Part shown: positions 1-64,000 of the stretch, piece by piece | Layout: each line of letters begins with the position of its first letter | Position numbering within the stretch: the stretch's first letter is position 1 | Source: Vicinamibacterales bacterium | Lineage (GTDB): Bacteria; Acidobacteriota; Vicinamibacteria; Vicinamibacterales; UBA8438 | Length of the DNA: 64,000 nucleotides | NCBI GenBank assembly: GCA_963662965.1 | Contig: OY759970.1 | Location: forward strand, 3,328,524-3,392,523 | Direction: 5' to 3' | Notes under the pieces: generated by a model | Told to the model about the DNA's origin: nothing | The model's database searches: none | What the model saw: the letters and a program-made list of their open reading frames with translations, nothing else | Made by a program: the position numbers and the translations under genes

Positions 1-1
1 T

Positions 2-673
2 ACGCGAGGAGAGCGGTCGCCGGTGTCGGTGTTCCGAATTCGGCATGACGGGTATCGCGAACCGTTTGTGACCGGCATCACCAACGCGACCTCCCTTGTC
101 TTTGCCCCCGACGGGCGCCTGCACGTGTCGAGCCGATTCGAAGGCACGGTGTATCGGGTGGCCGATGACGGATCGTTCGAGGTGGTGGCGACCGACCTTG
201 GGGTGGCGTGCGGGATGGCCTTCAGTGCCGATGGCACACTGTACGTCGGCGATCGCTCCGGCACGGTGTTTCGCGTGGCGACGTCAGGTCATGCGAGTGC
301 GTTCGCGACCCTGCCGGCAAGCGTCGCGGCGTTCCATCTGGCCTGGGGCCATGACGACGACGGCCTCTACGTCGCGGGGCCGACGCTCTCGTCATACGAC
401 CGCGTCTACCGAATCGATCGTACCGGGCGGGTTGAGCCCGTCAGCTCGAGTTTTGGCCGGCCGCAGGGACTGGCGTTCGATGCCCATGGCGCCTTGTACG
501 TCGTCGAGGCGCTCGCCGGCATGAGCGGGGTGTACCGGCTCGACCGCGACGGCAATCGCACCTGTGTTCTCGCGGGGCCGAATCTCGTCGGGGTCACCTT
601 CGACCCATCCGGCGGTCTCGTGGTGGCGTCGAGTGAGACCGCGTATCGATTCGATGCCGTCCCGCGGACGTGA
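2..673 (+). CDS. beta-propeller protein, SMP-30/gluconolactonase/NHL-repeat-like (5' end outside window)
   Basis: Frame is open to the window edge. Repeated blade-like units (DGxLYV, PxGLAFDxxGxLYV). TGA at 671-673. Confidence 0.55.
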   Translation, partial: TRGERSPVSVFRIRHDGYREPFVTGITNATSLVFAPDGRLHVSSRFEGTVYRVADDGSFEVVATDLGVACGMAFSADGTLYVGDRSGTVFRVATSGHASAFATLPASVAAFHLAWGHDDDGLYVAGPTLSSYDRVYRIDRTGRVEPVSSSFGRPQGLAFDAHGALYVVEALAGMSGVYRLDRDGNRTCVLAGPNLVGVTFDPSGGLVVASSETAYRFDAVPRT

Positions 674-718
674 TAGCATGGACCGTTTGGGGCCCCGGGC
701 ACGGAGCCTCCAGGGACC

Positions 719-3559
719 ATGCCGCACAATTGGATCGACGTGCGCGGGGCTCGCGTTCACAATCTGAAGAACGTCGACGTCCGGCTTCCGCGCAATCAGC
801 TGGTGGTCGTCACGGGCCTCTCCGGCTCCGGTAAATCGTCTCTCGCATTCGACACCGTCTACGCCGAGGGACAGCGTCGATACGTCGAGTCGCTGTCGGC
901 GTACGCCCGACAGTTTCTCGAGCAGGTTGAGAAACCCGATGTCGATCAGATCGACGGGCTTTCTCCCGCGATTTCGATCGAGCAGCGGACGACTGGCTCG
1001 AATCCACGGTCGACGGTCGGCACCGTGACCGAGATCTACGACTATCTCCGACTCCTCTTCGCCAACGTCGGTGTTCCTCACTGTCCGTCGTGCGGCCGAG
1101 AAATCGCGTCGCAATCGGTGGAACGGATGGTCGAGGCTATCATGACCGAACCGATCGAGGAGCGCGTCAACGTGTTGGCACCAATCGTCCGTGGGCGAAA
1201 GGGCGAATTCAAAAAGGAGCTGGCGGCGCTGCGTGCGCGCGGCCTGACGAAGGTGCGTGTTGATGGCGAGGTGCATGCGCTCGAAGACGACCTTCGGCTC
1301 GACCGGCGGAAGAACCATTGGGTCGACGTTGTCGTCGACCGACTGATTGTTCGGTCTGGCGCGGAGCGACGTTTGGGCGAGTCGATCGAATTCGCCCTGT
1401 CGCTGGCCGACGACGTGGTGGTCATCAACACCCACGGTGGTGGCGACCGGCTGTTCTCGCGTCGCCTCGCGTGTGTGGAGTGCGGGATCAACGTGCCGGA
1501 GATGACGCCGAGAGTCTTTTCCTTCAACTCTCCCCACGGTGCTTGTCGCGAGTGTCAGGGGCTTGGTGAGGTCGAGGACTTCGACCCGGCGCGGATCGTG
1601 CCGGACGAGGCCATTTCACTTACCGATGGCGCGATTCGACCGTGGGCCACCGGTGATCGAATGCTGGTCAAGGATGCGCTCGGCAAGCTCTCGAAGACGT
1701 TTGGGATTGACCTGGAGACACCGTTCCGCAAGTTGCCTCGCCGTCAGCGCGATCTGCTGATATTCGGCCCGAATGCCGGCAGCCGACGCACGAGCCGGAC
1801 CAGTGTGGCGGGACGTCGTGGCCGGGCCGGGCGGCGCGATCCGTTCGGGAAGGATTTCGAGGGGATCGTGCCGAATCTGCGGCGCCGCTACGCCGAGGGC
1901 ACGTGGGCACAGCAAGAAGCGCTGGATCCCTACCGGGCATTGCGGCCGTGCGGCGCATGTCACGGCGAACGGCTACGGCCCGAGAGCCGAGCGGTGCGTG
2001 TGAATGGCCGGAGCATGGCCGATTACGTCGGGTTGCCGATCTCGGAGGCGCTGACTGCCTTCGATGATCTCGAACTGAGCGAGCGCGAGGCGCTCGTGGC
2101 CGATCGCGTCCTCCGTGAGATTCGTGACCGGCTGCGCTTTCTTCAGGACGTCGGCGTCGGTTACCTCGCGCTGGCCCGCGGCGCCACGACGCTTTCTGGC
2201 GGTGAGGCGCAGCGGATTCGCCTCGCCACCCAGATTGGCTCCAACCTGACCGGCGTACTGTACGTGCTCGACGAGCCATCGATTGGGCTCCATCAGAGCG
2301 ACAACCGACTGCTGCTCTCGACGCTGGCCCGTCTTCGGGATCTCGGGAACACGGTCGTCGTCGTCGAACACGATGAGGAGACGATTCGCGCGGCCGACTA
2401 CGTGGTTGACCTCGGCCCGGGAGCGGGTGAGCACGGTGGGCAGGTAATTTTCCAAGGCTCGCCAGACGCGCTTTGTTCGCACGGCGACGGATCGCTCACC
2501 GCGATGTATCTGCGGGGCGACCGGAAGATCCCGCTGCCCGAGAAGCGTCGAGCGGCGCGGAAAGGGCGGTTGATGATTCGGGGCGCGCGAGCCAACAACC
2601 TGAAGAACATCGACGTCAGTGTGCCGCTCGGGTTGTTCACCGCGGTGACAGGGGTCAGTGGTTCGGGAAAGTCGACGCTGGTGAACGACATTCTGTACCG
2701 CGCGCTGGCGCGTGTTCTCTATCGCGCTAATGATGACCCAGGGGCCCATGGGTCCATTGAGGGCATGGACTCTGTCGACAAGGTGATCCAGATCGACCAG
2801 TCGCCGATTGGGCGGACGCCCCGGTCGAACCCGGCGACGTACACGGGGCTCTTCACGTTTGTTCGCGACCTCTATTCGATGCTGCCGGAGTCTCGGGCGC
2901 GCGGGTACCGACCCGGACGGTTTTCGTTCAATGTCAAAGGTGGGCGGTGCGAAGCGTGTCAGGGTGACGGTCTGATCGCGATTGAGATGCACTTCCTACC
3001 GGACGTCTACGTTACCTGTGAGCAGTGCAAGGGACGTCGATACAATCGCGAGACCCTTGAAATCAAGTACCGCGGCGTGTCCATTGCGGACATGCTCGAG
3101 ATGACGGTCGACCAAGCGATGCCGCTGCTCGAGAACTTCCCATCGATTGCGACACGATTACGGACGTTGCAGGATGTGGGGCTCGGCTATGTGACGCTCG
3201 GGCAGTCCGCGACGACGCTGAGCGGCGGCGAGGCCCAGCGCGTGAAGCTTGCGAAGGAGTTGTCGCGACGGAGCACGGGTCGGACGTTGTACATCCTGGA
3301 CGAGCCGACGACCGGTCTCCATCTGGAGGACACCCGGCGCCTGCTGGACGTTCTCAATCTGCTGGTTGACCAGGGCAACACCGTCGTCGTCATCGAGCAC
3401 CATCTCGACGTCATCAAAACCGCCGACTACGTCATCGACCTCGGACCGGGCGGCGGCGATGCGGGCGGCGAAGTGATCGTGCAGGGGACACCGGAACAGA
3501 TTGCGGAGCACGCGCAGTCGCAAACCGGTACGTTTTTGCGCAGTCTCCTGCTACACTAA
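719..3559 (+). CDS. uvrA: excinuclease ABC subunit A
   Basis: 946 aa. Two ABC modules ([23 protein letters not shown]), two LSGGE signatures and CxxC zinc-finger pairs, all typical of UvrA. Confidence 0.97.
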
Positions 3560-3560
3560 C

Positions 3561-3591
3561 GCGGCGGTGGCGCCGCTCCTTCGGGGAAGCG
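3561..3591 (+). terminator. GC-rich hairpins after uvrA (no U-tract)
   Basis: GCGGCG-GTGG-CGCCGC overlaps CCGCTCC-TTCG-GGGAAGCGG, which has a UUCG loop. Confidence 0.3.
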
Positions 3592-3816
3592 GCCCCGCAC
3601 GAACGCTAAGGTGTGGTATGAGAGCCACATTCTTGCGGCTCTTCACCGTTGTTAAAAAGCCACAGTAGAAGTTATGGTTCGACCACGTGCTCTACGTGAT
3701 GAACCATAAGTAGTTGCAACAAATAGCTTTGCTTGGCTGACTATGAAACGTACGTTTGAGGAACGTTTTTTGCTTTAACAAATCAAGCGTCATTGGGATT
3801 ACGTAAACTGTCTGGA

Positions 3817-4725
3817 ATGACGACACAGCGAACACTTAGACGTTCCGTCTCCTGCTCGGGTATCGGCCTACACTCGGGGCAGAAAGTCACCCTTCGACTC
3901 AAGCCTGCTCCGATCGATCACGGGATTCGCTTCAAACGACTCGATCTCGACGGTCTTGAGGTTTCCGCGACAGCTGAGCGGGTCGCGAGGATGAACTACG
4001 CGACCGAGTTGGCGCAGGATGCGGCTTCGGTTGGCACGGTCGAGCATCTGCTCGCGGCGCTGGTGGGACTCGGCGTCGATAACGTGAGCATCGAGTTGAA
4101 TCAGGCCGAAGTGCCGATCATGGACGGGAGCGCCGCGTCGTTCGTCTACTTAGTCCATGAAGCCGGTATCCACACGCTCAAGTCGCCTCGACGTTTTCTC
4201 AAGGTGGTGCGACCCATCACGCTGTCGCGCGGTGACAAGCGGATCGCGGTGTATCCGTCGGATTACTTCAAGGTCACCTACAGCATCAGCTTCGACCATC
4301 CGTTGCTGCGGCACCAATCCCGAACCCAACGTGTGACGGAGGATTCCTTCATCGAGGAGATCGCGCCGGCGCGCACGTTTGGTTTCCTCAAAGAGGTCGA
4401 ACAGCTTCGGCAAAAGGGGCTCGCCCTGGGTGGCTCGCTGGACAACGCGATCGTCCTGGGTGAGACAGGTGTCCTCAACGACTCGTTACGATTCGAGGAT
4501 GAGTTCGTGCGACACAAGATCCTCGACGTGATCGGCGACCTCGCGTTGGTCGGTCACCCGATCATCGGTCACGTTGTCGCGCACCGCGGCGGACATGCGC
4601 TCCACGCGAGATTTGCCCAGAAGATTCTTGATGATGTCGACGCCTGGCGGCTCGTCGAGTCGTCGGTTGACCCGGCGGACGACGCCCCCGCTTCGATCAA
4701 GGTCACCGTGCCCGCCAGCTCCTAG
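3817..4725 (+). CDS. lpxC: UDP-3-O-acyl-N-acetylglucosamine deacetylase
   Basis: MTTQRTL... N-terminus, GxGLHSG, PIMDGSA and HRGGHAL motifs. I prefer ATG 3817 over the TTG at 3793 in the ORF track. Confidence 0.92.
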   Translation: MTTQRTLRRSVSCSGIGLHSGQKVTLRLKPAPIDHGIRFKRLDLDGLEVSATAERVARMNYATELAQDAASVGTVEHLLAALVGLGVDNVSIELNQAEVPIMDGSAASFVYLVHEAGIHTLKSPRRFLKVVRPITLSRGDKRIAVYPSDYFKVTYSISFDHPLLRHQSRTQRVTEDSFIEEIAPARTFGFLKEVEQLRQKGLALGGSLDNAIVLGETGVLNDSLRFEDEFVRHKILDVIGDLALVGHPIIGHVVAHRGGHALHARFAQKILDDVDAWRLVESSVDPADDAPASIKVTVPASS

Positions 4726-4889
4726 TGGCCTGTAACAGCTGAATCAGTAACACTCCGCGGGCGTGGGGCATCCCGCCTGCCTGCGTTACTCCTCGGTCAC
4801 AAATGCCAGACTTTCTCCCTCGTCGCGCCTTGCCAGCTGGGTGCCGCGCGCCGCGGAGTGGTACTGATTCAGCTGTTACAGGCCACTAG
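4722..4889 (-). repeat. family A palindromic interspersed element, copy A1
   Basis: Arms 4722-4760 and 4851-4889 are complementary at 38 of 39 positions. Interior blocks are shared with A2-A6. Confidence 0.9.
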
Positions 4890-4893
4890 TGTC

Positions 4894-5317
4894 CTAGCCT
4901 CGAGCCACCGCTAACGGCGCCGTCGTCAGGTCGACACCAAGGTCGGACGCCAGGCGCTGGGCGAGGTCCATTTCGTCATCCGAGTCGTTCCAGCGAAACA
5001 GGATGTAGCGCCAGTTGATGAAACGGCACGTCGCGTCCAGACCGCTGTTTCTCGTCGGCCATGGCCCGCAGATTCACGAATGCGGCCTCGAGGTCGCCCC
5101 GCTGGCGGTACTTCCCGTAGTGCTTCGGTATCGCACCGTCGAGCGAGAACGTGACTTCGTCGATGCCGGTGTGCACCAACTGCCGTGCGCGCTCCTCACC
5201 GAAGGCGAGGCCGTTCGTGCTGGTGTAGAGATAGATGTGCGGGAAGCGAGACTTGATGTACTCGCACATCGACGAATTTGTATGAGACGTTGAATACGCG
5301 GCGCCGGTCCGCTGCAC
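4894..5317 (-). pseudogene. radical SAM enzyme fragment (no CxxxCxxC core, one frameshift, truncated C-terminus)
   Basis: The ORF reads ...YLYTSTNGLAFGEERARQLVHTGIDEVTFSLDGA...YRQRGDLEAAFVNL.... The continuation FINWRYILFRWNDSDDEMDLAQRLASDLGVD lies in another frame after the T-run near 5021-5023. No N-terminal cluster-binding region is present. Confidence 0.55.
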
Positions 5318-5446
5318 GATCGCATCCCACGCCTGCTGGTCGCCGCACAGGCATGCTTCGATGAGCGCGTCGGTCGAGTCAGGGGAGGGGACGAGCGGAT
5401 CTACGGCCTCGAAGGATTGTACAATGCCGCTTCCGCGACATTATCC

Positions 5447-6688
5447 ATGGCAGGCTTCGCGTTTTCCGATATCGGTATGGCGTGCGACGGCGTCGATCTG
5501 GCGCCCGTCGTCGCGGCTGAGAGGTCTCCGCTCTACGTCTACAGCGCGGCGCTCATCGAGGAGCGCTACCGCGCGCTGGATGCCGCGTTCGGCCACTATC
5601 CGCACCGCGTGCACTATGCGCTCAAAGCCAACTCGACGCTCGCGATCGTCCGTCTGATCGGCGGCATCGGCGGGGCGGTCGACGCGAATTCCGGCGGCGA
5701 GATCGCGGTGGCCCTCCGGGCGGGGATCGACCCGCAGGACGTCGTGTTTACCGGCGTCGGAAAAACCGACGCGGAGCTCGAGCAGGCGGTCGCCCTCGGT
5801 GTCCACGCGATCAATGCCGAGTCGGCGGGGGAGTTGGCCCGCATCGATGGGATTGCGACCGCTCGGGGGCAACGCGCCCGCGTCGCGCTTCGGGTCAATC
5901 CGGACATCGACGCGATGAGTCATCCCGGGATCTCGACCGGGGGGCGCGCGCACAAGTTCGGGGTGCCGCTCGAGGAGGCCGGTGCCGTCTTCCGTGAGGC
6001 AACGAGTCGCCGCGGCCTGAATCTGGTCGGCGTCCATGCGCACGTCGGATCGCAGATCACGACGCTCGACCCCGTGCGGCGGATGGCGGCGGCCATCGCG
6101 ACGTTCGCGCAAGCGCTCGTCGCCGACGGCATTCCGCTTGACTATCTCGATCTTGGTGGCGGGCTCGGCATTTCGTATGACGGGGGACCGTCGCTACCGG
6201 TCGGGGACTACGCACGGACGATCGTCGACGCCGTCGCGCCGACCGGATTGAAGTTACTGGTCGAGCCGGGGCGTTGGATCGTGGGGCCGGCGGGCGCGCT
6301 GCTCGCGACCGTGGTGGATGTCAAGCCGCAGTTGTCGGGCCGCTATTTTGTAGTGCTCGACGCCGGGATGACGGAGTTGATGCGGCCTGCGTTGTACGAC
6401 GCCGTTCACCGAATCGACCCGCTGGTCCCGCGGCACGGTGCGGACGTCACCTGCGACATCGTCGGACCGATCTGCGAGACCACGGACGTGATTCGACTCG
6501 GCCATGCGCTGCCGCTTCCCGAGGTGGGCGACGTCCTCATCGTGCGCGACACCGGCGCGTACGGGTCGGCGATGGCGTCGAACTACAACCGGCATCCGCT
6601 TCCGGCCGAGGTGCTGATCGAGAACGGCCAGTCACGGCTCATTCGCCGGCGGCAGAACGTCGACGATCTGCTGGCGTGCGAGGAGTGA
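5447..6688 (+). CDS. lysA: diaminopimelate decarboxylase
   Basis: Motifs SPLYVYS, ALKANS, HVGSQI, GGGLGI, EPGR, CE..D. The start is uncertain; I prefer ATG 5447 to 5417. Confidence 0.92.
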   Translation: MAGFAFSDIGMACDGVDLAPVVAAERSPLYVYSAALIEERYRALDAAFGHYPHRVHYALKANSTLAIVRLIGGIGGAVDANSGGEIAVALRAGIDPQDVVFTGVGKTDAELEQAVALGVHAINAESAGELARIDGIATARGQRARVALRVNPDIDAMSHPGISTGGRAHKFGVPLEEAGAVFREATSRRGLNLVGVHAHVGSQITTLDPVRRMAAAIATFAQALVADGIPLDYLDLGGGLGISYDGGPSLPVGDYARTIVDAVAPTGLKLLVEPGRWIVGPAGALLATVVDVKPQLSGRYFVVLDAGMTELMRPALYDAVHRIDPLVPRHGADVTCDIVGPICETTDVIRLGHALPLPEVGDVLIVRDTGAYGSAMASNYNRHPLPAEVLIENGQSRLIRRRQNVDDLLACEE

Positions 6689-6700
6689 TCGAGGACAGAC

Positions 6701-7297
6701 ATGTTGGTGGCCATCGAAGGATTGGACCAGAGCGGGAAGGAAACCCAGGCGCAGCGGTTGCGCGACCACGTCAGAGCGGAAGGACACAAGTCCCGCGTCG
6801 TTTCGTTCCCCGACTACGGAACCTCAATCGGCGAAGAGATCGCCCGTGCGCTCCAGGGCGAGCGAGAGTATGGACCGGAGGCGATGCAGCTCCTCTACGT
6901 CGCGAACCGGTTCGAGCGCAAGGCTGACATCGACCGGTGGCACGACGCCGGCCTCGTGGTGCTGTTCGACCGCTACGTCGCGTCGAGCATCGCCTACGGC
7001 GAGGCGCAAGGGCTCGACCCGGCGTGGCTGACGACGCTTCAGGTGTATCTACCCCAACCGGACCTCACGCTCCTGCTCGACATCGCGCCCGAGACCGCCG
7101 TGAGCCGCAAGACGACCGGGCGCGACCGGTATGAGCAAGATCTGACGATGCTCCAGCGTGTCCGAGCAAGCTACCTCCGCCAAGCCGAACATCCCCAATG
7201 GATGCGCGTCGACGGAGAGCAGCCGAAGGATTCGGTCGCGGCCGCGCTCGCGACAGCCATCGCGCCGCACCTAGCGGCGGGCAGGAGCCCGCGGTGA
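6701..7297 (+). CDS. tmk: thymidylate (dTMP) kinase
   Basis: IEGLDQSGKETQ P-loop, DRY motif, about 198 aa. The last 4 codons plus the stop lie in repeat A3. Confidence 0.88.
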   Translation: MLVAIEGLDQSGKETQAQRLRDHVRAEGHKSRVVSFPDYGTSIGEEIARALQGEREYGPEAMQLLYVANRFERKADIDRWHDAGLVVLFDRYVASSIAYGEAQGLDPAWLTTLQVYLPQPDLTLLLDIAPETAVSRKTTGRDRYEQDLTMLQRVRASYLRQAEHPQWMRVDGEQPKDSVAAALATAIAPHLAAGRSPR

Positions 7298-7457
7298 AAG
7301 TCGCGCTGCATTCGACCGACGATGCATCCGGCAAGGGCCCTTGTTGGTCTTCCATGTAGCGGGGTCGCATACTGTCGGTATTCTCCCTCGTCCCGCCTTG
7401 CCAGGCCGGGCGCCTCGCCGGTCTCGGTGCCACGCGCGACTTTCACCGCGGGCTCCT
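7283..7457 (-). repeat. family A element, copy A3
   Basis: Perfect 24-nt arms (7283-7306 / 7434-7457). Core CGGTATTCTCCCTCGTCCCGCCTTGCC. Confidence 0.9.
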
Positions 7458-8201
7458 AAGATGAGCTGACGGGCCGGTGGCCGGCGCCACGCTGAGGGCC
7501 CGCACGCTTCTCGCCCCCGCGTCGACCAGCACGGACGCACACGCCTCGACGGTCGCTCCGGTCGTCACGACGTCGTCTACCAAGAGGATGCGACGTCCGC
7601 GAATGGCCGCGGCGGTGCGGCGTCCGCCGCGCCATTCCCTGAGCCTGAACGCGCCGCCGACGGCGCGCAGACGGTCGCCGCGCGCCAGTACTGCCTGTGG
7701 GCGCGTGTGTCGCGTGCGGCGGAGCGCGTTGACGACCGGCGAGTCGAGACCGGCCGCCAAGTCGGCCGCTTGATTGAACCCGCGTCGCCAGCGCCGCAGC
7801 GGATGCAGCGGCACCGGCACGATGAGGTCGGTGTCCGAGAGCCAAACCTGGCCCGCGGTGCGCATCAGCTGCGTGAGTGGGACCGCGAGCGTTCGCCGGC
7901 CACCGTACTTGAGCGCATGCACGATCGCGCGCAAGGTTTCGTCATGTAGACTGACCGTTCGGCGCGGGGTTGTGAGTCCGGCGGAGCGGGTGCAGGACAC
8001 GCAGTATGCGGGCGGGGCTGCCGCGGCCCACAACGGGATGGCGATGCCGTAGAGATCGCAGACCGGTGGTTCGATTCGTGCGACCCGCTGCCAACAGTCG
8101 ACGCACATCCTACCGCGAGAGGGCGCAACCAGTAGTTCCTCGCAGACCGCGCACCGTGGTGCCCACGCCACCGCCAGCAGGGCGTCGACGACGTGTCGCA
8201 C
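7443..8201 (-). CDS. comF: ComF family phosphoribosyltransferase-like protein
   Basis: N-terminal CxxC...CxxC, and a C-terminal PRTase motif ILLVDDVVTTGATV. I chose GTG 8201, because upstream of it the long ORF overlaps rsfS. The last codons lie in repeat A3. Confidence 0.8.
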   Translation of the reverse strand: MRHVVDALLAVAWAPRCAVCEELLVAPSRGRMCVDCWQRVARIEPPVCDLYGIAIPLWAAAAPPAYCVSCTRSAGLTTPRRTVSLHDETLRAIVHALKYGGRRTLAVPLTQLMRTAGQVWLSDTDLIVPVPLHPLRRWRRGFNQAADLAAGLDSPVVNALRRTRHTRPQAVLARGDRLRAVGGAFRLREWRGGRRTAAAIRGRRILLVDDVVTTGATVEACASVLVDAGARSVRALSVAPATGPSAHLRSPR

Positions 8202-8232
8202 GATACTCGTGGTTGCCGACGCGTTGGGTGGA

Positions 8233-8640
8233 TCAGGATGGCTGCAAACCGGGTGGATCGCTCGGGCGGAGAGGAGAGATTTCGAGACGGGTCGCGCTTC
8301 CCCAGAGGCGCTCGAGGTCGTACTGGCGTCTCGCCTCCCGGGTGAAGACATGCACGATGACATCGAAGCAGTCCATGAGCACCCACTCCGCGTGGTCGTA
8401 CCCTTCGACGTGCGTGGGGCGCGTACCGTCCGCTTTGAGACGGGCGTCGATCGCATCGGTGATCGCCTTGACCTGTCGCGTGCTCTGACCCGAGGCGACG
8501 ACAAAGAAGTCGGTGAATGCGCCGGAGCCGCGTAGATCGAGGACCATGACGTTAAACGCCTTCTTGTCCTCCATCGCGCCGATCACGGTGCGCACCGCCG
8601 TCGGCACGTCGAGCGCCGCGGTCTCGGCAGGCTTACTCAT
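8233..8640 (-). CDS. rsfS: ribosome silencing factor RsfS (iojap)
   Basis: 135 aa. DFFVVASGQSTRQVKAI and WVLMDCFDVIVHVF motifs. ATGA overlap with the nadD stop. Confidence 0.9.
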   Translation of the reverse strand: MSKPAETAALDVPTAVRTVIGAMEDKKAFNVMVLDLRGSGAFTDFFVVASGQSTRQVKAITDAIDARLKADGTRPTHVEGYDHAEWVLMDCFDVIVHVFTREARRQYDLERLWGSATRLEISPLRPSDPPGLQPS

Positions 8641-9335
8641 GCAAACGGCTCACCACCAGACCTGCAGGCATAGAATCGATGGCTGGCGATATACGCTACG
8701 ACCGCTGGGGGGAGCAGGCCATCGATCGAGTCACCCCGCGCCACGCGCTCCCGAATGTCAGACGATGAGACATCGCGGGTGTCCGCGTCCACGAGCCAAA
8801 TAGCTGTCCGGTCTGCGGTTCCGAAGGTTACTGGACCGCGGCCACCGCCGGTCGTTGCCGTCCGCATGCGATCCGCCAGCGTCGGGAGCCGCTGGGGGAG
8901 TTGTGTGGCGGCGAGCCCTGGGCGAGAGACGACGACAAAGTGGCTCCGGTCAAGCAGCCTCGGGTAGTCGTGCCACTGCGCGATTTCTGCGAAGGCGTCG
9001 CCGCCGATGATGAAAAACAACTGCGCGGGGTTGTAGCCGGTCAGGGCGAGCTTCTGTAGCGTCAACGAGGTGTACGACGGCTCCGACGATGACGAGCGGA
9101 GCTCGATATCGCTCACACTGAGGCTCGCGTGGTCGGCCGTCGCGAGCTCCAGCATCGCGAACCGGTGATACCCCGACACCGGTTGCGCCGGTGCCTTGTG
9201 CGGCGGGACTCGGGACGGCACGAAGAGCACCTCGGGCAGCGAGACGGCGCGCTGCGCCGCTAGTGCGGCATCGAGATGGCCGAGATGGACTGGATCGAAG
9301 GTGCCGCCGAGGATGCCGATTCGTGACGCCACCAT
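8637..9335 (-). CDS. nadD: nicotinate-nucleotide adenylyltransferase
   Basis: GILGGTFDPVHLGHL (HxGH) motif and an SSSDIR C-terminal motif. ATG 9335 overlaps the obg stop by 1 nt. Confidence 0.9.
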   Translation of the reverse strand: MVASRIGILGGTFDPVHLGHLDAALAAQRAVSLPEVLFVPSRVPPHKAPAQPVSGYHRFAMLELATADHASLSVSDIELRSSSSEPSYTSLTLQKLALTGYNPAQLFFIIGGDAFAEIAQWHDYPRLLDRSHFVVVSRPGLAATQLPQRLPTLADRMRTATTGGGRGPVTFGTADRTAIWLVDADTRDVSSSDIRERVARGDSIDGLLPPAVVAYIASHRFYACRSGGEPFA

Positions 9336-10453
9336 CACGCGGGTTCCGTCTGGTCGCCGGACGCATCGCCCTCGTTCGTCGGGGGCGGAGCCCCGTCGCT
9401 GAGCGCGGACCACATCGCTTCGCGTAGTGCCGACAATCCTTCTCCGCTCACCGCCGAGACGCCGTAGCAAGGGATGGCCAGGTCGTCGAGGTAGGCGCGG
9501 AGCTGCTCGAGCCGATCCGGGTCGTCGAGCGCGTCTATCTTGTTCGCCGCCACCAGTTGCGGTTTCCCAGACAGCTGCAGCGCGGCGTCGCCGTCCGTGG
9601 CCAGGTCGCCCTCGCCACCCTGAAACTTCGACAACTCGGCTTGAATCGTCTTGAAGTCCTCGACCGGATCGCGACCGGTGAGCGAGGAGATGTCGATGAG
9701 GTGAACGAGCACTTTGGTGCGCTCCAGGTGGCTCAGAAAGCGGTGGCCGAGTCCGTGGCCGGCGTGGGCTCCCTCGATCAGCCCAGGCACGTCCGCCAGC
9801 ACGAAGCTCCGTTCCTCGTCCATCCGGACGACGCCAAGCTGCGGCGTCAGAGTGGTGAACGGGTAGTCGGCGATCTTCGGACGCGCGGCCGACAGCCGCG
9901 CGATCAACGTCGACTTCCCGACATTCGGGTAGCCGACGAGACCGATGTCGGCGAGAAGCTTGAGCTGTAGACGCAGCGTGCACGTCTCACCGCGGTGACC
10001 CGGTTCGACCCGTCTCGGTGCACGATTCGTGGGCGTGGCGAATCGTTGGTTGCCCCGCCCACCGTGCCCGCCCGCCGCAGCCTGCCAGACTTGCCCCACC
10101 GTGGCGAGGTCGACCAGTCGAGTGGGCGCGTCTCTCGGTTCGGACGGGTCACTGTCGGGCTTCGCATACACGACGGTGCCGGCCGGGACGTCGAGATAGA
10201 GGTCGGGCCCCGCGCGCCCGGTTCGGTTGGAGCCCTCGCCGTGCGCGCCGCGCGGGGCGCGGTGGATCGGGTGGTACTTGAAGTTGACGAGGGTGTTCAA
10301 GTGGGCACTCGCCCTCAAGTAGACGGAGCCGCCGCGGCCACCATCGCCCCCGTCCGGTCCGCCGCGGGGTACGGATCTTTCTCGGCGAAAGCTGAGGCAG
10401 CCGTTTCCCCCATCGCCGGCCGCAACTTGGATGTCGACATCGTCGACGAACAT
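9335..10453 (-). CDS. obg: GTPase Obg/CgtA
   Basis: MFVDDVDIQVAAGDGGNGCLSFRRE Obg fold, then G1 GYPNVGKST and G3 DVPGLIEGA. Confidence 0.95.
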   Translation of the reverse strand: MFVDDVDIQVAAGDGGNGCLSFRRERSVPRGGPDGGDGGRGGSVYLRASAHLNTLVNFKYHPIHRAPRGAHGEGSNRTGRAGPDLYLDVPAGTVVYAKPDSDPSEPRDAPTRLVDLATVGQVWQAAAGGHGGRGNQRFATPTNRAPRRVEPGHRGETCTLRLQLKLLADIGLVGYPNVGKSTLIARLSAARPKIADYPFTTLTPQLGVVRMDEERSFVLADVPGLIEGAHAGHGLGHRFLSHLERTKVLVHLIDISSLTGRDPVEDFKTIQAELSKFQGGEGDLATDGDAALQLSGKPQLVAANKIDALDDPDRLEQLRAYLDDLAIPCYGVSAVSGEGLSALREAMWSALSDGAPPPTNEGDASGDQTEPA

Positions 10454-10485
10454 GCCGGATGAACGTGGCGGGTACGGAGCCTTCG

Positions 10486-10749
10486 TCAGTGGCCTTCGAC
10501 GGGCACGACGCTGATCACGCGGCCCCTCGAGCCATGGTCCTCAAAACGAACGCGACCGGGGGCCGTCGCAAACAGCGTGTCGTCCTTGCCCAACCCGACG
10601 TTCAGCCCCGGGCGAAAGCGGCGACCCCGCTGCCGCACGAGAATGGCCCCGCCCGGCACAACGTTGCCGTCGAACCGCTTCACGCCGAGCCGCTGGGCCT
10701 GAGAGTCGCGACCGTTGCGTGAACTGCCCTGACCCTTCTTATGCGCCAT
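10486..10749 (-). CDS. rpmA: 50S ribosomal protein L27
   Basis: [25 protein letters not shown]-terminus. Confidence 0.97.
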
Positions 10750-10794
10750 GATTGCCTCGTGAACGATGGGGGAGCCCTGCGGCCTGGGCCCGGC

Positions 10795-11109
10795 TCATCC
10801 GACGTGGACGCCGGTGATGCGGACCTTGGTCAGGGCGGTCCGATGACCGATGGTGCGGCGCCACGCCTTGCGTCGCTTCTTGCGAAAGACACGAATCTTT
10901 GTGCCTCGCCCTTGTTCGTCGACTACGCCCGTCACCGTCGCGCTCGCGATGAACGGGGTCCCGGCGACGGGCGTACCGTCATCATCGACGAACAACACGC
11001 GATCAAAGGTTACCTCGTCGCCGACAGGCTGGTCGATGTGATCGATGGTGACCACCGAGCCCTCTTCGACCCGCACTTGGCGGCCGCCGCTTTGAATGAT
11101 TGCGAACAC
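10795..11109 (-). CDS. rplU: 50S ribosomal protein L21
   Basis: (M)FAIIQSGGRQVRVEEG. I chose GTG 11109 rather than the longer ORF start at 11136. Confidence 0.92.
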   Translation of the reverse strand: MFAIIQSGGRQVRVEEGSVVTIDHIDQPVGDEVTFDRVLFVDDDGTPVAGTPFIASATVTGVVDEQGRGTKIRVFRKKRRKAWRRTIGHRTALTKVRITGVHVG

Positions 11110-11253
11110 GCCCGAACCTCTCCGAGAAAACGACACGACGACAAGACTTACGCTATCTCTAAGGTTTGAGTCCGAGGCTCGTCGCCCACGCCAACAGGAA
11201 AGTTTACCAGGTTGCTGCTCGGATGGACAGCCGGTAGAGACGCGTCTTAACGT

Positions 11254-12090
11254 CTATCTGAGCATGGTCCGCGTGCCCCGGATGCTCTGGTCGGCCAGCG
11301 CCCCGAGAAATGAAGGCAGCAGGCGGTCCATTAGCTCAAAATACGACGAGAGCGCCGGCGAGTTGTGGGAGACGTCGTACAGCACCTCTTCCCGGTGGCG
11401 TTCCGTGTGGAGCGTGACCCCGGTTCCGCCATCGATGAAGATGAACTTGGGGCTCAGCACGAATCCCTTCCGGTCGCGATAGGCCCGCATCGGTACCACC
11501 CGTCGCCGTCCGAAGTCATCGTAGATCTCGCGTTCACGCGCCACCATGCCGGAGCGCTGATGAGAAGTGAAGTAGACCGTGCCGGTGACGATCAGCGGAC
11601 TCTGATGTTCCTCGCCGAGCTGCCGCCAGTAGCTCACGTTGGCGAAGATCGACTCGTAGGCCTCGAGTTCTTCCTCACTGAGAGTCTCGTCCTCTTCCCC
11701 CTCGACATCGTCCTGGCCGTTGTCGTCCTGGGCGGAGAGCGGCGCGCCACTCGTCGTGCGGCCGAGCCCATCGCCGCTGGCCGCGTCTTGGTCGGCCAGC
11801 ACGTCGCCTTCCAGCTCGGCGATCGCCAGGAGATCGAGCACTTCGGCATCGATGACGTCGAGGCGTGATTCGTTGCGCAGCTGGCTGCGTAGCAGACGCG
11901 CCGTCTCGAGATTCGTGTCGACTTCGCTGGTCCCGCCGGCCAGAAAGCCGGCGACGAGTATGCGCTGGAATCGCGCGATCTCCAGCTTTGGCTGAAGTGG
12001 GGTCTCGATCGGCACTTCATAGGAGTTCGTGCATGCCGAGACGCCGAGAAGAAAGAGCGCGCTAACGGTCGTTTTCTGAAAGGCGGTCAT
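11254..12090 (-). CDS. hypothetical lipoprotein with an acidic central region
   Basis: MTAFQKTTVSALFLLGVSAC lipobox. The start lies inside the long ORF-track ORF and overlaps the 3' end of the TPR gene by 29 nt. Confidence 0.6.
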   Translation of the reverse strand: MTAFQKTTVSALFLLGVSACTNSYEVPIETPLQPKLEIARFQRILVAGFLAGGTSEVDTNLETARLLRSQLRNESRLDVIDAEVLDLLAIAELEGDVLADQDAASGDGLGRTTSGAPLSAQDDNGQDDVEGEEDETLSEEELEAYESIFANVSYWRQLGEEHQSPLIVTGTVYFTSHQRSGMVAREREIYDDFGRRRVVPMRAYRDRKGFVLSPKFIFIDGGTGVTLHTERHREEVLYDVSHNSPALSSYFELMDRLLPSFLGALADQSIRGTRTMLR

Positions 12091-12466
12091 AGATTTCCCT
12101 GAAGAGGTCGTAGTTCTGTTGAATATTAATGTCGTTCGGGGCGAGGTCGAGCGCCTCTTCGTAGGCCTCGAGCGCCTCGTCGAACATCCCCTTCTGCTCG
12201 TACGCGATGCCGAGGTTGTTCCAGGCCGCAGGATACGACGGATCGATTTCCGTGGCGCGCTTCCAGCGATAGGTCGCCTCATCCCAGAGCTCGCGCTGCG
12301 CCACTTTCATTCCGAATTCGACCTGCGCTCGCGCGTCGTCACGCACATCAGCCGAAAGGGTGGGCGCGGAAGCGCCAACGAGGGTGATGGCAAGAACAGT
12401 CAGAATGGTCGCAGCCCGTAGTGAAAGCCCCACTGCATTCGACCGGCGCTGCATTCCGTCTGCCAT
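12062..12466 (-). CDS. small secreted TPR-repeat protein
   Basis: Signal-peptide-like LRAATILTVLAITLVGASA, then TPR motifs (AWNNLGIAYEQKGMFDEALEAYEEAL). Candidate starts are 12466, 12454 and GTG 12433, all of them inside repeat A4. Confidence 0.65.
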   Translation of the reverse strand: MADGMQRRSNAVGLSLRAATILTVLAITLVGASAPTLSADVRDDARAQVEFGMKVAQRELWDEATYRWKRATEIDPSYPAAWNNLGIAYEQKGMFDEALEAYEEALDLAPNDINIQQNYDLFREIYDRLSENDR

Positions 12467-12583
12467 CGTTGCTCCTCGGTCAAATACTGCCGGTATTCTC
12501 CCTCGTCACGCCTCGTCCTGGCCGGCCGCTACCTTATTCAACTGGGGTCTCGATGCAACGCGGGGTTTCACCACGGGCTGCGA
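12409..12583 (-). repeat. family A element, copy A4
   Basis: Imperfect 34-nt arms homologous to those of A3. Core CGGTATTCTCCCTCGTCACGCC. Confidence 0.85.
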
Positions 12584-12852
12584 ACTCGTACGGGACGTAC
12601 CCCGAGTGAATCACGGTTGATCGAAATATAGCCAGGTCGTGCGGCTTGGGCAAGTGTCTGGGGAGAATCACTCCAACCTCAAACTAAGATAGCAAGAGGC
12701 GTGCCGTCGGTCCGGTGCCGACGGTGTATTTGCCGCGTCCTCGCGCCCGTCTCACATCGAGAAAAGTGCGTACTGACACACTCAGTGTGACGCTTGGGCG
12801 CGCGGTCCGGGTTCGCCGGCCGTGGTCCGCTTCTTGCGATAACCAGTCCGCC

Positions 12853-13989
12853 GTGGCGTGGCAGCAAGGTGTGGTCGAGGCGGTCGCGCTCTCCTTGGTT
12901 CTTGACCGATACCAGGCGCCGCCGCGCGCTGTTGGCGTCAGACGCCGGCGATGAAATCGATCAGCGACGGGAGGTCGATCTTGGTGCGTTGACCGCGCGA
13001 CTGGGCGACCTTCCGTCAACTCTGCGGCCGGAGGGCCGCGCCTGCCGGGCGGAGGCGTTGCAACTGCTCGCGGCGGCGACGGCGGCGGGCATGACCGCTC
13101 TCACCTGGCAGGACAGTCGCTATCCGCCGCGGCTGTCCGTCATCGACGACCCACCGGCGGTCATTTGGGTGCGCGGCCGGGTGGAAATGCTCAGTCGCCT
13201 GTTCGGTGGCGATTGTCGGATCGCGGGCTGCGTCCCACCACGCCCTGACGGCGGCAGGGCAGTTGGGATCCGATCTGGGCTGCCGTGGCGTCACTGTGGT
13301 CAGTGGCATGGCCCGCGGCGTCGACGCCGCCACGCACCGCGGCGCACTTACCGGCCCGGGCCCGACGGTGGCCGTGCTGGGCTCTGGAGTGGACGTCGTG
13401 TACCCTCGAGAGCACGGGGAGCTGATGAACGCCATCGCTCGGCGCGGGGGGTGATGAGCGAATGGGGCCCCGGCGTCCCCCCGCTGGCGTATCACTTCCC
13501 GCTCCGAAACCGGCTGATCAGCGGCCTGGCTGCTGCCGTCGTCGTCGTCGAGGCGACGGCACGCAGCGGGTCGTTGATCACGGCGCGCTATACCGCGGAT
13601 CAGGGACGCGAGGTGATGGCGGTGTCGGGGAACGTGTTGAGCGGCCGGAATCGGGGTGCCCACGCCTTGATCCGTGATGGGGCAAAGATCGTCGAGACTG
13701 CGGACGATATCCTAAAAGAAGAAATAGTCGAGTTGGACGAAAGAGTCGAGTTGGGGGAAAGGGTTGAGCCCGCAGAACCGGTCGAGCGGGCGCGGGGAGG
13801 CCGGAAAACGACCCGGTCCTACGGCACATGGATCCCGGGGAGGTCTACAATGTCGACACGATTTCCGAGCGGAGTGGGCTCGACAGCGGCGCGCTCTTGG
13901 CGAAGTTGACCGACCTGGAGTTCGATGGGCGAGTGCAGCGACTCGGCCCTGGACGATTCGTCCGGGGTTCCCGAGTGGTGGTAACGTAA
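12853..13989 (+). pseudogene. dprA: DNA processing protein DprA/Smf, broken by at least 3 (probably 4) frameshifts
   Basis: DprA motifs are split across frames. YPPRL..DPPAVIWVRG is in phase 2. VAIVGSRAAS...VVSGMARGVDAATHRGAL...VAVLGSGVDVVYP is in phase 0 (13200-13451). SEWGPGVPP..FPLRNRLISGL..VVVEA..SGSLITA is in phase 2. The C-terminal winged-helix part MDPGEVYNVDTISERSGLDSGALLAKLTDLEFDGRV is in phase 1 and ends at TAA 13987-13989. Confidence 0.8.
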
Positions 13990-14029
13990 AAAAGCGAGGC
14001 TTCCCCGTCGACGGCAAAGAAGAGAAGAA

Positions 14030-16441
14030 ATGGCGAAAACGCTGGTCATCGTGGAATCGCCGGCAAAGGCTAAGACGATCAACAAGTACCTGGGCCTGGA
14101 CTTCAAGGTCGTCGCGTCGATGGGCCACATCCGCGACCTCCCCAAGAGCAAGCTCGGGGTTGAGGTGGAAAACGGGTTCGCCCCGGTTTACGAATCGATC
14201 CCCGCCCGGAAGAAGGTCATCAAACAGCTAAAGGACGCCGCGAAGAGTGTGAGCCAGGTCTATGTCGCGACCGACCCCGACCGCGAAGGCGAGGCGATTG
14301 GCTGGCACCTGGCGCGTGAGCTCGGCACGAAGAAGCGCAAGGTCGGGCGCTTGATGTTCAACGAGATCACGAAGTCGGCCGTCTTGGCGGCGCTCGACAA
14401 GGTGGGTGAGATCGACCAGAAGATGGTCGACGCGCAGCAGGCCCGCCGCGTGCTCGACCGATTGGTCGGCTACAAGCTGAGCCCGCTCCTGTGGGACAAG
14501 GTGCGTCGCGGGCTGAGCGCCGGCCGTGTCCAATCGGTGGCGCTCAAGCTGGTGTGTGAGCGCGAGGCGGATATCGAGGCGTTCAAAGCGGAGGAATACT
14601 GGCACATCGTCGCCCGTCTGGCCGGCGGCTCTCCACCGGAGTTCGAGGCGAAGCTCGCCAAGAAGGGCACGAGCGCCATCAAGATCGGCAACGAGGCCGA
14701 AGCGAACGCAGCCCTCGCCGATCTCGACCAGGCCGCCTTCGTGGTCAAGTCGGTCGCCACCAAGGAGCGGAAGAAATCGGCCGCACCCCCGTTCATCACC
14801 AGCAAGCTACAGCAGGCGTCGCGGTTCCCGGTGAAGCGGACCATGATCGTCGCCCAGCAGCTGTACGAGGGGATCGAGCTTCCGGGCGAGGGGTCGGTCG
14901 GCCTGATCACCTACATGCGAACCGATTCGACCCGGGTCTCCGAACAGGCGATCGGCGACATGCGGGACTTCATCGGCGCGACGTATGGTCCTGACTTCGT
15001 ACCGACGAAGCCGAATCGCTACCGGGCTAAGAAGGGTGCGCAGGACGCGCACGAGGCGATCCGGCCGACGTCGACCGCCTACGATCCGGAGACGGTGCGG
15101 CCGCATCTGACGAAGGAGCAGTACTACCTCTACCGGCTGATCTGGAGCCGCTTCGTGGCCTCGCAGATGCCGCCCGCGACGTTCGACGACACCACCGTCG
15201 ATGTCGGCGCGGGAGACTACACGCTGCGGGCCAAGGGGTCGGTGCCGAAGTTCAGCGGCTGGATGAAAGTCTACGAGAAGGACACGGCCGAAGACGCGGC
15301 GAACACCGAGACCACGACCGATGCCGAGGCGGACCTGGACGCAGTCACCGGCCAGCTGCCGATGGTCGCGGAGGGCGACGCGCTCGCGCTCAAGAAGCTG
15401 ACGCCGGAGCAGAAGTTCACCCAGCCGCCGCCCCGGTTCAGCGAAGCGACGTTGGTCAAGGAGCTCGAAGAGAACGGGATCGGACGCCCGAGCACCTACG
15501 CGTCGATCATCGGGACGCTGCAGGCCCGCGAATACGTCGAGAAGCTCGAGGGGCGGTTCAAGCCGACCCGGCTGGGACGGCTCGTGACCGACCTCCTGGT
15601 CAAGAGCTTCGACGACATCATTCAGGTCGACTACACGCGTGAGATGGAGGACAACCTCGACAAAATCGAGGAGGGGGCCGCCGACTACGTCGGGACGCTG
15701 TCGAACTTCTACAAGAAGTTCAGCTCCGAGCTCGACAAGGCATCCAAGAAGATGCCGAACATCAAGGTGAACGGCCTGCCGAGCGACGAGACCTGCGACA
15801 AATGCGGGTCGAAGATGATCATCAAGGTCGGCAAGTTCGGGATGTTCCTCGCCTGCAGCGCATACCCGGACTGTCAGAACACCCGCGAGCTCGAGAAGAC
15901 CGAAGAGTCGGCCGACGAGCAGGAGGAGACCTGCGAGAACTGCGGAAAGCCGATGGTGGTCAAGCGTGGTCGATTCGGACAGTTCCTCGCCTGTACCGGG
16001 TACCCGGACTGCAAGACGACCCGCAAACTCATTTCGACGTCATCGGGCCTGGCCGCAGCGAAGCCAGACCAGCCGCTCGATGAGAAGTGTCCGAAGTGCG
16101 ACTCCCACTTGGTGATCAAACATGGACGTTTCGGGGAATTCACCGCGTGCAGCGACTACCCGAAGTGTCGGCATGTCAAGCTCAAGAGCATGGGCGTCGC
16201 GTGTCCGCGAGACGGCGGAGACATCGTGGAGCGCAAGTCGAGACGCGGTCGGGTGTTCTATGGCTGCAGCAACTATCCTGATTGCGATTTCACCGTCTGG
16301 AACAAGCCGCTCGATGAGGTGTGCCCGCAATGCAAGGCGCCGTTCCTCGTCGAGAAGGTGACCAAGCGCTGGGGCCGCCAGGTGTTGTGTCACAAGGACG
16401 ATTGCGACTACGCCCGCAACGAAGAGCTGGCGGCGGTCTAA
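14030..16441 (+). CDS. topA: DNA topoisomerase I
   Basis: 803 aa. TOPRIM N-terminus (LVIVESPAKAKTI), active-site region ITYMRTDS, and four C-terminal CxxC...CxxC zinc ribbons. Confidence 0.97.
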   Translation: MAKTLVIVESPAKAKTINKYLGLDFKVVASMGHIRDLPKSKLGVEVENGFAPVYESIPARKKVIKQLKDAAKSVSQVYVATDPDREGEAIGWHLARELGTKKRKVGRLMFNEITKSAVLAALDKVGEIDQKMVDAQQARRVLDRLVGYKLSPLLWDKVRRGLSAGRVQSVALKLVCEREADIEAFKAEEYWHIVARLAGGSPPEFEAKLAKKGTSAIKIGNEAEANAALADLDQAAFVVKSVATKERKKSAAPPFITSKLQQASRFPVKRTMIVAQQLYEGIELPGEGSVGLITYMRTDSTRVSEQAIGDMRDFIGATYGPDFVPTKPNRYRAKKGAQDAHEAIRPTSTAYDPETVRPHLTKEQYYLYRLIWSRFVASQMPPATFDDTTVDVGAGDYTLRAKGSVPKFSGWMKVYEKDTAEDAANTETTTDAEADLDAVTGQLPMVAEGDALALKKLTPEQKFTQPPPRFSEATLVKELEENGIGRPSTYASIIGTLQAREYVEKLEGRFKPTRLGRLVTDLLVKSFDDIIQVDYTREMEDNLDKIEEGAADYVGTLSNFYKKFSSELDKASKKMPNIKVNGLPSDETCDKCGSKMIIKVGKFGMFLACSAYPDCQNTRELEKTEESADEQEETCENCGKPMVVKRGRFGQFLACTGYPDCKTTRKLISTSSGLAAAKPDQPLDEKCPKCDSHLVIKHGRFGEFTACSDYPKCRHVKLKSMGVACPRDGGDIVERKSRRGRVFYGCSNYPDCDFTVWNKPLDEVCPQCKAPFLVEKVTKRWGRQVLCHKDDCDYARNEELAAV

Positions 16442-16444
16442 ACG

Positions 16445-16716
16445 TCAGACGGGGCGTGCGGCGACCAAGCTTAGACTGGGGGAATATCGCGCTCGGCCGA
16501 ACGGTCGAGCCTCGCGCGCTTTCCCCAGACCCCCTCGCTCGCTCACTCGTGGGGACCCCGAATGCCCCACTCCGTTCGCTAGCGTATGGTGTGGGACAGC
16601 CGAGTCATTCGAAGTACGATCAGGGCGCGCACGGCGCGCCCCCGCCGGCACGGAGTGGGGCGAAAGGGTCCCCGCGAGTGCTGGCCGGTGGGGTCGGGGC
16701 CGTAGGCCCCGTCTAG
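16445..16716 (+). repeat. family B element B1 (X hairpin + full Y module)
   Basis: X hairpin 16476-16528. Internal arms 16544-16575 / 16650-16680. GGGCGCGC-ACG-GCGCGCCC at 16623-16641. Terminal GGGGCC-GTA-GGCCCC at 16696-16710. Confidence 0.9.
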
Positions 16717-16719
16717 ATT

Positions 16720-18129
16720 ATGGTCACAATCATCGGCGGTGGATTGGCCGGCAGCGAGGCGGCATGGCAGGCCGCTTCGCGCGGCGTCCGGGTTTCCCTT
16801 CACGAAATGCGACCGGTGCGCATGACGGCGGTGCATCGTACCGACCGATTGGCGGAGCTCGTCTGTAGCAACTCGTTCCGCGGGGACAAGCTCGAGCATG
16901 CCGTGGGGCTTCTCAAAGAAGAGATGCGGCAGCTCGACTCCCTGGTCATGCGTGTGGCCGACGCGACCCGAGTGCCGGCGGGAGGGGCGTTGGCGGTCGA
17001 CCGCGATCGATTCGCCGAGGGGGTGAGCTCGGCACTCCACGCCGAGCAGCGGATCGAGATCCATCGGGAGGAGGTCGACCACCTTCCAGAGCCGGCTGGT
17101 ACGACCAAACCGGTCATCGTCGCCACCGGACCGCTGACGTCGCCGCGACTGTCGGCCGACGTCACCGCGCTCATCGGTCGTGAGCAGCTGTACTTCTTCG
17201 ACGCGATCAGTCCGATCGTGCACGCAGAGTCGATCGACCACGGGAGAGTGTTTCGGGCGTCGCGCGCCGGACGCGGGAAGCCTGTCGAGGACGCCGCGCC
17301 TGGACGCGCATGCGGGGACGACACAGGAGACGGTGATTACCTGAACTGTCCGATGACCGCCGACGAGTACGGTCGCTTCTATGACGCGCTGACCACGGCC
17401 GAGCTCGCCGAGGTGCACGATTTCGATCGAACGCCGTTCTTCGAGGGGTGTCTCCCGATCGAAGTGATGGCCCATCGTGGTGTCGACACGCTTCGGTTTG
17501 GACCGATGAAGCCGGTTGGCCTGGTCGATCCGAGCACCGGCCGGCGGCCGTACGCGGTGGTCCAGCTCCGCCAAGACAACCTGGCGGCCGATCATTTCAG
17601 CCTGGTCGGGTTTCAGACGCAGCTCAAGTGGCCAGAGCAACGGCGGGTGCTCCGTCTCATCCCGGGACTCGAGCACGCCGAGTTCGTACGACTCGGCATG
17701 ATTCACCGCAATACCTACATCAACGCGCCGACCGTACTCACACCGACGTGGCAAATGCGGAGCCGGCCAGACGTGTTCTTTGCCGGCCAGCTCTCCGGCG
17801 TCGAGGGATACGTCGAGTCTGCCGCGTCGGGTCTTGTCGCCGGCATCAATGCCGCCGCCCTCGCGCGCGGCGAGGTGAGCCGCGCGCTTCCCCGCACGAC
17901 AGCGATTGGCGCGCTGGGGTACTACGTGTCGCACGCGGCCGCCGAGAACTATCAGCCGACAAACATCGCGTACGGTCTGATCCCGTCGCTCGACAACCCG
18001 CCGCGCGGCCGTCAGGCGAGGCGCGGGGCGCTTGCGGCCCGCGCCCTGGCCGACCTGGCCGCGTGGCGGTCGCGCGGGTGGGGGGCGGACCATGATCAGA
18101 CCAGGGGAATATCACCCTCGGTCGCATGA
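16720..18129 (+). CDS. trmFO: methylenetetrahydrofolate-tRNA-(uracil54-C5)-methyltransferase
   Basis: VTIIGGGLAGSEAAWQ FAD motif and Gid/TrmFO-like length. The last 12 codons are encoded by repeat B2. Confidence 0.92.
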   Translation: MVTIIGGGLAGSEAAWQAASRGVRVSLHEMRPVRMTAVHRTDRLAELVCSNSFRGDKLEHAVGLLKEEMRQLDSLVMRVADATRVPAGGALAVDRDRFAEGVSSALHAEQRIEIHREEVDHLPEPAGTTKPVIVATGPLTSPRLSADVTALIGREQLYFFDAISPIVHAESIDHGRVFRASRAGRGKPVEDAAPGRACGDDTGDGDYLNCPMTADEYGRFYDALTTAELAEVHDFDRTPFFEGCLPIEVMAHRGVDTLRFGPMKPVGLVDPSTGRRPYAVVQLRQDNLAADHFSLVGFQTQLKWPEQRRVLRLIPGLEHAEFVRLGMIHRNTYINAPTVLTPTWQMRSRPDVFFAGQLSGVEGYVESAASGLVAGINAAALARGEVSRALPRTTAIGALGYYVSHAAAENYQPTNIAYGLIPSLDNPPRGRQARRGALAARALADLAAWRSRGWGADHDQTRGISPSVA

Positions 18130-18306
18130 CGGAGTCGCGGGCGCTTCCCCCGGACCCCCCTCGCTCGCTTGCGTATGTTGGGCGTAGCCGGCTTGTTCGA
18201 AGTACGAGCGGGGCGCGCAGGGCGCGCCCCAGCCGGCACGGAGTGGGGCAAATGGGGTCCCCACGAGTGCCGGCGGCGGGGTTCGGGGCCGCAGGCCCCG
18301 TCTAAG
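18094..18306 (+). repeat. family B element B2 (X + Y, with a 37-nt internal deletion relative to B1)
   Basis: Collinear with B1 except for loss of the left internal arm. The terminal hairpin is present. Confidence 0.9.
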
Positions 18307-18318
18307 TAAGACGGACTC

Positions 18319-19235
18319 ATGCAGCAGCACGTGCCGGCGTTTCTCGAGTTCCTGCGGCTGAATCGCAATGTGTCGCGCCACACCGTGCGCGCCTACGGCA
18401 GCGACCTGAAGCAGTTCTTCGCGTTTGCCAACGAACGGCTCCGTCACCCGCTCGAGGCGGCTGATTTTGACCACCGTCTCGTCCGCGCGTTTCTCGGCAT
18501 GCTCTACGAAGAGGGCAAATCGCGCGCGTCGTCGGCACGGAAGCTCGCGACCATTCGGTCGTTCGCGCGATATCTACGGCGCGAAGGGCACCTCGAGCGC
18601 GATCTCAGCGCCCTGGTGTCGACGCCGAAGCTCGAGAGGAGGATGCCAGCGTACCTCGATCCAGATGAGGTCGCCGTACTCCTCGAGTCGCCTGACGCCG
18701 CAACCCCGCTCGGTCGCCGAGACCGCGCGATTCTCGAGCTGTTCTACGCGTCCGGCTTGCGGTTGAGCGAGCTTGTCGGCCTCGATCTCGATGATGTGAA
18801 CCTGAGCGGGCGACTCGTCCGTGTGCTCGGCAAGGGCGGGAAAGAGCGGATCGTGCCGTTCAACCGAACCACCGCGGCCGCCATACGCGTCTATCTCGGT
18901 GATCGACGCGCCCTCGTCAAAGGACGCGCCGCGAAGGCGGAGCCGTCACGCCGTCGCCGACGCGTCGCGCCGCGCGAGCCGCTGTTCGTGAATTATCGTG
19001 GGGGACGGCTTTCGAGCCGCAGCGTCGACCGGCTGGTGCGGAGATACGTCATCCGGTCGAGTGCGCGGCTCGCCATCAGCCCGCACGCGCTCCGCCATTC
19101 ATTCGCGACGCACTTGCTCGAACGGGGTGCCGACCTGCGGGCGATTCAGGAGCTGCTTGGACACGCGCGGGTCAGCACGACGCAGCGCTATACGCATGTG
19201 CGCAACTCACAAATCACCGAGCTCTACCGGCGCAC

Positions 19236-19251
<16 letters not shown>
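18319..19251 (+). CDS. xerC: tyrosine recombinase XerC/XerD family
   Basis: 310 aa. R...HxLRHSFATHLL...GH....TTQ.YTH catalytic motifs, in the conserved topA-trmFO-xerC context. Confidence 0.85.
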
Positions 19252-19640
<389 letters not shown>

Positions 19641-19641
19641 A

Positions 19642-20810
19642 CTACTTAACCGCCGCCCGGTCGGCGCCGCCTCTCAGTGTCTCGATCTCGCAGGCCACCG
19701 GCAGCGTGATCCGGAATCGTGTGCCGCCCTCAGGCCGCGGCGAGACGTCGACCCGACCATCGTGCGCATCGACGATCTTGCGGACGATGGCGAGTCCGAG
19801 TCCCGAGCCGCGCGGCTTGGTGGTGAAGAACGGGCTGAAGATCTTTTCCGTCACGTCGGCCGGGATGCCGGGACCGTCGTCGGTCAAGTCAATCATCACG
19901 GACCCCGCGCCGTCAGCGAGGTCGAGGGTCCAGACGACATCATCGCTCGGGACGTGTGTCGCGGCAACCGCGACGCGGCCCGTGCCGCCCAGCGCTTCGA
20001 ACGCGTTGATCAAGAGGTTGGTGAAGAGCTGCCGTAGCTGCGTGTGGTCCCCTTGGATGTCCGGGAGTCTGTCGTCGACCGCCGTGGTGATCTCGACCTG
20101 ACCCCGGGCCTCGTGGCCAATCGTGCGCGCGATCGCGTCGCGCAGCACGTCGGGCACGGACGTCCGCTCGACCTCCAGGCTGATCGGTCTGACGAACTCC
20201 AGGACATCGACAACGATCGTGTTTGCGGTCGTCGCTTCGCTGATGATGTCCGACAGGAGCGCCTGCGCGTCATCGGAGTCTGGAACCTGGCGGTTGAGCA
20301 ATCCCGCGGTGATCTGAATGCCGGCGAGCGGATTCTTGACTTCGTGCGCGATCGCGGCCGCCATCTCGCCGAGCGCGGCAAGGCGATCACGTAGCCGGTC
20401 ACGTTCCGCCAGTTGCTCGACACGGGTCAGGTCCTTGAAGAAGAGCGCCGCGCCGCTGACCATCGCCGTCGATGATGCGAGACAGGGTGTAACCGATGAC
20501 GCGCCCCGATCGCCGGAGTCTCAGCTCCGCGCGGTTGGGCAGGTGGTTGAGGTCGAACGCATCAGCCAACACTTGGGTGATTTCGGGGATGTCCCCGAGG
20601 ACTTCCGCATACGGGCGTCCGAGATCCGACGCCTTGGGCCTGAGTCCGAGCACGCGATACGCCACATTGTTGATGAGGGCGTATCGTCTCGTTCCGACGA
20701 ATCGCCAACAGGCCGTTGCGCATGCCCCAGACGAGGTCGCGATAGAACGTCCCCCCGCGTGCTTCGTCGAGCCTCGCCGGTGGTGGGGTGGCGCCGTCCC
20801 AAGTCGGCAC
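19642..20810 (-). pseudogene. PAS-sensor histidine kinase with two frameshifts
   Basis: An intact HisKA (AHEVKNPL) plus HATPase_c (DDGPGIP, GSGLGLAI) occupies 19642-20463. The PAS segments upstream are in two other frames, with junctions near 20465 and 20681. Confidence 0.7.
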
Positions 20811-21017
20811 GCGTCCGCCTCGAGCCTAGTTTGGTCCGCTCATTTCTTCACAATAACGTAACAAAATCGTTCAATTACGGTGGCAAACCTTGTGCCTGTA
20901 ATTTAGACCTTGTTGTACAACGCCTGGCTAGACAGGAGAGGCCGATACGGAGCGTAAAATGATTACAAATATGTCATTCAATTACGAATTTGTATTAATC
21001 GTCGCGAGGATCGGCCG

Positions 21018-22976
21018 CTAGGAAGGCGAGCCCTCCTCAGCTTCCTTCTGGAGGGCTTCCCACTGATTCATGAGATCACCGACCTCCCACATCAACGCCT
21101 GATGGCGCTTGATTGCGTCGTCCGCCGCGGCCTGAGCTGCGTAGAAGTCGGGGGCCGACATCTTCGCCTCGAGCGCGCGGACTGTCTCCTCGCGGGTGGC
21201 GATGCGCCGCTCGAGGTCGGCAATTCGCTTCTGTAACGCGTCGAGACGTCGCTGCTGGCGGCGCGTTTCCACCTGCTGACGTTTGTGCACGGCGGCGTGC
21301 TTGCCGACAGACGGTCGGGTGGGGGTGGGCGCGCGCGGCGTCGCCTTTCGTGGGGGTTTCGGTCCGGGCTGCGATTGAGCCTTGTTCCACCGGAACTCTT
21401 CGTAGGTGCCCGGATACATGACGGCGTCACCGCGTCCGATCTCGAGAATCTTCGTGGCGAGGTGGTCGACGAAGTACCGATCGTGCGACACGAACATCAG
21501 CGTCCCGCCGTAGTCGGTGAGCGCATCGAGCAGGACGTTCGTCGAATCGATGTCGAGGTGATTCGTCGGCTCGTCGAGGAGCAGCGTATTGGATGGGCGG
21601 AGCAGCATCCGTGCCACCGCGAGCCTAGTCCGCTCGCCGCCGGACAGCACGCGGACACGCTTGTAGACGTCGTCTTCGGTGAAGAGGAAGCCGCCGAGGA
21701 TATTGCGGATGGCCGGCACCATGTTGACGGGAGAGCTGGTCGCGAGCGTTTCGTATACGGTGAGCGTGGGGTCGAGACGGGCCGCCTCGTCCTGCGCGAA
21801 GTACTGCGTGACGACGTGGTGTCCTTCGTGTCGAGCGCCGGCGTCGGGCGCTTCGACACCAGCGAGCATGCGCATCAGCGTCGATTTGCCGGTGCCGTTC
21901 GGACCGACGAGCCCCACGCGATCGCCGCGCGCGATGTGAACGTTGGCTCGCGCAAACACCCGAATGTCGCCATAGGCCTTGGCCACGTCGTGGAGCTCGA
22001 CCACCGTCCGACCGCTCTTCGCACTTATGGGAAACGTGAAGTGGACGCGTTTGCGCTCCGGCGGCACCTCGATCGGGGTCACCTTCTCGAGCATCTTAAT
22101 CCGGCTCTGGACCTGCTTGGCCTTCGTCGCCTGATAGCGGAATCGACCGATGAACATGCGCATCCGCGCGATGTCCTCGTCTTGTCGTCGCTTCGCCGCG
22201 CGGAGGCGGGCGACGCGCTCCTCACGTTCGACCATGTAGCCGCTATACGTGCCGGGGTACGTCGTGAGCGTTCGCATGCCGATCTCGGCGATGGCGGTGA
22301 CGACGCTGTCGAGAAAAAAGCGATCGTGGGAGACTAGGACCACCGCATGCGGGTATCCGACCAGAAACTCTTCCAGCCAGTTGCGCGCTTCGAGGTCGAG
22401 ATGGTTGGTCGGTTCGTCGAGGAGCAGCAGCCCCGGGCGTTGGAGGAGGAGCTTGGCGAGCGCGATCCGCATTTGCCATCCACCGGAGAAGTGCTCGGTC
22501 GGTCGCGCGAGGTCGTCGGTCGAGAAGCCGAGGCCGCGGAGGACCATGCCGACTTTCGCTTCGATCCCGTACCCATCTTGATCGTGGAACGTATACTGGA
22601 CCTCGCTGTAGCGTGCGAGCACAGCGTCATGTTCGGCTGCGGAGAGGCCAGTGTCGCCCAGTTGGTGCTCGAGCGCGCGCATCTCCTGTTGGAGGGCCAG
22701 CAACGCGTCGAACGCGTGGCTCGCCTCGTCGTGCAGCGTTCTCCCCTCGTGGGTCAGTCCGTCTTGCGGGAGATAGCCGACCGTGAGGTCGCCCGCGCGA
22801 GCGATTTCGCCGGCGTCTGCCTCGACGTCGCCGGCCATGATCCTGAGCAGGGTTGTCTTCCCTACGCCATTCGGCCCGCACAGACCGACGCGCTGGCCGG
22901 CCTGGATATGCCAGGTGACCTGGTCGAACAGGATGCGGTCGCCGAACGCTTTGTGTAGGCCGGAGAGCTGGATCAC
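21018..22976 (-). CDS. ABC-F family ATPase (Uup/YheS-like)
   Basis: 652 aa. Two NBDs (GPNGVGKTTLL, GPNGTGKSTLM; LSGGWQMR, LSGGERTR), no TM domain, C-terminal coiled coil. Confidence 0.9.
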   Translation of the reverse strand: MIQLSGLHKAFGDRILFDQVTWHIQAGQRVGLCGPNGVGKTTLLRIMAGDVEADAGEIARAGDLTVGYLPQDGLTHEGRTLHDEASHAFDALLALQQEMRALEHQLGDTGLSAAEHDAVLARYSEVQYTFHDQDGYGIEAKVGMVLRGLGFSTDDLARPTEHFSGGWQMRIALAKLLLQRPGLLLLDEPTNHLDLEARNWLEEFLVGYPHAVVLVSHDRFFLDSVVTAIAEIGMRTLTTYPGTYSGYMVEREERVARLRAAKRRQDEDIARMRMFIGRFRYQATKAKQVQSRIKMLEKVTPIEVPPERKRVHFTFPISAKSGRTVVELHDVAKAYGDIRVFARANVHIARGDRVGLVGPNGTGKSTLMRMLAGVEAPDAGARHEGHHVVTQYFAQDEAARLDPTLTVYETLATSSPVNMVPAIRNILGGFLFTEDDVYKRVRVLSGGERTRLAVARMLLRPSNTLLLDEPTNHLDIDSTNVLLDALTDYGGTLMFVSHDRYFVDHLATKILEIGRGDAVMYPGTYEEFRWNKAQSQPGPKPPRKATPRAPTPTRPSVGKHAAVHKRQQVETRRQQRRLDALQKRIADLERRIATREETVRALEAKMSAPDFYAAQAAADDAIKRHQALMWEVGDLMNQWEALQKEAEEGSPS

Positions 22977-23566
22977 TAGCCGAGCGCTTTGGCCGCGACC
23001 GCCAGTACCTTGGGCACCTTGAACGGCTTGGTGAGGTAGCCGGCGACTCCGAGATTTGCCGCTTCGATGGCGCTCGCTTCGGTGGAGAATCCGGTGATGA
23101 TGATGACCGGGATATCGGTCCTCAGCCGTCGCGCCTCGTGGATGACGGTCAAGCCGTCCATGCCAGGCATCTTCAGATCGGCGATCAGCAGGTCATAGCC
23201 GAAGAGCCGCATTCGCTCGAGCGCCGCCCGTCCATCCTGCGCGACATCGACATCGTATTCCGCCAGCGCGAGTGTCTTTGACAGGAGATCGCGAATGCTC
23301 GCTTCATCGTCGACGACGAGCACGCGTGGCCGCGACTCCGACGCGGGCTCTGATGTGGCCGTTGCGGCGGCCGAGACGGCAGGCTGGACACTGCGGGTGC
23401 ACTGGCTCTCGAGCCAGGCATCGATGTCGGCCTTACGAAATCGCCACTGGCGACCGACACGCACCGCCGGGATCTTTCCCGCCTTGATAAGGCGGTAGAC
23501 CGTGCGCAAGTTCACCTGGAGGTACTCGAGAACCTCTTCAGTGGTTAGGAACGCTTCGTCAATCAT
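22976..23566 (-). CDS. response regulator with N-terminal excisionase/MerR-type HTH
   Basis: HTH LTTEEVLEYLQVNLRTVYRLIKAGKIPAVRVGRQWRF, then a REC domain (VLVVDDE..., DLKMPGMDG, KPF). Confidence 0.85.
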   Translation of the reverse strand: MIDEAFLTTEEVLEYLQVNLRTVYRLIKAGKIPAVRVGRQWRFRKADIDAWLESQCTRSVQPAVSAAATATSEPASESRPRVLVVDDEASIRDLLSKTLALAEYDVDVAQDGRAALERMRLFGYDLLIADLKMPGMDGLTVIHEARRLRTDIPVIIITGFSTEASAIEAANLGVAGYLTKPFKVPKVLAVAAKALG

Positions 23567-23582
23567 CCGCGGGAGACCGGCC

Positions 23583-24899
23583 TCACTTTAGCGAATTCTT
23601 TCTACTCTTGCCACTCGGTAGGCCCGGGATCGGGAGCGTGATGGTGAAGACCGCCCCGCCCCGCCGGTCGTTCGACGCGGTGATCGCACCGCCGAGACCG
23701 CTGATGAGACCGTATGCGATGGCGAGCCCCAGACCCGTACCTTCGCCGACCGACCGTGTCGTGTAGAACGGCTCGAACACGTGGGGCAACGCGTCTGGCG
23801 CAATGCCGGGTCCGGTGTCGCGGATGCGAAGCGTCGCGCGGCGCTGTCGCGGTCTGTAGCGCGTGGCGATCTCGATTCGGCGGCGGCGGCGGTCGCGGAC
23901 CGCGAGCTCCGCATTGCTGAGCACGCTGAGGACCGCTTGGCGGAGCAGCATCGGTTCGGCCGCCACGCGGGGCATCGCCGCGTCGAGGGTCGTCACCACC
24001 TCGATGCCGGCCGGCCGACGTCCACCCTGTCCGACCGCCAGCGCCCGTTTCACCCCGGCGTGGAGGCTCACGGGCCGGCTGGTCAACGGGCGTGCTCCAC
24101 TGAACGTCAGCAAGTTCCGGATGATCTGCGCCGCGCGTTCCGCCTCTCTGGCGATGGTCTTGGCGTCGCGCGTCGCGCTCTTCGACAACGGCTCGGTTGC
24201 CCGAAGGAGGTCAATATGGCCAACGATGGCCTGCAGCGGGTTGTTGATTTCATCAGCGATTCCGCCGACGAACTGCCCGAGCGCGGCCAGTTTCTCCGAC
24301 TGCGCGAGGCGTTCGCGGAGTGCCGTGCGCTCGGCCTCGAGGCGGGTGCGTTCGGTGACATCGTGCGCAACCAGCACGACGCCGGCGGGGCTGACCGTCT
24401 GACGGCTGACGCGACTGAGCGTGACCGAGAAGGTGCCACCGAGCCGCTCGTCGTCGGTCTCGCGGGCCGGCACGACCTCGGACCCGCCAGCCTCATGCAG
24501 CGAGGTGACCCACTGGCAAATCTGAGGTCCGAGCAGGTCATGCAGCGACTGGCTGCGGACGGTGTCGAGCGTGCCGCCGGTGCGCATGACGAACGCCCGG
24601 TTGGCGAGCATGATTCGCAGCTTCGAGTCGCACACGGCCACCAAGTCCACGGTCGAGTCGAAGATGTTTTCCAGCTCCTGGCGTGCCTCGATCACGCCAT
24701 GGAGCAGGTGAACGTTCTCGATGGCGAGTGAGATCTCGGCGCCAAGCTCGACGGCGTACGACAGGAGAGCCGCGTCGCTCCATGCCGCGTGTCGGACGCG
24801 ATCGATGACGACCGACCCGAGCGCGCGCCGTCGCCCGCGGAGCGGGATAAGCACCGCGCGCCCGCCGGTCCGCGCCGGCCCCGGCGTGGCGAGACGCAC
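23583..24899 (-). CDS. GAF(partial)-PAS-histidine kinase; the 5' end is probably frameshifted
   Basis: HisKA (ADEINNPL), HATPase_c (DTGPGI, GTGLGLAI). The ORF starts in the middle of a GAF domain, and the upstream GAF-like text is in another frame. Confidence 0.8.
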   Translation of the reverse strand: MRLATPGPARTGGRAVLIPLRGRRRALGSVVIDRVRHAAWSDAALLSYAVELGAEISLAIENVHLLHGVIEARQELENIFDSTVDLVAVCDSKLRIMLANRAFVMRTGGTLDTVRSQSLHDLLGPQICQWVTSLHEAGGSEVVPARETDDERLGGTFSVTLSRVSRQTVSPAGVVLVAHDVTERTRLEAERTALRERLAQSEKLAALGQFVGGIADEINNPLQAIVGHIDLLRATEPLSKSATRDAKTIAREAERAAQIIRNLLTFSGARPLTSRPVSLHAGVKRALAVGQGGRRPAGIEVVTTLDAAMPRVAAEPMLLRQAVLSVLSNAELAVRDRRRRRIEIATRYRPRQRRATLRIRDTGPGIAPDALPHVFEPFYTTRSVGEGTGLGLAIAYGLISGLGGAITASNDRRGGAVFTITLPIPGLPSGKSRKNSLK

Positions 24900-25216
24900 C
24901 TTGGCGCGTGAAACCCGTGCACGGCGAGGAGGCGTTCATCGGCGGTGTCGACCCGCGTGCGTTTGGGAGGAGTGGTCGCAGACGTGGCGGTCAGCACAAG
25001 CTGTGGAGCTCGGTCGGGATGGCTGCCATGGTGAGCCTGGCCTTGGGCCGGGGCAGAGTATGTCGCCTACGGGTCCGTAACTCATTTGAAAACAACGTGT
25101 TGTCATCATGGCCGCCGCCGCCGACCATGCAGGTCGATCGCTCGTCTAATCTAGTGGTGTGTCCCCGTTGAGGTCGCGGGGGGAGACGATCACTGGGGAG
25201 TGAGCTGACACACGAC

Positions 25217-25858
25217 GTGGGCGCGGCGACAGAGGCGACGGACGAGGAGCTGGCCGCACTGGCTGCCGGCGGCGACACCGAGGTGTTCAACCAGCTCGTC
25301 GTCCGTTGGGAGCGCCAGATTTTCGCGCTCGCGTACCGAACGCTCGGGCGCGAGGAAGACGCCCGCGACGTCTGTCAGGACGCGTTCCTCCGTGCATTCC
25401 GTGCGATCAAGGGCGTTAAGGGAGAGGCGAAGTTCTCGTCCTGGCTCTATCGCATCGCCCTGAACCTCTGTCGAGACTCGGTGCGGAAGCAGCGCCGAAC
25501 GCCCGTGGCGCAGCTGTCTGACGAAGCCGAGCTCGAGCAGCGAATCGATCAGGCGGTCTCGCTCCCACGTGAGACGGTCGAGGAGCTCATTGTTCGTCGC
25601 GATCTCGGGCGGGCGGTCGAGCAATTGATGGCGACACTGCCCCCCGAGCAGCGCACCGTGATTGTGCTGAAGGAGTACCACGGTCTGACATTTCAAGAGA
25701 TCGCGGACCTGCAGGAGTGTCCGCTCAGTACGGTGAAGACGCGGCTCTACCAAGGGTTGAGTGTGCTCCGGCGTCAGCTGGAGGAGCACGGTCTCGGCAT
25801 GACCGCCGCTATTCCGGGGCAGCGAGTCCCGTATCCGCGCATCGCGCGCGAGCAGTGA
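25217..25858 (+). CDS. ECF (sigma-70 family, group 4) sigma factor
   Basis: Region 2 (DVCQDAFLRAF, FSSWLYRIALN) and region 4 (LPPEQRTVIVLKEYHGLTFQEIADLQECPLSTVKTRL). Confidence 0.9.
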   Translation: MGAATEATDEELAALAAGGDTEVFNQLVVRWERQIFALAYRTLGREEDARDVCQDAFLRAFRAIKGVKGEAKFSSWLYRIALNLCRDSVRKQRRTPVAQLSDEAELEQRIDQAVSLPRETVEELIVRRDLGRAVEQLMATLPPEQRTVIVLKEYHGLTFQEIADLQECPLSTVKTRLYQGLSVLRRQLEEHGLGMTAAIPGQRVPYPRIAREQ

Positions 25859-25867
25859 GGACGTCCA

Positions 25868-26593
25868 GTGTCTGATTCTGATTCTAATTATGACCGGCCC
25901 TGTCTAGACCAAGAGACGCTCGTGGCATACGCGTACGGGGAGTGCGAGCCCTGGGAGCGCGAGCGAGTTGATGCGCATCTCGACACCTGCGCATCGTGCG
26001 CCGAGACGCTACAGTCATTCTGGGCAGTGCGTGGGGCACTCGGCGAGTGGACGGTGCCCGACACCAGACTGGGGTTCCGCATCGTCGCGGACACGTCGGC
26101 GCCGCTGACGGATGACCCGAGTCGGTCATGGTGGCCCGAGGCGTTCGCGCCAGCGTGGAGTCTTGCGCTTGCGGCGACGCTGGTCATCGTCGTGGCGGCG
26201 GCGGTGGCGAGCGTCGAGCTTCGCTATGACGAATCCGGCTTCGTCTTCCGGATGGGATGGGCGGCGGAGGCGGCTGCCGACCGGACGGCGCCCGCGGAAG
26301 CCCCCGGGCGCGCGGACCTGAACGCCCTGGAGCAAACGCTTCGCGCGGAGCTCGTATCGTCGTCGTCCGCACCGCCGGACCTGGTCGGCTCGGATGGGCT
26401 CCGTCGAGAGATGCTGGCACTCATTCAGCAAAGCGAACGACGCCAGCAGCAGGAATTCGCATCGAGGTTGATTACGCTCGCACAGGAGTTCGAACCTCCA
26501 GCGGCGCGAAGACCAATTGCGTGTACGGCAGGACGTGGACAGTCTGACGGACTACGTCGTGCGTGTCGTGGGCCGCTAGGCCCGGTAGGGTGA
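25868..26593 (+). CDS. anti-sigma factor (zf-HC2 type, single TM)
   Basis: HLDTCASCAE zinc motif and one hydrophobic span. It directly follows the ECF sigma gene. The 3' end may be frameshifted near 26495. Confidence 0.7.
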   Translation: MSDSDSNYDRPCLDQETLVAYAYGECEPWERERVDAHLDTCASCAETLQSFWAVRGALGEWTVPDTRLGFRIVADTSAPLTDDPSRSWWPEAFAPAWSLALAATLVIVVAAAVASVELRYDESGFVFRMGWAAEAAADRTAPAEAPGRADLNALEQTLRAELVSSSSAPPDLVGSDGLRREMLALIQQSERRQQQEFASRLITLAQEFEPPAARRPIACTAGRGQSDGLRRACRGPLGPVG

Positions 26594-26596
26594 AAA

Positions 26597-27409
26597 ATGA
26601 CCAAGGGAATCGTGACGGCGGCCATCATGGGCGCGGTGCTGACGGTCGGCGTGCCGGCGGCGGCGCAGACCACTGGAACCGTCAGTGGGCGCGACCGAGC
26701 GGCCTACGACGCATTGATCACCGAGCTCGCGACGATGGAGGAGGTGCTGGTTCGCACGGTGAATCGCAGCGCCCGCGACGTCGAGCAACGGCTCCCGTCG
26801 TCCATGTCGGGGGTCGTGCTGTTCGCCGGACCGACACAGGTGCGCGGCTTCCGGCTGGTGGACTACGGCGTGTTCTTCGACGTGGAGTATCCGGTGCTGC
26901 GTCGCACGATTCTTTGGTCGATGCAGATGCTGGAGTCGAACCTTGAGGCCGATTTCCGCATGCTGCAGCGTCGGATGGAGCAGTTCGCCGACCTCCCGTC
27001 GCTTGAGCGTCTGTTGCGCGACGGCGAGCCGAACCGACGACCACCGGTGTCGCCGGTCGGGCTTGGCGCCGCCCCCGATCGACGCCGTGATCTGGATGTG
27101 GACGCGGGTGCCGAGCCAACCCCGGACCCGCCCCGGGCGGAGCCGCCGCGTGTGCCAGCGGCGGATGTGGACGACCTCTACCGGACCGCGCTCAACACCG
27201 CTCTCGTTGACGCGGTGCTGCAGTATGGCGGTGGTCTGGCCGCGTTGCTCGAGCAGGACGAATGGCTGACGGTGACCGCGCGCGATGTCCGCGCGCGGCG
27301 CGGACGCGACAGCACGCTTCGCGTCAAAGCCCGGGACGTCATCGCGCTGCGGGACGGGGATCTGACGATTGACGCAGCGCGGGCTCGGGTCGACGCCTCG
27401 CCCTTCTGA
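26597..27409 (+). CDS. secreted hypothetical protein
   Basis: Signal peptide MTKGIVTAAIMGAVLTVGVPAAAQ. Lies in the ECF operon. I recognise no family. Confidence 0.55.
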   Translation: MTKGIVTAAIMGAVLTVGVPAAAQTTGTVSGRDRAAYDALITELATMEEVLVRTVNRSARDVEQRLPSSMSGVVLFAGPTQVRGFRLVDYGVFFDVEYPVLRRTILWSMQMLESNLEADFRMLQRRMEQFADLPSLERLLRDGEPNRRPPVSPVGLGAAPDRRRDLDVDAGAEPTPDPPRAEPPRVPAADVDDLYRTALNTALVDAVLQYGGGLAALLEQDEWLTVTARDVRARRGRDSTLRVKARDVIALRDGDLTIDAARARVDASPF

Positions 27410-27423
27410 GCTACAATCGCCCC

Positions 27424-28014
27424 ATGGCAGACTGTCGTCGTCGGTGGCCGCCCGGGGTGCTCGCGCCGCTCGTGTCGCTCGCGTTCATCGCCGGAATGGC
27501 GAGCGGGTGCAGCGGGCCGCTCGATGTCCGCACCGCCCTGTCTGTGACCGACATCACGACCGGCTGGCTCGATGTCGGGCTCGATGATCTTGGTCGCACC
27601 AAGCTCGTTCCGACGATCTCATTCCGAATCGAGAACGCGTCCGAGGCCCGGGTACGCACGCTTCAGGTCAACGGCGTGTTCCGGCGATGCGAAGTCATCT
27701 ACGAGGGCCAGGCCCCGCCCGAGGAGCCAGTGTCGCCCGCCGATCCCGACGCCGGGACATGCGTGGGCGAAGATCGCGAGTGGGGCAGTTCGCTGGTCCG
27801 CGCCGTCGGTCGCCAAGGGTTCGAGCCAGGCGAGGGCGTGGGACCGTTCACCATGGAAAACAAGCTTGGCTACACCGGCGAGCAGTCGCGTCCCGAGATG
27901 CTGCAGCACCGCGACTTCGTCGATGTGAAGATCGAGCTGTTTGTGAAGCACCGCGCCGAGCGGTGGGCCAAGCTGGGTGAGTTCTCGATCGAACGGCAGC
28001 TACTCACCCAGTGA
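27424..28014 (+). CDS. hypothetical lipoprotein
   Basis: Lipobox IAGMASGC. 196 aa. I recognise no family. Confidence 0.55.
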   Translation: MADCRRRWPPGVLAPLVSLAFIAGMASGCSGPLDVRTALSVTDITTGWLDVGLDDLGRTKLVPTISFRIENASEARVRTLQVNGVFRRCEVIYEGQAPPEEPVSPADPDAGTCVGEDREWGSSLVRAVGRQGFEPGEGVGPFTMENKLGYTGEQSRPEMLQHRDFVDVKIELFVKHRAERWAKLGEFSIERQLLTQ

Positions 28015-29420
28015 ACTCCTCCCGCACCGCCGACTCCGCACCGCCGGCCGACTCCCTGTCACTCACACGCCGTCTCGGACCGTTCGACGGCGCATCCATC
28101 ATCGTGTCGAATGTGATCGGGAGCGGTATCTTCCTGGTGCCGGCTTTGATTGCGGCATGGGTGCCGAACGCCTGGGCCATGCTTGGCGTCTGGCTCGTCG
28201 GCGGGGCGCTCGTCTTCGCCGGGGCGATGGCGTATGCGGAGTTGGCGGCACTGAGGCCACGCGCGGGGGGTGAGTATGTCTACCTCCGCGAGGCCTTTGG
28301 TCCGGCGGCCGGCTTTCTCACCGGGTGGACCTCGTTCGTCGCCGGATTCTCGGGCGCCATCGCGGTCAGTGCCGTCGGATTCGCGAGCTTTCTCGGCCGC
28401 GTGGTGCCCGCGGCGGCCGACCCTACGCCATTCGTCCACCTCCCGCTCGGCGTCGTCGCGGTGACCGTGTCGCCGCAAACGCTGGTCGCCCTCTCGGTGA
28501 TCGCCGTATTGACCGTGATTCACGTGGTGGGTCTCGGGCCGGGACGCGTGGCGCAGAATCTTCTCGCCGGCGCGAAGGTGGCTATCCTGGTCGCGTTCGT
28601 TCTTTTCGGGTTTGCCGTCGGCGACGGGTCGGTCGCGCATTTCAACGAGGCGAGCGGGCCGGTCGAGCCACAGCTCTGGCTTCTCGCCCTGATTCCGATC
28701 ATGTTCAGCTTTTCCGGGTGGAATGCCGCGGCCTATGTGGCCGAGGAGATCCGAGACCCGGGGCGAAACGTCCCGTTGGCGATGGGGCTCGGCACCGTGG
28801 CGGTGGTCGTGATCTTCCTGCTGCTGAACGTGCTGTACCTCTACGCCATGCCGATCGGCGACATCGCCAGTGTCGACGACAGGGTCATCGACGTGGCCGC
28901 CGGCCGTCTGTTTGGCCCCCAAGTGGCGGTGCCTCTTGCCGCCGCGTCGGCGGTGATGATCGCGGCAAGCATCAGCGCAATGGTGATGGCCGGGCCGCGT
29001 GTCTACTACGCGATGGCGCGCGACGGGCAGTTCTTCGGCATCGCCGCGCGCATCCATCCGCGGTTCCGAACGCCGGCGGTGGCCATCGCCGGCCAGAGTG
29101 CCTGGAGCGGCGTCCTGGTGTTGGCGGGCACGTTCGAGCAGTTGCTGCTCTATACCGGATTCGCCGTCGCGCTCTTCGCGGGTGTGGCGGTGGCGTCGTT
29201 GTTCGTCTTTCGGCGACGAGAGCCCGACGCCCCGCGTCCGTTTCGCGCGTGGGGATACCCCGTGGCGCCCGCCGTGTTCGTGGTGGCCAGCGCGGCGATG
29301 ACCATCAATGCGATCTGGCGCCAGCCGCTTGAGTCGGGTGCGGGCCTGCTGCTCATTGCGGCCGGGATTCCACTGTATTGGGTATTCAAGCGGCGCGCGG
29401 CGGCAGAGGAAGGGGCGTAG
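28011..29420 (+). CDS. APC-superfamily amino acid permease
   Basis: 469 aa. About 12 hydrophobic spans. N-terminal IVSNVIGSGIFLVP motif. Confidence 0.85.
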   Translation: MNSSRTADSAPPADSLSLTRRLGPFDGASIIVSNVIGSGIFLVPALIAAWVPNAWAMLGVWLVGGALVFAGAMAYAELAALRPRAGGEYVYLREAFGPAAGFLTGWTSFVAGFSGAIAVSAVGFASFLGRVVPAAADPTPFVHLPLGVVAVTVSPQTLVALSVIAVLTVIHVVGLGPGRVAQNLLAGAKVAILVAFVLFGFAVGDGSVAHFNEASGPVEPQLWLLALIPIMFSFSGWNAAAYVAEEIRDPGRNVPLAMGLGTVAVVVIFLLLNVLYLYAMPIGDIASVDDRVIDVAAGRLFGPQVAVPLAAASAVMIAASISAMVMAGPRVYYAMARDGQFFGIAARIHPRFRTPAVAIAGQSAWSGVLVLAGTFEQLLLYTGFAVALFAGVAVASLFVFRRREPDAPRPFRAWGYPVAPAVFVVASAAMTINAIWRQPLESGAGLLLIAAGIPLYWVFKRRAAAEEGA

Positions 29421-29426
29421 TGCTCT

Positions 29427-29975
29427 ATGAAAACACCGACAGCATCGACGTTCCACAGCACGACCGTCCTGGCGGTGCGGCGTCAGGGGAAAGCGGTGAT
29501 GGCGAGTGACGGCCAGGTCACGCTTGGCAACACCGTCGTCAAGCAGACCGCGCGCAAGATCCGACGACTGTACAACGACAACATCCTGGCCGGCTTCGCC
29601 GGCTCGGCGGCCGATTCGTTCGCCTTGTTCTCTCGGTTCGAAGCGAAGCTCGAGCAGTATCGCGGCAACCTCGAACGCTCGGTCGTGGAGCTGGCCAAGG
29701 ATTGGCGCACCGACCGCGTGCTGCGCCGCCTCGATGCCATGCTTTTGGTCGCCGATCAGAGTGCGACGTTTCTGTTGTCAGGCACCGGGGATCTCATCGA
29801 ACCGGACGACGGGATCGTCGCTGTCGGCTCCGGTGGGGTTTTTGCGATGGCGGCCGCCAAGGCGCTGGCCCACCGGACGGAGCTCGATGCGCGGACGATT
29901 GCCGAGGAAGCGATGACGATCGCCGCGGATATTTGCATTTACACGAACGCCAGTGTCACGATCGAAGAGCTGTAG
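29427..29975 (+). CDS. hslV: ATP-dependent protease subunit HslV
   Basis: [10 protein letters not shown]..., GSAADS and GSGG motifs. 182 aa. Confidence 0.95.
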
Positions 29976-31372
29976 TGCCGATCTACCTTCCCGAGTCGAC
30001 CGCCACGATCGCTGAAGCGCTCACGCCGCGGCAGATCGTGGCCGAGCTCGACAAGTACGTCGTTCGCCAGCACAAGGCCAAGCGCGCCGTGGCGATCGCC
30101 CTTCGCAACCGGATGCGGCGACAGAAACTGCCTCCCGAGCTGGCGGAAGAGGTCGCGCCCAAGAACATCTTGATGATTGGGCCGACCGGTGTCGGCAAGA
30201 CGGAGGTGGCCAGACGCCTCGCGCGGCTGGCGCAGTCGCCGTTCATTAAAGTCGAGGCCTCGAAATTCACCGAAGTGGGCTATGTCGGCCGCGACGTGGA
30301 ATCAATGGTGCGCGACTTGGTCGAGCTGTCGGTGGGCATGGTTCGTGAGGAACGGCTCGTCGAGGTGCGGGACAAAGCGCGTTCCAACGCGGAAGAGCGC
30401 CTCCTCGATTTATTGCTTCCTCCGCTGCCGCTGCCGCTGCCGCCGCCGGCGACCGGGGCCCCGGCCGATCCACCGGCCGCGCGCGACGCGGCGGGCCGCA
30501 CGCGCGAGAAGTTCCGTGAGCAGCTCCGCGATGGTCGGCTCGACAACCGGGTGGTCGAGATCGACGCGCGCGAGTCGTCGATGCCGTCGTTCGAGATCAT
30601 TGCGGGGACGTCGGTCGAGGAGATCGACGTCAAGATGAAGGACATGCTGCCGGGGTTGTTCCAGGGTCGCAGCCGCAAGCGACGCCTGCCGGTGCCTGAA
30701 GCGTTCGAGCATCTGACCCGCGAGGAGGAGCACAAGCTCGTCGATATGGACAGCGTCAGCCGCGCCGCCATCGAGCGTGTGGAACAGGCCGGCATCATCT
30801 TCGTCGATGAGATCGACAAGATCGCCGCGCGGGAGGGCGCGCAGGGGCCCGACGTCAGCCGCGAAGGCGTGCAGCGTGACATCCTGCCGATCGTGGAGGG
30901 AACGACGGTCAACACGAAACATGGGATGGTGCGCACCGACCACATCTTGTTTATCGCGGCCGGCGCGTTTCACGTCTGCAAACCGTCCGATCTCATTCCG
31001 GAGCTCCAAGGCAGGTTCCCGATTCGCGTCGAGCTCGAGGCGCTCGAGACCGAGGACTTCGTGCGGATATTGACCGAGCCGAAAGGGGCGCTCGTGACGC
31101 AGTATCGCGCCCTGATGGCGACCGAAGGCCTCGACATCGTCTTCGAAGACGACGCGATTCGGCGGATTGCCGAGTTCGCCAACTTGGTCAATGAGCGGAG
31201 TGAAAACATCGGCGCGCGTCGGTTGCACACCGTCATGGAGAAACTGCTCGATGACGTCTCGTTCGAAGCGCCGGACATGAGCGAGTCGCGCGTGGTCATC
31301 GATGCCGCGTACGTCGACCGCATGCTCTCCGAGATCGTGAAGAACGAGGATCTCTCCCGTTACATTCTGTGA
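29975..31372 (+). CDS. hslU: ATP-dependent protease ATPase subunit HslU
   Basis: [31 protein letters not shown], Walker [22 protein letters not shown] 29975 overlaps the hslV TAG. The ORF-track start at 29702 is an out-of-gene extension. Confidence 0.95.
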
Positions 31373-31382
31373 CCCGCACTCG

Positions 31383-31572
31383 CTAGTGGCCTGTCCAAGC
31401 CAAAGCGACAGCGCTCCGCGGGCGGGGCATCCCGCAAGGGCTGGCGTTATGACCTCGCCTGGTGGGGTCACAAATGCCCAATTTGCTCCCTCGTCGCACC
31501 TTGCGGGGGCCGGGCGCGTCTGTCGATCAGCGACCACGGACTGCTGTCGATTTGGTTCGGACAGGCCACTGG
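31383..31572 (-). repeat. family A element, copy A2
   Basis: Same termini and interior blocks as A1. Over the 31-nt arms there are 26 Watson-Crick pairs plus 3 G-T pairs. Confidence 0.9.
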
Positions 31573-31583
31573 TTCGGTTCGCC

Positions 31584-32906
31584 GTGCTGATGCTGCTCGT
31601 GGCCGCAACGGCGGCATGTGGCGTGAAGGGACCGCCACGCCCCCCGGTGCGGATCGTCCCCGCGCGGATCCTGGCTCCCGAGTTCGTGCGCATGGGCGAC
31701 CGTGTCTATCTGGAGTTCGCAGTTCCCGCCGCGGATACGGATGGGTCGAGCCCCGCCGACATCGAGCGGGTCGAAGTGTATGCCGTCACGACGCAGCCGA
31801 CCGAGCGACGTCCGACGGAGGCGTTTTCCGAAGATTGGTTGGAGGCGGCGACGCTGGTCGCGACGCTGCCCGTGCGGCCGCCAGGGATGGAGGTGCCGCG
31901 CCGTCCGTCCGACGAGGACGAGACTGACGCTGATGCCGATTCTGAGCGCGACGAAGGAGACGACGCGATCGACGACGGATTCGTGGGCCAGGGGGACCTG
32001 GTCACGGTTGTCGAGCGACTGACTCCCGAGACCCTGGTGCCGGTCAAGGTCGGTGACGAGGACGAGGAAGACGAGGAGGAGGAGGATCGGGACGACGACG
32101 AGCCCGACCGAGTCATCCCGATGCCCTACCTCCCGCCGCCGTTGCCGATGCCGTCGGTCCGCTCCTACGTGGCGTTCGGGGTGTCGTCGCGTGGGCGAGA
32201 CGGTGATCCATCCGTGATGGTCGCCGTGCCCCTCGTGACGCCGCCGGATCCACCCGCGCCGGCCACCGCGTCGTATGACGGTGAGCTGGTGGAAATCGCG
32301 TGGGAGGAGCCGGTTGGTGGCATACGTCAGCCGGTGCAGGACGATGAGCCGTCGGAAGACGGGCTCGCGTCGAGTCCGATTCTCGAAGGGCTCGAAGCGT
32401 CGGCATACGTGTTGTTCGATGTGGCGGCCGCTGATGACCCCGATCGGGACCGGCCACCGACCGTCACGAATCCGCGGGATGAGACGTCGTACACCGACAC
32501 CGACGTTGAGTTCGGCGACACCAAGTGCTACGCGGTACGCGTGCTCGACTTCGTGGGCGCGGCTGAGATTATGGGTGATGCCTCGCCGGCGACGTGCCTG
32601 GTCCTGACTGACACCTTTGTCCCGGCTGCGCCACGTGGGCTCCTGGCCGTGTCCGATGACGAGTCGATCAATCTGGTGTGGGACGACAATAGCGAGGACG
32701 ACATCGCCGGCTACGTGGTCTTGCGCGGATTGGCATCAGATGCGACACTCCAACCGCTCACGCTCGAGCCGGTTGTAGACCCGACGTATCGAGACAGCGA
32801 TGTCGTCGCCGGGGAGCGGTATAGCTATCAGGTCATGGCGGTCGACGACGCGGTGCCGCCCAACGAGAGCCCGCCGTCGGCCGCGATTACGGAGACCGCA
32901 CGGTAG
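31584..32906 (+). CDS. lipoprotein with acidic tracts and a C-terminal fibronectin type III-like domain
   Basis: LLVAATAACGVKGPPRPP lipobox, D/E-rich runs, and a C-terminal FN3-like pattern (LVWDDNSEDDIAGYVVLRG...YSYQVMAVD). The start is uncertain (GTG 31584 or ATG 31590). Upstream of it the ORF runs through repeat A2. Confidence 0.6.
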   Translation: MLMLLVAATAACGVKGPPRPPVRIVPARILAPEFVRMGDRVYLEFAVPAADTDGSSPADIERVEVYAVTTQPTERRPTEAFSEDWLEAATLVATLPVRPPGMEVPRRPSDEDETDADADSERDEGDDAIDDGFVGQGDLVTVVERLTPETLVPVKVGDEDEEDEEEEDRDDDEPDRVIPMPYLPPPLPMPSVRSYVAFGVSSRGRDGDPSVMVAVPLVTPPDPPAPATASYDGELVEIAWEEPVGGIRQPVQDDEPSEDGLASSPILEGLEASAYVLFDVAAADDPDRDRPPTVTNPRDETSYTDTDVEFGDTKCYAVRVLDFVGAAEIMGDASPATCLVLTDTFVPAAPRGLLAVSDDESINLVWDDNSEDDIAGYVVLRGLASDATLQPLTLEPVVDPTYRDSDVVAGERYSYQVMAVDDAVPPNESPPSAAITETAR

Positions 32907-32938
32907 GGGCGCCTCGGCGCGAGGAGTACGGAATCACG

Positions 32939-33703
32939 ATGGACCGGTTGTACCGCGTGGAGATCGACGGTCGGCCGTGTCATGCGATCGAGCGCGACAC
33001 TGCGTGGTACGAGCTCGCGGGCGACCTGTTCGGCGCCTACGAGGCGGGACCCACGCTCGACCGCGCGGCAGCCCGGGTACTGGCGCCGGTCATGCCGTCG
33101 AAGATTGTCGCCGTCGGCTTGAACTATCGGGACCACGCGAAGGAAATGGGGAAAGCGCTTCCGAGCGAGCCACTGATCTTCCTCAAGCCGTCGACCGCGG
33201 TCGTCGGTCCTGACGAGCCGATCGTGATCCCGGCCGGCGCCGGCCGCGTCGACCATGAAGCGGAGCTCGGCATCGTCATCGGACGGACCGCCCGGCACGT
33301 GCCGGCGGCCCACGCGCGCGACTACGTGCTCGGACTGACATGTGTGAACGATGTCACCGACCGCGATCTGCAAGCCCGCGATGTGCAGTACACGCGAGGG
33401 AAGGGCTTCGATACGTTTGCGCCGGTCGGGCCGGCGATTGCCGTCGGCCTTGACGGCTCGGCGCTCGACGTGGAGTCGTCGGTCAACGGCGAGCGGCGGC
33501 AACGTTCCAATACGCGGGAGCTGATCTTTTCCCTCGATCGGCTGGTCGAATTCGTGACCGGCGTGATGACGTTGTTGCCGGGCGACATCATCGCCACGGG
33601 GACGCCGTCAGGTGTGGGACCACTGGTCGCGGGCGACCGAGTGGTCGTAAAGATCGAAGGTATCGGCGAGCTGGCCAACGATGTCGTCGCCGATGAAAGA
33701 TGA
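32939..33703 (+). CDS. fumarylacetoacetate hydrolase (FAH) family protein
   Basis: GLNYRDHAKE, HEAELGIVIG, GTPSGVG motifs. Confidence 0.85.
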   Translation: MDRLYRVEIDGRPCHAIERDTAWYELAGDLFGAYEAGPTLDRAAARVLAPVMPSKIVAVGLNYRDHAKEMGKALPSEPLIFLKPSTAVVGPDEPIVIPAGAGRVDHEAELGIVIGRTARHVPAAHARDYVLGLTCVNDVTDRDLQARDVQYTRGKGFDTFAPVGPAIAVGLDGSALDVESSVNGERRQRSNTRELIFSLDRLVEFVTGVMTLLPGDIIATGTPSGVGPLVAGDRVVVKIEGIGELANDVVADER

Positions 33704-33715
33704 AGGGAAAGTACC

Positions 33716-34369
33716 GTGAAGCTATTCGTGGACTGCGCCAACGTCGAGACGATCGAAGGCCTCGTCCCGCTCCGGATCGTCGATGGGATCACGACGAATC
33801 CGTCGTTGCTGGCGAAGGAGGCTGGCGATCCGGCGGACACCTTGCGGCGCATCTGCGACGCGGTGAACGGGCCGGTGAGCGCCGAAGTGGTGGCGACCGT
33901 CGCCAATGCCATGATCGGCGAGGGGCGGCAACTGGCCGCCCTCCACGAGCACATCGTCGTCAAGGTGCCGTTCGGGAAGGAAGGCGTCAAAGCCTGCGCG
34001 GCGCTCGCGGGCGAGGGGATACGCGTCAATGTGACGTTGGTGTTCTCGGCGTCGCAGGCGCTGCTGGCGGCCAAGGTTGGCGCGACGTTCGTCAGTCCGT
34101 TTGTCGGTCGACTCGATGACATCGCGACCGAGGGGATGGGGTTGATCGGCCAAATCGTGGAGATCTACGAAAACTACGAGTTCGCGACCGAAGTGCTCGT
34201 CGCCAGCGTGCGCGGGCCAGGGCATGTCGTCGAGGCGGCTCGCATGGGCGCCGATATCTGCACCTGCCCGCCCAAGGTCATCGACATGTTGTTCAATCAT
34301 CCGCTGACCGACATCGGCCTCCAGAAGTTTCTCGCCGATTGGGAGAAGGCACAGGTGCTCAAGGCGTAG
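33716..34369 (+). CDS. transaldolase / fructose-6-phosphate aldolase (short type 3B)
   Basis: MKLFVD..., [21 protein letters not shown]. 217 aa. Confidence 0.9.
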
Positions 34370-34388
34370 CTGCCGCGGGCGCCACGAC

Positions 34389-35930
34389 ATGGATAAGCAG
34401 TCGATTCTGTCGGACTACGAACGGCGTGCGGAGCTCGGCGGCGGGGAGGTGAGACGCCAGCGCCAGCATGACGCCGGCAAGCTGACGGCGCGTGAACGGG
34501 TCGACCTCTTTTTCGATCCCGCGACGTTTCTGGAGATCGACAAGCTGGTGACACATCGCTGCCGGGACTTCGGCATGGAATCCCAGCAGGTCCCGGGCGA
34601 CGGTGTCGTCGCGGGGCACGGGCAGGTCGACGGACGCTTGGTCTACGTTTTCGCGCAGGACTTCACGGTCTTTGGTGGCTCGTTGTCGGAAACGAACGCC
34701 GCCAAGATCGTCAAGATCATGGATCTGGCGATGAAGAACGGCGCGCCGATCGTGGGGCTCAACGACTCTGGTGGCGCACGCATTCAGGAAGGTGTGGCGT
34801 CGCTGGCGGGCTACGCCGACATCTTCCTCCGCAATACGCTGGCGTCTGGTGTCGTGCCGCAGATCTCGGCCATCATGGGACCGTGCGCCGGCGGCGCCGT
34901 CTATTCGCCCGCCATCACCGACTTCACGCTGATGGTCGAGCGCACGAGCTACATGTTCGTGACCGGTCCCGACGTCATCAAGACGGTCACCCACGAGGAG
35001 GTGACGAAAGACGAGCTTGGTGGTGCGATGACCCACAACGCCAAGAGCGGGGTCGCACACTTCTCGGTGCCGTCAGACAAGGATTGCCTCGCGCTGCTCC
35101 GGCAACTGCTGGGGTACTTGCCGAGCAACAACCTCGATGACGCGCCGCGTGTGGAGACGGGCGACCCGGTCGACCGCGAGGATGTGGCGCTCGACGATCT
35201 CGTGCCGTCCGCAGCCAATCAGCCGTACGACATCCTCGACCTGATTCACGCAGTGGGGGACGAAGGCGAGTTTCTTGAGGTCCATCGGCATTTCGCACGG
35301 AACCTGGTGGTGGGCTTCGCGCGGTTTGGTGGGCAGTCGGTCGGTGTCGTCGCGAATCAACCTGCGCACCTGGCCGGGGTGCTCGACATCGACGCCGCGG
35401 TCAAGGGGGCGCGGTTCGTCCGATTCTGCGACGCGTTCAATATCCCGCTGCTGACGTTTGAGGACGTTCCCGGCTTCCTGCCGGGCACGCAGCAGGAGTA
35501 CGGCGGCATCATCCGCCACGGCGCGAAGCTGCTGTATGCGTTCGCCGAAGCGACGGTGCCAAAGATCACCGTCGTGACGCGCAAAGCCTACGGCGGGGCG
35601 TACTGCGTCATGTCGAGCAAGCACATTCGCACCGACATCAACTACGCCTGGCCGTCGGCCGAGATCGCCGTGATGGGGCCGGAAGGCGCCGTCAATATCC
35701 TGTACAAGCGGGAGCTCAACGCGGCCGAGGACCCGGACGCGCTGCGGGCTACCCGCGTCGCGGAGTTTCGCGACAAGCTGGCGAATCCGTTTGTCGCCGC
35801 GGCTCGGGGATTTCTCGACGAGGTCATCGCGCCGCGGACCACCCGATCGCGAATCATCACCGCATTGCGCAGTCTCGACGGGAAGCGAGACAAGAACCCG
35901 CCCAAGAAGCACGGGAATATTCCGCTCTAG
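34389..35930 (+). CDS. acyl-CoA carboxylase carboxyltransferase subunit (PccB / methylmalonyl-CoA carboxyltransferase-like)
   Basis: 513 aa. Motifs [36 protein letters not shown]...E..GII.HGAK. Confidence 0.92.
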
Positions 35931-35964
35931 ATCACGTTAAGTGCTACACTCGTAGGTAGATAGC

Positions 35965-37494
35965 GTGAAAGTTCTTATCGCCAATCGAGGCGAGATCGCC
36001 GTCCGGATCATGCGTGCGTGTCACGAGCACGGGCTCGCCACGGTGGCGGTGTACGCCGACTGTGACCGACAGGCCCCCCATGTCCGCTATGCGGACCAGG
36101 CGGTGGCCCTTGAGGCCAACGAGCCGGCGAGCAGCTATCTCGCCGTCGAGAAGATCATCGCGGCGGCGCGGCAGACCGATGCCGACGCCGTCCATCCGGG
36201 TTACGGATTCTTGGCCGAGAACGGGACGTTCGCGCGTGCCGTGACCGACGCGGGGCTCACGTTCATCGGGCCGCCGGCCGACGTCATCGACCTTATGGGG
36301 AGGAAGACCGCGGCGCGTGCGGCCGCCGCGCAAGCCGAGTTCCCGACCATTCCCGGCACCGACGAGGCCCTGCCGGATGAGGCGAGCGACGCCGAGCTCC
36401 ACCGAGCGGGCGACGAGGTCGGATATCCGCTCTTCGTGAAGGCGGTGGCCGGCGGCGGTGGAAAGGGGATGCGGTTGGTTCGCGATCCTGACGTGTTGCG
36501 ACGCGCCATCGAGGGAGCTCGCTCAGAGGCGGCGTCGGCGTTCGGCAACGGCGCGGTGTATCTCGAGCGGTGCATCGAGCGTGGGCGCCACATCGAGGTG
36601 CAGCTGCTGGCGGACACCTACGGCACCGTCGTGCCGTTCGTCGAGCGCGAGTGCTCGGTGCAGCGACGTCATCAAAAGGTCATCGAGGAGACCCCGTCCC
36701 CGGTGATCAACGACCAGACGCGCCGGGCGCTCGCGGAGGCGGCGGCGCGGTTGGCCAAGGCGGTCGGGTACACGAACGCCGGGACGATCGAATGTCTGTA
36801 TGACGACACGTCCGAGGAGTTCTACTTCCTTGAGATGAATACCCGACTGCAGGTCGAGCATCCGGTCACCGAAATGGTGACCGGTATCGATCTCGTGCGC
36901 TGGCAGCTCCGCATCGCGCAGGGGGAGCGTCTCGACGTCGACCCTGCGCGAGCTCTCACCCCGGACGGGCATGCGATCGAGTGCCGCATCTACGCAGAGG
37001 ATCCGAACGCCGGGTTCATGCCGTGCCCTGGGCTTCTCGAGACGCATCGCACGCCAGCGGGACCCGGGATCAGAGTCGACGCCGGGGTAGCGGCCGGGTT
37101 CGAAGTGCCGGTGTTCTACGACTCGATGGTATCGAAAGTGATCGCGCACGCCGCCGACCGCCGGCAGGCGATCGAGCGGATGGCGCGTGCGCTCGCCGAA
37201 TACGACATCCACGGTGTTCAGACGACGATTCCGCTGTTCCGGTGGCTCTTGACCGACGCCGACTTCGTCGCCGGGAGGTTCGATACGACATATCTCGACC
37301 GCGCGCTGGCGGCCCGCGACGGCGCGCCGTTCGTGCAGCTGTCCGAAGAAGATGACGTCGTCGTCGAGGAGCTCGCGGTGCTCGCGGCCGCCGTGTCGGT
37401 GGCGCTCGACGGCGCCGGGTCCGCCGGGCGACGGTCGGCCGATGCTGACGCGAGCCGCTGGCGCCGGGCGGCGCGGATGGAGGGATTGCGGTAG
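35965..37494 (+). CDS. biotin carboxylase subunit of acetyl/propionyl-CoA carboxylase
   Basis: MKVLIANRGEIAVRI, ATP-grasp GGGGKGM, EMNTRLQVEHPVTE. No BCCP domain in this ORF. Confidence 0.93.
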   Translation: MKVLIANRGEIAVRIMRACHEHGLATVAVYADCDRQAPHVRYADQAVALEANEPASSYLAVEKIIAAARQTDADAVHPGYGFLAENGTFARAVTDAGLTFIGPPADVIDLMGRKTAARAAAAQAEFPTIPGTDEALPDEASDAELHRAGDEVGYPLFVKAVAGGGGKGMRLVRDPDVLRRAIEGARSEAASAFGNGAVYLERCIERGRHIEVQLLADTYGTVVPFVERECSVQRRHQKVIEETPSPVINDQTRRALAEAAARLAKAVGYTNAGTIECLYDDTSEEFYFLEMNTRLQVEHPVTEMVTGIDLVRWQLRIAQGERLDVDPARALTPDGHAIECRIYAEDPNAGFMPCPGLLETHRTPAGPGIRVDAGVAAGFEVPVFYDSMVSKVIAHAADRRQAIERMARALAEYDIHGVQTTIPLFRWLLTDADFVAGRFDTTYLDRALAARDGAPFVQLSEEDDVVVEELAVLAAAVSVALDGAGSAGRRSADADASRWRRAARMEGLR

Positions 37495-37556
37495 GGCGCG
37501 CACGGCGGCGCCCCCGCGAGTGCCGGCGACGAGGTTCGGGGCGGTAAGCCCCGTCT
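37494..37556 (+). repeat. family B truncated Y module (B4)
   Basis: GGGCGCGCACGGCGGCGCCC...CGCGAGTGCCGGCG...GGGGCGGTAAGCCCCGTCT. Confidence 0.75.
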
Positions 37557-37561
37557 GGGTA

Positions 37562-38095
37562 ATGATGCGGATCGAGATCGAGGTCGACGGGACGATGCAC
37601 GACGTCACAATCGATGCGATGACCAGCGCGCCGGGGCGCTTCCTCGTCTCCTGGGGCGGGACGACGCATGAAGTCGATGCACGCGTGGTCGAGCGCGATC
37701 GGCACGGGATGCTGCTGTCGCTCGTTCGGATGGGCGGCGATGCTACGAGTCGACAAGTCCGTTGCAGCGCGGTCGAGCGCGGGACGATGACGGTGAGGGC
37801 CGCCGGGGTCGATCACCGCGTCGTGATCAACGGGAGTCGTAGGCGGGTCGACCTCCCAGAGGCCGGCGATGGGGGCGGAGGTGTGTCCCGGTTGAAGGCG
37901 CCGATGCCAGGCAAGGTGGTCCGTGTCCTGGTCGCGCCGGGGGACGATGTCGACGCACGACAGCTGCTGGTCGTGGTCGAAGCGATGAAGATGGAGAACG
38001 AGCTGACCGCGGCACGTGCCGGTACCGTGACCGAGGTGCCGGTCAGCGAGGGGGACTCGGTCGAGTCGGGCCGGCTCCTCGTGGTGATCGAGTAG
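37562..38095 (+). CDS. biotin carboxyl carrier (biotinyl/lipoyl domain) protein
   Basis: C-terminal APMPGKVV...EAMKMENE biotinylation motif. ATG 37562 is the first ATG after repeat B4. Confidence 0.8.
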   Translation: MMRIEIEVDGTMHDVTIDAMTSAPGRFLVSWGGTTHEVDARVVERDRHGMLLSLVRMGGDATSRQVRCSAVERGTMTVRAAGVDHRVVINGSRRRVDLPEAGDGGGGVSRLKAPMPGKVVRVLVAPGDDVDARQLLVVVEAMKMENELTAARAGTVTEVPVSEGDSVESGRLLVVIE

Positions 38096-38100
38096 CACCG

Positions 38101-41100
38101 ATGGCAGACGAGCGACTACCGGACGATCGCGAGCCGGAGACGCCGCCGGCGCCGATGGAGAGTGATGCCGCCGCGGAGGCGACCGGAGCCGTCACGGCGC
38201 CCCGGCCGTGGTGGCGCCGCCCGTGGGTGCGGCTGCGCCGGTACAGTCGGCGCACCGTCATCGTCTTGATTGCGCTCGCCGCCGCGGGGTTGGTGTCGGT
38301 CGTGTCCATCGACCTCGGGCCGTCCCTCCGCGCGCAAGCAGAGCAGCAGCTATCGAATCAGATCGATCGGCCGGTCAGCATCGGGCGTTTCGGTACCTAC
38401 CTCCTGCCCGGTCGGTTCCTGATCGAGGACCTCGTCATCGGCGGACCCAATCCCGGCGACCGTCCATTCTTCGTCGGTGACCGCATCGTGATATCGACGG
38501 CGTGGTTGCCGCTGCTACTCAACCGCGAGTTCTTGGTCGATTCCGTTGACCTCGACGGGTGGCGGATGCTCGTCGAGAGCTTCGAGGGGGGCGAGCATAC
38601 GTTCCCCCCGTTTGTCGGCCGGCGTGACGACGATGGTTCCACGACCGAGTCCACTGTCAAGTTGGGAGGCGGCGACGAGCCGGACCCCGAGAATGATGCC
38701 GCGGCCACTGATGCTGCAGAAGACGAAGAAGAGGGACGACGTCTTTTCGTCACCACGGTGCAGTACCTCCGCGCGCACAACGGTGAGTTCGTCTATGACG
38801 ACTATGGGGTCCCGTGGAGCATCGTCGCTCGTAACATCGACCTCACGATGACCAAGTCGACCGGGTACGGCGGGCAGGCGTCGTTTCACGGCGGAACGGT
38901 GCAGATCGGCGACTTCGAGCCGATGACAACCGACTGGGAGGCGACCTACGAGGTCGATGGCGGCCTCGTCGAGTTCACACGGATGGATCTCGAGATGGAC
39001 GGTCTCGAGGCGGTTCTCGACGGCACGGTCGACATGCTGAACTGGCCGTCGGCAGATATTCAGATCACCGAATCGTCGATCGACGCGCCGACGATGAAGG
39101 AGGTCTTTTTCGCCAAGGATAACTTCACGACGACCGGCGACGCGACCTACACGGGTGAGTTTCATCTGTTCGACGGCGGCCGCGAGCTGACGGGCACCTT
39201 TGTCAGCGAAAACTTTACGTTTGGGGATCTCGACTTCCAGCCGATCGACGGCGACCTGGTCTGGACCCGCGACCGATTCGAAATCACACGCGCGCGGTCA
39301 GGCTTCTACGGCGGCGACCTCCAGTTCAGCTACGCGATGAAGCCGCTCGGCGACGAGGAGCCGACGATCGCCACCCTCGCGACCGAGGTCGACGGCATGG
39401 CGGTGGCGCCGCTATTCGATGCACTCGGCCTCACCGGGGCCCGTCCGCTCGGTGCGCTCGGCGGGGAGGTGTTTCTCGAGTGGCCGCTCAGCAGCTTCGC
39501 GGATCGTCGTGGGCACGCCTCGCTGAATGTAACGCCCGAGGATGGCGTGCCGCTCCAGTCTCGCGGCGTTCGCCCGCCGTCGATTCGCGTCGGATGGGGC
39601 TACGCCGGGCAACCGTTCGAGTCGGACGGCGAGCCGTGGCGATTCCCGCTCGGAAGCGAGATCGACCTGACCTTTGGGCCCGACGGCATCGAGCTGGAGC
39701 CGAGCTGGATGGCGACCCCGTTGACCGCGGTCGAGTTCGTTGGGCAGACGGCGTGGGGAGACGAGTCGCGCATCCCGTTCGAGGTCGTCAGCGCCGACTG
39801 GCAAGAGAGCTACCGATTGATGGCCTCGATCATGACCGCATTTGGCCGTCCAACCGGCGAAATCGCGGTCGCCGGATACGGGTCGATGTCTGGCGTCATG
39901 CACGGCGCCTTTCTCGCGCCGCGTATCGAAACGACCTTCGACGGGGACGACGTGCGGGCGTGGAACGTCGATTGGGGCCATGGAGCGGGCGAGATGGTCG
40001 TCGAGGGTGGCTTTCTTGATGTGACGGATGGGCTCTTCCGCGACGCCACCTCGGCGCTACGTGTCGACGGGCGATTTGCGTTCGGTTCGCCGCCCACAGG
40101 GGAGGACGACATCAACGCCAGCTTTGAGCTCGACGGTGTCCCGGCCCAGAACCTGCGTGACGCGTTCGGCATCGAGGGATACTTGATCGATGGGCCGTTG
40201 TACGGCGATTTCCGTCTGTATGGCGAATATGAGCGGCCGTTTGGCTTTGGCCGCCTCCGAATCGGGGCCGGCACGGCCTACGGCGAATCATTCGACCAGA
40301 CGGATGCCGGTCTGCGGTTCGACGGCGAGGGTGTCTGGCTCGATGGCTTGACGGTACGCAAGGGCGCCGGCGAGATCACCGGCGCCATGTACGTCAGATG
40401 GAACGGCACGTACTCCGTCAACGCCGATGCGCGCGGTCTCGACCTCGCTACCTCGAGTCTGTTCGATCGACCCGGGCCGGGGGTGTCCGGGCTGCTCGAC
40501 TTCTCGATTTCTGGGGTCGGTGCCTTCGAGGAGCCGCGGTATCAAATCCGGGGCACGATGACCGACCTGGCGATTGCGGGGGCTGATGTTGGCCAGGTGA
40601 CGGGGCGTCTCGACGTGCAAGACGACGTCATGGCGCTCGAGCTCGAAGCGGCATCGCCGACGCTCGCGGTCTCCGGCTCGGGTCGTATCGAGCTTACGGA
40701 CGCCGCCCGGTCAGAGCTGCGGTTCCGCGTGACGAATACCACGCTCGATCCGTTTGTGCGGACTCTCCAGCCGGACATGCCCGAGGCGACGACCATGGTC
40801 GCGAGCGGGACGATCCTGGTCCAGGGGCCCCTCGCCGATGTTGACCAGCTCGGTGTCGATGCGACGGTCGAGCAACTCGACTTGACGCTGTTCGACTACG
40901 CCGTCACGAACGACGGCCCGATCCGACTGCTGTTTGACCGCAACGTGCTTCAGGTCGCTGAGATGCATCTACAGGGCGAGGGGACGGCGCTCGACCTGTC
41001 GGGGGAGGTCTCGCTGGCCGACGACCGGTTTACGCTGAACGCCAACGGCGATGCCAGCCTCGGCATCCTGCAGGGCTTCTTTCCCGACGTTCGCGGGCGG

Positions 41101-42357
41101 GGGACCATGCGGCTGATGGCGCAGATTGGCGGTTCGTTCCAGGAACCGGTTCTGACCGGTGAGGTGCGGATCGCGAACGGCCGGCTTCGCCATTTCTCGC
41201 TGCCGCATTCGCTCGACGCGCTCGACGGACGCGTCGTCTTCGAGCCTGGGGGCGTGCGGCTTGATGAACTGACGGCACAGTTTGGTGGGGGGGCGGTCCG
41301 CTTCGGGGGTCGGATCGGCCTACAGGGATATCGGATTGGCAACCTCGGCGTGACCGCCAGCCTCGAGGACACGACTTTGCGCCTCGAGGATATCCGGTCT
41401 CGCGTCGACGCGGAGCTGACGCTGCGCGGCCCGATCGAGGCTCCGACGCTCGGCGGCGTCGTCAACGTCCAAGATGCCATCTGGCTCCGGCTCTTCCAAT
41501 CGCCCACCAGGCTGATTGACCTCTCTGGGGGGGACTCGACGCCGGCCACCGATGCGGAGACGAGCATCCCGCTGCAGTACGACCTGCGCATCTCCGCGCC
41601 CTCGAGTCTGCGGATCTCGGACAATCGCGCACAGATCGTCGCCAGCGCCGAGCTTGCCCTGCGGGGAACCTACGCCCGACCGACGCTGGTGGGAAACATC
41701 GAGATCGAGCGGGGGCAGGTCTACTTCGAGGGCAATCGATACCGGGTGACGCGGGGCAATGTCGGCTTCGCGAACCCGACCGAGATCGAGCGGTTCTTCG
41801 ACGTTGAGGCGGAAACCGACATCCGCGTGCCTGGTCAAACGTATCGCGTCACTATCGGGTTGAGCGGGACGGTCGACCGTCTGGCGCCACCGACGCTTGA
41901 GTCCGACCCGCCGCTCCAGCAGTTCGAGATTATCGGATTGCTGCTCGGCGATGTCCGTGACCCGCAGCAGGCGGAGATCCGGACGCTGCGGGCCCGTGAA
42001 GCCTCACAGCAGGAGCTCCTGCAGGCGGTGGGCGCTCGGCTACTTACGAATCCGATTTCGTCCGGAGTCGGCGGCGTCATGCAGCGCTCGTTTGGCGTCG
42101 ACACCTTCGAAATCGTCCCCTCGCTCGACGATTCGGCTGCGCACCAGTCGACGCAGTTGATCCCGACGGCGCGGGTGCTGATCGGCCGACGTATTTCCGA
42201 CCGCGCGCACGTCACATTTTCTCGCGCGGTCAGCGGAAACAATCAGGACCTCATTGTGATCCTTGAGTACGACGCGAGCGACCGCCTCTCGTGGGTGCTG
42301 TCGCAAAACGAGGACCGGACCTACGCGCTCGACTTCCGGGTCAGGCACGCCTTCTGA
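38101..42357 (+). CDS. tamB: translocation and assembly module protein TamB-like (AsmA/DUF490 family)
   Basis: 1418 aa. N-terminal TM anchor, long beta-rich repetitive body. Placed immediately upstream of, and overlapping, an Omp85 gene. Confidence 0.8.
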   Translation: MADERLPDDREPETPPAPMESDAAAEATGAVTAPRPWWRRPWVRLRRYSRRTVIVLIALAAAGLVSVVSIDLGPSLRAQAEQQLSNQIDRPVSIGRFGTYLLPGRFLIEDLVIGGPNPGDRPFFVGDRIVISTAWLPLLLNREFLVDSVDLDGWRMLVESFEGGEHTFPPFVGRRDDDGSTTESTVKLGGGDEPDPENDAAATDAAEDEEEGRRLFVTTVQYLRAHNGEFVYDDYGVPWSIVARNIDLTMTKSTGYGGQASFHGGTVQIGDFEPMTTDWEATYEVDGGLVEFTRMDLEMDGLEAVLDGTVDMLNWPSADIQITESSIDAPTMKEVFFAKDNFTTTGDATYTGEFHLFDGGRELTGTFVSENFTFGDLDFQPIDGDLVWTRDRFEITRARSGFYGGDLQFSYAMKPLGDEEPTIATLATEVDGMAVAPLFDALGLTGARPLGALGGEVFLEWPLSSFADRRGHASLNVTPEDGVPLQSRGVRPPSIRVGWGYAGQPFESDGEPWRFPLGSEIDLTFGPDGIELEPSWMATPLTAVEFVGQTAWGDESRIPFEVVSADWQESYRLMASIMTAFGRPTGEIAVAGYGSMSGVMHGAFLAPRIETTFDGDDVRAWNVDWGHGAGEMVVEGGFLDVTDGLFRDATSALRVDGRFAFGSPPTGEDDINASFELDGVPAQNLRDAFGIEGYLIDGPLYGDFRLYGEYERPFGFGRLRIGAGTAYGESFDQTDAGLRFDGEGVWLDGLTVRKGAGEITGAMYVRWNGTYSVNADARGLDLATSSLFDRPGPGVSGLLDFSISGVGAFEEPRYQIRGTMTDLAIAGADVGQVTGRLDVQDDVMALELEAASPTLAVSGSGRIELTDAARSELRFRVTNTTLDPFVRTLQPDMPEATTMVASGTILVQGPLADVDQLGVDATVEQLDLTLFDYAVTNDGPIRLLFDRNVLQVAEMHLQGEGTALDLSGEVSLADDRFTLNANGDASLGILQGFFPDVRGRGTMRLMAQIGGSFQEPVLTGEVRIANGRLRHFSLPHSLDALDGRVVFEPGGVRLDELTAQFGGGAVRFGGRIGLQGYRIGNLGVTASLEDTTLRLEDIRSRVDAELTLRGPIEAPTLGGVVNVQDAIWLRLFQSPTRLIDLSGGDSTPATDAETSIPLQYDLRISAPSSLRISDNRAQIVASAELALRGTYARPTLVGNIEIERGQVYFEGNRYRVTRGNVGFANPTEIERFFDVEAETDIRVPGQTYRVTIGLSGTVDRLAPPTLESDPPLQQFEIIGLLLGDVRDPQQAEIRTLRAREASQQELLQAVGARLLTNPISSGVGGVMQRSFGVDTFEIVPSLDDSAAHQSTQLIPTARVLIGRRISDRAHVTFSRAVSGNNQDLIVILEYDASDRLSWVLSQNEDRTYALDFRVRHAF

Positions 42358-45320
42358 TGTTGCTCCCTCGTCACGCCGTGCACGGGCCCGGCGCGATCTG
42401 TGCCTGTCTCGTCCTCTGGGCGGGCCCGGCGGCGGCCGGGGCGGAGGTCGACGAATTCATCGGCCAGCGTGTGGTCGAGGTCGAGTTCGCCACAGATGGG
42501 ATCCCGATTAACGACCCCGCCGTTCGCGAGCTGGTGGAAACGACCGCCGGCGAGCCGCTCGCGATGCGCGAGGTCCGTGAGAGCTTGGCGCATCTCTTCA
42601 GCCTCGGTCGCTACGGCCACGTTGCGGTCGACGCCTACCCACGCGCCGGCGGTGTGGCGCTGCTGTATGAGCTGAGGCCGTTCGAGCTCGTCGAGCGCAT
42701 CGAGCTCTCCGGTAATCGGGTGCTCGCCGCCGACGACGTGCGGCGCGTCGTCGTCCAGCGCCACGGCGAGGTCTTCCCCGCCAGCGCGGCCGCCGCGGTG
42801 GCCGATACCGTGCGCGCGTACTACGCGGAGCGCGGTTTTCTGTCACCGCGGGTCGACGCGGAGCTGCGCGGGTCGGCGACCGAGCGCACCCTTCGCTTGA
42901 CGATAGTTGCTGGCGCGCGCGCCCGCGTCAATCGGTGGTTCATCACCGGCGTCGCCTCGGCGTTGCTCAACACGCGGCTGCGAGCTCGTCTGGGCCTCGT
43001 CGACGGCGACGTCTACGACGGCGCGAGGCTCGATCAGCGGTTGAGCGAGTACGAGGGCGAGCTCCGCGCGCTGCAGTACTACGAAGCGCGTCTCTCGCAC
43101 ACGGTGGAGCGACGCACAGACGCGGACATCGACGTCCGTTTGAACATCCTGCGCGGACCGCGCATCACGGTGACGCTGAGCGGCGACGAGGTGCCGGACG
43201 CGCGGCTCGGCGATCTGGTGCCGGTCGGACGCGAGGCGAGCGTCGACGAGGACTTGCTTGAGGATGCCGACCGACGGATCGCGGCGCACTTGCGGTCGCT
43301 CGGCTACCGCGACGCGGACGTGACGCACACGGCCGACGGGACCGCGGACGAGCTGTCGATCGTCTTCGCGGTGACCCGCGGCCCGTTCTATCAGGTGGTT
43401 GCCGTGCGGATTCGAGGCAACGCGAGCGTGCCGACCGAGGTGCTCCTGCCGGTGGTCAACATCACGTCTGGCGATCCGCTCATTGTCTCCGACGTGGACG
43501 CCGGGTTGGCCGCCATCGAGGAGCGCTACCAGCAGCTCGGCTATGCGACCGTGCGCGCGACCAGAACCTTCGCCGACATCGCGACCGGTGGCGCTGCGGG
43601 TACCGTGATGCAGACCGTCGATATCGACATCGTCGAAGGGCCGCGGATGACCATTGCCGCCTTGGTGTTCGACGGGGTCGAGGCGTGGCCGTTTGACAGA
43701 CTCGAGGAGACGGTCGCCGCACGTATCGGCGAGCCTTTCTACGGACCGCAGGTGAGCGACGACCGCGATGCGCTGCTGTCGCTCTATCTCAACGACGGGT
43801 ACGAGCAGGCCGTGGTGGTCGTCGAGCCGCAGTTTGCGGACGACCTGCGCACCGTCGACCTGGTCTTCCGCGTCGACGAAGGGCGTCAGGTACTCGTCGA
43901 TCACGTGTTGATCGTCGGTAACCGTCGGGTCGACTCCGAGACGATTCGTGGCGAGCTCGCCCTCGCGCCCGGCGACCCGCTTGGTCTCGACGACGTCGCG
44001 GAGACCCGTCGCCGGCTCAACGCGCTGGGGATGTTTCGTGGACTCGATATCCGGGAGTTTAGCCATGGTTCTGTCGACCGACGCGATGTCATCATCGAAG
44101 TGGAGGAGGCGCCGGCGACGACGCTGGCGTACGGCGGCGGGCTCGAAGTGTCGCAGCGGATTCGGCGTGACTCGGGCGACGAGGGAAGCGCCGCGGTGGA
44201 GCGGATCGAGTTTGCGCCGCGCGGATCGTTCCAGATCGGGCGCCGCAACCTGTGGGGCAAGAACCGGTCGATCAACTTGTTTACCCGTGTGAGTGTCCGG
44301 CGTAAGAACGATCCATCCGAGCCGGGTTCGGCTGACGCGGCCCGAACGCTTGGGTTTAACGAGTACCGGGTGTTGGGGACCTATCGCGAGCCGCGGTCGT
44401 TCCGGCTGCGCTGGGATGTGCTGATGTCGGGTTACGTGGAGCAGGCGATTCGACCCGGGTTCGATCTGTTCACCCGCGGTGTCACGGCACAGGTGGTGGC
44501 GGGATCCGGTGATAGGACGAGCACGACGCTCGGCTACCGCCTGGGGAGCAACGACACGTCGAATCGACAGCTGGACCCCGAGGACAGCAATATCGTCGAC
44601 CGACTGTTTCCGGAGGTGCGACTGTCGTCATTCCGGCTGAGCCGGCTTCGGGACACCCGCAACGATCCGTTCGATCCGACACGCGGCACGGTCCTCACCG
44701 CCGAAACCGAGCTCGCCGCTCGCTCGATCGGGTCCGCGGTCGGGTTTACCAAGACATTTCTGTCCGGTTCGTTCTTCCGCGAGCTGCGCGACGCGTCTCG
44801 TCTCGTGTTTGCCGCCAGTGCACGTGTCGGTCTGGCGTGGGGTTTTCCGCAGACGTATCATCTCGAGGGCCCCGGCGGACCGATGGAGGTGTCGCAGACG
44901 CTCGACCTGCCGATCAGCGAGCGCTTTTTTGCCGGAGGGGATAACACCGTGCGTGGATTCGCCCTCGACCGCCTGGGCGATCCGCGTGAGGAACCGGGCG
45001 GCACCATCGATCAGGACGGCTTTCCGCAGGGCGGTAACGCCATGCTCATCTTTAATACCGAGCTACGTGTGCGGCTGACGCGCGCCGTCGGACTCGTGAC
45101 GTTTCTCGACGCCGGGAACGTTTATGATGATGTGCAGCACGTGAGCCTGCGTCGTATCCGCGGCGGCGCTGGCTTCGGGGTACGGTACAGTTCGCCAGTC
45201 GGACCGATTCGCGTCGACCTCGGCTTCAAGCTCGGTGAGCGGCACTTCTTTGGTGACGAGACGAGTCGGACGCAAGAACCGCTCACCGCGCTTCACATCA
45301 GCATCGGCCAAGCGTTTTAG
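42357..45320 (+). CDS. Omp85-family outer membrane protein assembly factor (BamA/TamA-like)
   Basis: Signal peptide, several POTRA-like units, C-terminal barrel with RGF/GGD-type motifs (FFAGGDNTVRGF) and a terminal ...ISIGQAF. ATG 42357 overlaps the tamB TGA. Confidence 0.85.
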   Translation: MLLPRHAVHGPGAICACLVLWAGPAAAGAEVDEFIGQRVVEVEFATDGIPINDPAVRELVETTAGEPLAMREVRESLAHLFSLGRYGHVAVDAYPRAGGVALLYELRPFELVERIELSGNRVLAADDVRRVVVQRHGEVFPASAAAAVADTVRAYYAERGFLSPRVDAELRGSATERTLRLTIVAGARARVNRWFITGVASALLNTRLRARLGLVDGDVYDGARLDQRLSEYEGELRALQYYEARLSHTVERRTDADIDVRLNILRGPRITVTLSGDEVPDARLGDLVPVGREASVDEDLLEDADRRIAAHLRSLGYRDADVTHTADGTADELSIVFAVTRGPFYQVVAVRIRGNASVPTEVLLPVVNITSGDPLIVSDVDAGLAAIEERYQQLGYATVRATRTFADIATGGAAGTVMQTVDIDIVEGPRMTIAALVFDGVEAWPFDRLEETVAARIGEPFYGPQVSDDRDALLSLYLNDGYEQAVVVVEPQFADDLRTVDLVFRVDEGRQVLVDHVLIVGNRRVDSETIRGELALAPGDPLGLDDVAETRRRLNALGMFRGLDIREFSHGSVDRRDVIIEVEEAPATTLAYGGGLEVSQRIRRDSGDEGSAAVERIEFAPRGSFQIGRRNLWGKNRSINLFTRVSVRRKNDPSEPGSADAARTLGFNEYRVLGTYREPRSFRLRWDVLMSGYVEQAIRPGFDLFTRGVTAQVVAGSGDRTSTTLGYRLGSNDTSNRQLDPEDSNIVDRLFPEVRLSSFRLSRLRDTRNDPFDPTRGTVLTAETELAARSIGSAVGFTKTFLSGSFFRELRDASRLVFAASARVGLAWGFPQTYHLEGPGGPMEVSQTLDLPISERFFAGGDNTVRGFALDRLGDPREEPGGTIDQDGFPQGGNAMLIFNTELRVRLTRAVGLVTFLDAGNVYDDVQHVSLRRIRGGAGFGVRYSSPVGPIRVDLGFKLGERHFFGDETSRTQEPLTALHISIGQAF
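42358..42405 (-). repeat. family A core fragment (A6) embedded at the tamB/Omp85 junction
   Basis: TTGCTCCCTCGTCACGCCGTGCACGGGCCCGGCGCG matches the A2 core TTGCTCCCTCGTCGCACCTTGCGGGGGCCGGGCGCG at 29 of 36 positions. Confidence 0.6.
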
Positions 45321-45960
45321 TGCGCTGCTGTCGGCCCTCCTGTGGGCGGCACCGCTCGGAGCCGTTGCCCAGAGCCTCGACCGCATCGTGGCCGTCGTCG
45401 CCGGCCACGTCATCTTGGCCTCCGACGTGAGGGCCTTCCTCGAGTTCGGCCTCATCGAGGTCGAGGCTTCTGGCTCTGTCTCTGACTCTGAAGAAGACGA
45501 GCGCACGCGCGCCGGATGCGCCCTGACGCGGCTGATCGAGCGACGTCTCGCGCTCGACGAGGTCGACCGATATCGGGTGGCCGCGCCGCGGCCAGAACAG
45601 ATCGATCGCGAGCTCGCTGCCCTCCGCGGTCGCTTCAGCGATGAGGAGGCGTTTGCGGATCTCCTGGCGGCGGTGGGGCTCGGACTGCCGGACCTCAGGC
45701 AGATTCTGCGGGACAATGTCCGGCTGGAGGCGTATCTCGCTGGACGCTTTGGTTCGGCGGATCGGCTGAGTGAGTCGGAGCTGCGCGCCTACTACGCCGC
45801 CAACCGTGACGACTTCACCGACGCGGGGCGCGGCGTCGCGTTCGACACGGTTCGTGCGCAGGTCCAAGCCCGGCTGTGGGCGGAGCGGCGCGCGGCCCTC
45901 GTCGAGAACTGGACTGCCGGTCTCGCTCTCCGCGGGGACGTGACCCGGTTTGAGCCATGA
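45235..45960 (+). CDS. periplasmic SurA N-terminal-domain-like chaperone
   Basis: Signal-like LSALLWAAPLGAVAQS, then DRIVAVVAGHVILASDV and helical repeats. The start is uncertain (GTG 45235, TTG 45250 or GTG 45253) and all candidates overlap the Omp85 3' end. The stop lies at the edge of repeat B3. Confidence 0.55.
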   Translation: MSGTSLVTRRVGRKNRSPRFTSASAKRFSALLSALLWAAPLGAVAQSLDRIVAVVAGHVILASDVRAFLEFGLIEVEASGSVSDSEEDERTRAGCALTRLIERRLALDEVDRYRVAAPRPEQIDRELAALRGRFSDEEAFADLLAAVGLGLPDLRQILRDNVRLEAYLAGRFGSADRLSESELRAYYAANRDDFTDAGRGVAFDTVRAQVQARLWAERRAALVENWTAGLALRGDVTRFEP

Positions 45961-46113
45961 TCAGACCGGGGGAATATCGCGCTCGATCGAGCAACGGAGT
46001 CTCGCGCGCTTCCTGGTCAGACGGGGCCTGCGGCTCCGAACCCCGCCGCCGACACTCGCGGGGGGCCCCTTTGCCACGCTCCGTGCCGGCGGGGGCGCGC
46101 CGTGCCCGCCCTG
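45959..46113 (+). repeat. family B element B3 (X module followed by an inverted Y module)
   Basis: The X module is collinear with B1/B2. 46017-46110 is the reverse complement of the B1/B2 Y module. Confidence 0.88.
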
Positions 46114-46261
46114 ATCTCAGACTCCCCCATCCGGGCTCAGCGAGAGCGATTGTTTCCCGGCCTGCGTGGGTGCCGGTCGGACATATCCCGAAAGAAACCG
46201 TCTGCCTTTAGCGAGACGAAGCACCCCTGTATCTGAGGGCGGCTGGATGTTTCCCGAGGCG

Positions 46262-46278
46262 AGTCGGCCCCGTCTAGG
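46262..46278 (-). repeat. family B terminal motif fragment (B6)
   Basis: The minus strand reads CCTAGACGGGGCCGACT, the same CTAGACGGGGCC terminus as the Y ends. Confidence 0.5.
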
Positions 46279-47065
46279 TAATCACCTCCGCGGCGGTGAC
46301 CGCCAGGATGATCTCGACCAGATTGAAGCCCGCGTGGCTCACCATCGATGCGACGATGCTCCGTCGCACGAGGTAGAGCGCCCCCCACGCAGCCCCAAGC
46401 GCGCCGGTCATGACGGCGGCGTCCCACCCCTGGACGTGGTGCCCGAGGCCGAACGCGACGCTGAAGATCACGAGGCCAAGCCAGCCCCCGCCAAGATGTT
46501 GCTCGAAGCGACGCAGGATAAACGCGCGCTGCAGTTCCTCCCGTACCCCACCGGCGATCACGACCACCAGGCCGAACAGCAGTGCCCGCGCCGGGGTGTC
46601 GAGCATCGACTCCAGCGGATTGTCTGGGACATTCTGAAGCGACGGCGCAATGGTGCGAATCAACAGCAGTCCGCCGATCGCGATGAACACGAGTAAGGGA
46701 ATCAGCAGGACGCCCAGCGCCGCTTCTCGGCCCGGAGTCCAAGCGCCGGCGACGAGGTCCCGCAGCGACTCGCCGTGTGCGCGCAGGAAATAGACAACGA
46801 GTGCCACAATGAAGGCGGCGTCGACGAGCGAGAGGGTGACGATGTAGGCGAACGACAGCTGACCGTCGCTGGCGACCGCCTGCATCCCGATGCTGTTCAG
46901 TATCAGCGCCAAGGCGAGCTGCGTCGGGAACCCGGAGCAGATGAGCACCTCGGTCAAGGCTGTGGTCGCTCCACCGGGGCCGGCGTCGGTCGTGGGGACG
47001 GTGATGGCGTCTGGGGCGGAACCGAGCGACTCGCCGGGCGGGGAGGTCGAGTCCGGCTCCGTCAT
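46274..47065 (-). CDS. CPBP family intramembrane glutamic endopeptidase (CAAX/Abi)
   Basis: Motifs GVREELQRAF, FSVAFGLGH, HAGFN. Multiple TM spans. Confidence 0.8.
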   Translation of the reverse strand: MTEPDSTSPPGESLGSAPDAITVPTTDAGPGGATTALTEVLICSGFPTQLALALILNSIGMQAVASDGQLSFAYIVTLSLVDAAFIVALVVYFLRAHGESLRDLVAGAWTPGREAALGVLLIPLLVFIAIGGLLLIRTIAPSLQNVPDNPLESMLDTPARALLFGLVVVIAGGVREELQRAFILRRFEQHLGGGWLGLVIFSVAFGLGHHVQGWDAAVMTGALGAAWGALYLVRRSIVASMVSHAGFNLVEIILAVTAAEVIT

Positions 47066-47111
47066 GCGGGCACTCTACCATACGACGTTTCGCTAAATGA
47101 TCGCCTTCAAT

Positions 47112-47127
47112 TGTCAATATATTGCGC
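47112..47127. promoter_or_regulatory. candidate NrdR box 1
   Basis: TGTCAATATATTGCGC. The core CAATATATTG is a perfect palindrome matching the NrdR-box consensus acaCwAtATaTwGtgt. Confidence 0.5.
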
Positions 47128-47143
47128 TTGACCTGAAATCACT

Positions 47144-47159
47144 ACCCCATATCTGGTGC
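47144..47159. promoter_or_regulatory. candidate NrdR box 2 (weaker)
   Basis: ACCCCATATCTGGTGC matches about 11 of 16 consensus positions. Its centre is 32 bp from box 1, which is the usual tandem spacing. Confidence 0.35.
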
Positions 47160-47165
47160 TTTCTC

Positions 47166-47194
47166 TTGACACCTAATCTCTCTGGTCGCATAGT
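47166..47194 (+). promoter_or_regulatory. candidate sigma-70 promoter for nrdJ
   Basis: TTGACA (47166-47171), 17-nt spacer, CATAGT (47189-47194). This leaves a leader of about 165 nt. Confidence 0.4.
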
Positions 47195-47358
47195 AGGCCT
47201 TTTAGTGCGTCACCGGTGGCCTTAAGGTTTTCAGCTTCTATCGCCGGAGGGTTCGGAAAGTCGACTGGCCTTGGTCTCCGCGGCGCCGTGTTTTTCAGTC
47301 AGGGTGTGTGGATGGCTGCCTCTAGGTGGGAGTTGGCGCCACTCGTTCGGAGGTGAAG

Positions 47359-50160
47359 ATGCCAAGAGCCGCTGCTCACGAATCTGAGTCACATCCGCCG
47401 CAGTCATCGACGGCGACGGAGCCAGCCGCCTCGCACGAGTCTGGAATCGAATTCCCACGCGTGTTCAGTCGCGAGGGGGTGGATCCGTTCGACGAGCTTG
47501 AATGGGAGACACGGTCTGCCGTCATCGGCAACGAGCGTGGCGATGTGGTGTTCGAGCAGCGGGATGTCGATTTTCCGAAGGCGTGGTCCCAGACGGCGAC
47601 CAACATCGTCGTCTCCAAGTACTTCCGCGGTCAGCTCGGCGCCCCAGAGCGTGAGCGGAGCGTGCGCCAGCTGATCGGACGTGTGGTCGAGACGGTCACG
47701 ACATGGGCCGAGTCGCAGGACTATTTCGCTAGCGCCGAGGATCTCAGTGCCTTTAGCGACGATCTGAAGCATCTGCTCGTCCAGCAGAAGGCCGCGTTCA
47801 ACAGCCCCGTGTGGTTCAACTGCGGGTTCGAGCCGTCGCCCCAGTGCTCGGCCTGCTTCATCAATTCCGTCGATGACACGATGGATTCGATCCTGACGCT
47901 GGCGAAAACCGAAGGCATGTTGTTCAAGTTCGGCTCGGGAACCGGCACCAATCTGTCCGCGATCCGATCGTCCCGCGAAGCGCTGGCCGGCGGCGGGACC
48001 GCGTCCGGTCCGGTCTCCTTCATGAAGGGGTACGACGCGTTTGCCGGCGTGATCAAGTCTGGCGGTAAGACCCGCCGGGCAGCCAAGATGGTGATTCTCA
48101 ACGCCGAGCACCCGGACATCGTCGACTTCATCAATTGCAAGGTCGACGAAGAACGGAAGGCGTGGGCGCTGATCGACGCCGGGTACGACGGCTCGTTTAC
48201 GGGGCCGGCGTATGCGTCCGTCTTCTTTCAGAACTCCAACAACAGTGTCCGGGTGACCGATGACTTCATGCGGGCGGCGCTTGACGGCGGCGAGTGGCGG
48301 ACACATGCGATCACCGACGGCCGCGTCATGGATTCGTACAAGGCCCATGACCTGCTCCACATGATTGCCGAAGGGACGTATGTGTGCGGCGACCCGGGCA
48401 TGCAGTTCGACACCACCATCAACGATTGGCACACGTGTCCGAACACCGCGCGTATCAATGCGTCGAATCCGTGCTCCGAGTACATGTTTCTCGACGACTC
48501 GGCCTGCAACCTCGCCTCGCTCAACCTCATGCAGTTCGTCAAGGAGGACGAGCCGGGTGAGTTCGACGTCGAGGCCTTCCGCGCCGCGGTGCGCACGCTG
48601 ATTACGGCGCAGGAGATTATCGTCGGGAACGCGAGCTACCCGACCTCGTCGATTGGGCGCAATAGCCACGACTATCGACCGCTCGGCCTCGGGTACGCCA
48701 ATTTGGGTGCGCTCCTCATGTCGCGGGGTGTGCCCTACGACAGCGACGAAGGACGCGACTACGCGGCGGCCATCACGGCGCTGATGACCGGCGAGGCGTA
48801 TGCGCAATCCGCCCGGGTCGCCCGCGATTGCGGTGGACCGTTCGACGGCTATGCGACGAACGAAGAGCCTTTCCTTCGCGTGATGCGCAAGCATCGCGCC
48901 GCCATGAAGGATGTCGAGGCCTCGCACGTGCCGTCGGACTTGTACCGCGCGGCCGATGAGGCGTGGAGAGACGCCGTCGAGCTCGGTGAAGCGCACGGAT
49001 TCAGGAACGCGCAGGCCACCGTGCTGGCGCCGACCGGCACTATCGGTTTCATGATGGATTGTGATACCACCGGGGTGGAGCCAGACATTGCGCTCGTGAA
49101 GTACAAGAAGCTGGTCGGCGGCGGGCTTATGAAGATCGTCAACCAAACCGTGCCGATAGCGTTGTCGCGCTTGGGGTATGCCGACGATCAGGTCAACGAC
49201 ATCGTCCAGTACATCGACGACCAAGAGACGATCGAAGGGGCGCCGCACATCGAAACCAAGCATTTGGCCGTCTTCGATTGCGCGTTCAAGGCGGCGAACG
49301 GATCACGGTCCATCCATTACATGGGACACGTGAAGATGATTGGCGCCACCCAGCCGTTCATTTCTGGCGCCATCTCGAAGACGATCAACGTGCCGACCGA
49401 TGCGACGGTCGAGGACATCGAGCAGGCGTATGTCGATGCGTGGCGGCTTGGGACGAAGGCGGTCTCGATCTACCGTGACGGCAGCAAACGCACGCAGCCG
49501 CTCAACACGGCGCGAGACGCGGCCCAGGAGGTAGTGGCGTCCGTATCGTCCCAGCCGGTGCGCCGGAGGCTGCCGGACGAGCGGCAAGCCATCACCCACA
49601 AGTTCGACATTGCCGGGCACGAGGGATACATCACCGTCGGCCTGTTCGAGGACCGTTCACCGGGTGAGATTTTTCTCGTCATGGCAAAAGAGGGGTCGAC
49701 GATCTCCGGGTTCGCCGATGCCTTCGCCCAGGCGGTGTCGTATGCGCTGCAGTACGGCGTGCCGCTCCAGGTGTTGGTCGACAAGTTCATCCACGTTCGG
49801 TTTGAGCCGGCCGGCATCACGAAAAACCCAGACGTGCGCGTGGCGAAATCGATCGTCGACTACATCTTCCGATGGATGGCGACGAAGTTCTTGTCGAACG
49901 AAGCTCAGTTTCTCGCCGGGGTCAACGTTCGCGACGACGTTGCCGCAGAAAGTAAAGGTCAACAACTCACGCTCAACGGAGCTGCGGCCGACACCGAGAC
50001 ACCCCCGAAGCCGGACCCGGCCGGGCCGACGGCCGCCACCCCGTTCGCCATTCAGAACGATCAGGATGCCCCGCCGTGCTCAACGTGCGGTGCGATCATG
50101 ATCCGCAACGGCGCCTGCTACAAGTGCATGAATTGCGGCGCGACGAGCGGCTGCGCGTAG
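47359..50160 (+). CDS. nrdJ: adenosylcobalamin-dependent ribonucleoside-diphosphate reductase (class II)
   Basis: About 933 aa from ATG 47359 (GGAGG 6 nt upstream). Motifs NPCSEY, SCNL, GLGYANLG, TNVP. C-terminal CxxC...CxxC zinc ribbon. Confidence 0.92.
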   Translation: MPRAAAHESESHPPQSSTATEPAASHESGIEFPRVFSREGVDPFDELEWETRSAVIGNERGDVVFEQRDVDFPKAWSQTATNIVVSKYFRGQLGAPERERSVRQLIGRVVETVTTWAESQDYFASAEDLSAFSDDLKHLLVQQKAAFNSPVWFNCGFEPSPQCSACFINSVDDTMDSILTLAKTEGMLFKFGSGTGTNLSAIRSSREALAGGGTASGPVSFMKGYDAFAGVIKSGGKTRRAAKMVILNAEHPDIVDFINCKVDEERKAWALIDAGYDGSFTGPAYASVFFQNSNNSVRVTDDFMRAALDGGEWRTHAITDGRVMDSYKAHDLLHMIAEGTYVCGDPGMQFDTTINDWHTCPNTARINASNPCSEYMFLDDSACNLASLNLMQFVKEDEPGEFDVEAFRAAVRTLITAQEIIVGNASYPTSSIGRNSHDYRPLGLGYANLGALLMSRGVPYDSDEGRDYAAAITALMTGEAYAQSARVARDCGGPFDGYATNEEPFLRVMRKHRAAMKDVEASHVPSDLYRAADEAWRDAVELGEAHGFRNAQATVLAPTGTIGFMMDCDTTGVEPDIALVKYKKLVGGGLMKIVNQTVPIALSRLGYADDQVNDIVQYIDDQETIEGAPHIETKHLAVFDCAFKAANGSRSIHYMGHVKMIGATQPFISGAISKTINVPTDATVEDIEQAYVDAWRLGTKAVSIYRDGSKRTQPLNTARDAAQEVVASVSSQPVRRRLPDERQAITHKFDIAGHEGYITVGLFEDRSPGEIFLVMAKEGSTISGFADAFAQAVSYALQYGVPLQVLVDKFIHVRFEPAGITKNPDVRVAKSIVDYIFRWMATKFLSNEAQFLAGVNVRDDVAAESKGQQLTLNGAAADTETPPKPDPAGPTAATPFAIQNDQDAPPCSTCGAIMIRNGACYKCMNCGATSGCA

Positions 50161-50171
50161 TCCTTATTCTC

Positions 50172-50192
50172 GACGGGGCTGGCGGCCCCGTC
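50172..50192. repeat. family B terminal-hairpin-like unit (B5)
   Basis: GACGGGGC-TGGCG-GCCCCGTC immediately after the nrdJ stop, followed by TGAG as at other Y ends. Confidence 0.55.
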
Positions 50193-50209
50193 TGAGATTG
50201 GACCGGCGT

Positions 50210-50230
50210 GGGGCGTTCGGGGCCCCTTTT
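50210..50230 (+). terminator. intrinsic terminator candidate after nrdJ
   Basis: GGGGC-GTTCGGG-GCCCC followed by TTTT. Confidence 0.55.
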
Positions 50231-50306
50231 GCAGTACGCTGGCAGTCTCAGTGTTCCTCGTCGTGAATGGACGGCGCCGGAACCCGAGCGATGAGGGGGC
50301 CGTACG

Positions 50307-52109
50307 ATGTCCACGCATTCTCGCGCTTCACGATATGTGCTGGTGATCGCGATTGCCGTCACCACGTTCACATCAGCGCAGGTAACCATTTCCGCGCAGT
50401 CCTCCGGCGCGTTTGTTCCCGTCACCGACGCGATGCTCCAGGAGCCGGCCCCCGGTGACTGGTTGATGTGGCGCCGCACGCTGGACAGCTGGGGCTACAG
50501 TCCACTGGACGAGATCGACCGAGACAACGTCGGTGCCTTGCGCATGGTCTGGTCGCGCGCGCTCACGGACGGGTTCCAGTCGGGCACACCGCTGGCCTAC
50601 GGCGGCGTGATGTACATGCCGAACCCGAACGATGTCATTCAGGCGATCGATGCGGCGACCGGCGATCTCATCTGGGAGCACCGCCGTCAGGTTCCCGACG
50701 ACGTCAACGAGTACTTGGGCGGTGAACTCTCGACGAACAATCGAAATATCGCGATCTACGACGACCTCATTATCGACACGAGCGTCGACGACCATGTCTT
50801 TGCCCTCTCGGCCGAGACGGGTCAGATGGAGTGGGAGACGCAAGTCCTAGACTACAAAGTCAATCCGGCCACCCAGGGCTCCGGTCCGATCATCGCCGAC
50901 GGCAAGGTGATCACGGGACGCAGTTGCTCGGCCAAGGGAGGACCGGAAGCGTGCGTCGTGACCGCGCATGACGCGACGACCGGGGCCGAGTTATGGCGGC
51001 GGCGTCTGATTCCAGGACCAGGTGAGCCGGGCGACGAAAGCTGGGGCGACGTCCCGTTCGAGGAACGAGTTCACGTCGGCGCGTGGATGGTGCCGAGCTA
51101 TGACCCGGTCCTCAATCTCGTCTACGTCGGAACCTCCGTCACCGCCCCGGCCCCGAAGTTCATGCTCGGAGGTGTGAACAACAAGCATCTCTATCACAAC
51201 TCCACGCTCGCGCTCGACGCCAACACCGGGGACATCGTGTGGTACTACCAGCATCTCAATGATCATTGGGACCTCGATCATCCGTTCGAGCGATTGCTGG
51301 TCGATACCGTGGTGGCGCCCGATCCGTCGGCGGTGAGCTGGATCAATCCGCGGTTGCGGACCGGGGAGACGCGGCGGGTCGTCACCGGTATTCCGGGAAA
51401 AACCGGGGTGGTGTATACCCTCGACCGTGCGACGGGGGAGTTCTTGTGGGCAACGCCGACCGTCACCCAGAACGTCATCAGCGACATCGACGGGGCAACC
51501 GGAGCAGTGTCGGAAAACTCGGAAGTGGTCTTCAGCGCATTGGGGCAGGAGGTCTTTGCCTGCCCGACCTGGAACGGCGGGAAGGACTGGGAGGCGGGCG
51601 CCTACAGCCCCCTGACCAATACGATGTACATGCCACTGCGGAACACCTGCGCTCGGATGATGGCCGCCACGGAGTTCGAAGACCGACCGAACGAGCCCAA
51701 CGAGAGTCGCGCGGCGACCTACGCGATTGCCTACCGCCACCAGCTGGCTCCTGGCACCGACAATGCCGGCACCGTGCGGGCGATTTCGGTAGAAACCGGC
51801 GAGACGGCCTGGCTCTATGAGCAGCGAACCGCGACCATGTCACTCGTGGCGACCGGGGGTGGACTTATCTTTGGTGGTGACGTCAATGGGCGATTTCGGG
51901 CGCTGGACCACGAGACGGGAGAGATACTGTGGGAAATCAACCTCGGGTCGTCGGTCACTGGGTTCCCCATCACGTACGCGGTCGATGGTCGGCAGTATGT
52001 GGCGGTAAGTACTGGCTCTGGGGGGACGTCGGCGCACTTTATCGGTTTGACGCCTGAGATTCGCCCTAGCTCGGGGAACAACCTCTTCGTGTTCGCCTTG
52101 CCAGATTAG
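50307..52109 (+). CDS. PQQ-dependent dehydrogenase (quinoprotein, 8-bladed propeller)
   Basis: Signal peptide. Repeated A(L/I)DxxTG(E/D)xxW blades: AIDAATGDLIWEH, ALSAETGQMEWET, AHDATTGAELWRR, ALDANTGDIVWYY, ALDHETGEILWEI. Confidence 0.85.
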   Translation: MSTHSRASRYVLVIAIAVTTFTSAQVTISAQSSGAFVPVTDAMLQEPAPGDWLMWRRTLDSWGYSPLDEIDRDNVGALRMVWSRALTDGFQSGTPLAYGGVMYMPNPNDVIQAIDAATGDLIWEHRRQVPDDVNEYLGGELSTNNRNIAIYDDLIIDTSVDDHVFALSAETGQMEWETQVLDYKVNPATQGSGPIIADGKVITGRSCSAKGGPEACVVTAHDATTGAELWRRRLIPGPGEPGDESWGDVPFEERVHVGAWMVPSYDPVLNLVYVGTSVTAPAPKFMLGGVNNKHLYHNSTLALDANTGDIVWYYQHLNDHWDLDHPFERLLVDTVVAPDPSAVSWINPRLRTGETRRVVTGIPGKTGVVYTLDRATGEFLWATPTVTQNVISDIDGATGAVSENSEVVFSALGQEVFACPTWNGGKDWEAGAYSPLTNTMYMPLRNTCARMMAATEFEDRPNEPNESRAATYAIAYRHQLAPGTDNAGTVRAISVETGETAWLYEQRTATMSLVATGGGLIFGGDVNGRFRALDHETGEILWEINLGSSVTGFPITYAVDGRQYVAVSTGSGGTSAHFIGLTPEIRPSSGNNLFVFALPD

Positions 52110-52124
52110 CAGCCATCTCATAAA

Positions 52125-52250
52125 GGCGCCGGCATTCGGCCGCCGATGCATCCCGCCAGGGGCGGCGTTGGGCGTTGCATGAGCGCGGTCGAATACTACC
52201 GGTATTCTCCCTCAGTCTTTGGCCGGGAGCGATATTCCCCTGGTCTGATC
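52125..52250 (-). repeat. family A element A5, fused to a family B X-module end
   Basis: Core CGGTATTCTCCCTCAGTCT, followed by the reverse complement of GATCAGACCAGGGGAATATCG at 52230-52250. Confidence 0.8.
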
Positions 52251-52580
52251 TTGGCCCCATCCGAAGTAGGCGAGGGCGACTAGCAGCGCGCTAAATCCGG
52301 CGCGCGCCAGTTGGGGCGCGAGCAAGAGCTCACCGTAGACGTGCGGATCATTGTGGAGGCTGATCGACTGAAGCCCGAGGAGGCCGCTGACGGCCAGCGC
52401 CAGTCCGCCGGGGAGCGAGACCCGCACCAACGCCGCGGCCAGCGCGAGGACGCCGCCCGAGAGCATCCGCCACAGGTTGGCCCACCACTCGAGCGTGCCC
52501 GAGCCGATGAGGTCGGCGACACCGACGACAACGTCGTACACGCCGTAGACCAACATCCCGAGCGCCGCGGCTCTCAGCAT
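52212..52580 (-). CDS. small integral membrane protein (about 4 TM)
   Basis: 122 aa, hydrophobic. The last 14 codons (QDQTRGISLPAKD) lie in repeat A5. Confidence 0.5.
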   Translation of the reverse strand: MLRAAALGMLVYGVYDVVVGVADLIGSGTLEWWANLWRMLSGGVLALAAALVRVSLPGGLALAVSGLLGLQSISLHNDPHVYGELLLAPQLARAGFSALLVALAYFGWGQDQTRGISLPAKD

Positions 52581-52638
52581 GCCCCCTCTTGTATCATGCC
52601 GCTTCGGTCAACGACGAGTGATGAATGACGAGTGACGA

Positions 52639-53529
52639 ATGCTGAATGCTAGCCTGCCGTCCGCGCGTCTGAACATGTCGACGGCAGCGGCGACCCTGCT
52701 CTCGGCCGTGATAGTCGCCGGGCTCGTCACATCCGCCGTCTCCACCCCCGCGTCGGCGACCGTCGCGACCCAGTCGGGCACCGACGAGTCGTTCGACCGG
52801 GTCCTGAATCTGTACGTGCGCGACGGATTGGTGTACTACGCCGCGCTCCGGGTCACGGACCGGACGCGCATCGACCAGTATGTCGATGCGCGTCGCGCCG
52901 CGCCGCCCGGCTTCGAGGGATGGTCGCCGTCGCGCCAGCTGGCCTTCTGGATCAACAGCTACAACGCGATCGTGCTGAAGACGGTGCTCGACCACTACCC
53001 GATCCGCGGGTCGTCACCGCTGTATCCGACGAACAGCATCCGTCAGATTGGCGGCGCCTTCGACCGGACGTCACACCAGATTGCCGGCCGACGGCTCACC
53101 CTCGACGAGATCGAGCAGTCGGTGTTGGCCTCGTTCGAAGATCCACGGGTCTTCCTGGCGCTGGGACGCGGCGCCGTCGGGAGCGGCCGGCTGCGGAGCG
53201 AGACGTACAGCGGAGCGACGCTCGACCTTCAGCTCGCGGCGGTCGTCGAGGAGTTCGCGACCGAACCGTGGGGCGTCGTCCTCGACCGACTGGGAGCCGT
53301 CGTGCAGGTGAACCCGATCTTCGGGTGGCGCGAGTCCGAGTTCGTCGCGGCGTATGCCGACCATGGCTGGACGGATTCTGGACGGACGCCGCTCGAGCGA
53401 GCGATTCTGAATCTGATCGAGCCGGTGCTGTTTCCCAGCGAGCGGGTGTTCCTCGCAAAGAACATGTTCAGCCTTGGATATCAGGAGTTCGATTGGCGTC
53501 TCAATGATCTGACCGGCGGGAGACCATAA
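52639..53529 (+). CDS. DUF547 domain protein, secreted
   Basis: Signal-like N-terminus. LAFWINSYNAIVLKTVL motif typical of DUF547. Confidence 0.7.
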   Translation: MLNASLPSARLNMSTAAATLLSAVIVAGLVTSAVSTPASATVATQSGTDESFDRVLNLYVRDGLVYYAALRVTDRTRIDQYVDARRAAPPGFEGWSPSRQLAFWINSYNAIVLKTVLDHYPIRGSSPLYPTNSIRQIGGAFDRTSHQIAGRRLTLDEIEQSVLASFEDPRVFLALGRGAVGSGRLRSETYSGATLDLQLAAVVEEFATEPWGVVLDRLGAVVQVNPIFGWRESEFVAAYADHGWTDSGRTPLERAILNLIEPVLFPSERVFLAKNMFSLGYQEFDWRLNDLTGGRP

Positions 53530-53533
53530 CACT

Positions 53534-54310
53534 TTGGATTTACGACTGACGGACAAGGTGGCCATCGTCACCGGCTCGAGCCGCGGACTTGGATTCGCGT
53601 CAGCGCGCGCGTTACTCGACGAGGGTTGCCGAGTGGTGATCTGCGCCAGAGGCCAAGAGCGCTTGGAGGCGGCGGCCGGCGCGCTCCGGCACGCGTCATC
53701 GGCGGAGCGCGTGCTTGCCGTGCGTGCGGACCTGGCCGTGGCCGACGATGTCGCCGTGGTCGTCGAGCGTGCCACCGAGACGTTTGGAGGGCTCGACATC
53801 CTGGTCAACAACGTCGGACGCGCCGGCGGCGGCGGGGTGGTCGAGGCGACCGACGAGGAGTGGAGCGCGGCGCTCGACGAAACGCTCTTTCCCGCGATCC
53901 GCGCCTCGCGCCTCGCGGTGCCCCATCTTCGACGCCGCGGCGGCGGCGTGGTCATCATGATTGCGTCGATTTGGGGTCGCGAGTCGGGCGGCCGCATGAC
54001 CTACAACGCCGTCAAGGCGGCGGAGATCAGCCTGGCGAAGTCGATGGCCCAACAGCTGGCCGGCGACAACATCCGGGTCAACAGTGTGGCACCAGGCTCG
54101 ATTTCGTTCCCCGGCGGGTCGTGGTACCGGCGTCAGCAAGAGGACCCCGACGGTATGGCGACGTTTGTCCGGGAGAATCTGCCGTTCGGTCGGTTCGGTC
54201 GGGTCGAAGAGGTCGGTGCCGTCGTCGCCTTCCTCGCCTCCTCGCGCGCCAGCTGGATCAGCGGCGCCTGCGTCACCGTCGACGGCTGCCAGTCACGCTC
54301 GCTGTTCTAG
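53534..54310 (+). CDS. SDR family oxidoreductase (FabG-like)
   Basis: TGSSRGLG, NNVG, Y..VKAA, PG.I motifs. TTG start. Confidence 0.88.
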   Translation: MDLRLTDKVAIVTGSSRGLGFASARALLDEGCRVVICARGQERLEAAAGALRHASSAERVLAVRADLAVADDVAVVVERATETFGGLDILVNNVGRAGGGGVVEATDEEWSAALDETLFPAIRASRLAVPHLRRRGGGVVIMIASIWGRESGGRMTYNAVKAAEISLAKSMAQQLAGDNIRVNSVAPGSISFPGGSWYRRQQEDPDGMATFVRENLPFGRFGRVEEVGAVVAFLASSRASWISGACVTVDGCQSRSLF

Positions 54311-54592
54311 AGCGTTTTGCACGTTCGTGTCGCCGCTCGGTCGCCAGACGAGCAGGTTCGAACGGAATGGCCCAGCGAGCGGCCCAGTATTGGTCTCTCT
54401 CGAAATCCGCGTCGTCACGGCGGCGGCGGTGCTGCTCTCAGCGGCAAGGTGGCGGTTCCTCCGACTGATTTCTCCGAGAGACCAACTGCTGCGCCGCCCC
54501 GAACCTGCAGTCACTGCCGGTACGAAGCCGTCACACACTCGCGAGACACGGGTCGCGTTCGCGGTGCACCATGAGCATCGTGGCGATGATCC

Positions 54593-54629
54593 GGTGACGG
54601 CGCGACGCCTCGCGCGTCGCGCCGTCACC
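54593..54629. other. perfect 16-bp GC-rich hairpin in a non-coding gap
   Basis: GGTGACGGCGCGACGC-CTCGC-GCGTCGCGCCGTCACC. Confidence 0.6.
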
Positions 54630-54757
54630 ATGGATGCGCGGCCAGGCTACAAACGCGCGGTCGAGCATCGATTGGCTCGATTGGAGTGCAAGATTGCGAG
54701 TGGTAGTGCCGGTTTGTTGCGCCCTGCGCCCTGCGCCCTGCGCTGTTCCGGAGAATG

Positions 54758-54997
54758 TCAGCGCTTCACGCGCTGCTGCTTCTTGCGGCTCTCGAGGGTC
54801 ACCGTGCCGTATTTCTTGGTGAAGCGCTCGACGCGACCCTCCGTGTCGATCAGCTTCTGGCGCCCGGTAAAGAACGGGTGGCAGTTGGAGCAGATTTCGA
54901 GGTGCAGCTCCGGCTTGGTCGAGCGGGTCTTCCAAGTGGCGCCGCACGCGCACCGAACGTCGACCTCATGGTATTCCGGATGAATGCCTGCTCTCAC
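54758..54997 (-). CDS. rpmE: 50S ribosomal protein L31
   Basis: [12 protein letters not shown]...[10 protein letters not shown]. Confidence 0.93.
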
Positions 54998-55030
54998 GGT
55001 CTGCTCCTTCGAGTGTGCCCGAACATCCCA

Positions 55031-55669
55031 TTATAGCAAGGCCCGAACCGCCGTCCAGACGGCCTGGAGACCGGCCCCCGTTTTGCTCGACGTCGCCAGG
55101 ACCGCGTCACCCAGGGCACGTTCGTGCTCGCGTGTCGATTTGGCCTGGGCGTTGCGGCTCATCCGATCGTTCTTCGTCGTGACGATGACGGTGGGGAAGT
55201 CATGGTGGCGGACCCACGCGTGCGTGGCCAAGTCGCTGTCGAGGCCCGGATGTCGGCCGTCGATGACCAGCATGACGCCCGCGAGCCTCCGGCGGTCGGG
55301 CGGTGCCGGGATCCTCCCGTCATCCGCCGTCTGGGCCATCTGGGCGAAAAAGCCGTCGGTCATGGCGTCGAACTCACGACGGGCGTCCACTCCGCCTCGG
55401 GCGAAGCCATAGCCTGGAAGGTCGGCCAGCGTGAGCCGGAGCGGTTTCATACGCGCCGAGGTCGCGGCCCGTACCGCGTAGAGATTCACCAGGCGAGTCG
55501 TGCCCGGCTTCGCCCCCGCCCGCGCGATACGACGGCGAGCGAGGGCATTAATGAGGCGTGACTTTCCGACGTTGGAACGGCCGACCATGGCGACCGTTGG
55601 CCCGAGGTCGGGCGGCAGGCGCCCGCCCGCGGCCACGCTGGTCAGAAAGTCGGCGTCGAGGATCTTCAC
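55031..55669 (-). CDS. engB: ribosome biogenesis GTPase YihA/EngB
   Basis: VAMVGRSNVGKSRLINAL G1 motif, DLPGYG G3 motif, TKNDR G4 motif. Confidence 0.9.
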   Translation of the reverse strand: MKILDADFLTSVAAGGRLPPDLGPTVAMVGRSNVGKSRLINALARRRIARAGAKPGTTRLVNLYAVRAATSARMKPLRLTLADLPGYGFARGGVDARREFDAMTDGFFAQMAQTADDGRIPAPPDRRRLAGVMLVIDGRHPGLDSDLATHAWVRHHDFPTVIVTTKNDRMSRNAQAKSTREHERALGDAVLATSSKTGAGLQAVWTAVRALL

Positions 55670-55729
55670 CGGCCTGTCCCGAGCGAGTTCGTTCGACGAC
55701 TCGACGAACGAGTCGATGTCTGGCTGGGG

Positions 55730-58099
55730 CTAGTGGGTAAGCTGGTCGTCCGCCACCGCGTCGACGTCCGGCAGCCGTGGACCGAACGGCTCGGTGAGCG
55801 CGATCTTGAGGACCTCATCCATCGTATCAACCATATAGAGGTCGAGGGCGTCGAGGACCGCCTTCGGAATGTCGGCGAGGTCCTTCTCGTTGTCCCTCGG
55901 CAGGATGATGGTCGTGAGATTGGCGCGGTGGGCCGCCAGGATCTTCTCCTTGACGCCGCCGATCGGTAGGACCTTGCCGCGCAGCGTGATTTCACCGGTC
56001 ATCGCGACCTTGCGTCGCGTGGGAATACGCGTGAGCATCGACACCAGTGCCGTGGTGATCGTGATCCCGGCCGACGGGCCGTCCTTGGGAATCGCCCCCT
56101 CGGGGACGTGGACGTGGACGTCGGTCTTCTTGTTGAACTCCTTCGGGATGCCGAACTCCTCGGCCTTGGAGCGCACGTAGCTCATCGCGGCTTGCGCCGA
56201 TTCCTGCATCACCTCGCCGAGCTTACCGGTCAACGTGAGCTTCCCCCTGCCCGGCATGAGCGTCGACTCGGTGAGGAGGAGCTCGCCGCCGGCCTCCGTC
56301 CACGCGAGTCCGGTCGCAACCCCGATCTCATCCTTTTCTTCGGCGGCCGTCGGTCGATATCGTGGCACGCCGAGGTATTCGGTGACCTTCTCGCCGGTGA
56401 CGGCTGACTCGTAGCTCTTGCCCTCGTCGACCACCTTGCGTGCGATCTTGCGGCAGATCGAGGCGATCTCGCGTTCGAGACTGCGAACGCCCGCCTCGCG
56501 CGTATAACGGCGGATGATCGTCTCGTAGGCGTCGTCGCTGAAAGTCACGTTCTTCTCGGTCAGGCCGGTGGCCTTCACTGTCTTCGGCGTCAGGAACCGT
56601 TTGCCGATCTCGATCTTTTCGAGCTCCGTGTAGCCGGAAAGCGGCAAGACTTCCATGCGGTCGCGTAACGCTTGCGGGACCGTATGCAGGACGTTCGCCG
56701 TGCAGATGAACATCACGTGCGACAAGTCGTACTCGACGTCGAGATAGTGGTCGAGAAACGTGTTGTTCTGCTCCGGGTCGAGCACCTCGAGGAGCGCCGA
56801 CGACGGATCCCCACGGAAGTCCATCGACATCTTGTCGACTTCGTCGAGGAGAAACACTGGGTTGATAGTGCCGGCCTTTTTCATCATCTGGATGATTTGG
56901 CCCGGAAACGCGCCGATGTACGTTCGGCGGTGCCCCCGGACCTCGGCCTCGTCCCGCACCCCGCCGAGTGAGAGCCGCACGAACTTGCGGTTGGTCGCCC
57001 GCGCGATCGATTTCGCGAGTGACGTCTTGCCAACTCCCGGCGGGCCGGTCAGCGTCAGGATGGTGCCTTTCGGTTTTCGCACCAGCGACCGGACGGCCAA
57101 GAATTCCAGAATCCGGTCTTTGATCTTATCGAGCCCGTAGTGGTCTTCGTTCAGGATCGTCTCCGCGCGGCCGAGGTTACGGCCTTCCCGACTCCGCTTA
57201 GACCACGGCACCGCGATCAGCCAATCGAGGTAGTTGCGGGAAACAGTTGACTCAGCGGACATCGGCGGCATCGCCTCGAGCCGCTTGAGCTCCTGGATCG
57301 CCTTTTCCTCGGTGTCGCGCGGCATCTTGCTGTCTTCGATCTTCTTGCGAAGCTCGTCGACCTCGTTGCCGCGGTCCTCCTTGCGACCCAGCTCCTTCTG
57401 AATCGCCTTCATCTTCTCGTTAAGGTAGTACTCCTTCTGCGCCTTTTCCATCTGCTTCTTGACGCGCGATTGGACCCGGCGATCCACCTGGAGCTTGTCG
57501 ACCTCGGTTTCGAGGATGGTGGCGATGCGTACGAGGCGCTCGACCGGCGAGATGATTTCGAGCAGGTTCTGTTTCTCGTCGACCCCGACCACGAGATGCG
57601 CGGCGATCGTGTCGGCCAGCTTACTCGGGGCATCGACGCGCACGGCGGCGATCATGGCGTCGTACTGGAGGTTGTTCGAAAGCTTGACGTACTGCTCGAA
57701 CAACGACACCACCTTGCTCATGGTGCTCTCGACATCCTCGCTCGACTCGGTCGGCTTGACAAGGATCTTCGCCACCACGCGGTAGAACCCCTTGTCTTCC
57801 TTCCATTCGATCGTGCGGGCACGATCCACGCCTTCGACCAACACTTTGACGTTGCCGTCCGGGAGCTTGAGGCTCTGGACGATGTTGGCCACGCACCCCA
57901 TCGTGTAGATGTCGTTGGGACTCGGGTCGTCGTTGGCCGCGTCCTTCTGGGCGGCCAAAAAGATGCGCTTGTCCTGAGACAGGGCATGCTCGAGGGCCCG
58001 TGTCGATGACGGCCGTCCGATGACGAACGGCATCATCATGTGCGGGAAGACCACGACATCGCGCAGCGGGACGATCGGAAGAGTTTCGTAGGATTCCAT
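55730..58099 (-). CDS. lon: ATP-dependent Lon protease
   Basis: 789 aa. LON N-domain, Walker [10 protein letters not shown], protease motif PKDGPSAG. Confidence 0.97.
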
Positions 58100-58120
58100 G
58101 CAGTCGGTGATTCGCGCCGG

Positions 58121-59371
58121 TTACCCAGTCTTTTCGATAAGAGTAATGGGTTTGTCCTTCGTCAGGACAGCTTCGCGTGTGATCACGCACTCGGACACCT
58201 TCTTATTGCCCGGCAGCGTGTACATGATGTCGAGCATCAGATCTTCGATGATCATCCGGAGCCCGCGCGCTCCAATCTTGCGTTCGAGTGCCGCCTCGGC
58301 GATCGCCTCGAGCGCGTCATCCGTAAATCGAAGCTTCACGTTCTCGTACTCGAACAGTCTCTGATACTGGCGCGTGATGGCGTTGCGAGGCGTGGTCAGG
58401 ATCTTGACCAACGCCTCGCGATCGAGCTCGTGCAGGGTGCCTTGGACCGGCAGTCGGCCGACGAACTCCGGGATGAGACCGTATTGGATGAGATCCTCGG
58501 GCTCGACGTTCTGGAGCAGCGAGCCGACGTTCGTCTGGCGTGACGACTGGATGTCCGCCCGAAAACCAAGCGTTTTGCGCCCGAGGCGTCGCTGGATCAT
58601 TTTGTCGAGGCCCACAAAGGCGCCACCACAAATGAACAGCACGTTGGTCGTGTCGATCTGGAAGAACTCCTGGTGCGGATGCTTCCGGCCACCCTGTGGT
58701 GGGACATTGGCGACGGTGCCTTCGAGGATCTTGAGCAGGGCCTGTTGAACACCCTCGCCGGAGACGTCACGCGTGATCGACGGGTTTTCGTCTTTCCGGC
58801 AGATCTTGTCGATCTCGTCGATGTAGATGATGCCCTGCTGGCACTTCTCGATGTCGCCACCCGCCGCCTGCAGCAGCTTGAGAATGATGTTCTCGACGTC
58901 TTCACCGACGTAGCCGGCCTCGGTGAGCGTCGTCGCGTCGACGATCGTGAAAGGCACCGACAGCAAACGCGCCAGCGTTTGCGCCAGCAGCGTCTTCCCG
59001 GTGCCGGTTGGCCCGACCAGGAGGATGTTCGACTTCGCGAGCTCGGTGTCGTGCCGGCTCTTTGACTGCTTCTGAATCTCGACGCGTTTGTAGTGGTTGT
59101 AGACGGCAACCGCAATCTTCTTCTTGGTCGCTTCCTGGCCGATGACGTATTGGTCGAGGAACTTCTTGATTTCAGCCGGGATCGGGAGACTCGACCGGAG
59201 CTCGCCCTTGTTCTCGAACCGATTGTCATCCGCGATAATGTCGTTGCAGACCTCGACGCATTCATCGCAGATGAAGACGGTTGGACCGGCGATGAGCTTG
59301 AGGACATCGTTCTGATCTTTGTTGCAGAACGAACAACGGAGGATCTCACCGTCGGTGCTCTTTTTCGCCAT
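58121..59371 (-). CDS. clpX: ATP-dependent Clp protease ATP-binding subunit ClpX
   Basis: N-terminal zinc finger CSFC...[25 protein letters not shown]. Confidence 0.97.
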
Positions 59372-59391
59372 GTCTGTCGGGTCCGCTCGCG

Positions 59392-60003
59392 CTACGCGCG
59401 CTCGCGGATCACATCATCAATAATACCGTATTCGCGGCTCTGCTCGGCGCTCATGATGTAGTCGCGTTCCGTGTCCTCGCCGATCCGCTCGAGCGACTGT
59501 CCCGTATGGTGGGACAGGATCTCGTTGAGTCGCTCACGTGTGCGCAGAATTTCCTTCGCGTGGATGTCGATATCGGTAGCCTGCCCGCCCAGCCCGGTCA
59601 TCAGCGGCTGATGAATCACCATGCGCGAGTTGGGCAGAGAGAACCGTTTACCCTTCGCGCCGGCGGCCAGCAGCACCGCCGCCATCGACGCCGCCTGGCC
59701 GATACAGGTCGTCTGCACGTCCGGCTTAATGAACTGCATCGTGTCGTAAATGGCAAGCCCGGCTGAGATGACGCCGCCCGGGCTGTTGATATACAGCATG
59801 ATGTCGCGGTCTGGATCCTCGGCCTCCAGAAACAGCATCTGCGCGATCACGAGATTGGCGAGCCCGTCGTCAATGCCCGATCCAACAAAGATGATGCTGT
59901 CTTTGAGCAGCCGCGAGTAGATGTCGTACGCACGCTCGCCGCGGTTGGTCTGCTCGACCACCATCGGAATCAGTTGTGATGTCGGTTCGGGCTTGCTGCT
60001 CAC
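59392..60003 (-). CDS. clpP: ATP-dependent Clp protease proteolytic subunit
   Basis: [18 protein letters not shown] motifs. Confidence 0.97.
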
Positions 60004-60076
60004 TCATCACCTCGGTCGTGCTGGGGCGTGATGTGGATGGGGAGCGCGCCGGACGTGGTACCGTGAGAGCCGAAAC

Positions 60077-61390
60077 TCACGCGACGACGATGGTAGCACG
60101 CGACAATAGGAAGTCAATCGCCTTCTCCCGTCGTAAGCTGGTCGTGAGTCGGTCGACGCCCCCCTCCTTTTCGACGAGCGCGCGGACGGCCGACGCCGTT
60201 CGTCCGCTGGCCTCTGCTTGTCGCTCGATTTCCTGACTGACGTCGTCGTCGGTCACGTCGATGGCTTCACGTGACGCGATCGCGTCGAGGACCAACGTGC
60301 TGCGCACGGTGTCGGTGGCCGCCGCGCGCTGTTGTTCGCGAAACGCATCCCAATCGATGTTGGCCTCACGCGGGTCGATGCGTTGACCCAACATGTGACG
60401 CGCGAGCTGCTCGACGCGCCGCTCAACTTCATGGTCAATCAGTCCGTCCGGCACCTCCACCCTCACCCGGCCGGCGAGTTGGCGGAGCAGGTCGTTCCGC
60501 ACGTCGTTCTTGGTTTTGTGTTCAGCATGGGTAGTGAGGTCGTCCTCGACCCGCGCCCGTAGCGCGGCGAGGTCGTCGAAGTCGCCGGCCTGCTTCGCAA
60601 ACTCGTCGTCCAGCGCCGGGACCACCCGCCGGTGCAGGCCCTTGACCTCGATGTCGTAGGCGGCTTCCGCGCCAGCCAACGACGAGACCTCGTACGAGTC
60701 CGGGAATGTCACAGTGAACGACTGCGTTGCACCGACCTCGAGGCCGAGAAGCTCATCGTCGAAGCCAGGAGGATTGACCTTGTTGCCCATCTCTACCGAG
60801 ACGTCCTGGTGCTGCTCGGGTTTGCTCGACGGCGCGTCGTCGCCCACGCCCGTAGCGGCCGGTTGGCTCACGAGTCGGCGTTCGAGGTCGAGGGTCACGG
60901 TGTCGCCCTGCTCGACGCCCCGCCCATCCACTGGTTCCAGTCGGGCGGCTCGCTGTCGCAGTTGCTCCATCGCTTTATCGACCGCCTCCTCGTCGATCGC
61001 CACCGGTGTTTGTCTCAGCGTGAAGCCGTCGTAGCTCCCGGGGTCGACGTCCGGAAGCGTTTCGAACGTGGCGGTGAATGTCAGCGGTTTCCCTTCATCG
61101 ACGTCGACGTCTCGAATCTCGGGGGTGGCCACCGGCGTCACGCCCTCGGACGACAGCGCGTCGTCGACCGCCTTCGCCACCAGGTCCTGCGCCACATCGT
61201 GAAGGATCTGATCCAGAAACCGCGTCCGAATCACATGGGCAGGGACTTTCCCCGGCCGAAACCCGTGGATTTTCGCCGAACGCCCGTAGCGCTTCGACAG
61301 CCGGCCAATGGCTTCGTCCACCGTCGCTGTCGGAATCTCGACCGTCAACTCCTGACGGCAATCGCTGATGTTCGTGAATTCGGTCTTCAT
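60077..61390 (-). CDS. tig: trigger factor
   Basis: 437 aa. GFRPGKVP ribosome-binding motif. Placed upstream of clpP-clpX. Confidence 0.95.
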   Translation of the reverse strand: MKTEFTNISDCRQELTVEIPTATVDEAIGRLSKRYGRSAKIHGFRPGKVPAHVIRTRFLDQILHDVAQDLVAKAVDDALSSEGVTPVATPEIRDVDVDEGKPLTFTATFETLPDVDPGSYDGFTLRQTPVAIDEEAVDKAMEQLRQRAARLEPVDGRGVEQGDTVTLDLERRLVSQPAATGVGDDAPSSKPEQHQDVSVEMGNKVNPPGFDDELLGLEVGATQSFTVTFPDSYEVSSLAGAEAAYDIEVKGLHRRVVPALDDEFAKQAGDFDDLAALRARVEDDLTTHAEHKTKNDVRNDLLRQLAGRVRVEVPDGLIDHEVERRVEQLARHMLGQRIDPREANIDWDAFREQQRAAATDTVRSTLVLDAIASREAIDVTDDDVSQEIERQAEASGRTASAVRALVEKEGGVDRLTTSLRREKAIDFLLSRATIVVA

Positions 61391-61413
61391 GCGAAAGCGT
61401 GCTGTGTGTGGGA

Positions 61414-61500
61414 TGGTGCGAAAGGGGGGAGTTGAACCCCCATAGCCTTGCGGCTACCGGATCCTAAATCCGGCGCGTCTGCCAATTCCGCCACTTTCGC
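61414..61500 (-). tRNA. tRNA-Leu (anticodon UAG), class II with long variable arm, CCA encoded
   Basis: Folded by hand. Acceptor GCGAAAG/CTTTCGC. Anticodon stem CCGGA/TCCGG with loop TTTAGGA. Variable arm AGCC-GCAA-GGCT. T arm GGGGG-TTCAACT-CCCCC. Discriminator A plus CCA. Confidence 0.95.
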
Positions 61501-61653
61501 ATCAACGCGGGCGCCGCACGACTCACTCCGTTCACGTTCCGCACGCACATCAGGCTAGTATACCGGTCGACCGAACGCGCCGTGTTTGACTGGCTGGACC
61601 GTCCTTCTGGTACTATCGAGGGCAGCGCGCGTCGATCTGAAAGGATGTTCGTG

Positions 61654-63015
61654 ATGTCTGCAGCTCCGCCGGACACCGACTCTGTCGTCGACCGACAGCA
61701 AGCCATCCAGGCGTATCGAGACAACCGAGCACGCACGCTGGCGCTCTTCGAGATGTTGGCTCCGGACGCGTACTATGACACACCGATCCCGCTTCGCCAT
61801 CCGGTCGTGTTCTATGAAGGCCATATTCCGGCGTTCGCGGTTAATTCGTTTCTCAAGAAGGGACTCGGGCATCCCGGCCTGGACTCCGATCTCGAGCGGC
61901 TGTTCGCCCGCGGGATCGACCCCGCCGACCAGACGGCGGCCGGCACGTCGGCTATCGAACAGGCCGCCTGGCCGACCCGTGACGAGGTCCGTCGTTATAC
62001 CGCGCGCGCCGATGACATCATCCTGAACGCGCTCAAGTCCGACACGATCGAGAGCGACCGCAACGCCGTGTTGCGTCGGGGGCAAGGTGTGTTCACGATG
62101 CTCGAGCACGAGGTGATGCATCAGGAGACGTTGCTCTATATGTGGCATCGGTTCGAGCTCGAAAGGAAACAACGGCCCGCTGGATACGAGCTCGTCGGGG
62201 TCAATACGTCTGTTCCGTCCACGCGGAAGATGGTGGCCATTCCTGCCGGTCGGGCCACCCTGGGGACCGCGGTCACCGACGTGGTCTTTGGCTGGGACAA
62301 TGAGTTTCCGACGCATCGTGTTGACGTGCCCCGGTTCGCGATCGACGAACACGATGTGACCAACGCCGACTTTCTCGCGTTCGTCGAGGCGGGCGGCTAC
62401 GACGATGCGGGCCTCTGGACGCAGCCGGCCTGGACTCGTCTGGCGGAGACGGGCCGCCGGCATCCACTGTTCTGGGAGTCGATCGATGGCGATTGGCACT
62501 GGCGCGGGATGTTCGATCGTGTTCCGCTCCCGCTCGCCTGGCCGGTCTACGTGACCCACGACGAGGCCTCCGCGTTCGCGCGGTGGAAGCGGCTGCGTTT
62601 GCCGACGGAAGCCGAGTTCCATCGTGCCGCGTATGGCACCTCTGAGGGGACCGAGCGGGCGTACCCGTGGGGTGATCAGGCGCCCGATCCGACGCGCGGC
62701 AACTTCGACTTTCACCGCTGGGACCCGGTGCCGGTCGGGTCGCACCCAGACGGCGCCAGCGCCTGGGGCGTGCACGATCTCGTCGGGAACGGCTGGGAGT
62801 GGACATCGACGGCGTTTGAAGGCTTCCCGGGATTCGAGATCATGGCGTCGTATCCCGAGTACTCGGCGGATTTCTTCGATGGGGATCACTTCGTGGTCAA
62901 GGGGGCGTCGCCGGCGACAGGCCGGGACCTGATACGACGTAGCTTTCGCAACTGGTTCCGGCCGAGCTATCCGTATATGTACGCGACGTTCCGCTGCGCG
63001 CGGGATGTCACGTAA
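61654..63015 (+). CDS. egtB: ergothioneine biosynthesis sulfoxide synthase EgtB-like (DinB_2 + FGE-sulfatase domains)
   Basis: HPVVFYEGHIPAF and LEHEVMHQETLLYMWH (DinB-like), then GNGWEWTS...FRNWFRPSYPYMYATFRCARD. The start is uncertain (ATG 61654 has AAGGA upstream; alternative 61645). Confidence 0.82.
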   Translation: MSAAPPDTDSVVDRQQAIQAYRDNRARTLALFEMLAPDAYYDTPIPLRHPVVFYEGHIPAFAVNSFLKKGLGHPGLDSDLERLFARGIDPADQTAAGTSAIEQAAWPTRDEVRRYTARADDIILNALKSDTIESDRNAVLRRGQGVFTMLEHEVMHQETLLYMWHRFELERKQRPAGYELVGVNTSVPSTRKMVAIPAGRATLGTAVTDVVFGWDNEFPTHRVDVPRFAIDEHDVTNADFLAFVEAGGYDDAGLWTQPAWTRLAETGRRHPLFWESIDGDWHWRGMFDRVPLPLAWPVYVTHDEASAFARWKRLRLPTEAEFHRAAYGTSEGTERAYPWGDQAPDPTRGNFDFHRWDPVPVGSHPDGASAWGVHDLVGNGWEWTSTAFEGFPGFEIMASYPEYSADFFDGDHFVVKGASPATGRDLIRRSFRNWFRPSYPYMYATFRCARDVT

Positions 63016-63018
63016 GTA

Positions 63019-63996
63019 ATGGCTGTCTCGCGGAGTGAAACCAGGCCGCTGGAGGTCGACGACGCTCTCGTGCGAGACGTCGTCGCGGGGCTGACCAGCG
63101 AACCGAAGCGGCTGCCGTCGAAGTACCACTACGACGCCTTGGGATCGCAGCTCTTCGAAGCGATCTGTGAGCTCCCGTGGTATACCATTACCCGGAGCGA
63201 GCGTGCCCTTCTGGCCCGCGAGCGCGGCGACATCATCGGTCGGCTCGGGACACCGGCGACGATGATCGAGCTTGGCGGTGGCAGCGGCGAGAAGATCGCG
63301 CTCCTCGCCGACGGCCTCGCGGCCGAGCAGCGTCCGACGGCGATTCACCTCATCGATATCTCCAAGACCGCGCTCGAGCTGGCGACGCGAACGCTCGGCG
63401 GCTATGGCTCGGTATCCGTTGTCCAACACGAAGCGACGTACACGGAGGGGTTACGCGCGGCGGTGCACGCGCTCGGTCACGGCCAGCCCGCGATGGTGCT
63501 GTTCCTCGGGTCCAATATCGGGAACCTCAGCGCCGACGCGACGAACCTGTTTCTGGCGAACATCCGGGAACGGCTGCGGCCCGGAGACAGTTTTCTGGTC
63601 GGTGCCGACTTGGTGAAGGCGGAGGCTGATCTCGTGGCCGCCTACGACGACCCGCTCGGCGTGACCGCATCGTTCAATCGCAATCTCCTGGTGCGGATCA
63701 ACCGCGAGCTCGACGCCGACTTTGACGTGGCGCAGTTCGTCCATCGGGTCGTCTGGAACGCGCACGATTCGAGCGTCGAGTCGTATCTGGTGAGCCAGCG
63801 AGAACAGACGGTGTGCATCACCGGCGCGGGATGCTGCATCCGTCTCTCCGAGGGCGAGGCGATTTGGACCGAGAGCTCTCGCAAGTACGAGCCGGAACAG
63901 ATCGTGTCGATGGGAGAGGCGGCCGGTTTTCGGCGGTGCGCCCAGTGGATTGAGTCGAGTGCCGCGTTCGCCCTCACGTTGTTCGAGGTGTCATGA
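63019..63996 (+). CDS. egtD: L-histidine N-alpha-methyltransferase EgtD
   Basis: YHYDALGSQLFEAICELPWYTITRSE, IELGGGSGEK, ESSRKY motifs. Directly downstream of egtB. Confidence 0.88.
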   Translation: MAVSRSETRPLEVDDALVRDVVAGLTSEPKRLPSKYHYDALGSQLFEAICELPWYTITRSERALLARERGDIIGRLGTPATMIELGGGSGEKIALLADGLAAEQRPTAIHLIDISKTALELATRTLGGYGSVSVVQHEATYTEGLRAAVHALGHGQPAMVLFLGSNIGNLSADATNLFLANIRERLRPGDSFLVGADLVKAEADLVAAYDDPLGVTASFNRNLLVRINRELDADFDVAQFVHRVVWNAHDSSVESYLVSQREQTVCITGAGCCIRLSEGEAIWTESSRKYEPEQIVSMGEAAGFRRCAQWIESSAAFALTLFEVS

Positions 63997-64000
63997 CCGC

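Follow-up and report, generated by a model that had tools for sequence, protein, structure and literature searches.

A probable MITE with a CTAG target-site duplication at the lpxC 3′ end of a Vicinamibacterales bacterium

Results and Discussion

The lpxC 3′ end carries a long inverted repeat

The analysed window, a stretch of 64,000 nucleotides from a Vicinamibacterales contig, carries lpxC near its left end, followed by the inverted repeat named A1 and by the decayed remnant of a convergent gene. LpxC was recognised through 7788 homologs with PF03331, the nearest non-self protein being 89-90% identical. The ATG at 3817 is our choice of start codon, the open reading frame list beginning at TTG 3793. 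The convergent remnant was read by three-frame translation, and its match to the Pfam Radical_SAM model was weak (E = 0.002, under the curated cutoff). In close relatives, the gap between lpxC and lysA measures only 130-150 nt, and in the window this is where the radical-SAM remnant lies; the closest ortholog, locus L119, holds a radical-SAM trace that has decayed further. The features at the A1 site are as follows (coordinates, strand, feature and basis).

3817..4725, + strand: lpxC (UDP-3-O-acyl-GlcNAc deacetylase), with its TAG stop at 4723-4725; PF03331 homologs
4722..4725, no strand: left copy of the target-site duplication, CTAG, including the lpxC stop; family flank 4-mers and uninterrupted orthologs
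4726..4885, + strand: A1 element proper, 160 bp, non-coding; nhmmer E = 5e-28 and five ortholog loci without the element
4726..4760, no strand: left hairpin arm, 35 nt within the element; repeat search
4768..4852, + strand: core module of ~85 nt with inner stem, internal loop and mini-hairpin; contig loose ends, depth and covariation
4851..4885, no strand: right hairpin arm; repeat search
4886..4889, no strand: right copy of the target-site duplication, CTAG; sequence and family flank 4-mers
4894..5317, - strand: frameshifted radical-SAM gene remnant, convergent with lpxC; three-frame translation, with the last-frame stop CTA at 4894-4896

The first-pass annotation had described near-perfect 39-nt arms at 4722-4889, and this was borne out by a repeat search, which returned arms at 4722-4760 and 4851-4889 that are complementary at 38 of 39 positions (97%) and separated by 90 nt. 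The 30-nt arm sequence occurred only at these two places in the window, against 0.00 occurrences expected from shuffles. The 168-nt unit was predicted to fold at -109.2 kcal/mol, compared to -59.4 +/- 4.3 kcal/mol for its shuffles (z = -11.5), and its opposite strand at -106.1 kcal/mol (z = -10.7). The termini of A1 are TGGCCTGT...ACAGGCCA. The element is devoid of coding capacity, as the sole overlapping open reading frame, of 53 aa, enters out of frame from lpxC. The same annotation had set the end of the right arm 5 nt from the stop of the radical-SAM gene; that stop (CTA, 4894-4896) was confirmed in the last frame of the remnant, 4 nt beyond the right arm. Before the insertion, the stops of lpxC and the radical-SAM gene were 4 nt apart (TAG TGTC CTA).

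A1 was inserted into a CTAG site

At its outer end each arm has CTAG (4722-4725 and 4886-4889), and these 4 bp form a direct repeat that is itself palindromic. Taking the commonest termini of the family as anchor (type I, CAGCCCGTGG...CCACGGGCTG), we tabulated the four bases outside each end in 55 copies. CTAG was found on both sides in 23 of these 55 type-I copies, while the identical flank pairs that are not palindromic were all direct (ATAG/ATAG, TTAG/TTAG, TGAA/TGAA and CTGG/CTGG) and inverted-type pairs numbered 0. A1 is therefore bounded on both sides by a target-site duplication of 4 bp, CTAG, whose left copy holds the lpxC stop, so that the stop is outside the element. The near-perfect 39-nt arms thus result from the inverted ends of the element together with the palindromic CTAG. 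The earlier statement that the lpxC TAG at 4723-4725 falls within the left arm is correct, since the open reading frame ends there, and can be refined: the stop sits in the duplicated CTAG and the element proper spans 4726-4885.

Orthologous contigs were compared in which LpxC was 85-90% identical and the order uvrA-lpxC-lysA-tmk was the same. The element was absent at lpxC in all five loci of this kind (L119, L120, L122, L124 and L125), and in L120, L122 and L125 the lpxC stop reads ...GC TAG C..., i.e., an intact CTAG. When A1 and one CTAG were taken out, the collinearity of the window with L119 extended through the stop into the 3′ flank. The comparison of related lpxC 3′ ends proposed at the outset thus defined an empty site in five orthologs and a 4-bp CTAG duplication, and in these relatives the sequence is not a conserved lpxC 3′ UTR, which had been put forward as the alternative to a mobile unit. 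No allele lacking A1 (a 164-bp skip) was detected among the contigs of eight DNA runs spanning both junctions, and hence the insertion is fixed in the population that carries this genome, with no sign of recent mobility at lpxC.

A1 belongs to a dispersed family

A profile built from 43 copies returned five significant copies in the window, all on the + strand, with match ranges 4723-4887 (A1), 7283-7458, 12411-12581, 31384-31543 and 52119-52213, the last being truncated. Copy boundaries were set by local alignment of the left flank with the reverse complement of the right flank; boundaries based on minimum free energy were dropped on account of spurious pairing within the flanks. The copies other than A1 are as follows.

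7285..7455, + strand: A2, type-I termini GAGCCCGCGGTGAAAG; E = 1e-29; flanks GCAG / CTAA, a degenerate duplication
12412..12580, + strand: A3, type-I termini CAGCCCGTAGTGAAAG; E = 4e-36; flanks GTCG / CGAA, degenerate
31387..31568, + strand: A4, A1-type termini; E = 2e-16; CTAG at 31383-31386 and CTGG at 31569-31572; arms 83% complementary
52119..52213, + strand: truncated copy with the left arm and part of the core; E = 3e-12; abuts a fragment of an unrelated repeat family

The location of five out of five window copies on the + strand contrasts with the mixed orientation relative to genes elsewhere, but has a two-sided p of ~0.06 and could be due to chance. In the arm interior, A1 and A4 differ at ~10 of 18 positions and self-complementarity is kept in each copy. 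A marginal core-like match was also observed at 42360-42382 (E = 0.058), within the overlap of two long + strand open reading frames, which is probably a chance hit or a relic.

Outside the window, a strict core pattern was found in at least 118 genome stretches of the genome collection, mostly from metagenome-assembled genomes of Vicinamibacterales, often with many copies per chromosome. Further hosts of the core were Bryobacterales, Terriglobia, Nitrospirales, Nitrospinota, Gemmatimonadota (Palauibacter), Rariloculus, Myxococcales and Chloroflexota, and the habitats of core-bearing genomes comprised sponges, fens, groundwater, soil and sediments. The family occurs in many genomes of Acidobacteriota, Nitrospirota, Gemmatimonadota and Myxococcota. 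In metagenomes that hold the A1 locus, near-identical A1-type arms were present at other loci as well, and no match to A1 was retrieved from plasmid and phage collections. Short forms of ~100 nt, with the same core and quite different, shorter arms, were observed in Nitrospirales/Nitrospinota (L002, L005, L031 and L111) and in uncultured Acidobacteria (L008, L040, L089 and L105); CTAG flanks are not obvious in the Nitrospirales short form, GGGAGGCCCA...TGGGCCTCCC. The literature searched on MITEs of Acidobacteria or sponge symbionts, on CTAG-target MITEs and on IS1182 with CTAG contained no description of the element at A1. A1 is an element of an ordinary kind, and its family seems not to have been reported before.

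Type-I copies share their termini with an IS5/IS1182-like insertion sequence

In a Vicinamibacterales chromosome (L094, 1565-3032), a 468-aa transposase with the Pfam domains DUF772 and DDE_Tnp_1 lies between type-I termini that are 1,468 bp apart. This unit reads CTAG, CAGCCCGTGGTGAAAAC...CACCACGGGCTG, CTAG, its right end being given also as GACTTTCACCACGGGCTG. The best NCBIfam models for the transposase were IS1182 (155.8 bits vs. a cutoff of 270) followed by IS5, both under cutoff, and the protein was only 48-52% identical to annotated relatives. A metagenome scan with it confirmed 540 relatives, and in approximately 50 insertion sequence (IS) copies with both ends, the length was 1,460-1,520 bp, the ends were CAGCCCGTGGTGAAAGT and CTAG stood on both sides. 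An IS annotated as 'IS5 family' on plasmid pLB1 (AB244976.1) measures 1,463 bp, encodes a transposase 48% identical to that of L094, and has homologous ends (CAGGCCGTTGACGAAGTC) with a CTAA duplication.

Type-I copies, including A2 and A3, share with this IS only the ~17-bp ends, and the interior of the IS is devoid of the core. Their identical termini and CTAG duplication identify the type-I small elements as non-autonomous derivatives of this IS group, whose 4-bp duplications follow YTAR. A1 and A4 have the core and the CTAG flanking in common with them, but their ends (TGGCCTGT...) differ from those of the IS: TGGCCTGTAA compared to CAGCCCGTGG agrees at approximately 5 of the first 10 positions, a divergence also evident from the A1 ends TGGCCTGTAACAGC set against CAGCCCGTGGTGAAAGT. 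A1 resembles the IS group in its CTAG/CTAG flanks, which fit the 4-bp YTAR/CTAG duplication, and differs from it by the lack of a transposase gene. A partner for A1 was sought by pairing termini 0.1-4 kb apart, by searching all loci for the transposase with tblastn and through the termini of the IS relatives, and A1-type termini around a transposase gene were found neither among the ~50 IS copies nor in the 1.15 Mb of fetched loci. The window itself encodes no transposase of the L094 family. From the shared duplication and architecture, we infer that A1 was moved by a related DDE transposase.

That A1 was placed by insertion and not by local evolution is shown by its target-site duplication, by the orthologous sites that lack it and by the IS-shared termini. 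Moreover, A1 is small and non-coding and has inverted repeats as well as dispersed copies. We therefore consider it very probable that A1 is a MITE, namely a 160-bp non-coding derivative of a DNA transposon, inserted into CTAG, with duplication of this target, by a DDE transposase encoded elsewhere. The target at lpxC would have consisted of the TAG stop and the base before it, with which the final sense codon ends, so that duplication would regenerate the stop and leave the LpxC protein unchanged. It is because the CTAG duplication regenerated the stop that the latter appears to lie inside the palindrome.

Copies of the family lie at gene ends

The first-pass annotation had also suggested that the unit is repeated or mobile and that its insertion is exactly at the ends of genes, and the distribution of the family agrees with the CTAG duplication and the five empty lpxC loci on this point. 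In 32 of 65 well-bounded copies, the neighbouring long open reading frame stops in the duplication or no more than 30 nt into the element, and in a further 10 of the 65 the neighbouring stop lies at most 60 nt outside it. CTAG occurs 29 times in the window, compared to ~207 times expected from base composition, an approximately sevenfold under-representation, and at 8 of these 29 sites the TAG serves as stop codon for a long, GC3-rich open reading frame. Insertion at gene ends is thus accounted for by the rarity of CTAG in this GC-rich genome combined with the large share of CTAG sites that are stop codons, while insertions inside genes would presumably be lost, leaving copies at gene ends. 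The apparent 'gene-end targeting' would accordingly be a matter of target-site choice, a rare CTAG being enriched at stops and the stop being regenerated.

The flanking genes were arranged as (-,-) in 19 cases, convergently in 17, as (+,+) in 10 and divergently in 6, and no fixed orientation of the family relative to genes was found. This mixed orientation suits an element that is tolerated at 3′ ends rather than an orientation-specific signal. A second example in the window is provided by tmk (6701-7297), which runs four codons into A2 and has its TGA stop (7295-7297) in the terminal repeat of that copy. The C-terminus of its product, HLAAGRSPR*, compares with HLPAAS* or similar in orthologs, RSPR* being derived from the element.

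Elsewhere, elements were observed clustered head-to-tail at shared CTAGs (L094, 806-3032; L047, ~7650-7830; L087, ~860-1140; L180, ~1100-1210), either as an A1-type copy followed directly by a type-I copy or as IS copies that occupy the CTAG at the end of a small element. Once regenerated, the CTAG target seems to attract further insertions.

The element is transcribed with lpxC and lacks the U-tract of an intrinsic terminator

A different explanation is that the element works mainly as an RNA structure for its neighbours, serving as a bidirectional terminator or 3′ stabiliser in the gap between lpxC and the radical-SAM gene, and that its repetition reflects selection for this role. We regard this as possible but rather unlikely. 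It would fit with the great stability of the hairpin on both strands, with the compensated divergence of the arms between copies and with the preference of the family for gene 3′ ends, where convergent gaps outnumber divergent ones by 17 to 6. That preference, however, is already accounted for by CTAG targeting, close relatives lack the element at lpxC, and the evidence for insertion given above speaks against local evolution of such a signal.

As in intrinsic (Rho-independent) terminators, a GC-rich stem-loop follows directly after the stop in a convergent gap. In contrast to these terminators, A1 has a 39-bp outer stem in a unit of 168 nt with a large structured interior, and the tails that follow the hairpin (TGTCCTAGCC on the + strand and GGAGCTGGCG on the - strand) contain a U-tract on neither strand. 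A terminator scan of 4400-5500 gave 0 sites. Likewise, a promoter scan at A1 found none; an outward promoter in the core was rejected, as the candidate -10 lies in the covarying hairpin and is missing in several variants, the scan also being negative.

With regard to transcripts, lpxC was covered at a depth of 2-6 in Logan contigs from four metatranscriptomes. Three RNA contigs (4370-4777, 4437-4747 and 4568-4747) continue from lpxC past its stop and enter the left arm, and the element is therefore co-transcribed with lpxC. RNA contigs over 4951-6500 were absent from the four metatranscriptomes, which would suit the RNA explanation; however, the assemblies are undirected and of low depth and are interrupted at repeats, and so this absence is no evidence of termination. 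A transcript 3′ end at the element is possible.

Pairing of the arms copy by copy gave 134 G-T mismatches compared to 199 A-C and 336 others, i.e., no RNA strand signal, which lends no support to the RNA explanation. Given the mixed orientation across the family, the hairpin is best seen as a consequence of the architecture of the element, not as a dedicated lpxC signal. If A1 is a MITE, it would be transcribed as the beginning of the lpxC 3′ UTR and would yield, as a by-product, a stem-loop predicted to be very stable, which might hold up 3′ exonucleases, hinder read-through or be a substrate for a double-strand RNase.

An ~85-nt core is conserved between unrelated arms

In metagenomes holding the A1 locus, the depth over the core (4768-4852) was 75 to ~1,200 times that of the flanks, with a summed word depth of up to ~17,000 compared to ~14. 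Contigs had loose ends at 4765/4768 and at 4852/4853, beyond which many different sequences adjoined, indicating that a core of ~85 nt is shared between different arms. The same core occurred in combination with no fewer than four or five arm types that are unrelated to each other. It was better conserved than the arms, which differ greatly among copies and stay self-complementary.

Two mini-hairpin pairs at positions left free in the search pattern covaried: pair 10-16 was T-A in 67 copies, C-G in 33 and G-C in 12 (97% Watson-Crick), and pair 8-18 was T-A in 92, G-C in 8 and A-T in 6, whereas shifted controls were mostly 2-6% paired, with one at 65%. In an explicit 17-pair structure of the core, 83% of cells were paired compared to 74.7% after shuffling (0 of 500 shuffles reached this value), although most copies were gathered by a pattern that fixes part of the core, and the copies share a common descent, which makes the shuffle control overstate the significance. 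Eleven of the 17 pairs had changed on both sides, and slid controls were 25-57% paired. Copies outside the core-pattern selection kept the inner stem and the hairpin, while the pyrimidine-rich loop tracts varied. RNAalifold, run on 43 copies aligned by MAFFT, recovered the structure in part only, because the arms of different subfamilies are out of register, and was replaced by the per-copy arm pairing and the explicit structure.

Such conservation and a covarying fold are not obviously needed by a purely selfish cut-and-paste element. One explanation would be that the core is a functional module, acting as RNA or single-stranded DNA and repackaged between different termini, that either promotes transposition (e.g., as a host-factor or transposase-accessory site) or insulates the host against damage by insertions. 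We consider this unlikely. The variety of arm types, the lack of the core in the IS partner and the two-sided pair changes are consistent with it, the last subject to the kinship and selection of the copies noted above. Against it, the mini-hairpin of A1 itself is weakened, with 3 of 5 pairs, neither an orientation preference nor a strand signal was seen, and no known analogue ties a core of this kind to transposition. Nor did Rfam 15 give a match: at gathering scores the whole window yielded only a tRNA, and at E <= 10 the region 4600-5000 yielded nothing meaningful. In the stronger form of the proposal, the core would be functional structured cargo, captured repeatedly by different transposon ends and spread across phyla as a transposition booster or as a built-in insulator, terminator or stabiliser; we hold this to be quite unlikely. 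If true, the core would make insertions at gene ends harmless or useful.

Three further ideas were rejected: peptide coding in the core, as the arms vary and a consistent start codon is missing, and an integron attC site and a retron, each having the wrong architecture and no associated gene.

Comparison with known small repeats

Bacterial MITEs that lie in 3′ UTRs and fold into long hairpins include the Correia elements of Neisseria, the enterobacterial ERIC/IRU and the pneumococcal RUP. The A1 family resembles these MITEs (review, PMC2229807) in its size of ~100-200 bp, non-coding nature, terminal inverted repeats and TA-containing target duplication, and also in its many intergenic copies, often co-transcribed with the upstream gene and foldable into a stem-loop. 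It differs from them by a lack of sequence similarity, by a 4-bp CTAG duplication instead of TA, by its hosts, which are Acidobacteriota and other environmental phyla, and by the combination of one core with several unrelated termini.

It is extremely improbable that A1 is a palindrome of the REP/REPIN type, mobilised in single-stranded form through a REP-associated tyrosine transposase (RAYT) rather than a DDE enzyme: a target-site duplication is present, which tyrosine (HUH) transposition is not known to make, GTAG or CGTC tags are absent near A1, the type-I copies have the same termini as a DDE insertion sequence, and the element has 160 bp with a large asymmetric core in place of a 20-40-bp palindrome doublet. 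The likeness lies in the extragenic position, the high copy number and a long hairpin with compensated changes, as in REP/REPIN elements (PMC3733652, PMC2817692).

With A1 read as a MITE, recognition of its family would help to avoid mis-called gene ends, as for tmk, which ends in a copy, in this genome and in its many relatives, for the most part uncultured Vicinamibacterales and other environmental or sponge-associated bacteria. It would also explain assembly breaks and account for long post-stop hairpins that might otherwise pass for terminators or new RNAs. The wider interest is modest and lies in one structurally constrained core that is combined with unrelated ends in several phyla.

A second repeat family in the window

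A second, unrelated repeat family was observed at 16465-16720, 18090-18309, 37507-37562, 45946-46116 (- strand) and 52218-52263 (- strand), with full copies of ~170-260 bp and shorter fragments. Its ends are GATCAGACCNGGGGAATATC... and ...CCCCGCGAGTGCCGGCGGCGGGGTTCGGGGCCGCAGGCCCCGTCT. In one copy the first motif recurs in inverted form at the far end, and for this reason the family is probably another MITE. Within 52119-52263, the fifth copy of the A1 family is cut at 52213, precisely where the fragment of the second family starts, which suggests a nested insertion or a deletion between mobile elements.

Follow-up and report, generated by a model that had tools for sequence, protein, structure and literature searches.

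Two families of palindromic elements, probably non-autonomous insertions, and a G-rich motif in a housekeeping region of a Vicinamibacterales-like acidobacterium

Background

Ordinary MITE families have conserved ends and a drifting interior, and the Correia elements of Neisseria, which are 100-300 bp long and contain no ORF, have inverted ends, form long hairpins and duplicate TA. The RIME of Rhizobium and the enterobacterial ERIC/IRU are imperfect palindromes of 100-200 nt, restricted to intergenic regions and patchily distributed among related species, and are not known to have a transposase. REPs are palindromes of 20-40 nt with an unpaired GTAG or CGTC, and the RAYT and TIRYT enzymes recognise a single-stranded hairpin together with an adjoining conserved tetranucleotide. 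Members of the IS630 family insert at TA with duplication of this dinucleotide, IS630 itself preferring TA within CTAG (PMC2170065).

We analysed a 64-kb stretch of DNA (the window), a housekeeping region of an uncultured Vicinamibacterales-like soil acidobacterium that carries two families of repeats, A and B. RIME and ERIC/IRU are similar to A and B in size, in being intergenic palindromes and in their patchiness, but their sequences are unrelated, and A and B are set apart by CTAG/TA ends that can be recognised and by being built of head and tail modules. With IS630/Tc1-mariner-type MITEs, both families have in common a size of 100-300 bp, the lack of an ORF, inverted ends, long hairpins and a position beside or inside transcription units. 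However, neither these MITEs nor the Correia elements are related in sequence to A or B, the single IS630-family copy seen has different ends, and both are unlike family A, whose core stays while the arms differ completely by subtype. They duplicate TA, whereas only two of the five full B copies are flanked by TA...TA. The TA duplication and CTAG preference of IS630 (PMC2170065) are matched by the CTAG ends of copies A1 and A7 and by the duplication at A7. REP/BIME repeats and GTAG/CGTC palindromes (Di Nocera et al. 2013, PMC3733652) resemble A and B in their GC-rich hairpin modules and mosaics in both orientations, their location mostly 3' of genes and between ORFs that run in the same direction or converge, their short conserved tag beside the hairpin and their lineage-specific presence. 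A and B differ from these in the tag (AGAC), in hairpins of ~50 nt and element lengths of 150-275 nt, in that no RAYT was seen in the loci read and in that one copy has a TA/TAG duplication.

Results and discussion

Occurrence of the G-rich motif

A preliminary description of the window had reported a G-rich motif of about 17 nt, and its instances were confirmed by direct location. AGACYRGGGGAATATCR matches exactly at 16473, 18098 and 45963 on the plus strand and at 52230 on the minus strand, four occurrences against 0.02 expected from shuffled sequence. AGACTGAGGGAGAATACCG is located at 52200-52218 and GACGAGGGAGAATACCG at 7376-7392 and 12491-12507, all on the minus strand. The degenerate forms were also recovered, GACGAGGGAGAAAG in A1 and GACGAGGGAGCAA at 31484-31495 and 42361-42372, and the tandem pair noticed in A5 was borne out, with a spacing of 30 nt. 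The core GGG(G/AG/GG)AATA(C/T)C has seven distinct sites in the window, all seven within repeats and none in unrelated coding sequence, contrary to what would be seen if the motif lay mostly in such sequence; GGG(G/AG)AATAYC is likewise restricted to repeats there.

The single consensus into which these instances had been merged did not hold, as it fits exactly in A5 only and gains one more site when three mismatches are allowed. The loose form GAC-N0-3-GGGRG is not enriched in the window (35 observed against 34.5 expected), and the look-alikes pointed out near 12662 and 25190 are therefore without weight. The G-rich motif is real; for the most part it represents the conserved terminus of family B together with its first hairpin arm.

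Family B

Family B elements are about 220-275 nt long and have the terminal inverted repeats CCAAkmTyAGAC(0-2 nt)GGGG. Their left ends read gCCAwGnTyA-GAC-yrGGGG and their right ends, reverse-complemented, (T/C)AATCTyA-GAC-GGGGCC, the two agreeing in 9-10 of 12 positions as well as in the G4 run. The motif comprises the inner part of the left repeat (AGAC-YR-GGGG) and the 5' arm of a subterminal 'head' hairpin that covaries. This hairpin runs GGGGGAA-UAU-CGCGC, then ~20 nt of loop, then GCGCG-C-UUCCCCC; its GGGAA/UUCCC is invariant, and compensatory changes are seen at two inner pairs (GC/CG 3:3 and CG/UA 5:1). The motif is the best-conserved block of the head, and this block begins 8 nt further 5' than had been described, at CCAWGNTY. 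Its terminal-inverted-repeat partner lies at the opposite end of the element. Since motif and partner occupy the position expected of transposase binding, the suggested recognition site for a protein, here a putative transposase end judging from the sequence, is the most likely reading for family B, where the motif is half of the terminal inverted repeat; it did not hold as a site common to A and B.

B1 (16444-16716, plus strand) is a full element that fills the topA-trmFO spacer. Its parts are an incomplete inverted tail end (16444-16463), the left terminal repeat CCAAGCTTAGAC (16465-16476), the motif (16473-16489), the head hairpin, which reaches as far as about 16532, a palindrome in the middle and a tail whose terminus is GGCCCCGTCTAG; the whole insert is closed by TCAGACGGGGC and GCCCCGTCTAGA. 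B2 (18090-18309, plus strand; motif 18098-18114), also a full element, lies at the trmFO/xerC junction, and the trmFO reading frame enters its head for 13 codons and stops at 18127-18129. B3 (45955-46116, plus strand) is a head (motif 45963-45979) followed by an inverted tail module (46019-46116); the SurA-like gene upstream has its TGA stop within CCATGATC. Smaller pieces, all on the plus strand, are a tail-only fragment (37495-37565) directly 3' of the stop codon of a biotin carboxylase gene, half of a terminal hairpin (GGCCCCGTCTAGGTAA, 46262-46282) overlapping the TAG stop of gene 46274-47065 on the minus strand, and a solo terminal hairpin with flanks like the terminal repeats, GACGGGGC-TGGCG-GCCCCGTC (50163-50201), 3 nt past the ribonucleotide reductase stop codon. 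The latter is a minimal B unit. The modules are shuffled, occurring as head only (4392 in L130), tail only (37495 in the window, 6077 in L130 and 2035 in L132), inverted tail (B3) or solo hairpin (50163).

Family A

Family A elements, about 150-190 nt long, form one long hairpin-forming palindrome. Their outer arms are of three types, mutually unrelated in sequence, of which types 1 and 3 terminate in CTAG, and the block GACGAGGGAG-AATACC stands on the 5' side of the apical hairpin (AAUAC-N5-GUAUU). All copies in the window are on the minus strand. A1 (4722-4889, type 1; core GACGAGGGAGAAAG at 4813-4824) is flanked by the convergent lpxC and STAS genes and has CTAG at both ends and 39-nt arms (CTAGTGGCCTGT...) of 97% identity. 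A4 (31383-31570, type 1; core at 31484-31495) follows hslU; its 40-nt arms are 83% identical to each other and have only the outer 12 nt and inner 8 nt in common with those of A1. A2 (7283-7457; motif 7376-7392) and A3 (12410-12582; motif 12491-12507) are of type 2. A2, with arms AGGAGCCCGCGGTGAAAGTCGCGCG, lies between the convergent tmk and comF-like genes, each of which takes its TGA stop from one arm. A3 falls within the 5' leader of the operon TPR-...-rplU-rpmA-obg and supplies the annotated GAGGAG and the ATG start at 12466. A promoter-like site was observed nearby, at 12653-12625. A7 has arms of 23 nt and the variant GAAGAAGGAG, in which the GGAG core is kept. The family membership of A6 (42343-42381) is doubtful: it consists only of GTGACGAGGGAGCAAC, at the tamB stop, with 64% identity and an A-core profile match of E = 0.45 (score 10).

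Relation between the two families

The motif had been described as common to both families. Whole-element alignments of A with B were no better than with shuffled sequence (p 0.05-0.97), and in reciprocal searches the A profiles missed B and the B profiles missed A, with the exception in both cases of A5. Because of these two results, one motif in both families is unsupported beyond a post hoc resemblance. The exception, A5 (52107-52256, minus strand), is a chimera which contains a true B-head fragment: its first ~40 nt (52254-52218; motif 52230-52246) are the start of a B head (E = 2e-6), followed by an A core (E = 4e-23; motif 52200-52218) whose 5' arm is absent and by a type-3 3' arm. The frame of the upstream gene (52212-52580) crosses the head and stops at 52212-52214.

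One trans-acting DNA-binding protein might nevertheless recognise the same site, GAC-N2-3-GGGrG-AATAyC, in both families, which we regard as highly improbable. The block is the best-conserved stretch in each family and in both precedes a hairpin and then GACC, the two 17-mers alone match, as read from the sequences, at ~13-14 positions with one gap, and A5 carries both blocks side by side. These likenesses are met by the chance-level alignments, the lack of cross-detection and the unenriched generic pattern, as well as by the new copies AGACTGTGGGAATCTCG, AGACTTGGGGAATCTTG and GAAGAAGGAGAATACCG, which depart from the shared consensus. Moreover, the aligned positions have different pairing roles, GGGGAA being paired in B, and in A AAUAC being paired and most of the G-run unpaired, and the comparison is post hoc, with two families only. 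The likeness is best regarded as coincidental, apart from the one real chimera.

Insertion, target duplication and the search for a transposase

Syntenic relatives have spacers of 3-30 nt where the window has elements of 150-280 nt. The topA-trmFO spacer, for instance, measures 278 nt in the window against 3-30 nt in these relatives, and trmFO and xerC, separated by B2 in the window, overlap in L107. All orthologous sites in L107, L109, L111 and L129, with LysA identities to the window of 83% (L107), 74% (L109 and L111) and 64% (L129), are free of A and B elements; there is thus insertion polymorphism between related genomes, and both repeat families are lineage-specific insertions. A full B element, 72-77% identical and with the first 26 nt identical, occurs at a non-syntenic site in the distant Vicinamibacterales genome L052 (OZ250139.1), which points to patchy spread. 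Among strains ~98.8% identical, no A or B element differed in presence, and there was no sign of current mobility. The elements are short (150-275 nt), multicopy and non-coding, and their translation in six frames yielded no protein relatives. The sample is small, with seven A copies, seven heads and eight tails in about 80 kb.

Terminal inverted repeats, as in MITEs, are present as the arms of A1, A4 and A7 and as the ends of B. A1 and A7 are flanked by CTAG...CTAG and A4 by CCAG...CTAG. Three relatives have the empty site of A7, reading ..ACN TAG G.., and the filled site reads ACC-TAG-(AAGCC...GGCTTC-TAG)-GAGCTC. TA/TAG is therefore duplicated at the HNH stop codon, in this one A copy, and the duplication is a signature of IS630/Tc1-mariner-type insertion. 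The flanks of A1 are consistent with such a duplication. In strain L138, a live IS630-family copy is inserted in the terminal CTAG of A1. The fetched loci (~2% of the genome) contained neither an autonomous element nor a transposase whose ends match those of A or B, and the IS5, IS6, IS3, IS256 and IS630-family copies of the strain loci have ends unrelated to A and B.

A RAYT or another partner gene had been proposed, but the window contains no RAYT or other transposase gene. The corresponding explanation, REP/BIME-type repeats that owe their mobility to a RAYT or TIRYT (an HUH Y1 transposase) with AGAC (GTCT) or GACG (CGTC) as the tag, seems to us distinctly unlikely. It would account for the AGA(C) that stands 5' of the head hairpin, conserved and for the most part unpaired, and recurs on its 3' side, for the REP-sized terminal unit GACGGGGC-N5-GCCCCGTC and for the BIME-like mosaic of hairpin modules in alternating orientation. 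The RAYT-like TIRYTs that Acidobacteria encode form a separate group, and some of them have their own repeat families (PMC3733652). However, neither the window nor any of the locus gene tables examined lists a Y1_Tnp gene, and the TA/TAG duplication of A7 fits a DDE cut-and-paste enzyme rather than HUH chemistry. The elements do not fit the REP pattern: the tag, AGAC, is neither GTAG nor an unpaired CGTC, GACG being paired with CGTC in the solo hairpin, and the units, with a head hairpin of ~50 nt, exceed the 20-40 nt of REPs.

Possible function as RNA

The motif had alternatively been suggested to be a conserved RNA loop; in B, however, the G-run and AA form a paired stem arm, both strands fold equally and there is no Rfam match. 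More broadly, the elements could act mainly as RNA, their hairpins serving as terminators, 3' stabilisers or processing sites at gene ends or in operons and the G-rich, Shine-Dalgarno-like block (GAGGGAG, GAAGGAG, GGGGGAA) binding ribosomes or an RNA-binding protein. Most copies begin 0-25 nt from a stop codon in the orientation of the upstream gene, an orientation shared by ~8 of 10 B heads and tails, and B1 and B2, being situated within the topA-trmFO-xerC gene string, have to be transcribed together with it. The compensatory changes and some G-U pairs in the stems, the Shine-Dalgarno sequence and ATG that A3 supplies from a 5' leader and the GGAG core retained in the A7 variant are also consistent with a role as RNA. 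Against it, the Rfam 15 covariance models gave nothing on the elements at E <= 10, only a tRNA passing the gathering score, and no intrinsic-terminator-like sites were found at the elements. Folding energies are equal for sense and antisense, and this absence of strand bias fits DNA palindromes. With respect to heads and to genes, tails are found in either orientation, and 39-bp arms with one mismatch are DNA-like rather than RNA-like. Finally, absence from the orthologous sites of relatives argues against any conserved regulatory role linked to those genes. Altogether, we consider action mainly as RNA rather unlikely.

Proposed origin and significance

We favour as the probable explanation that A and B are MITE/REP-BIME-like non-autonomous insertions, that the B motif is a transposase recognition end and that the A-B likeness is coincidental. 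Small, non-coding and palindromic, both would have spread in one Vicinamibacterales-like lineage. A trans-acting transposase would bind the B left end and its tail-end partner (...GGCCCCGTCTAAGATT) and move the element, and the lone or inverted heads, tails and terminal hairpins may have arisen by incomplete insertion, by recombination and by decay. Copies would lie at or on stop codons because TA and CTAG presumably concentrate there in a genome of 65% G+C with spacers of 3-30 nt, and the leading G of an inserted copy would rebuild TAG. The pattern of family A, a conserved core with three unrelated arm types, is the opposite of that of ordinary MITEs and counts against this explanation.

Though we hold this to be quite improbable, A and B might be undescribed, stop-codon-seeking mini-transposons with a Shine-Dalgarno-like block that acts on the translation of flanking genes. 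The elements would then target the TA of TAG and TAA stops and restore the stop with their own first base, and A2 would provide new stops for both of its convergent genes. That one conserved core is found with three unrelated types of arm would then point to selection on the core rather than on the ends. Structured RNA would enter operons, where the G-rich block would affect the translation of the flanking genes.

Occurrence of the motif

The G-rich motif of about 17 nt, AGAC-YR-RGGGRG-AATAYCG, is a true, non-random feature of the window. Its form AGACYRGGGGAATATCR occurs exactly at 16473, 18098 and 45963 on the plus strand and at 52230 on the minus strand, as placed in the preliminary description, against 0.02 occurrences expected from dinucleotide-preserving shuffles (4 observed). 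The short core GGG(G|AG|GG)AATA[CT]C was found at seven distinct sites and, since all seven fall within repeats, the motif is both real and limited to them. The unified 19-nt consensus proved much narrower, with an exact match at 52200-52218 (minus strand) only, and allowing up to three mismatches adds just 7376-7394. The looser look-alikes reported beside the motif carry no meaning, because GAC-N0-3-GGGRG is not enriched (35 observed vs 34.5 expected).

Searches also covered other sequence collections. Among the at least 100 matches listed in a contig scan of genomes with the 17-mer, the sole real relative was L052, a locus of the distant Vicinamibacterales MAG OZ250139.1, the others being chance matches. 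One metagenome scan gave none and another gave 12 chance matches without extended similarity; likewise, one scan of viral sequences yielded a single chance match and another none. Six-frame translations of B1, A3 and A2, used to look for open reading frames called over other copies, had no match in the protein database.

Genomic setting

The window, with a G+C content of ~65%, carries housekeeping genes (uvrA, lpxC, lysA, tmk, rplU-rpmA-obg, dprA, topA-trmFO-xerC, hslU, acyl-CoA carboxylase subunits, tamB, bamA, class II ribonucleotide reductase, lon, clpX, clpP, tig and tRNA-Leu) and no transposase gene within its 64 kb. Repeats take up roughly 3-4% of this region. GCA_047515085.1 contains the locus too, as do several soil assemblies from long reads in ENA, and OZ250139.1 is the nearest named relative having a repeat in common with the window.

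Family B

The full family B elements are B1 (16444-16716), B2 (18090-18309), B3 (45955-46116, with its tail inverted), B5 (positions 1-217 of the strain locus L130, minus strand) and the L052 copy (5467-5700). Parts are found as well: a head, that is the motif-bearing left end with its hairpin, stands without a tail at L130 4392-4445; tails, the other end, stand without a head at 37495-37565, at L130 6077-6177 and, inverted, at 2035-2113 of the strain locus L132; a solo terminal hairpin lies at 50163-50201 and half a hairpin at 46262-46282.

The alignment of seven B heads has the invariant block CC..G...AGAC...GGGAAT.T, and conservation in B therefore begins 8 nt upstream of the AGAC taken earlier as the start of the motif. 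The left ends, gCCAwGnTyA-GAC-yrGGGGAAT, match the reverse-complemented right ends, (T/C)AATCTyA-GAC-GGGGCC, at 9-10 of 12 positions and in the G run; the two are terminal inverted repeats. Both ends stand back to back in the solo unit at 50163-50201, and the B1 insert is bounded by TCAGACGGGGC and GCCCCGTCTAGA. 3' of AGAC, the motif forms the 5' arm of a hairpin in which GGGGGAA is followed by an internal loop (UAU/C, asymmetric), then by CGCGC and a loop of ~20 nt; GGGAA/UUCCC is constant in six of six heads, and two inner pairs covary (GC/CG 3:3 and CG/UA 5:1). The motif in B combines the inner portion of the terminal inverted repeat with the 5' arm of a subterminal hairpin. It varies, as further copies read AGACTGTGGGAATCTCG and AGACTTGGGGAATCTTG. 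The earlier suggestion that the motif is a recognition site for a protein is the most likely reading for family B, in which it sits where a MITE-like element would be expected to have the end that its transposase recognises.

Family A

Family A comprises A1 (4722-4889), A2 (7283-7457), A3 (12410-12582), A4 (31383-31570) and A5 (52107-52256), all on the minus strand, and A7, also read on the minus strand but located just left of the window, where it is split by an insertion sequence in L130 (7310-8915) and intact in the strain locus L138 (2899-3066). The piece A6 (42343-42381) is doubtful and, with a profile E value of 0.45, was rejected as a member.

Each copy is predicted to form a single long hairpin. 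The core, the conserved middle near the apical hairpin, reads GGCAAGGCGnGACGAGGGAG-AATACCGGCAGTATT-GACC ... GG(G/A)ATGC, with the invariant columns GAGGGAG.A, and the motif lies immediately 5' of the apical hairpin. The outer arms are of three types without mutual similarity, type 1 (CTAGTGGCCTGT...) in A1 and A4, type 2 (GCCCGYGGTGAAA...) in A2 and A3, and type 3 (CTAGAAGCCATCTCATAAATGCG) in A5 and A7. The apical hairpin stays paired between subtypes through the double changes UA/AU and CG/UA, which represent one or two events at most. As A7 reads GAAGAAGGAGAATACCGG, the G run is variable in this family too.

The GG(G/A)ATGC of the cores (4767, 7320, 12450, 31426 and 52147, minus strand) starts short reading frames. 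Those of type 1 begin MP(H/R).., those of types 2 and 3 begin MHRR(S/P)N.., and the third codon is CGT, CGC or CGG. As candidate coding sequence, the MHRR(S/P)N frames are represented by few copies (four sequences), and the same stretch also forms a stem.

No clear repeat copies were seen in L126, a locus retrieved via an IS5 transposase. This IS-rich contig, which has the same source sample as locus L005, contains at 15226-15510 a direct duplication of ~105 nt on both sides of an isolated piece of a type-2 arm (CGACTTTCACCACGGGCTG).

At the end of the HNH gene, the empty A7 site of three relatives reads ..ACN TAG G.., whereas the filled site of L138 reads ACC-TAG-[AAGCC...GGCTTC-TAG]-GAGCTC-GTG, a duplication of TA or TAG. 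A1 and A7 are flanked by CTAG...CTAG and A4 by CCAG...CTAG. Members of the IS630 family insert at TA with TA duplication, and IS630 favours CTAG (PMC2170065).

One motif or two

The preliminary description held the motif to be common to both families. Local alignment of all A copies (A5 without its head) with all B copies on both strands scored no better than dinucleotide-shuffled A (p 0.05-0.97, mostly >0.2). In profile searches (E <= 1 in 1.3 Mb), the B-head profile recovered every head and the head fragment of A5 (E = 2e-6) and not a single A core, and the A-core profile recovered every A copy and no B head. The aligned positions also differ in structural role: GGGGAA is paired and UAU looped out in B, whereas in A the paired arm is AAUAC, and no more than two G's in the run pair with GACC downstream. 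What speaks for a common motif is A5, a chimera in which ~40 nt of true B head are fused to an A core at GAC, and a resemblance noticed post hoc: the best-conserved A and B 17-mers, aligned alone, agree at 13-14 positions if a single gap is introduced, and in both families the conserved block is followed by a hairpin and then GACC. With two families and blocks picked post hoc, such likeness is indistinguishable from coincidence. The claim of a common motif thus comes down to the chimera A5 and a likeness that did not pass the statistical tests, and family A is a palindromic MITE-like element, unrelated to B, with a similar-looking block beside its apical hairpin.

Insertion and spread

Syntenic relatives were retrieved by LysA homology (identity 83% for L107, 74% for L109 and L111, 64% for L129). 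Gene order is the same as in the window in all four loci, and neither BLAST nor profile search detected A or B elements in them. The topA to trmFO distance is 3-30 nt in these relatives vs 278 nt in the window, nearly all of it B1, and trmFO and xerC overlap in the relatives vs a spacer of 189 nt in the window, nearly all of it B2. 3' of the DHDPS and M48 peptidase genes, the flanks are conserved and, immediately past the stop codon, the repeat takes the place of unrelated sequence. By these comparisons, the A and B elements are insertions.

L052 and L129 belong to one genome, the most distant relative by LysA. The full B element of L052 lies at a non-syntenic site, is 72-77% identical and has its first 26 nt in common with B1. 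Such patchy distribution together with high element identity is the pattern of mobile DNA. The two genomes with family B in common (L129 and L138) were assembled from one soil sample, ERZ25766727, with contigs of 4.65 Mb for the L052 species and 5.69 Mb (circular) for the window species; their presence in one sample fits horizontal spread of the family B element.

Stop codons and gene ends

Many of the elements touch stop codons. The TGA of the gene upstream of B3 is located inside B3, B tails begin at TAG|GGCGCGC, the B6 element starts 2 nt past a TAG and the half hairpin at 46262 overlaps one. The coding sequences of TrmFO (18088-18129) and of the 122-aa product of 52212-52580 (52212-52256) continue into a B head for 13-15 codons, both in the same frame (..DQTRGIS..), and the C-termini of these proteins are repeat-encoded. 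Each A2 arm contains CGGTGAAAG and provides the TGA of tmk (7295-7297, plus strand) or of the convergent comF-like gene (7443-7445, minus strand), so that both proteins end in element-derived codons. At the other gene end, the annotated start of a TPR gene (12466) is a GAGGAG-N5-ATG within A3; the product has 134 aa in the window vs 115-119 aa in three of four relatives and 144 aa in L107, and its N-terminal extension probably stems from misannotation or from a start donated by the element.

Because spacers measure 3-30 nt and TA is scarce in coding sequence of 65% G+C, permissive TA targets would mostly be stop codons, and a G as the first base of the inserted element would rebuild TAG.

Insertion sequences and candidate partner

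No partner transposase was found in the window or the retrieved loci, and the IS copies in the strain loci have ends unrelated to the repeats. A live IS630-family copy (DDE_3) at L138 8156-9274, corresponding to window 4722-4725, is inserted with TA duplication in the CTAG formed by the end of A1 and the lpxC stop region; its own ends, GTGCACCGCCGTTGATAT, bear no relation to the A1 ends, and it was therefore ruled out as partner. In some strains an IS256-family copy (Transposase_mut) with an 8-bp duplication lies inside A7 (L130 7339-8768), and is absent in L138 (2919-2926). The strain loci L004 and L006 have an IS3-family insertion at window 26454-26457 with a 4-bp duplication, the L006 insert being longer and also containing a DDE_3 gene, and both are rearranged upstream of dprA (window 12790), where an IS5- and IS6-family cluster replaces the A3 side. 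Acidobacteria carry RAYT-like TIRYT genes with inverted-repeat families of their own (PMC3733652), and a protein of this kind is a candidate partner.

Strains also differ just 3' of rpmE in the number of tandemly repeated 7-nt units (GCAGGGC, read on the gene strand), with 3.7 copies in the window (54718-54743), ~5 in L132 (16649-16685) and ~12 in the strain locus L133 (16649-16734).

DNA or RNA element

At the RNA level the elements may have a side effect or a secondary role, as about eight of ten heads and tails run in the same direction as the upstream gene, although tails occur both ways and the antisense strand folds as well as the sense strand (differences of -12 to +8 kcal/mol, sign inconsistent). 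B1 and B2, lying within the topA-trmFO-xerC string, are necessarily transcribed; yet arms of 39 bp with one mismatch are DNA-palindrome-like, and the changes in the A1 arms between strains ~98.8% identical are uncompensated, one creating a mismatch and another mending one. No Rfam match was obtained on the elements, and a terminator scan gave no site at them.

Promoter readings (sigma-70, sigma-54, ECF) were rejected because no copy, by eye or by scan, has both hexamers at fixed spacing. DNA uptake sequences, integron attC sites, retrons, group II intron remnants and omega-RNA were considered and dropped, as no defining feature of any of them was present.

Significance

The repeats are a new, lineage-restricted addition to a well-known kind of bacterial MITE/REP-like repeat, and two of their traits are mildly unusual: the arms around a conserved core are interchangeable, and the link to stop codons is strong. 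They change gene ends, namely the C-termini of TrmFO and another protein and the stops of tmk and comF, and draw in further IS insertions. The motif would directly give the binding site of a partner transposase, should one be found. Once these repeats are recognised, Vicinamibacterales genomes obtained from long reads of soil DNA can be better annotated and assembled.

Follow-up and report, generated by a model that had tools for sequence, protein, structure and literature searches.

A copy of a dispersed MITE, here called A4, has inserted into the gene for a small, apparently secreted TPR protein of an uncultured Vicinamibacterales bacterium, and translation of this gene now probably begins inside the element, the likeliest start being the ATG at 12466. 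The element-free orthologous loci, the remains of the former start, the in-frame fusion, an insertion sequence with the same ends and a second fusion at polA in another organism bear on this account, which we judge probable as a whole. The first-pass annotation of this DNA had described homologous hairpin arms and a start region taken from a repeat, while overlooking that the repeat is a MITE with a parent insertion sequence (IS). Coordinates refer to the window, that is, the whole 64-kb stretch of DNA analyzed, which contains four full and two partial copies of the repeat, all six on one strand; bit scores are those of covariance model R1:

4722..4889, minus strand: A1, full copy with different arms (CTAG TGGCCTGTAAC...), the common core and CTAG/CTAG flanks; 77.3 bits
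7285..7455, minus strand: A3, full copy of A4's subfamily, between two convergent ORFs
12412..12580, minus strand: A4, MITE copy of 169 nt, aligning end to end with 47 other copies and absent from orthologous loci
31383..31572, minus strand: full copy of the A1-type subfamily; 35.2 bits
42306..42393, minus strand: degenerate core remnant; 14.7 bits, E 0.16, a weak match
52132..52213, minus strand: A5, 3′ part only, a member of another repeat family replacing the 5′ part; 19.7 bits, model positions 25-60

A MITE family and its parent insertion sequence

The repeat is about 160 nt long (family mode, 158 nt), forms a hairpin of about 60 bp and ends in terminal inverted repeats (CAGCCCGTGGTGAAA... 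and ...TTTCAC(C/T)ACGGGCTG). Its core occurs at more than 117 loci in the genome collection, mostly in Vicinamibacterales MAGs, and the copies lie in unrelated contexts, mostly at gene 3′ ends or between convergent genes. CTAG is the left flank in 26 and the right flank in 22 of 54 full copies, many having it at both ends, and three loci carry matched 4-bp duplications of another sequence: TTCA/TTCA (L112), TTTA/TTTA (L030), and CCAG/CCAG (L042). Orthologous empty sites are found both for the TPR gene (L118, L119, and L120) and for polA (L126-L134). A related MAG, outside this window, holds a 1.47-kb IS (L106:1562-3034) flanked by CTAG/CTAG, whose ends are identical to those of the family, with which it shares a 20-nt terminal repeat, CAGCCCGTGGTGAAAGTCCC. 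This IS encodes a 468-aa transposase with DUF772 and DDE_Tnp_1 domains (PF05598, E 1.3e-17; PF01609, 24.8 bits against a cut-off of 23). Under the curated cut-offs of NCBIfam the protein scores 155.8 bits against 270 for IS1182 and 80.5 against 140 for IS5_4, and it is therefore a distant member that we name IS5/IS1182-like only. The family is thus a MITE, presumably mobilized, as the common ends suggest, by an IS5/IS1182-like DDE transposase. Across MAGs from several phyla, one and the same core is combined with five or more sets of ends that are unrelated to one another.

An origin from IS630, with a TA duplication inside CTAG, had been suspected from a DDE_3 transposase that adjoins the locus in a conspecific contig. 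It was rejected on account of the matched non-CTAG 4-bp duplications and the identical-ended IS with DUF772/DDE_Tnp_1; the ends of the DDE_3 element differ. Carriage by phage was likewise rejected, the viral contig collection holding no match to the family. Our search of the published literature found no MITE of this kind in Acidobacteria. In Rfam, the whole window gave one tRNA and nothing else at gathering score, and E-value scans of A4, A1, and A3 gave chance hairpin matches to plant miRNA models only.

Insertion of A4 into the TPR gene and a probable new start of translation

The sense strand of A4 is the minus strand of the window. Its ends (CAGCCCGTGG...CTACGGGCTG) match the terminal repeats of the family, and within it there are only spurious short ORFs and no transposase gene. 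The element delimited earlier as 12409-12583 is real, although the family consensus confines it to 12412-12580, the wider extent having taken in 3 nt of near-palindromic flank on each side. The features of the locus are as follows:

12062..12466, minus strand: TPR gene, coding for 134 aa when read from ATG 12466; the MITE contributes codons 1-18 and the first base of codon 19
12408..12411, minus strand: 3′ flank of A4, CGAC (sense), degenerate copy of the target duplication, now in codons 19-20 (GCG ACC)
12412..12444, minus strand: 3′ arm of the A4 outer stem, now coding for SNAVGLSLRA of the TPR precursor
12431..12433, minus strand: GTG, another in-frame candidate start, enclosed in the outer stem, with P(unpaired) 0.01
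12444..12530, minus strand: conserved apical core of A4, GGCG.GACGAGGGAG, then the covarying 5-bp hairpin, then GACCGAGGAGCAACG; covariance model R1, 70.6 bits, E 4e-16
12452..12454, minus strand: conserved ATG of the family, alternative start, in 46 of 48 copies and 17 nt from GAGGAG; P(unpaired) 0.68 in A4
12464..12466, minus strand: ATG, likeliest present TPR start, 5 nt past GAGGAG and opening ORF 12062-12466; P(unpaired) 0.52
12472..12477, minus strand: GAGGAG, Shine-Dalgarno-like, in the 3′ strand of the core; P(unpaired) 0.67 in A4, family mean 0.69
12547..12580, minus strand: 5′ arm of the A4 outer stem, including the terminal inverted repeat
12568..12570, minus strand: TGA in the MITE terminal repeat (GTGGTGAAA), ending the frame of the former start (GTA CGA GTT CGC AGC CCG TGG TGA)
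12581..12584, minus strand: 5′ flank of A4, TTCG (sense), degenerate copy of the 4-bp target duplication; the family mode is CTAG
12589..12591, minus strand: former start codon, GTA in the window, GTG in the orthologues and in the conspecific contig L122
12625..12653, minus strand: promoter-like site upstream of A4, TTGCCC-17-TATATT, also kept in the orthologues that lack the element

At the orthologous loci L118 and L119/L120 there is no element, and the gene opens with GTG in the context ...CCC GTG CG. ... ATT CTG, the window's counterpart being ...CCC GTA CGA G TTCG[element]CGAC C ATT CTG. Because these orthologues start with GTG just upstream of the position of A4, the comparison of loci places the insertion in codons 3-4. 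Excising A4 together with 4 nt gives back the codon count of the orthologues. The TTCG and CGAC flanks differ from each other and each departs from CTAG at two of four positions, so that the target duplication of A4 is read from the family and from this reading-frame arithmetic. TPR homologues are mostly 115-125 aa long, and their Met aligns at LRAATIL of the window's protein. The earlier proposal that the TPR gene took its start region from the repeat thus finds support in the comparison with orthologues.

The course of events is reconstructed as follows. A4 entered an ancestral site of approximately GTG CGA GCTAGC ATT CTG, in the orientation of the gene. The ancestral promoter would still stand upstream, so that the whole element would be transcribed within the mRNA; transcription from this old promoter is what we infer from its conservation. 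The old start codon now opens a frame stopped by the TGA in the 5′ terminal repeat of the element and, since the old frame is closed in this way, translation of the TPR protein would have to begin within the element. The 3′ half of A4 is open and in frame with the TPR gene, and between the element and the mature protein there is no canonical in-frame start, the first beyond the element being the GTG of D-V-R, which lies past the putative signal peptide. Initiation would most likely be at ATG 12466, 5 nt past the GAGGAG of the conserved, largely unpaired apical core, and 18-19 element-encoded residues (MADGMQRRSNAVGLSLRA-; MADGMQRRSNAVGLSL) would stand in place of the old Met-Arg-x-x, giving the signal peptide a longer, positively charged n-region. 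By eye, the basic n-region, the hydrophobic h-region and the A-x-A cleavage motif of this putative Sec-type signal peptide read MADGMQRRSNAVGLSLR / AATILTVLAITLVGASA / PTLSA-D in the window and MRTK / ILIVLAATLVVLFA / SPLSA-D in the orthologues. In the mRNA, a hairpin with a predicted energy of about -83 kcal/mol would pair the 5′ UTR with codons 9-19 and could depress expression.

The choice among starts within the element turns on spacing and accessibility. GAGGAG had been described as preceding the ATG of a small ORF shared by the copies and continuing in frame into the TPR gene; the continuation, as ORF 12062-12466, holds, but GAGGAG lies 17 nt before that ATG (12454) and 5 nt before ATG 12466. 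An ATG 5 nt past GAGGAG is found in A4 only, in one of 80 cores, the consensus spacing of the family being 17 nt. The sequence therefore points most likely to ATG 12466 (MADGMQRR...) rather than 12454, and it is ATG 12466 that we infer to be the actual start. Initiation at 12454 (MQRRSNAV...) or at GTG 12433 (MGLSLRAA...) would likewise be supplied by the element, and seems to us an unlikely though respectable alternative. ATG 12454 is the conserved ATG of the family (46 of 48 copies) and is on a par with ATG 12466 in accessibility (P unpaired 0.68), and GTG 12433 would yield a protein of 123 aa, near the 115-125 aa of the homologues. Moreover, Shine-Dalgarno motifs appear sparse upstream of the other genes of the window, which leaves the weight of GAGGAG uncertain; if such motifs are little used in this genome, its spacing may not matter. 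Against these points, GAGGAG lies 17 nt away from ATG 12454, the outer stem sequesters GTG 12433 (P unpaired 0.01), and ATG 12466, the sole such ATG in 80 cores, needed two substitutions relative to the nearest copies and looks like a change that followed insertion. A start at GTG 12433 had earlier been treated as counting against recruitment from the repeat; since this GTG is itself internal to the repeat, that case does not apply.

Several lines of evidence argue that the TPR gene is alive and under purifying selection. Its dN/dS is 0.092-0.096 against the element-free orthologues, compared with 0.113 between those two orthologues, and, as the gene is identical in conspecific contigs, the selection so measured covers the whole divergence from the orthologues and not strictly the time since insertion. 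Eight contigs, drawn from several samples, carry the same intact ORF, and five conspecific contigs are identical in the gene. A comparable fusion exists at polA of Ca. Palauibacter (L081), where the same MITE occupies the first codons with its ATG in frame and the 5′-3′ exonuclease domain of PolA begins at residue 19. A 94%-identical relative (L125) retains a deleted remnant of the element at polA, and more distant polA orthologues have their own ATG and no element. The polA fusion is an independent second case.

Two further readings can be weighed against these data. The insertion may have inactivated the TPR gene, leaving a decaying pseudogene whose open frame is coincidental: one-third of insertions in the orientation of A4 would be in frame by chance, long open frames are typical of high-GC DNA, and the old start has mutated to GTA in the window strain. 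However, a dN/dS of 0.09-0.10 equal to that between intact orthologues, an undamaged ORF that does not vary among those eight contigs, a gene without lesion while the flanks have diverged at two of four positions each, a conserved promoter, and an A4-specific ATG 5 nt past GAGGAG all speak for a functioning gene, and at polA, in two related genomes, decay of a dispensable gene cannot be the explanation. We regard decay as very improbable. Still less credible, to the point that we give it hardly any weight, is the idea of a non-mobile element, resident at the locus as a cis-regulatory RNA or small-RNA gene, for instance a leader of the TPR operon. A strong covarying structure with conserved unpaired nucleotides, situated between promoter and gene, would suit such a role; the copies in unrelated contexts do not, and the duplicated target sites, the parent IS, and the orthologous loci without the element contradict it. 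Nor does Rfam offer a match.

Strand-specific pairing of the hairpin

The arms of A3 and A4 are homologous, as first noted: the window has two occurrences of AGCCCGNNGTGAAAGNNNNNCTGCATTCGACC and no more, one at 7286-7317 (A3) and one at 12413-12444 (A4), whereas shuffled sequences are expected to have none. The blocks in which the arms differ (CG vs. TA and TCGCG vs. CCCCA, with partner arms CGCGA vs. GGGG) also read as described. Over the 53 consensus pairs, A3 and A4 are identical at 37, and at 5 both sides have changed and still pair. Among the rest, 3 pairs that are G-C in A3 appear in A4 as G·U when the minus strand is read, and would be A·C were the plus strand the RNA, one such mismatch having been pointed out in the first-pass annotation; 5 are broken in A4 and 2 in A3. 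Such compensation is a property of the whole family, RNAalifold on 48 copies giving a consensus structure of 53 pairs, 23 of them with double changes.

The pairing is preserved on the minus (sense) strand. Across the 48 copies the sense pairing has G·U in 217 cells and A·C in 21; columns with at least two such cells number 24 for G·U and 6 for A·C, and those with at least five, 10 and 0. Private mismatches, seen in a single copy, are 15 G·U and 9 A·C. The consensus energy is -71.9 for the sense and -19.8 for the antisense strand, and the sense MFE is the lower in 46 of 48 copies. For A4 itself, the minus-strand RNA folds at -83.3 kcal/mol (z -4.8) and the plus-strand RNA at -72.0 (z -2.8). The covariation score of the core, to be read with the relatedness of the copies by descent in mind, is 0.303 against 0.146 in shuffled alignments, with none of 500 shuffles reaching 0.303 and slid controls at 0.05-0.08. 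The apical hairpin, 5 bp long and no part of the terminal repeat, covaries as well (CG 33 / UA 27 / GC 4 at one pair, UA / GC / AU at another). RNA is thus presumably the level at which the hairpin matters, and the compensated differences between A3 and A4 would have been inherited from separate sub-lineages of a family that keeps its long hairpin on the sense strand.

A different interpretation is that the compensated changes are a by-product at the DNA level, with both ends fitting one transposase, and that neither the hairpin nor the strand preference it seems to show has a function in RNA. In its favor, the outermost 15-20 nt are genuine terminal inverted repeats common with the IS, private mismatches are only 15 G·U vs. 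9 A·C, orientation is unbiased with respect to GC skew (56 of 105), and the bias relative to neighboring genes is weak (17 vs. 8 in tandem intergenic regions). However, compensation spans about 60 bp per arm, well past the 20 nt common with the IS, the covarying 5-bp apical hairpin is no terminal repeat, and multicopy mismatches are strongly one-sided (24 vs. 6 columns and 10 vs. 0 at the two thresholds), when a protein binding duplex DNA would have no reason to favor G·T over A·C on one strand. We therefore consider a DNA-level origin somewhat unlikely, and a role for the RNA the better reading of the hairpin.

The small ORF read earlier on the minus strand is present in all three copies for which it was described: ATG CAT CGT CGG TCG AAT GCA in A3, ATG CAG CGC CGG TCG AAT GCA in A4, and ATG CAT CGG CGG CCG AAT GCC in A5. 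Its ATG, whose absence from most copies would, by the first-pass annotation, have spoken against recruitment, is kept in 46 of 48. As a coding unit the ORF is rejected, since it runs into two downstream frames (LSPRAA vs. PFATGC*) and its codon positions lack coding constraint, the nonconsensus fractions at positions 1, 2, and 3 being 0.089, 0.104, and 0.132. Of the two kinds of constraint that had been proposed for it, coding and structural, the structural one applies: the ORF is conserved because of where it lies in the stem.

Three other ideas about the hairpin were set aside. A self-cleaving ribozyme had been suggested by CUGACAA, which resembles CUGAUGA of the hammerhead; in the alignment these positions vary as a paired stem (CTGAC/GTCAG, CTGGC/GCCAG, GTGG/CCAC) and the catalytic G is missing. 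The idea of a preference for one replication strand (single-stranded DNA), which arose from the six same-strand copies of the window, is unsupported in the family as a whole, where orientation shows no bias relative to GC skew (56 of 105). The odd 5′ inner segment of A4 was considered as an adaptation freeing the start region, and dropped in view of similar segments in the related copies L013, L102, and L104.

Significance and comparison with known systems

The conserved apical core is common to MITEs with different ends. On a speculative model, to which we give little weight, the core is a strand-specific structured RNA module, serving either as a portable translation-initiation cassette or as the site of a host RNA-binding protein. 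The module would consist of a closing helix GGCG/CGCC, a purine-rich internal loop GACGA / GAGGAGCAA, and a 10-bp apical hairpin with tandem G·A, and it would have been kept through at least five exchanges of transposon ends while spreading across phyla in marine or host-associated MAGs. As a cassette, it would offer an exposed Shine-Dalgarno-like sequence and an open frame running out through the 3′ end. If so, the element would be able to survive at gene 5′ ends and sometimes be adopted there, the TPR gene of this window and the polA of Ca. Palauibacter being two instances.

Whatever the core does, the locus is a well-controlled natural example of a selfish repeat becoming part of a gene, in which one can identify the locus both empty and filled, the start that was lost, its probable replacement, and the parent IS. 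For annotation, it follows that in these Acidobacteriota MAGs the length of orthologues alone cannot give gene starts near such repeats. Copies abound in phyla that have been little studied, and the conservation of the family, stronger in the interior than at the ends and on one strand only, is unusual for a MITE; the conserved interior is a lead, as it may be a new RNA motif or protein-binding motif.

In most respects the family resembles MITEs of the IS5/IS1182 type, which are short, lack a transposase, end in the same terminal inverted repeats as a full IS, make a 4-bp duplication with preference for CTAG (YTAR-like), and occur as many dispersed copies with long hairpins and with filled and empty orthologous sites. 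Unlike those, it is most conserved in its interior (the apical core of about 60 nt) and not at its ends, combines this core with its several unrelated end sets in several phyla, and keeps its pairing on one strand only. REP/REPIN elements, mobilized by RAYT, are also dispersed extragenic palindromes with long hairpins, often at gene 3′ ends. However, REPINs have conserved arms and a variable loop, make no target duplication, and are partnered with a Y1 (HUH) transposase, whereas the family described here has a DDE-type IS as partner, 4-bp duplications, and a conserved loop region.

As gene parts, the closest parallels are REP2 and the palindromic elements of Rickettsia. REP2, like A4, is a dispersed repeat that gives chromosomal genes a translation start and part of the 5′ UTR. 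REP2 lacks terminal inverted repeats and carries its RBS-ATG module in the consensus, whereas the consensus ATG here is 17 nt from GAGGAG, the well-spaced ATG occurs in A4 only, and A4 uses the gene's own promoter. Rickettsia palindromic elements (RPE) occur in frame within protein-coding genes (Ogata 2000, cited in PMC3184786), as do BOX, ERIC, and the MITEs of Anabaena. Like A4, these are palindromic mobile repeats that a coding sequence tolerates because they remain open in the frame of the host gene, to which they add a peptide; RPEs are internal and read through, whereas A4 blocks the old start with a stop and gives a new initiation site and N-terminus. Fusions of repeats to genes are thus already known, and the TPR case is a clean, comparatively documented instance of them rather than a new system.

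Insertion of a hairpin element at the start of the TPR gene

The long inverted repeat at window 12409–12583 lies at the 5′ end of a gene for a small predicted secreted TPR protein (ORF 12062–12466, minus strand). It is one copy, A4, of a dispersed family represented in the window by four full and two partial copies, all with the same sense strand:

4722–4889 (−), A1, full copy
7285–7455 (−), A3, full copy
12412–12580 (−), A4, full copy
about 31383–31572 (−), full copy
42306–42393 (−), partial copy
52132–52213 (−), A5, partial copy

The first-pass annotation had described homologous, compensated arms in A3 and A4, a mini-ORF (ATG CA(T/G) CG. CGG (T/C)CG AAT GC.) shared by A3, A4 and A5, and a TPR gene that appeared to have recruited its start region from the repeat. 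The observation is real, and its interpretation is supported. The arm pattern matches the window exactly twice, at 7286 (A3) and 12413 (A4), with no match in shuffles. Of the 53 pairs in the family's consensus structure, A3 and A4 share 37 unchanged; 5 more differ on both sides yet still pair, and 3 that are G-C in A3 are G·U on the minus strand of A4. Another 5 are disrupted in A4, and 2 are disrupted in A3. A4 folds at −83.3 kcal/mol (z −4.8) as the minus strand and at −72.0 kcal/mol (z −2.8) as the plus strand, and A3 (−105.6 kcal/mol) and A1 (−107.7 kcal/mol) fold more stably. The mini-ORF is found in all three copies, and that of A4 shares the frame of ORF 12062–12466.

Comparison with orthologues bears out the recruitment. 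The loci of the two closest TPR orthologues lack the element, and in both a GTG start precedes ATT CTG: ...ACGTCCC GTG CGA ACG AAA ATT CTG... in L118 and ...GTTCCC GTG CGG GCA AGC ATT CTG... in L119 and L120. The window reads ...ACGTCCC GTA CGA G TTCG [169-nt element] CGAC C ATT CTG..., and minus the element and one 4-nt flank it regains the orthologues' four codons ahead of ATT CTG. Assuming a CTAG target, the site before insertion would have read GTG CGA GCT AGC ATT CTG and encoded MRASIL, the present L119 N-terminus. Distant TPR homologues are mostly 115–125 aa, with a Met aligned to the L of the window's LRAATIL; together with the element-free orthologous loci, they mark the element-free state as ancestral. 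A promoter-like site upstream, TTGCCC-17-TATATT (12653–12625), is kept in all three loci. Conspecific contigs carry a few SNPs (12589, 12599, 12518, 12743). In conspecific contigs from a different strain (L123 and L124), an IS630-type (DDE_3) transposase gene (L123:116–673) occupies the place of the window's dprA side of the intergenic region. Some 100 bp upstream of the TPR promoter, near window 12750, the sequence becomes homologous to the window again.

From the old start, the frame GTA CGA GTT CGC AGC CCG TGG TGA now stops at TGA 12568–12570, within the element's terminal repeat. The old start codon (window 12589) is GTA in the window strain; the conspecific contig L122 has G there and retains GTG. 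The first canonical in-frame start past the element is the GTG of D-V-R, which follows the predicted signal peptide, and a secreted protein must therefore start within the element. There, ATG 12466 lies 5 nt past GAGGAG, with unpaired probabilities of 0.67 for this Shine–Dalgarno (SD) motif and 0.52 for the ATG; ATG 12454 lies 17 nt past it (0.68), and GTG 12433 is buried in the outer stem (0.01). The predicted start is most likely ATG 12466; it is not certain, because SD motifs do not stand out ahead of the other window genes. Among 80 cores of the same type, ATG 12466 is found only in A4, which has CAACGATGGCAGACGG where the nearest copies have CAACGCCGGCAGACGG; an origin by change after insertion would fit this pattern. 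Purifying selection acts on the TPR gene, with a dN/dS of 0.092 against L118 and 0.096 against L119 (L118 vs L119, 0.113). Its sequence is identical across eight contigs from several samples. A short upstream ORF (12534–12671, minus strand) starts in the TPR 5′ UTR, crosses the MITE 5′ arm in a different reading frame and stops at a TAA in the AT-rich inner segment of A4; it would share the TPR mRNA but is probably meaningless.

Identity and spread of the element

The repeat is a MITE. CTAG occupies the 4 nt outside the ends of about half of the copies, and other flanks are often equal on both sides (TTCA/TTCA, TTTA/TTTA, CCAG/CCAG), as is characteristic of 4-bp target duplications. A 1.47-kb IS in a related genome (L106:1562–3034; CTAG/CTAG flanks) has ends identical to those of the MITE over 15–20 nt and encodes a 468-aa product with DUF772 and DDE_Tnp_1 domains. 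Its best NCBIfam models, IS1182 and IS5, both score under their curated cut-offs, so we name this partner only IS5/IS1182-like. Copies at gene 3′ ends may reflect mere target choice, since CTAG is rare in high-GC DNA and many of its occurrences there come from TAG stops. In A1, the left CTAG (window 4722–4725) includes the TAG stop of ORF 3793–4725, and CTAG-targeted insertion right at stop codons may explain the clustering of copies at gene 3′ ends.

A pattern from the conserved centre, run on a collection of species-representative genomes, found >117 loci, the majority in Vicinamibacterales MAGs and others in Bryobacterales, Ca. Palauibacter, Ca. Rariloculus, Nitrospirales, Nitrospinota and Myxococcales MAGs; about three matches (L060, L073, L109) are plainly chance. 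Copies of the main subfamily are most often 158 nt long and share the consensus CAGCCCGTGGTGAAACCCCGCGT.GCACCGAGAGCGGCGAGGCGCCCGGCTGACAA GGCGCGACGAGGGAGCA-hairpin-T.GACCGAGGAGCAACGC AGTCAGGCGGGATGCATCGCCGCTCGAATGCAGCGGGGCTTTCACCACGGGCTG. Near-identical copies of this subfamily turn up in MAGs labelled in their records as Vicinamibacterales, Bryobacterales, Ca. Palauibacter (Gemmatimonadota) and Ca. Rariloculus (L001–L117). Many of these MAGs share long-read assembly projects of marine or host-associated origin. The pattern suggests either horizontal spread or binning errors. No Rfam family matched the repeat in scans of the window and of copies A1, A3 and A4, and the repeat was absent from the viral contigs searched. 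A second, unrelated repeat family occupies window 16450–16720, 18075–18309, 37507–37562, 45940–46116 (inverted) and 52214–52263, with the modules GATCAGACC.GGGGAATATCGCGCTCGG...GCGCTT.CCCC.GACCCCC and GATCAGGGCGCGCACGGCGCGCCCC.GCCGGCACGGAGTGGGGCAAA.GGGTCCCCGCGAGTGCCGGCGGCGGGGTTCGGGGCCGCAGGCCCCGTCT; it has no Rfam match at gathering score, and one of its copies cuts A5.

Strand-specific structure and the conserved core

In an alignment of 48 full copies, RNAalifold gave a consensus of 53 pairs, and compensatory double changes occur in 23 of these. The first-pass annotation had noted that one A-C mismatch would become a G-U pair if the minus strand were the RNA, and family-wide pairing is indeed kept on the sense strand, with 217 G·U against 21 A·C cells. 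Columns with at least 2 mismatch cells number 24 for G·U and 6 for A·C (at least 5 cells, 10 and 0), the consensus fold has an energy of −71.9 kcal/mol on the sense and −19.8 on the antisense strand, and 46 of 48 copies fold more stably as sense. Private, single-copy mismatches are only 15 G·U to 9 A·C, so most of the asymmetry appears to come from changes that many copies inherited, in other words from the propagating lineages. Co-variation of the ends alone could arise because both ends must fit one transposase, but this reading stops short of the inner 40 bp of each arm and of the small apical hairpin, which covaries freely (CG 33, UA 27, GC 4 at one pair; UA 45, GC 11, AU 3 at another). 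For covariation the core scores 0.303, compared with 0.146 in shuffles and 0.05–0.08 in slid controls.

Orientation tests were weak or negative. Copies show no bias relative to local GC skew (56/105); by crude gene calls, 17 copies in tandem intergenic regions are co-oriented with the genes and 8 opposed, and convergent regions exceed divergent ones by 18 copies to 6. All six window copies (4722–52213) have the minus strand as sense, and plus-strand GC skew is positive throughout; given the lack of family-wide bias, their shared strand is probably chance.

The mini-ORF ATG is retained in 46 of 48 main-subfamily copies, and 37 of the 48 have no stop in its frame through the 3′ end. However, a role as a coding unit is ruled out: one-base indels shift its downstream part into two frames (LSPRAA vs PFATGC*), and across the 48 copies variation is about equal at codon positions 1, 2 and 3 (0.089, 0.104, 0.132). 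Conservation of the ATG is explained by structure; in the consensus fold it sits in a stem, forming G·U and C-G pairs beside a bulged A.

The centre of the element is more strongly conserved than its ends, and one centre is joined to at least five different arm sets. Variable core positions were read from copies found by a covariance model, not by the pattern.

Parts of the core and arm sets that carry it
Core, closing helix: GGCG/CGCC
Core, 5′ strand: GACGA
Core, helix: GG-GA-GC.../...GC-GA-CC, tandem G·A
Core, loop: 5 nt
Core, 3′ strand: GAGGAGCAA
Arm set 1: CAGCCCGTGGTGAAA...
Arm set 2: (CTAG)TGGCCTGTAAC...
Arm set 3: (CTAG)TGCAGTGATCGC...
Arm set 4: GGTTTTCTGACGAGG..., 106-nt elements
Arm set 5: AGGGTCCGTCACGAAATAACC..., 270-nt Nitrospirales element, two inverted cores

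The two-core MITE (L003:4511–4779, 270 nt) has different terminal repeats, of 35 nt, is near-identical in L006 and L038, and is hosted by Nitrospirales and Nitrospinota MAGs. The core might bind a protein, be a site of processing or expose a ribosome-binding sequence, and this conserved, strand-specific core is a side observation worth follow-up.

A second fusion and known repeat–gene fusions

In Ca. Palauibacter (Gemmatimonadota; L081:1050–1229), the same MITE lies in the first codons of polA, the DNA polymerase I gene, after ATG TCG ACC CC and before the conserved SLFLLDGYALIYRAFFA. The MITE ATG is in frame with polA, the 5′-3′ exonuclease domain begins at residue 19, and the stretch from the element to that domain contains no canonical start. 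A relative 94% identical (L125) has an internally deleted MITE remnant of ~70 nt at the same place (about 530–600), and distant polA orthologues (L126–L134) carry no element and have their own ATG 8–10 codons ahead of P(T/I)L(F/Y)LLDG. By these alignments, the polA case is a second, independent predicted MITE–gene fusion. Other in-frame candidates have their own start codons downstream of the element and are probably 5′-UTR insertions.

The repeat family is undescribed in the literature searched, which is not proof of absence. A4 belongs to a known kind of repeat–gene fusion: repeat open frames fused to chromosomal genes at 5′ ends, at 3′ ends or internally have been reviewed for RPE, BOX, ERIC, Anabaena MITEs and Neisseria REP2 (Delihas 2011, PMC3184786), and REP2 carries its own RBS and ATG (PMC3184786). 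The A4 record is unusually complete, comprising the empty site, the filled site and the parent IS; among such fusions, A4 is a MITE exaptation that is ordinary in kind but clean.

Follow-up and report, generated by a model that had tools for sequence, protein, structure and literature searches.

A hairpin-rich spacer between topA and trmFO is probably a composite copy of a lineage-specific mosaic repeat in an uncultured member of the Vicinamibacterales

The window analysed here, a 64,000-nt stretch of contig OY759970.1 from a Vicinamibacterales bacterium (assembly GCA_963662965.1), carries topA (14030-16441; TIGR01051 match, 806 bits) followed by trmFO (16720-18129; NF003739 match, 635 bits) and, 3' of the latter, a gene for a XerC/XerD-type tyrosine recombinase (18319-19251). 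The topA-trmFO gap of 278 nt (16442-16719) is filled, as the initial annotation had proposed, by a 272-nt hairpin-rich stretch, B1 (16445-16716). A search for inverted repeats combined with direct reading of the sequence found all the hairpins named in that annotation in their places. The terminal GTCTAG, which had been put 4 nt before the trmFO ATG at 16720, is separated from it by 3 nt (ATT).

B1 can be read as a series of modules in the order T'-X-S'-L-P-S-T, where T' is an inverted remnant and S' an inverted extra copy (Table 1). The arms of the X hairpin lie at 16476-16491 and 16513-16528, those of the S stem at 16644-16651 (GCCGGCAC) and 16678-16685 (GTGCTGGC), with one G:T included, and GTCTAG (16711-16716) comes directly after the T hairpin, GGGGCC-GTA-GGCCCC (16696-16710). 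The long-range inverted repeat (16544-16575 and 16650-16680) consists of two blocks, of 15 nt (93% complementary) and 12 nt (100%), and this helix is formed by the pairing of S' with S. An outer inverted repeat that the initial annotation did not contain (16447-16462 with 16699-16714; 16 nt, 88%) closes all of B1; T', which matches 46016-34, pairs with T in the minimum-energy fold. S' is bordered by TCGCT direct repeats (16539-16543 and 16576-16580), a single case.

Table 1. Modules of B1 and other copies of the repeat family, in window coordinates (negative numbers lie upstream of the window)
Feature	Coordinates	Strand	Description
T' remnant	16444..16462	-	Inverted degenerate T-module end (AGACGGGGCGTGCGGC); left arm of the outer inverted repeat of B1
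X module, B1	16465..16543	+	Left end CCAAGCTT-AGAC-TG-GGGGAATATC; hairpin 16476-16528; then tail CCCCCTCGCTCGCT
S'	16544..16575	-	Additional inverted copy of the 32-nt S unit; missing from B2
L linker module, B1	16576..16622	+	TCGCTAGCGTATGG...TTCGAAGTACGATCA; common to B1 and B2
P module, B1	16623..16641	+	Perfect palindrome GGGCGCGC-ACG-GCGCGCCC
S module, B1	16644..16685	+	Long imperfect hairpin, GCCGGCAC/GTGCTGGC around TGGGG...CCCCG
T module, B1	16690..16719	+	Hairpin, GTCTAG, ATT; abuts the trmFO ATG; right terminal inverted repeat of the element
B2	18090..18318	+	Canonical X-L-P-S-T, between trmFO and xerC
B3, X half	45955..46013	+	Source of the TGA stop codon in the preceding + strand gene (45235-45960)
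B3, inverted P-S-T half	46014..46116	-	Downstream of a convergent - strand gene (46274-47065)
P-T deletion derivative without S	37493..37562	+	Fills the gap between biotin carboxylase (accC-like) and BCCP-like genes
X, 5' half	52218..52263	-	Overlaps a - strand gene (52212-52580) at its 3' end; cut off by an IS256-end-derived repeat
X alone and short S fragment	-4890..-4837		Extended region
P-S-T	-3205..-3106		Between convergent genes
P-T, S deleted	69282..69357		Extended region; antisense example

The modules of B1 recur nearby. The region read comprised the window plus contigs of the same species (window coordinates -9281..71372, 80.7 kb), and ten sites in it carry family modules (X, L, P, S or T), about one per 8 kb. 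Self-comparison of the window placed relatives of B1 at five other locations, the one at 50168-50226 being weak, and bore out the earlier suggestion that B1, B2 and B3 belong to one family; positions 124-274 of B1 align with 18155-18304 of B2 at 82%. Four further sites came from the extended region (-9281..-9065, -4890..-4837, -3205..-3106 and 69282-69357). The X pattern had four matches in the window against 0.07 expected, with six X copies in the 80.7 kb, and a covariance model of P-S-T retrieved seven P-S-T or P-T copies from the same region, including that at 37493-37562 (46.9 bits, E 5e-8).

The canonical unit, X-L-P-S-T, measures ~210-230 nt and is represented by B2 and the copy at -9281..-9065. 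Elsewhere, modules are found whole, truncated or internally deleted and in both relative orientations. B3 is an X module on the + strand joined head-to-head to P-S-T on the - strand, and the P-T copies at 37493-37562 and 69282-69357 have lost S across short CCCC homologies. Antisense or truncated copies lie at 69282-69357, -9281..-9065 and 52218-52263. Every site in the 80.7 kb is intergenic or at the 3' end of a gene.

Four relatives (L117, L118, L119 and L121), reached via TrmFO homologues with 79-86% identity, have orthologous dprA-topA-trmFO-xerC regions, and none of them has B1 at the corresponding junction. L119 has a topA-trmFO gap of 3 nt and L117 one of 13 nt, and in each of these genomes trmFO and xerC overlap by 29 nt; L121 has gaps of 23 nt and 92 nt at the two junctions. 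In L118, the 197-nt topA-trmFO gap is filled by an unrelated MITE with CTAG ends (family A) and trmFO overlaps xerC by 29 nt. Both insertion sites, that of B1 and that of B2, are unoccupied in L117, L119 and L121, while L118 has an empty B2 site and a different repeat at the B1 site. The view that B1 separates genes that are tightly coupled elsewhere is therefore upheld by gaps of 3-23 nt in relatives, and invasion of the topA-trmFO junction by a different MITE in L118, independently, indicates that this site tolerates insertions. The P-S-T covariance model found no copy at E<=1 in ~85 kb from the relatives, and blastn concurred. Strain variants of the species (99% TrmFO and 99.9% DNA identity) all carry B1 and B2, and no presence/absence polymorphism of B copies was seen among these 99.9% identical strains, which gives recent mobility no support.

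The MITE of family A is 168 nt long and has CTAG at either end; its terminal inverted repeats measure 39 nt and are 97% complementary. Its copies are located at 4722-4889 and 31383-31570 of the window and at 8209-8390 of L118, and related segments are also present in L121 and L122. Its occurrence in L118, L121 and L122 gives it a wider distribution than that of the B family.

The left ends of all B copies conform to ..CCAWGNTY-AGAC-YN-GGGG and the right ends, when reverse-complemented, to ..AGAC-GGGG, so that the copies have in common the short and imperfect terminal inverted repeats TYAGAC-N-GGGG ... CCCC-GTCTRA. Together with a unit size of 210-278 nt, the lack of a conserved ORF, the many interspersed copies and the empty orthologous sites in relatives, these ends correspond to what is expected of MITEs. 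A conserved small ORF in X was considered and rejected: an ATG is found at the left end of only three of the six copies, and the frames downstream of it differ. B2 is flanked on both sides by CATG (also by CGGAC), in the only full junction pair that is readable; its left-hand ATG lines up with the start of the ancestral xerC, and CATG could represent the tip of the terminal inverted repeat.

No enzyme that could mobilise the family was identified in the 80.7 kb, where the sole nearby transposase belongs to the IS256 family and its element has ends unlike those of B. That element (Transposase_mut, 426 aa; L125 7310-8915, transposase 7385-8665), ~0.4-2 kb upstream of the window start, has 20-nt terminal inverted repeats, CCTAGAAGCCATCTCATAAA; these are unrelated to the B ends, and the element was rejected as an autonomous partner. 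Its ends are akin to other repeat fragments in the window, not to B. The transposase-proximal ~110 nt recur on their own with 76-81% identity at 52107-52213, 12437-12513, 7363-7429 and 4768-4833, and one such fragment cuts short the X copy at 52218-52263.

The palindromes of the family call for comparison with the REP, BIME and REPIN elements of E. coli (PMC3116915, PMC3337134, PMC3184786; the first two papers give the definition of REPINs). In that type of system, P, S and T would correspond to REP units, and a RAYT (an IS200/IS605-like tyrosine transposase present in single copy) would copy them in the form of single-stranded DNA hairpins; the S'/S pair of B1 would be a REPIN-like doublet. 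Both groups have GC-rich imperfect palindromes, which in the B family measure 19 nt (P), ~42 nt (S) and ~17 nt (T), against the 20-40 nt of REP-type units, and are 80-95% paired across copies; both form mosaic clusters of alternating orientation, and both are extragenic, dense and located at gene 3' ends. In keeping with this pattern are the inverted S'/S doublet of B1, the two halves of B3 that meet head-to-head, the high density of sites and the fact that no clear target-site duplication was seen. Otherwise, P, S and T keep a fixed order within a ~210-nt element that also includes the non-palindromic X tail and L and has shared terminal inverted repeats, which makes the family more MITE-like than REPIN-like. 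Furthermore, no RAYT or IS200-like gene is present among the called genes of the 80.7 kb, and no conserved GTAG-type head precedes the palindromes in this region. We therefore regard a REPIN-type system as unlikely, while allowing it some weight.

What set B1 apart in the initial annotation was its structure, by which a purpose-built structured RNA was implied. The + strand of B1 folds at -172 kcal/mol, compared with -131 +/- 5 for shuffled sequences (z -7.7; none of 200 shuffles was as good), and the - strand does almost as well (-159.5 kcal/mol, z -6.5). The z-scores are -3.0 for B2 on both strands, -0.7 for the full copy at -9281..-9065 and +0.2 for B3. The global fold of B1 is not a property of the whole family, and, since the other copies fold unremarkably, the exceptional stability of B1 stems from its private extras S' and T'.

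The local hairpins, by contrast with the global fold, are kept throughout the family. For P, S and T, 88% of the cells are paired, with seven compensatory pairs, whereas slid controls reach ~45%; helix 2 of S is 95% paired and has three compensatory pairs, e.g. GCCGGCAC/GTGCCGGC vs GCGGCCGC/GCGGCCGC. The X hairpin is moderately supported (75% of the cells paired), with its outer and middle stems kept and the inner one at 58%. Mismatched pairs comprise six G:T and six A:C, a balance that favours neither strand. Covariation, the lack of which the initial annotation had listed among refuting outcomes, is seen as compensatory changes in P, S and T and not as a strand-specific signal. Of the reading itself, the unusual structure has stood, whereas a dedicated RNA is poorly supported, given the empty junctions of the relatives, the mosaic of inverted and fragmentary modules, the unshared global fold, the lack of strand bias and the negative Rfam comparison; B1 is more probably the DNA-level repeat that had been mentioned there as the refuting alternative.

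A related possibility is domestication of the element as an RNA module that acts in cis at operon junctions. In the transcript, X (at stops) and P-S-T would act as intercistronic stabiliser or processing structures and would uncouple topA from trmFO and trmFO from xerC, either via differential decay, caused by exonuclease barriers and RNase III/E sites, or via ribosome stalling at hairpins close to stops. Apart from the very stable fold of B1, the compensatory changes in the local hairpins and the fixation of B1 and B2 in all strain variants seen, this proposal can draw on the placement of the modules. X lies in the sense orientation within ~32 nt of the upstream stop codon in five of its six copies, which is not significant at these numbers; P-S-T or P-T is in sense to a neighbouring gene in five of seven copies; and eight of ten module placements are in sense to an adjacent gene, again too few for significance. 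The sense placement of X near stops could hint at a role at the RNA level or at targeting. Precedents are available in the Correia elements, to which RNase III binds with cleavage or protection as the outcome (PMC2649163), and in the intercistronic hairpins that set differential decay in operons (PMC5927463). Even so, the same junctions lack the element in all four relatives, wobble mismatches show no strand asymmetry, no global fold is shared, and antisense and truncated copies exist. The placement also has a simpler account, namely that spacers are tiny and only insertions at gene ends survive: with ancestral spacers that were 3-23 nt long or negative, any tolerated insertion comes to lie right against the stop codon before it and the start codon after it, as B1 does, and gaps are filled in the same way at 37493-37562 and -3205..-3106. 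Domestication is, in our judgement, distinctly improbable. We see only a slim chance for its broader form, in which X and P-S-T constitute a lineage-specific toolkit of operon-junction RNA structures, with X in sense at stops and T flush to starts.

Strong GC hairpins directly 3' of a stop codon might also be taken for a transcription terminator or attenuator between topA and trmFO. A T-like palindrome, GACGGGGC-TGGCG-GCCCCGTC, is found directly 3' of the gene for B12-dependent ribonucleotide reductase (nrdJ), in the segment 50168-50235; the TTTT-tailed GGGGC...GCCCC hairpin that comes next looks, judged by eye, like a classical terminator. This neighbourhood of a T-like palindrome and a hairpin-plus-TTTT terminator speaks for such a role. 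However, none of the hairpins in B1 or B2 has a T-run after it, and a scan of 16300-18450 on both strands for sigma-70 promoter and intrinsic-terminator consensus sequences found none; trmFO has no recognisable promoter inside the element, and the relatives have no terminator at this junction. A terminator or attenuator is accordingly a very remote prospect.

Searches against known families were negative for B1. The Rfam comparison that the initial annotation had listed as a check matched no family to B1: at gathering thresholds the sole match in the window was a tRNA, and in E-value mode the best match scored 20 bits against a cutoff of 63.5 bits. The tRNA gene (61417-61500, - strand; 58.6 bits) is located upstream of a trigger factor-clpP-clpX-lon cluster; a look-up of the ORF at 61582-63015 gave nothing on record. 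A 16-nt X pattern hit 113 loci in genome contigs, all of them chance matches to a pattern that is too short, and a 23-nt X pattern gave two matches in JGI metagenome contigs, both by chance. The P-S core pattern had no matches in IMG/VR viral contigs, and blastn of B1 against plasmids gave none. An integron attC site or cassette was rejected on reasoning, since the flanking genes have housekeeping functions and their synteny is conserved. The heptanucleotide (GCGCCCT)n, repeated in tandem at 54719-54745 downstream of rpmE, differs in copy number between strains: the window (3 units), L127 (5) and L128 (12).

The insertions have also altered the ends of genes. Within B2, the X module encodes, at 18090-18129, the last 12-13 residues of TrmFO (..HDQTRGISPSVA) and its stop codon, which explains why TrmFO homologues cover only ~96% of the query, and B2 as a whole splits the trmFO-xerC junction. 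Another X copy forms the tail of gene 52212-52580, with which a DQTRGIS peptide is shared in the same frame. Three T-module ends lie 3-15 nt upstream of the next ATG (16711-16725, 18300-18321 and 37553-37567). The right end of B1, reverse-complemented (GACCATAATCTAGAC), matches the family left-end consensus (GACCATGATCAGAC) through the trmFO ATG-GTC, so that the region of the start codon may have come from the element or been overwritten by it.

Taken together, these data make it highly probable that B1 is one composite member of a family of MITE- or BIME-like mosaic repeats, interspersed and non-autonomous, that is specific to this species-level lineage. The mosaic repeat family is previously undescribed, and its behaviour resembles that of MITEs and of BIME/BOX-type mosaics.

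BOX repeats are built from boxA, boxB and boxC modules. Along with the RUP and SPRITE repeats of pneumococci, they are species-restricted, have been judged parasitic and alter gene ends, and all three are expected to act, through their secondary structure, on genes transcribed together with them (Croucher et al. 2011, PMC3049150). The B family is like them in being composed of small, highly structured interspersed repeats confined to one species or its closest kin, which insert at gene ends and modify reading frames. It differs in having no sequence similarity to them, in its modules (X, L, P, S and T), in being known from sequence alone and in its host, a GC-rich uncultured soil-type bacterium.

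Correia elements have terminal inverted repeats of ~26 bp and a TA duplication, whereas the terminal repeats of the B family extend over ~11-20 nt, and neither an IHF site (in B1 or B2) nor a promoter consensus was detected. In other respects, the Correia elements (CREE) of Neisseria, the enterobacterial ERIC sequences and the B family are similar: all are 100-270 nt long, with terminal inverted repeats and long hairpins, and are often co-transcribed within operons. Cleavage or protection of CREE by RNase III makes such a fate plausible for the 32-bp S'/S helix of B1. In Tn3-family transposons, the ends have GGGG at the very tip and run to ~38 bp; in the B family, GGGG is internal to TYAGAC and the arms match over only ~11-20 nt. 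TIMEs, which are Tn3-derived inverted-repeat miniature elements (PMC4133298), share with the B family a non-autonomous nature and the ability to generate mosaic structures. The possible 5-nt direct repeats, CGGAC at B2 and TCGCT around S', would fit a 5-bp duplication, each being a single case.

In the history that best accounts for these features, a unit inserted into a topA-trmFO spacer that was once 3-23 nt long. S' and T', the additional inverted modules of B1, create its long-range helices and its extreme fold. The family probably spreads, or once spread, as a non-autonomous element, and P, S and T would be kept because the repeat family itself needs them; they could serve as recognition hairpins for the enzyme or recombination process that spreads it. 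For the host, B1 is most likely a tolerated passenger, with incidental effects at the transcript level. The 278-nt structured spacer would replace the translational coupling of topA and trmFO, the stem-loops of B1 in a read-through transcript could block 3'-5' exonucleases, and the S'/S duplex is a possible double-stranded substrate of RNase III. Besides the Correia elements, precedents for such effects are the protective intercistronic hairpins of operons (PMC5927463) and REP hairpins, which Liang, Rudd and Deutscher reportedly found in 2015 to stall ribosomes when near stop codons. Sister copies rewrite the ends of genes, the C-terminal tail of TrmFO being one case.

Should the less favoured toolkit reading be true, spread of the repeats would reshape both the translational coupling and the differential mRNA decay of many housekeeping operons, including topA-trmFO-xerC and accC-BCCP, and core genes would receive stop and start codons, as well as C-terminal tails, from the ends of the elements. 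On the preferred reading, as a lineage-specific mosaic repeat, the result is mainly one of curation, in that what looked like a striking candidate for a structured RNA has proved to be an inserted repeat. It documents a dense mosaic repeat family in an uncultured GC-rich bacterium, whose members split junctions that are coupled or overlapping in relatives (topA/trmFO and trmFO/xerC) and rewrite the C-terminus of TrmFO. Such elements can mislead pipelines for the discovery of ncRNAs and riboswitches, and they could be of use for marking strains or as natural experiments in which translational coupling has been lost.
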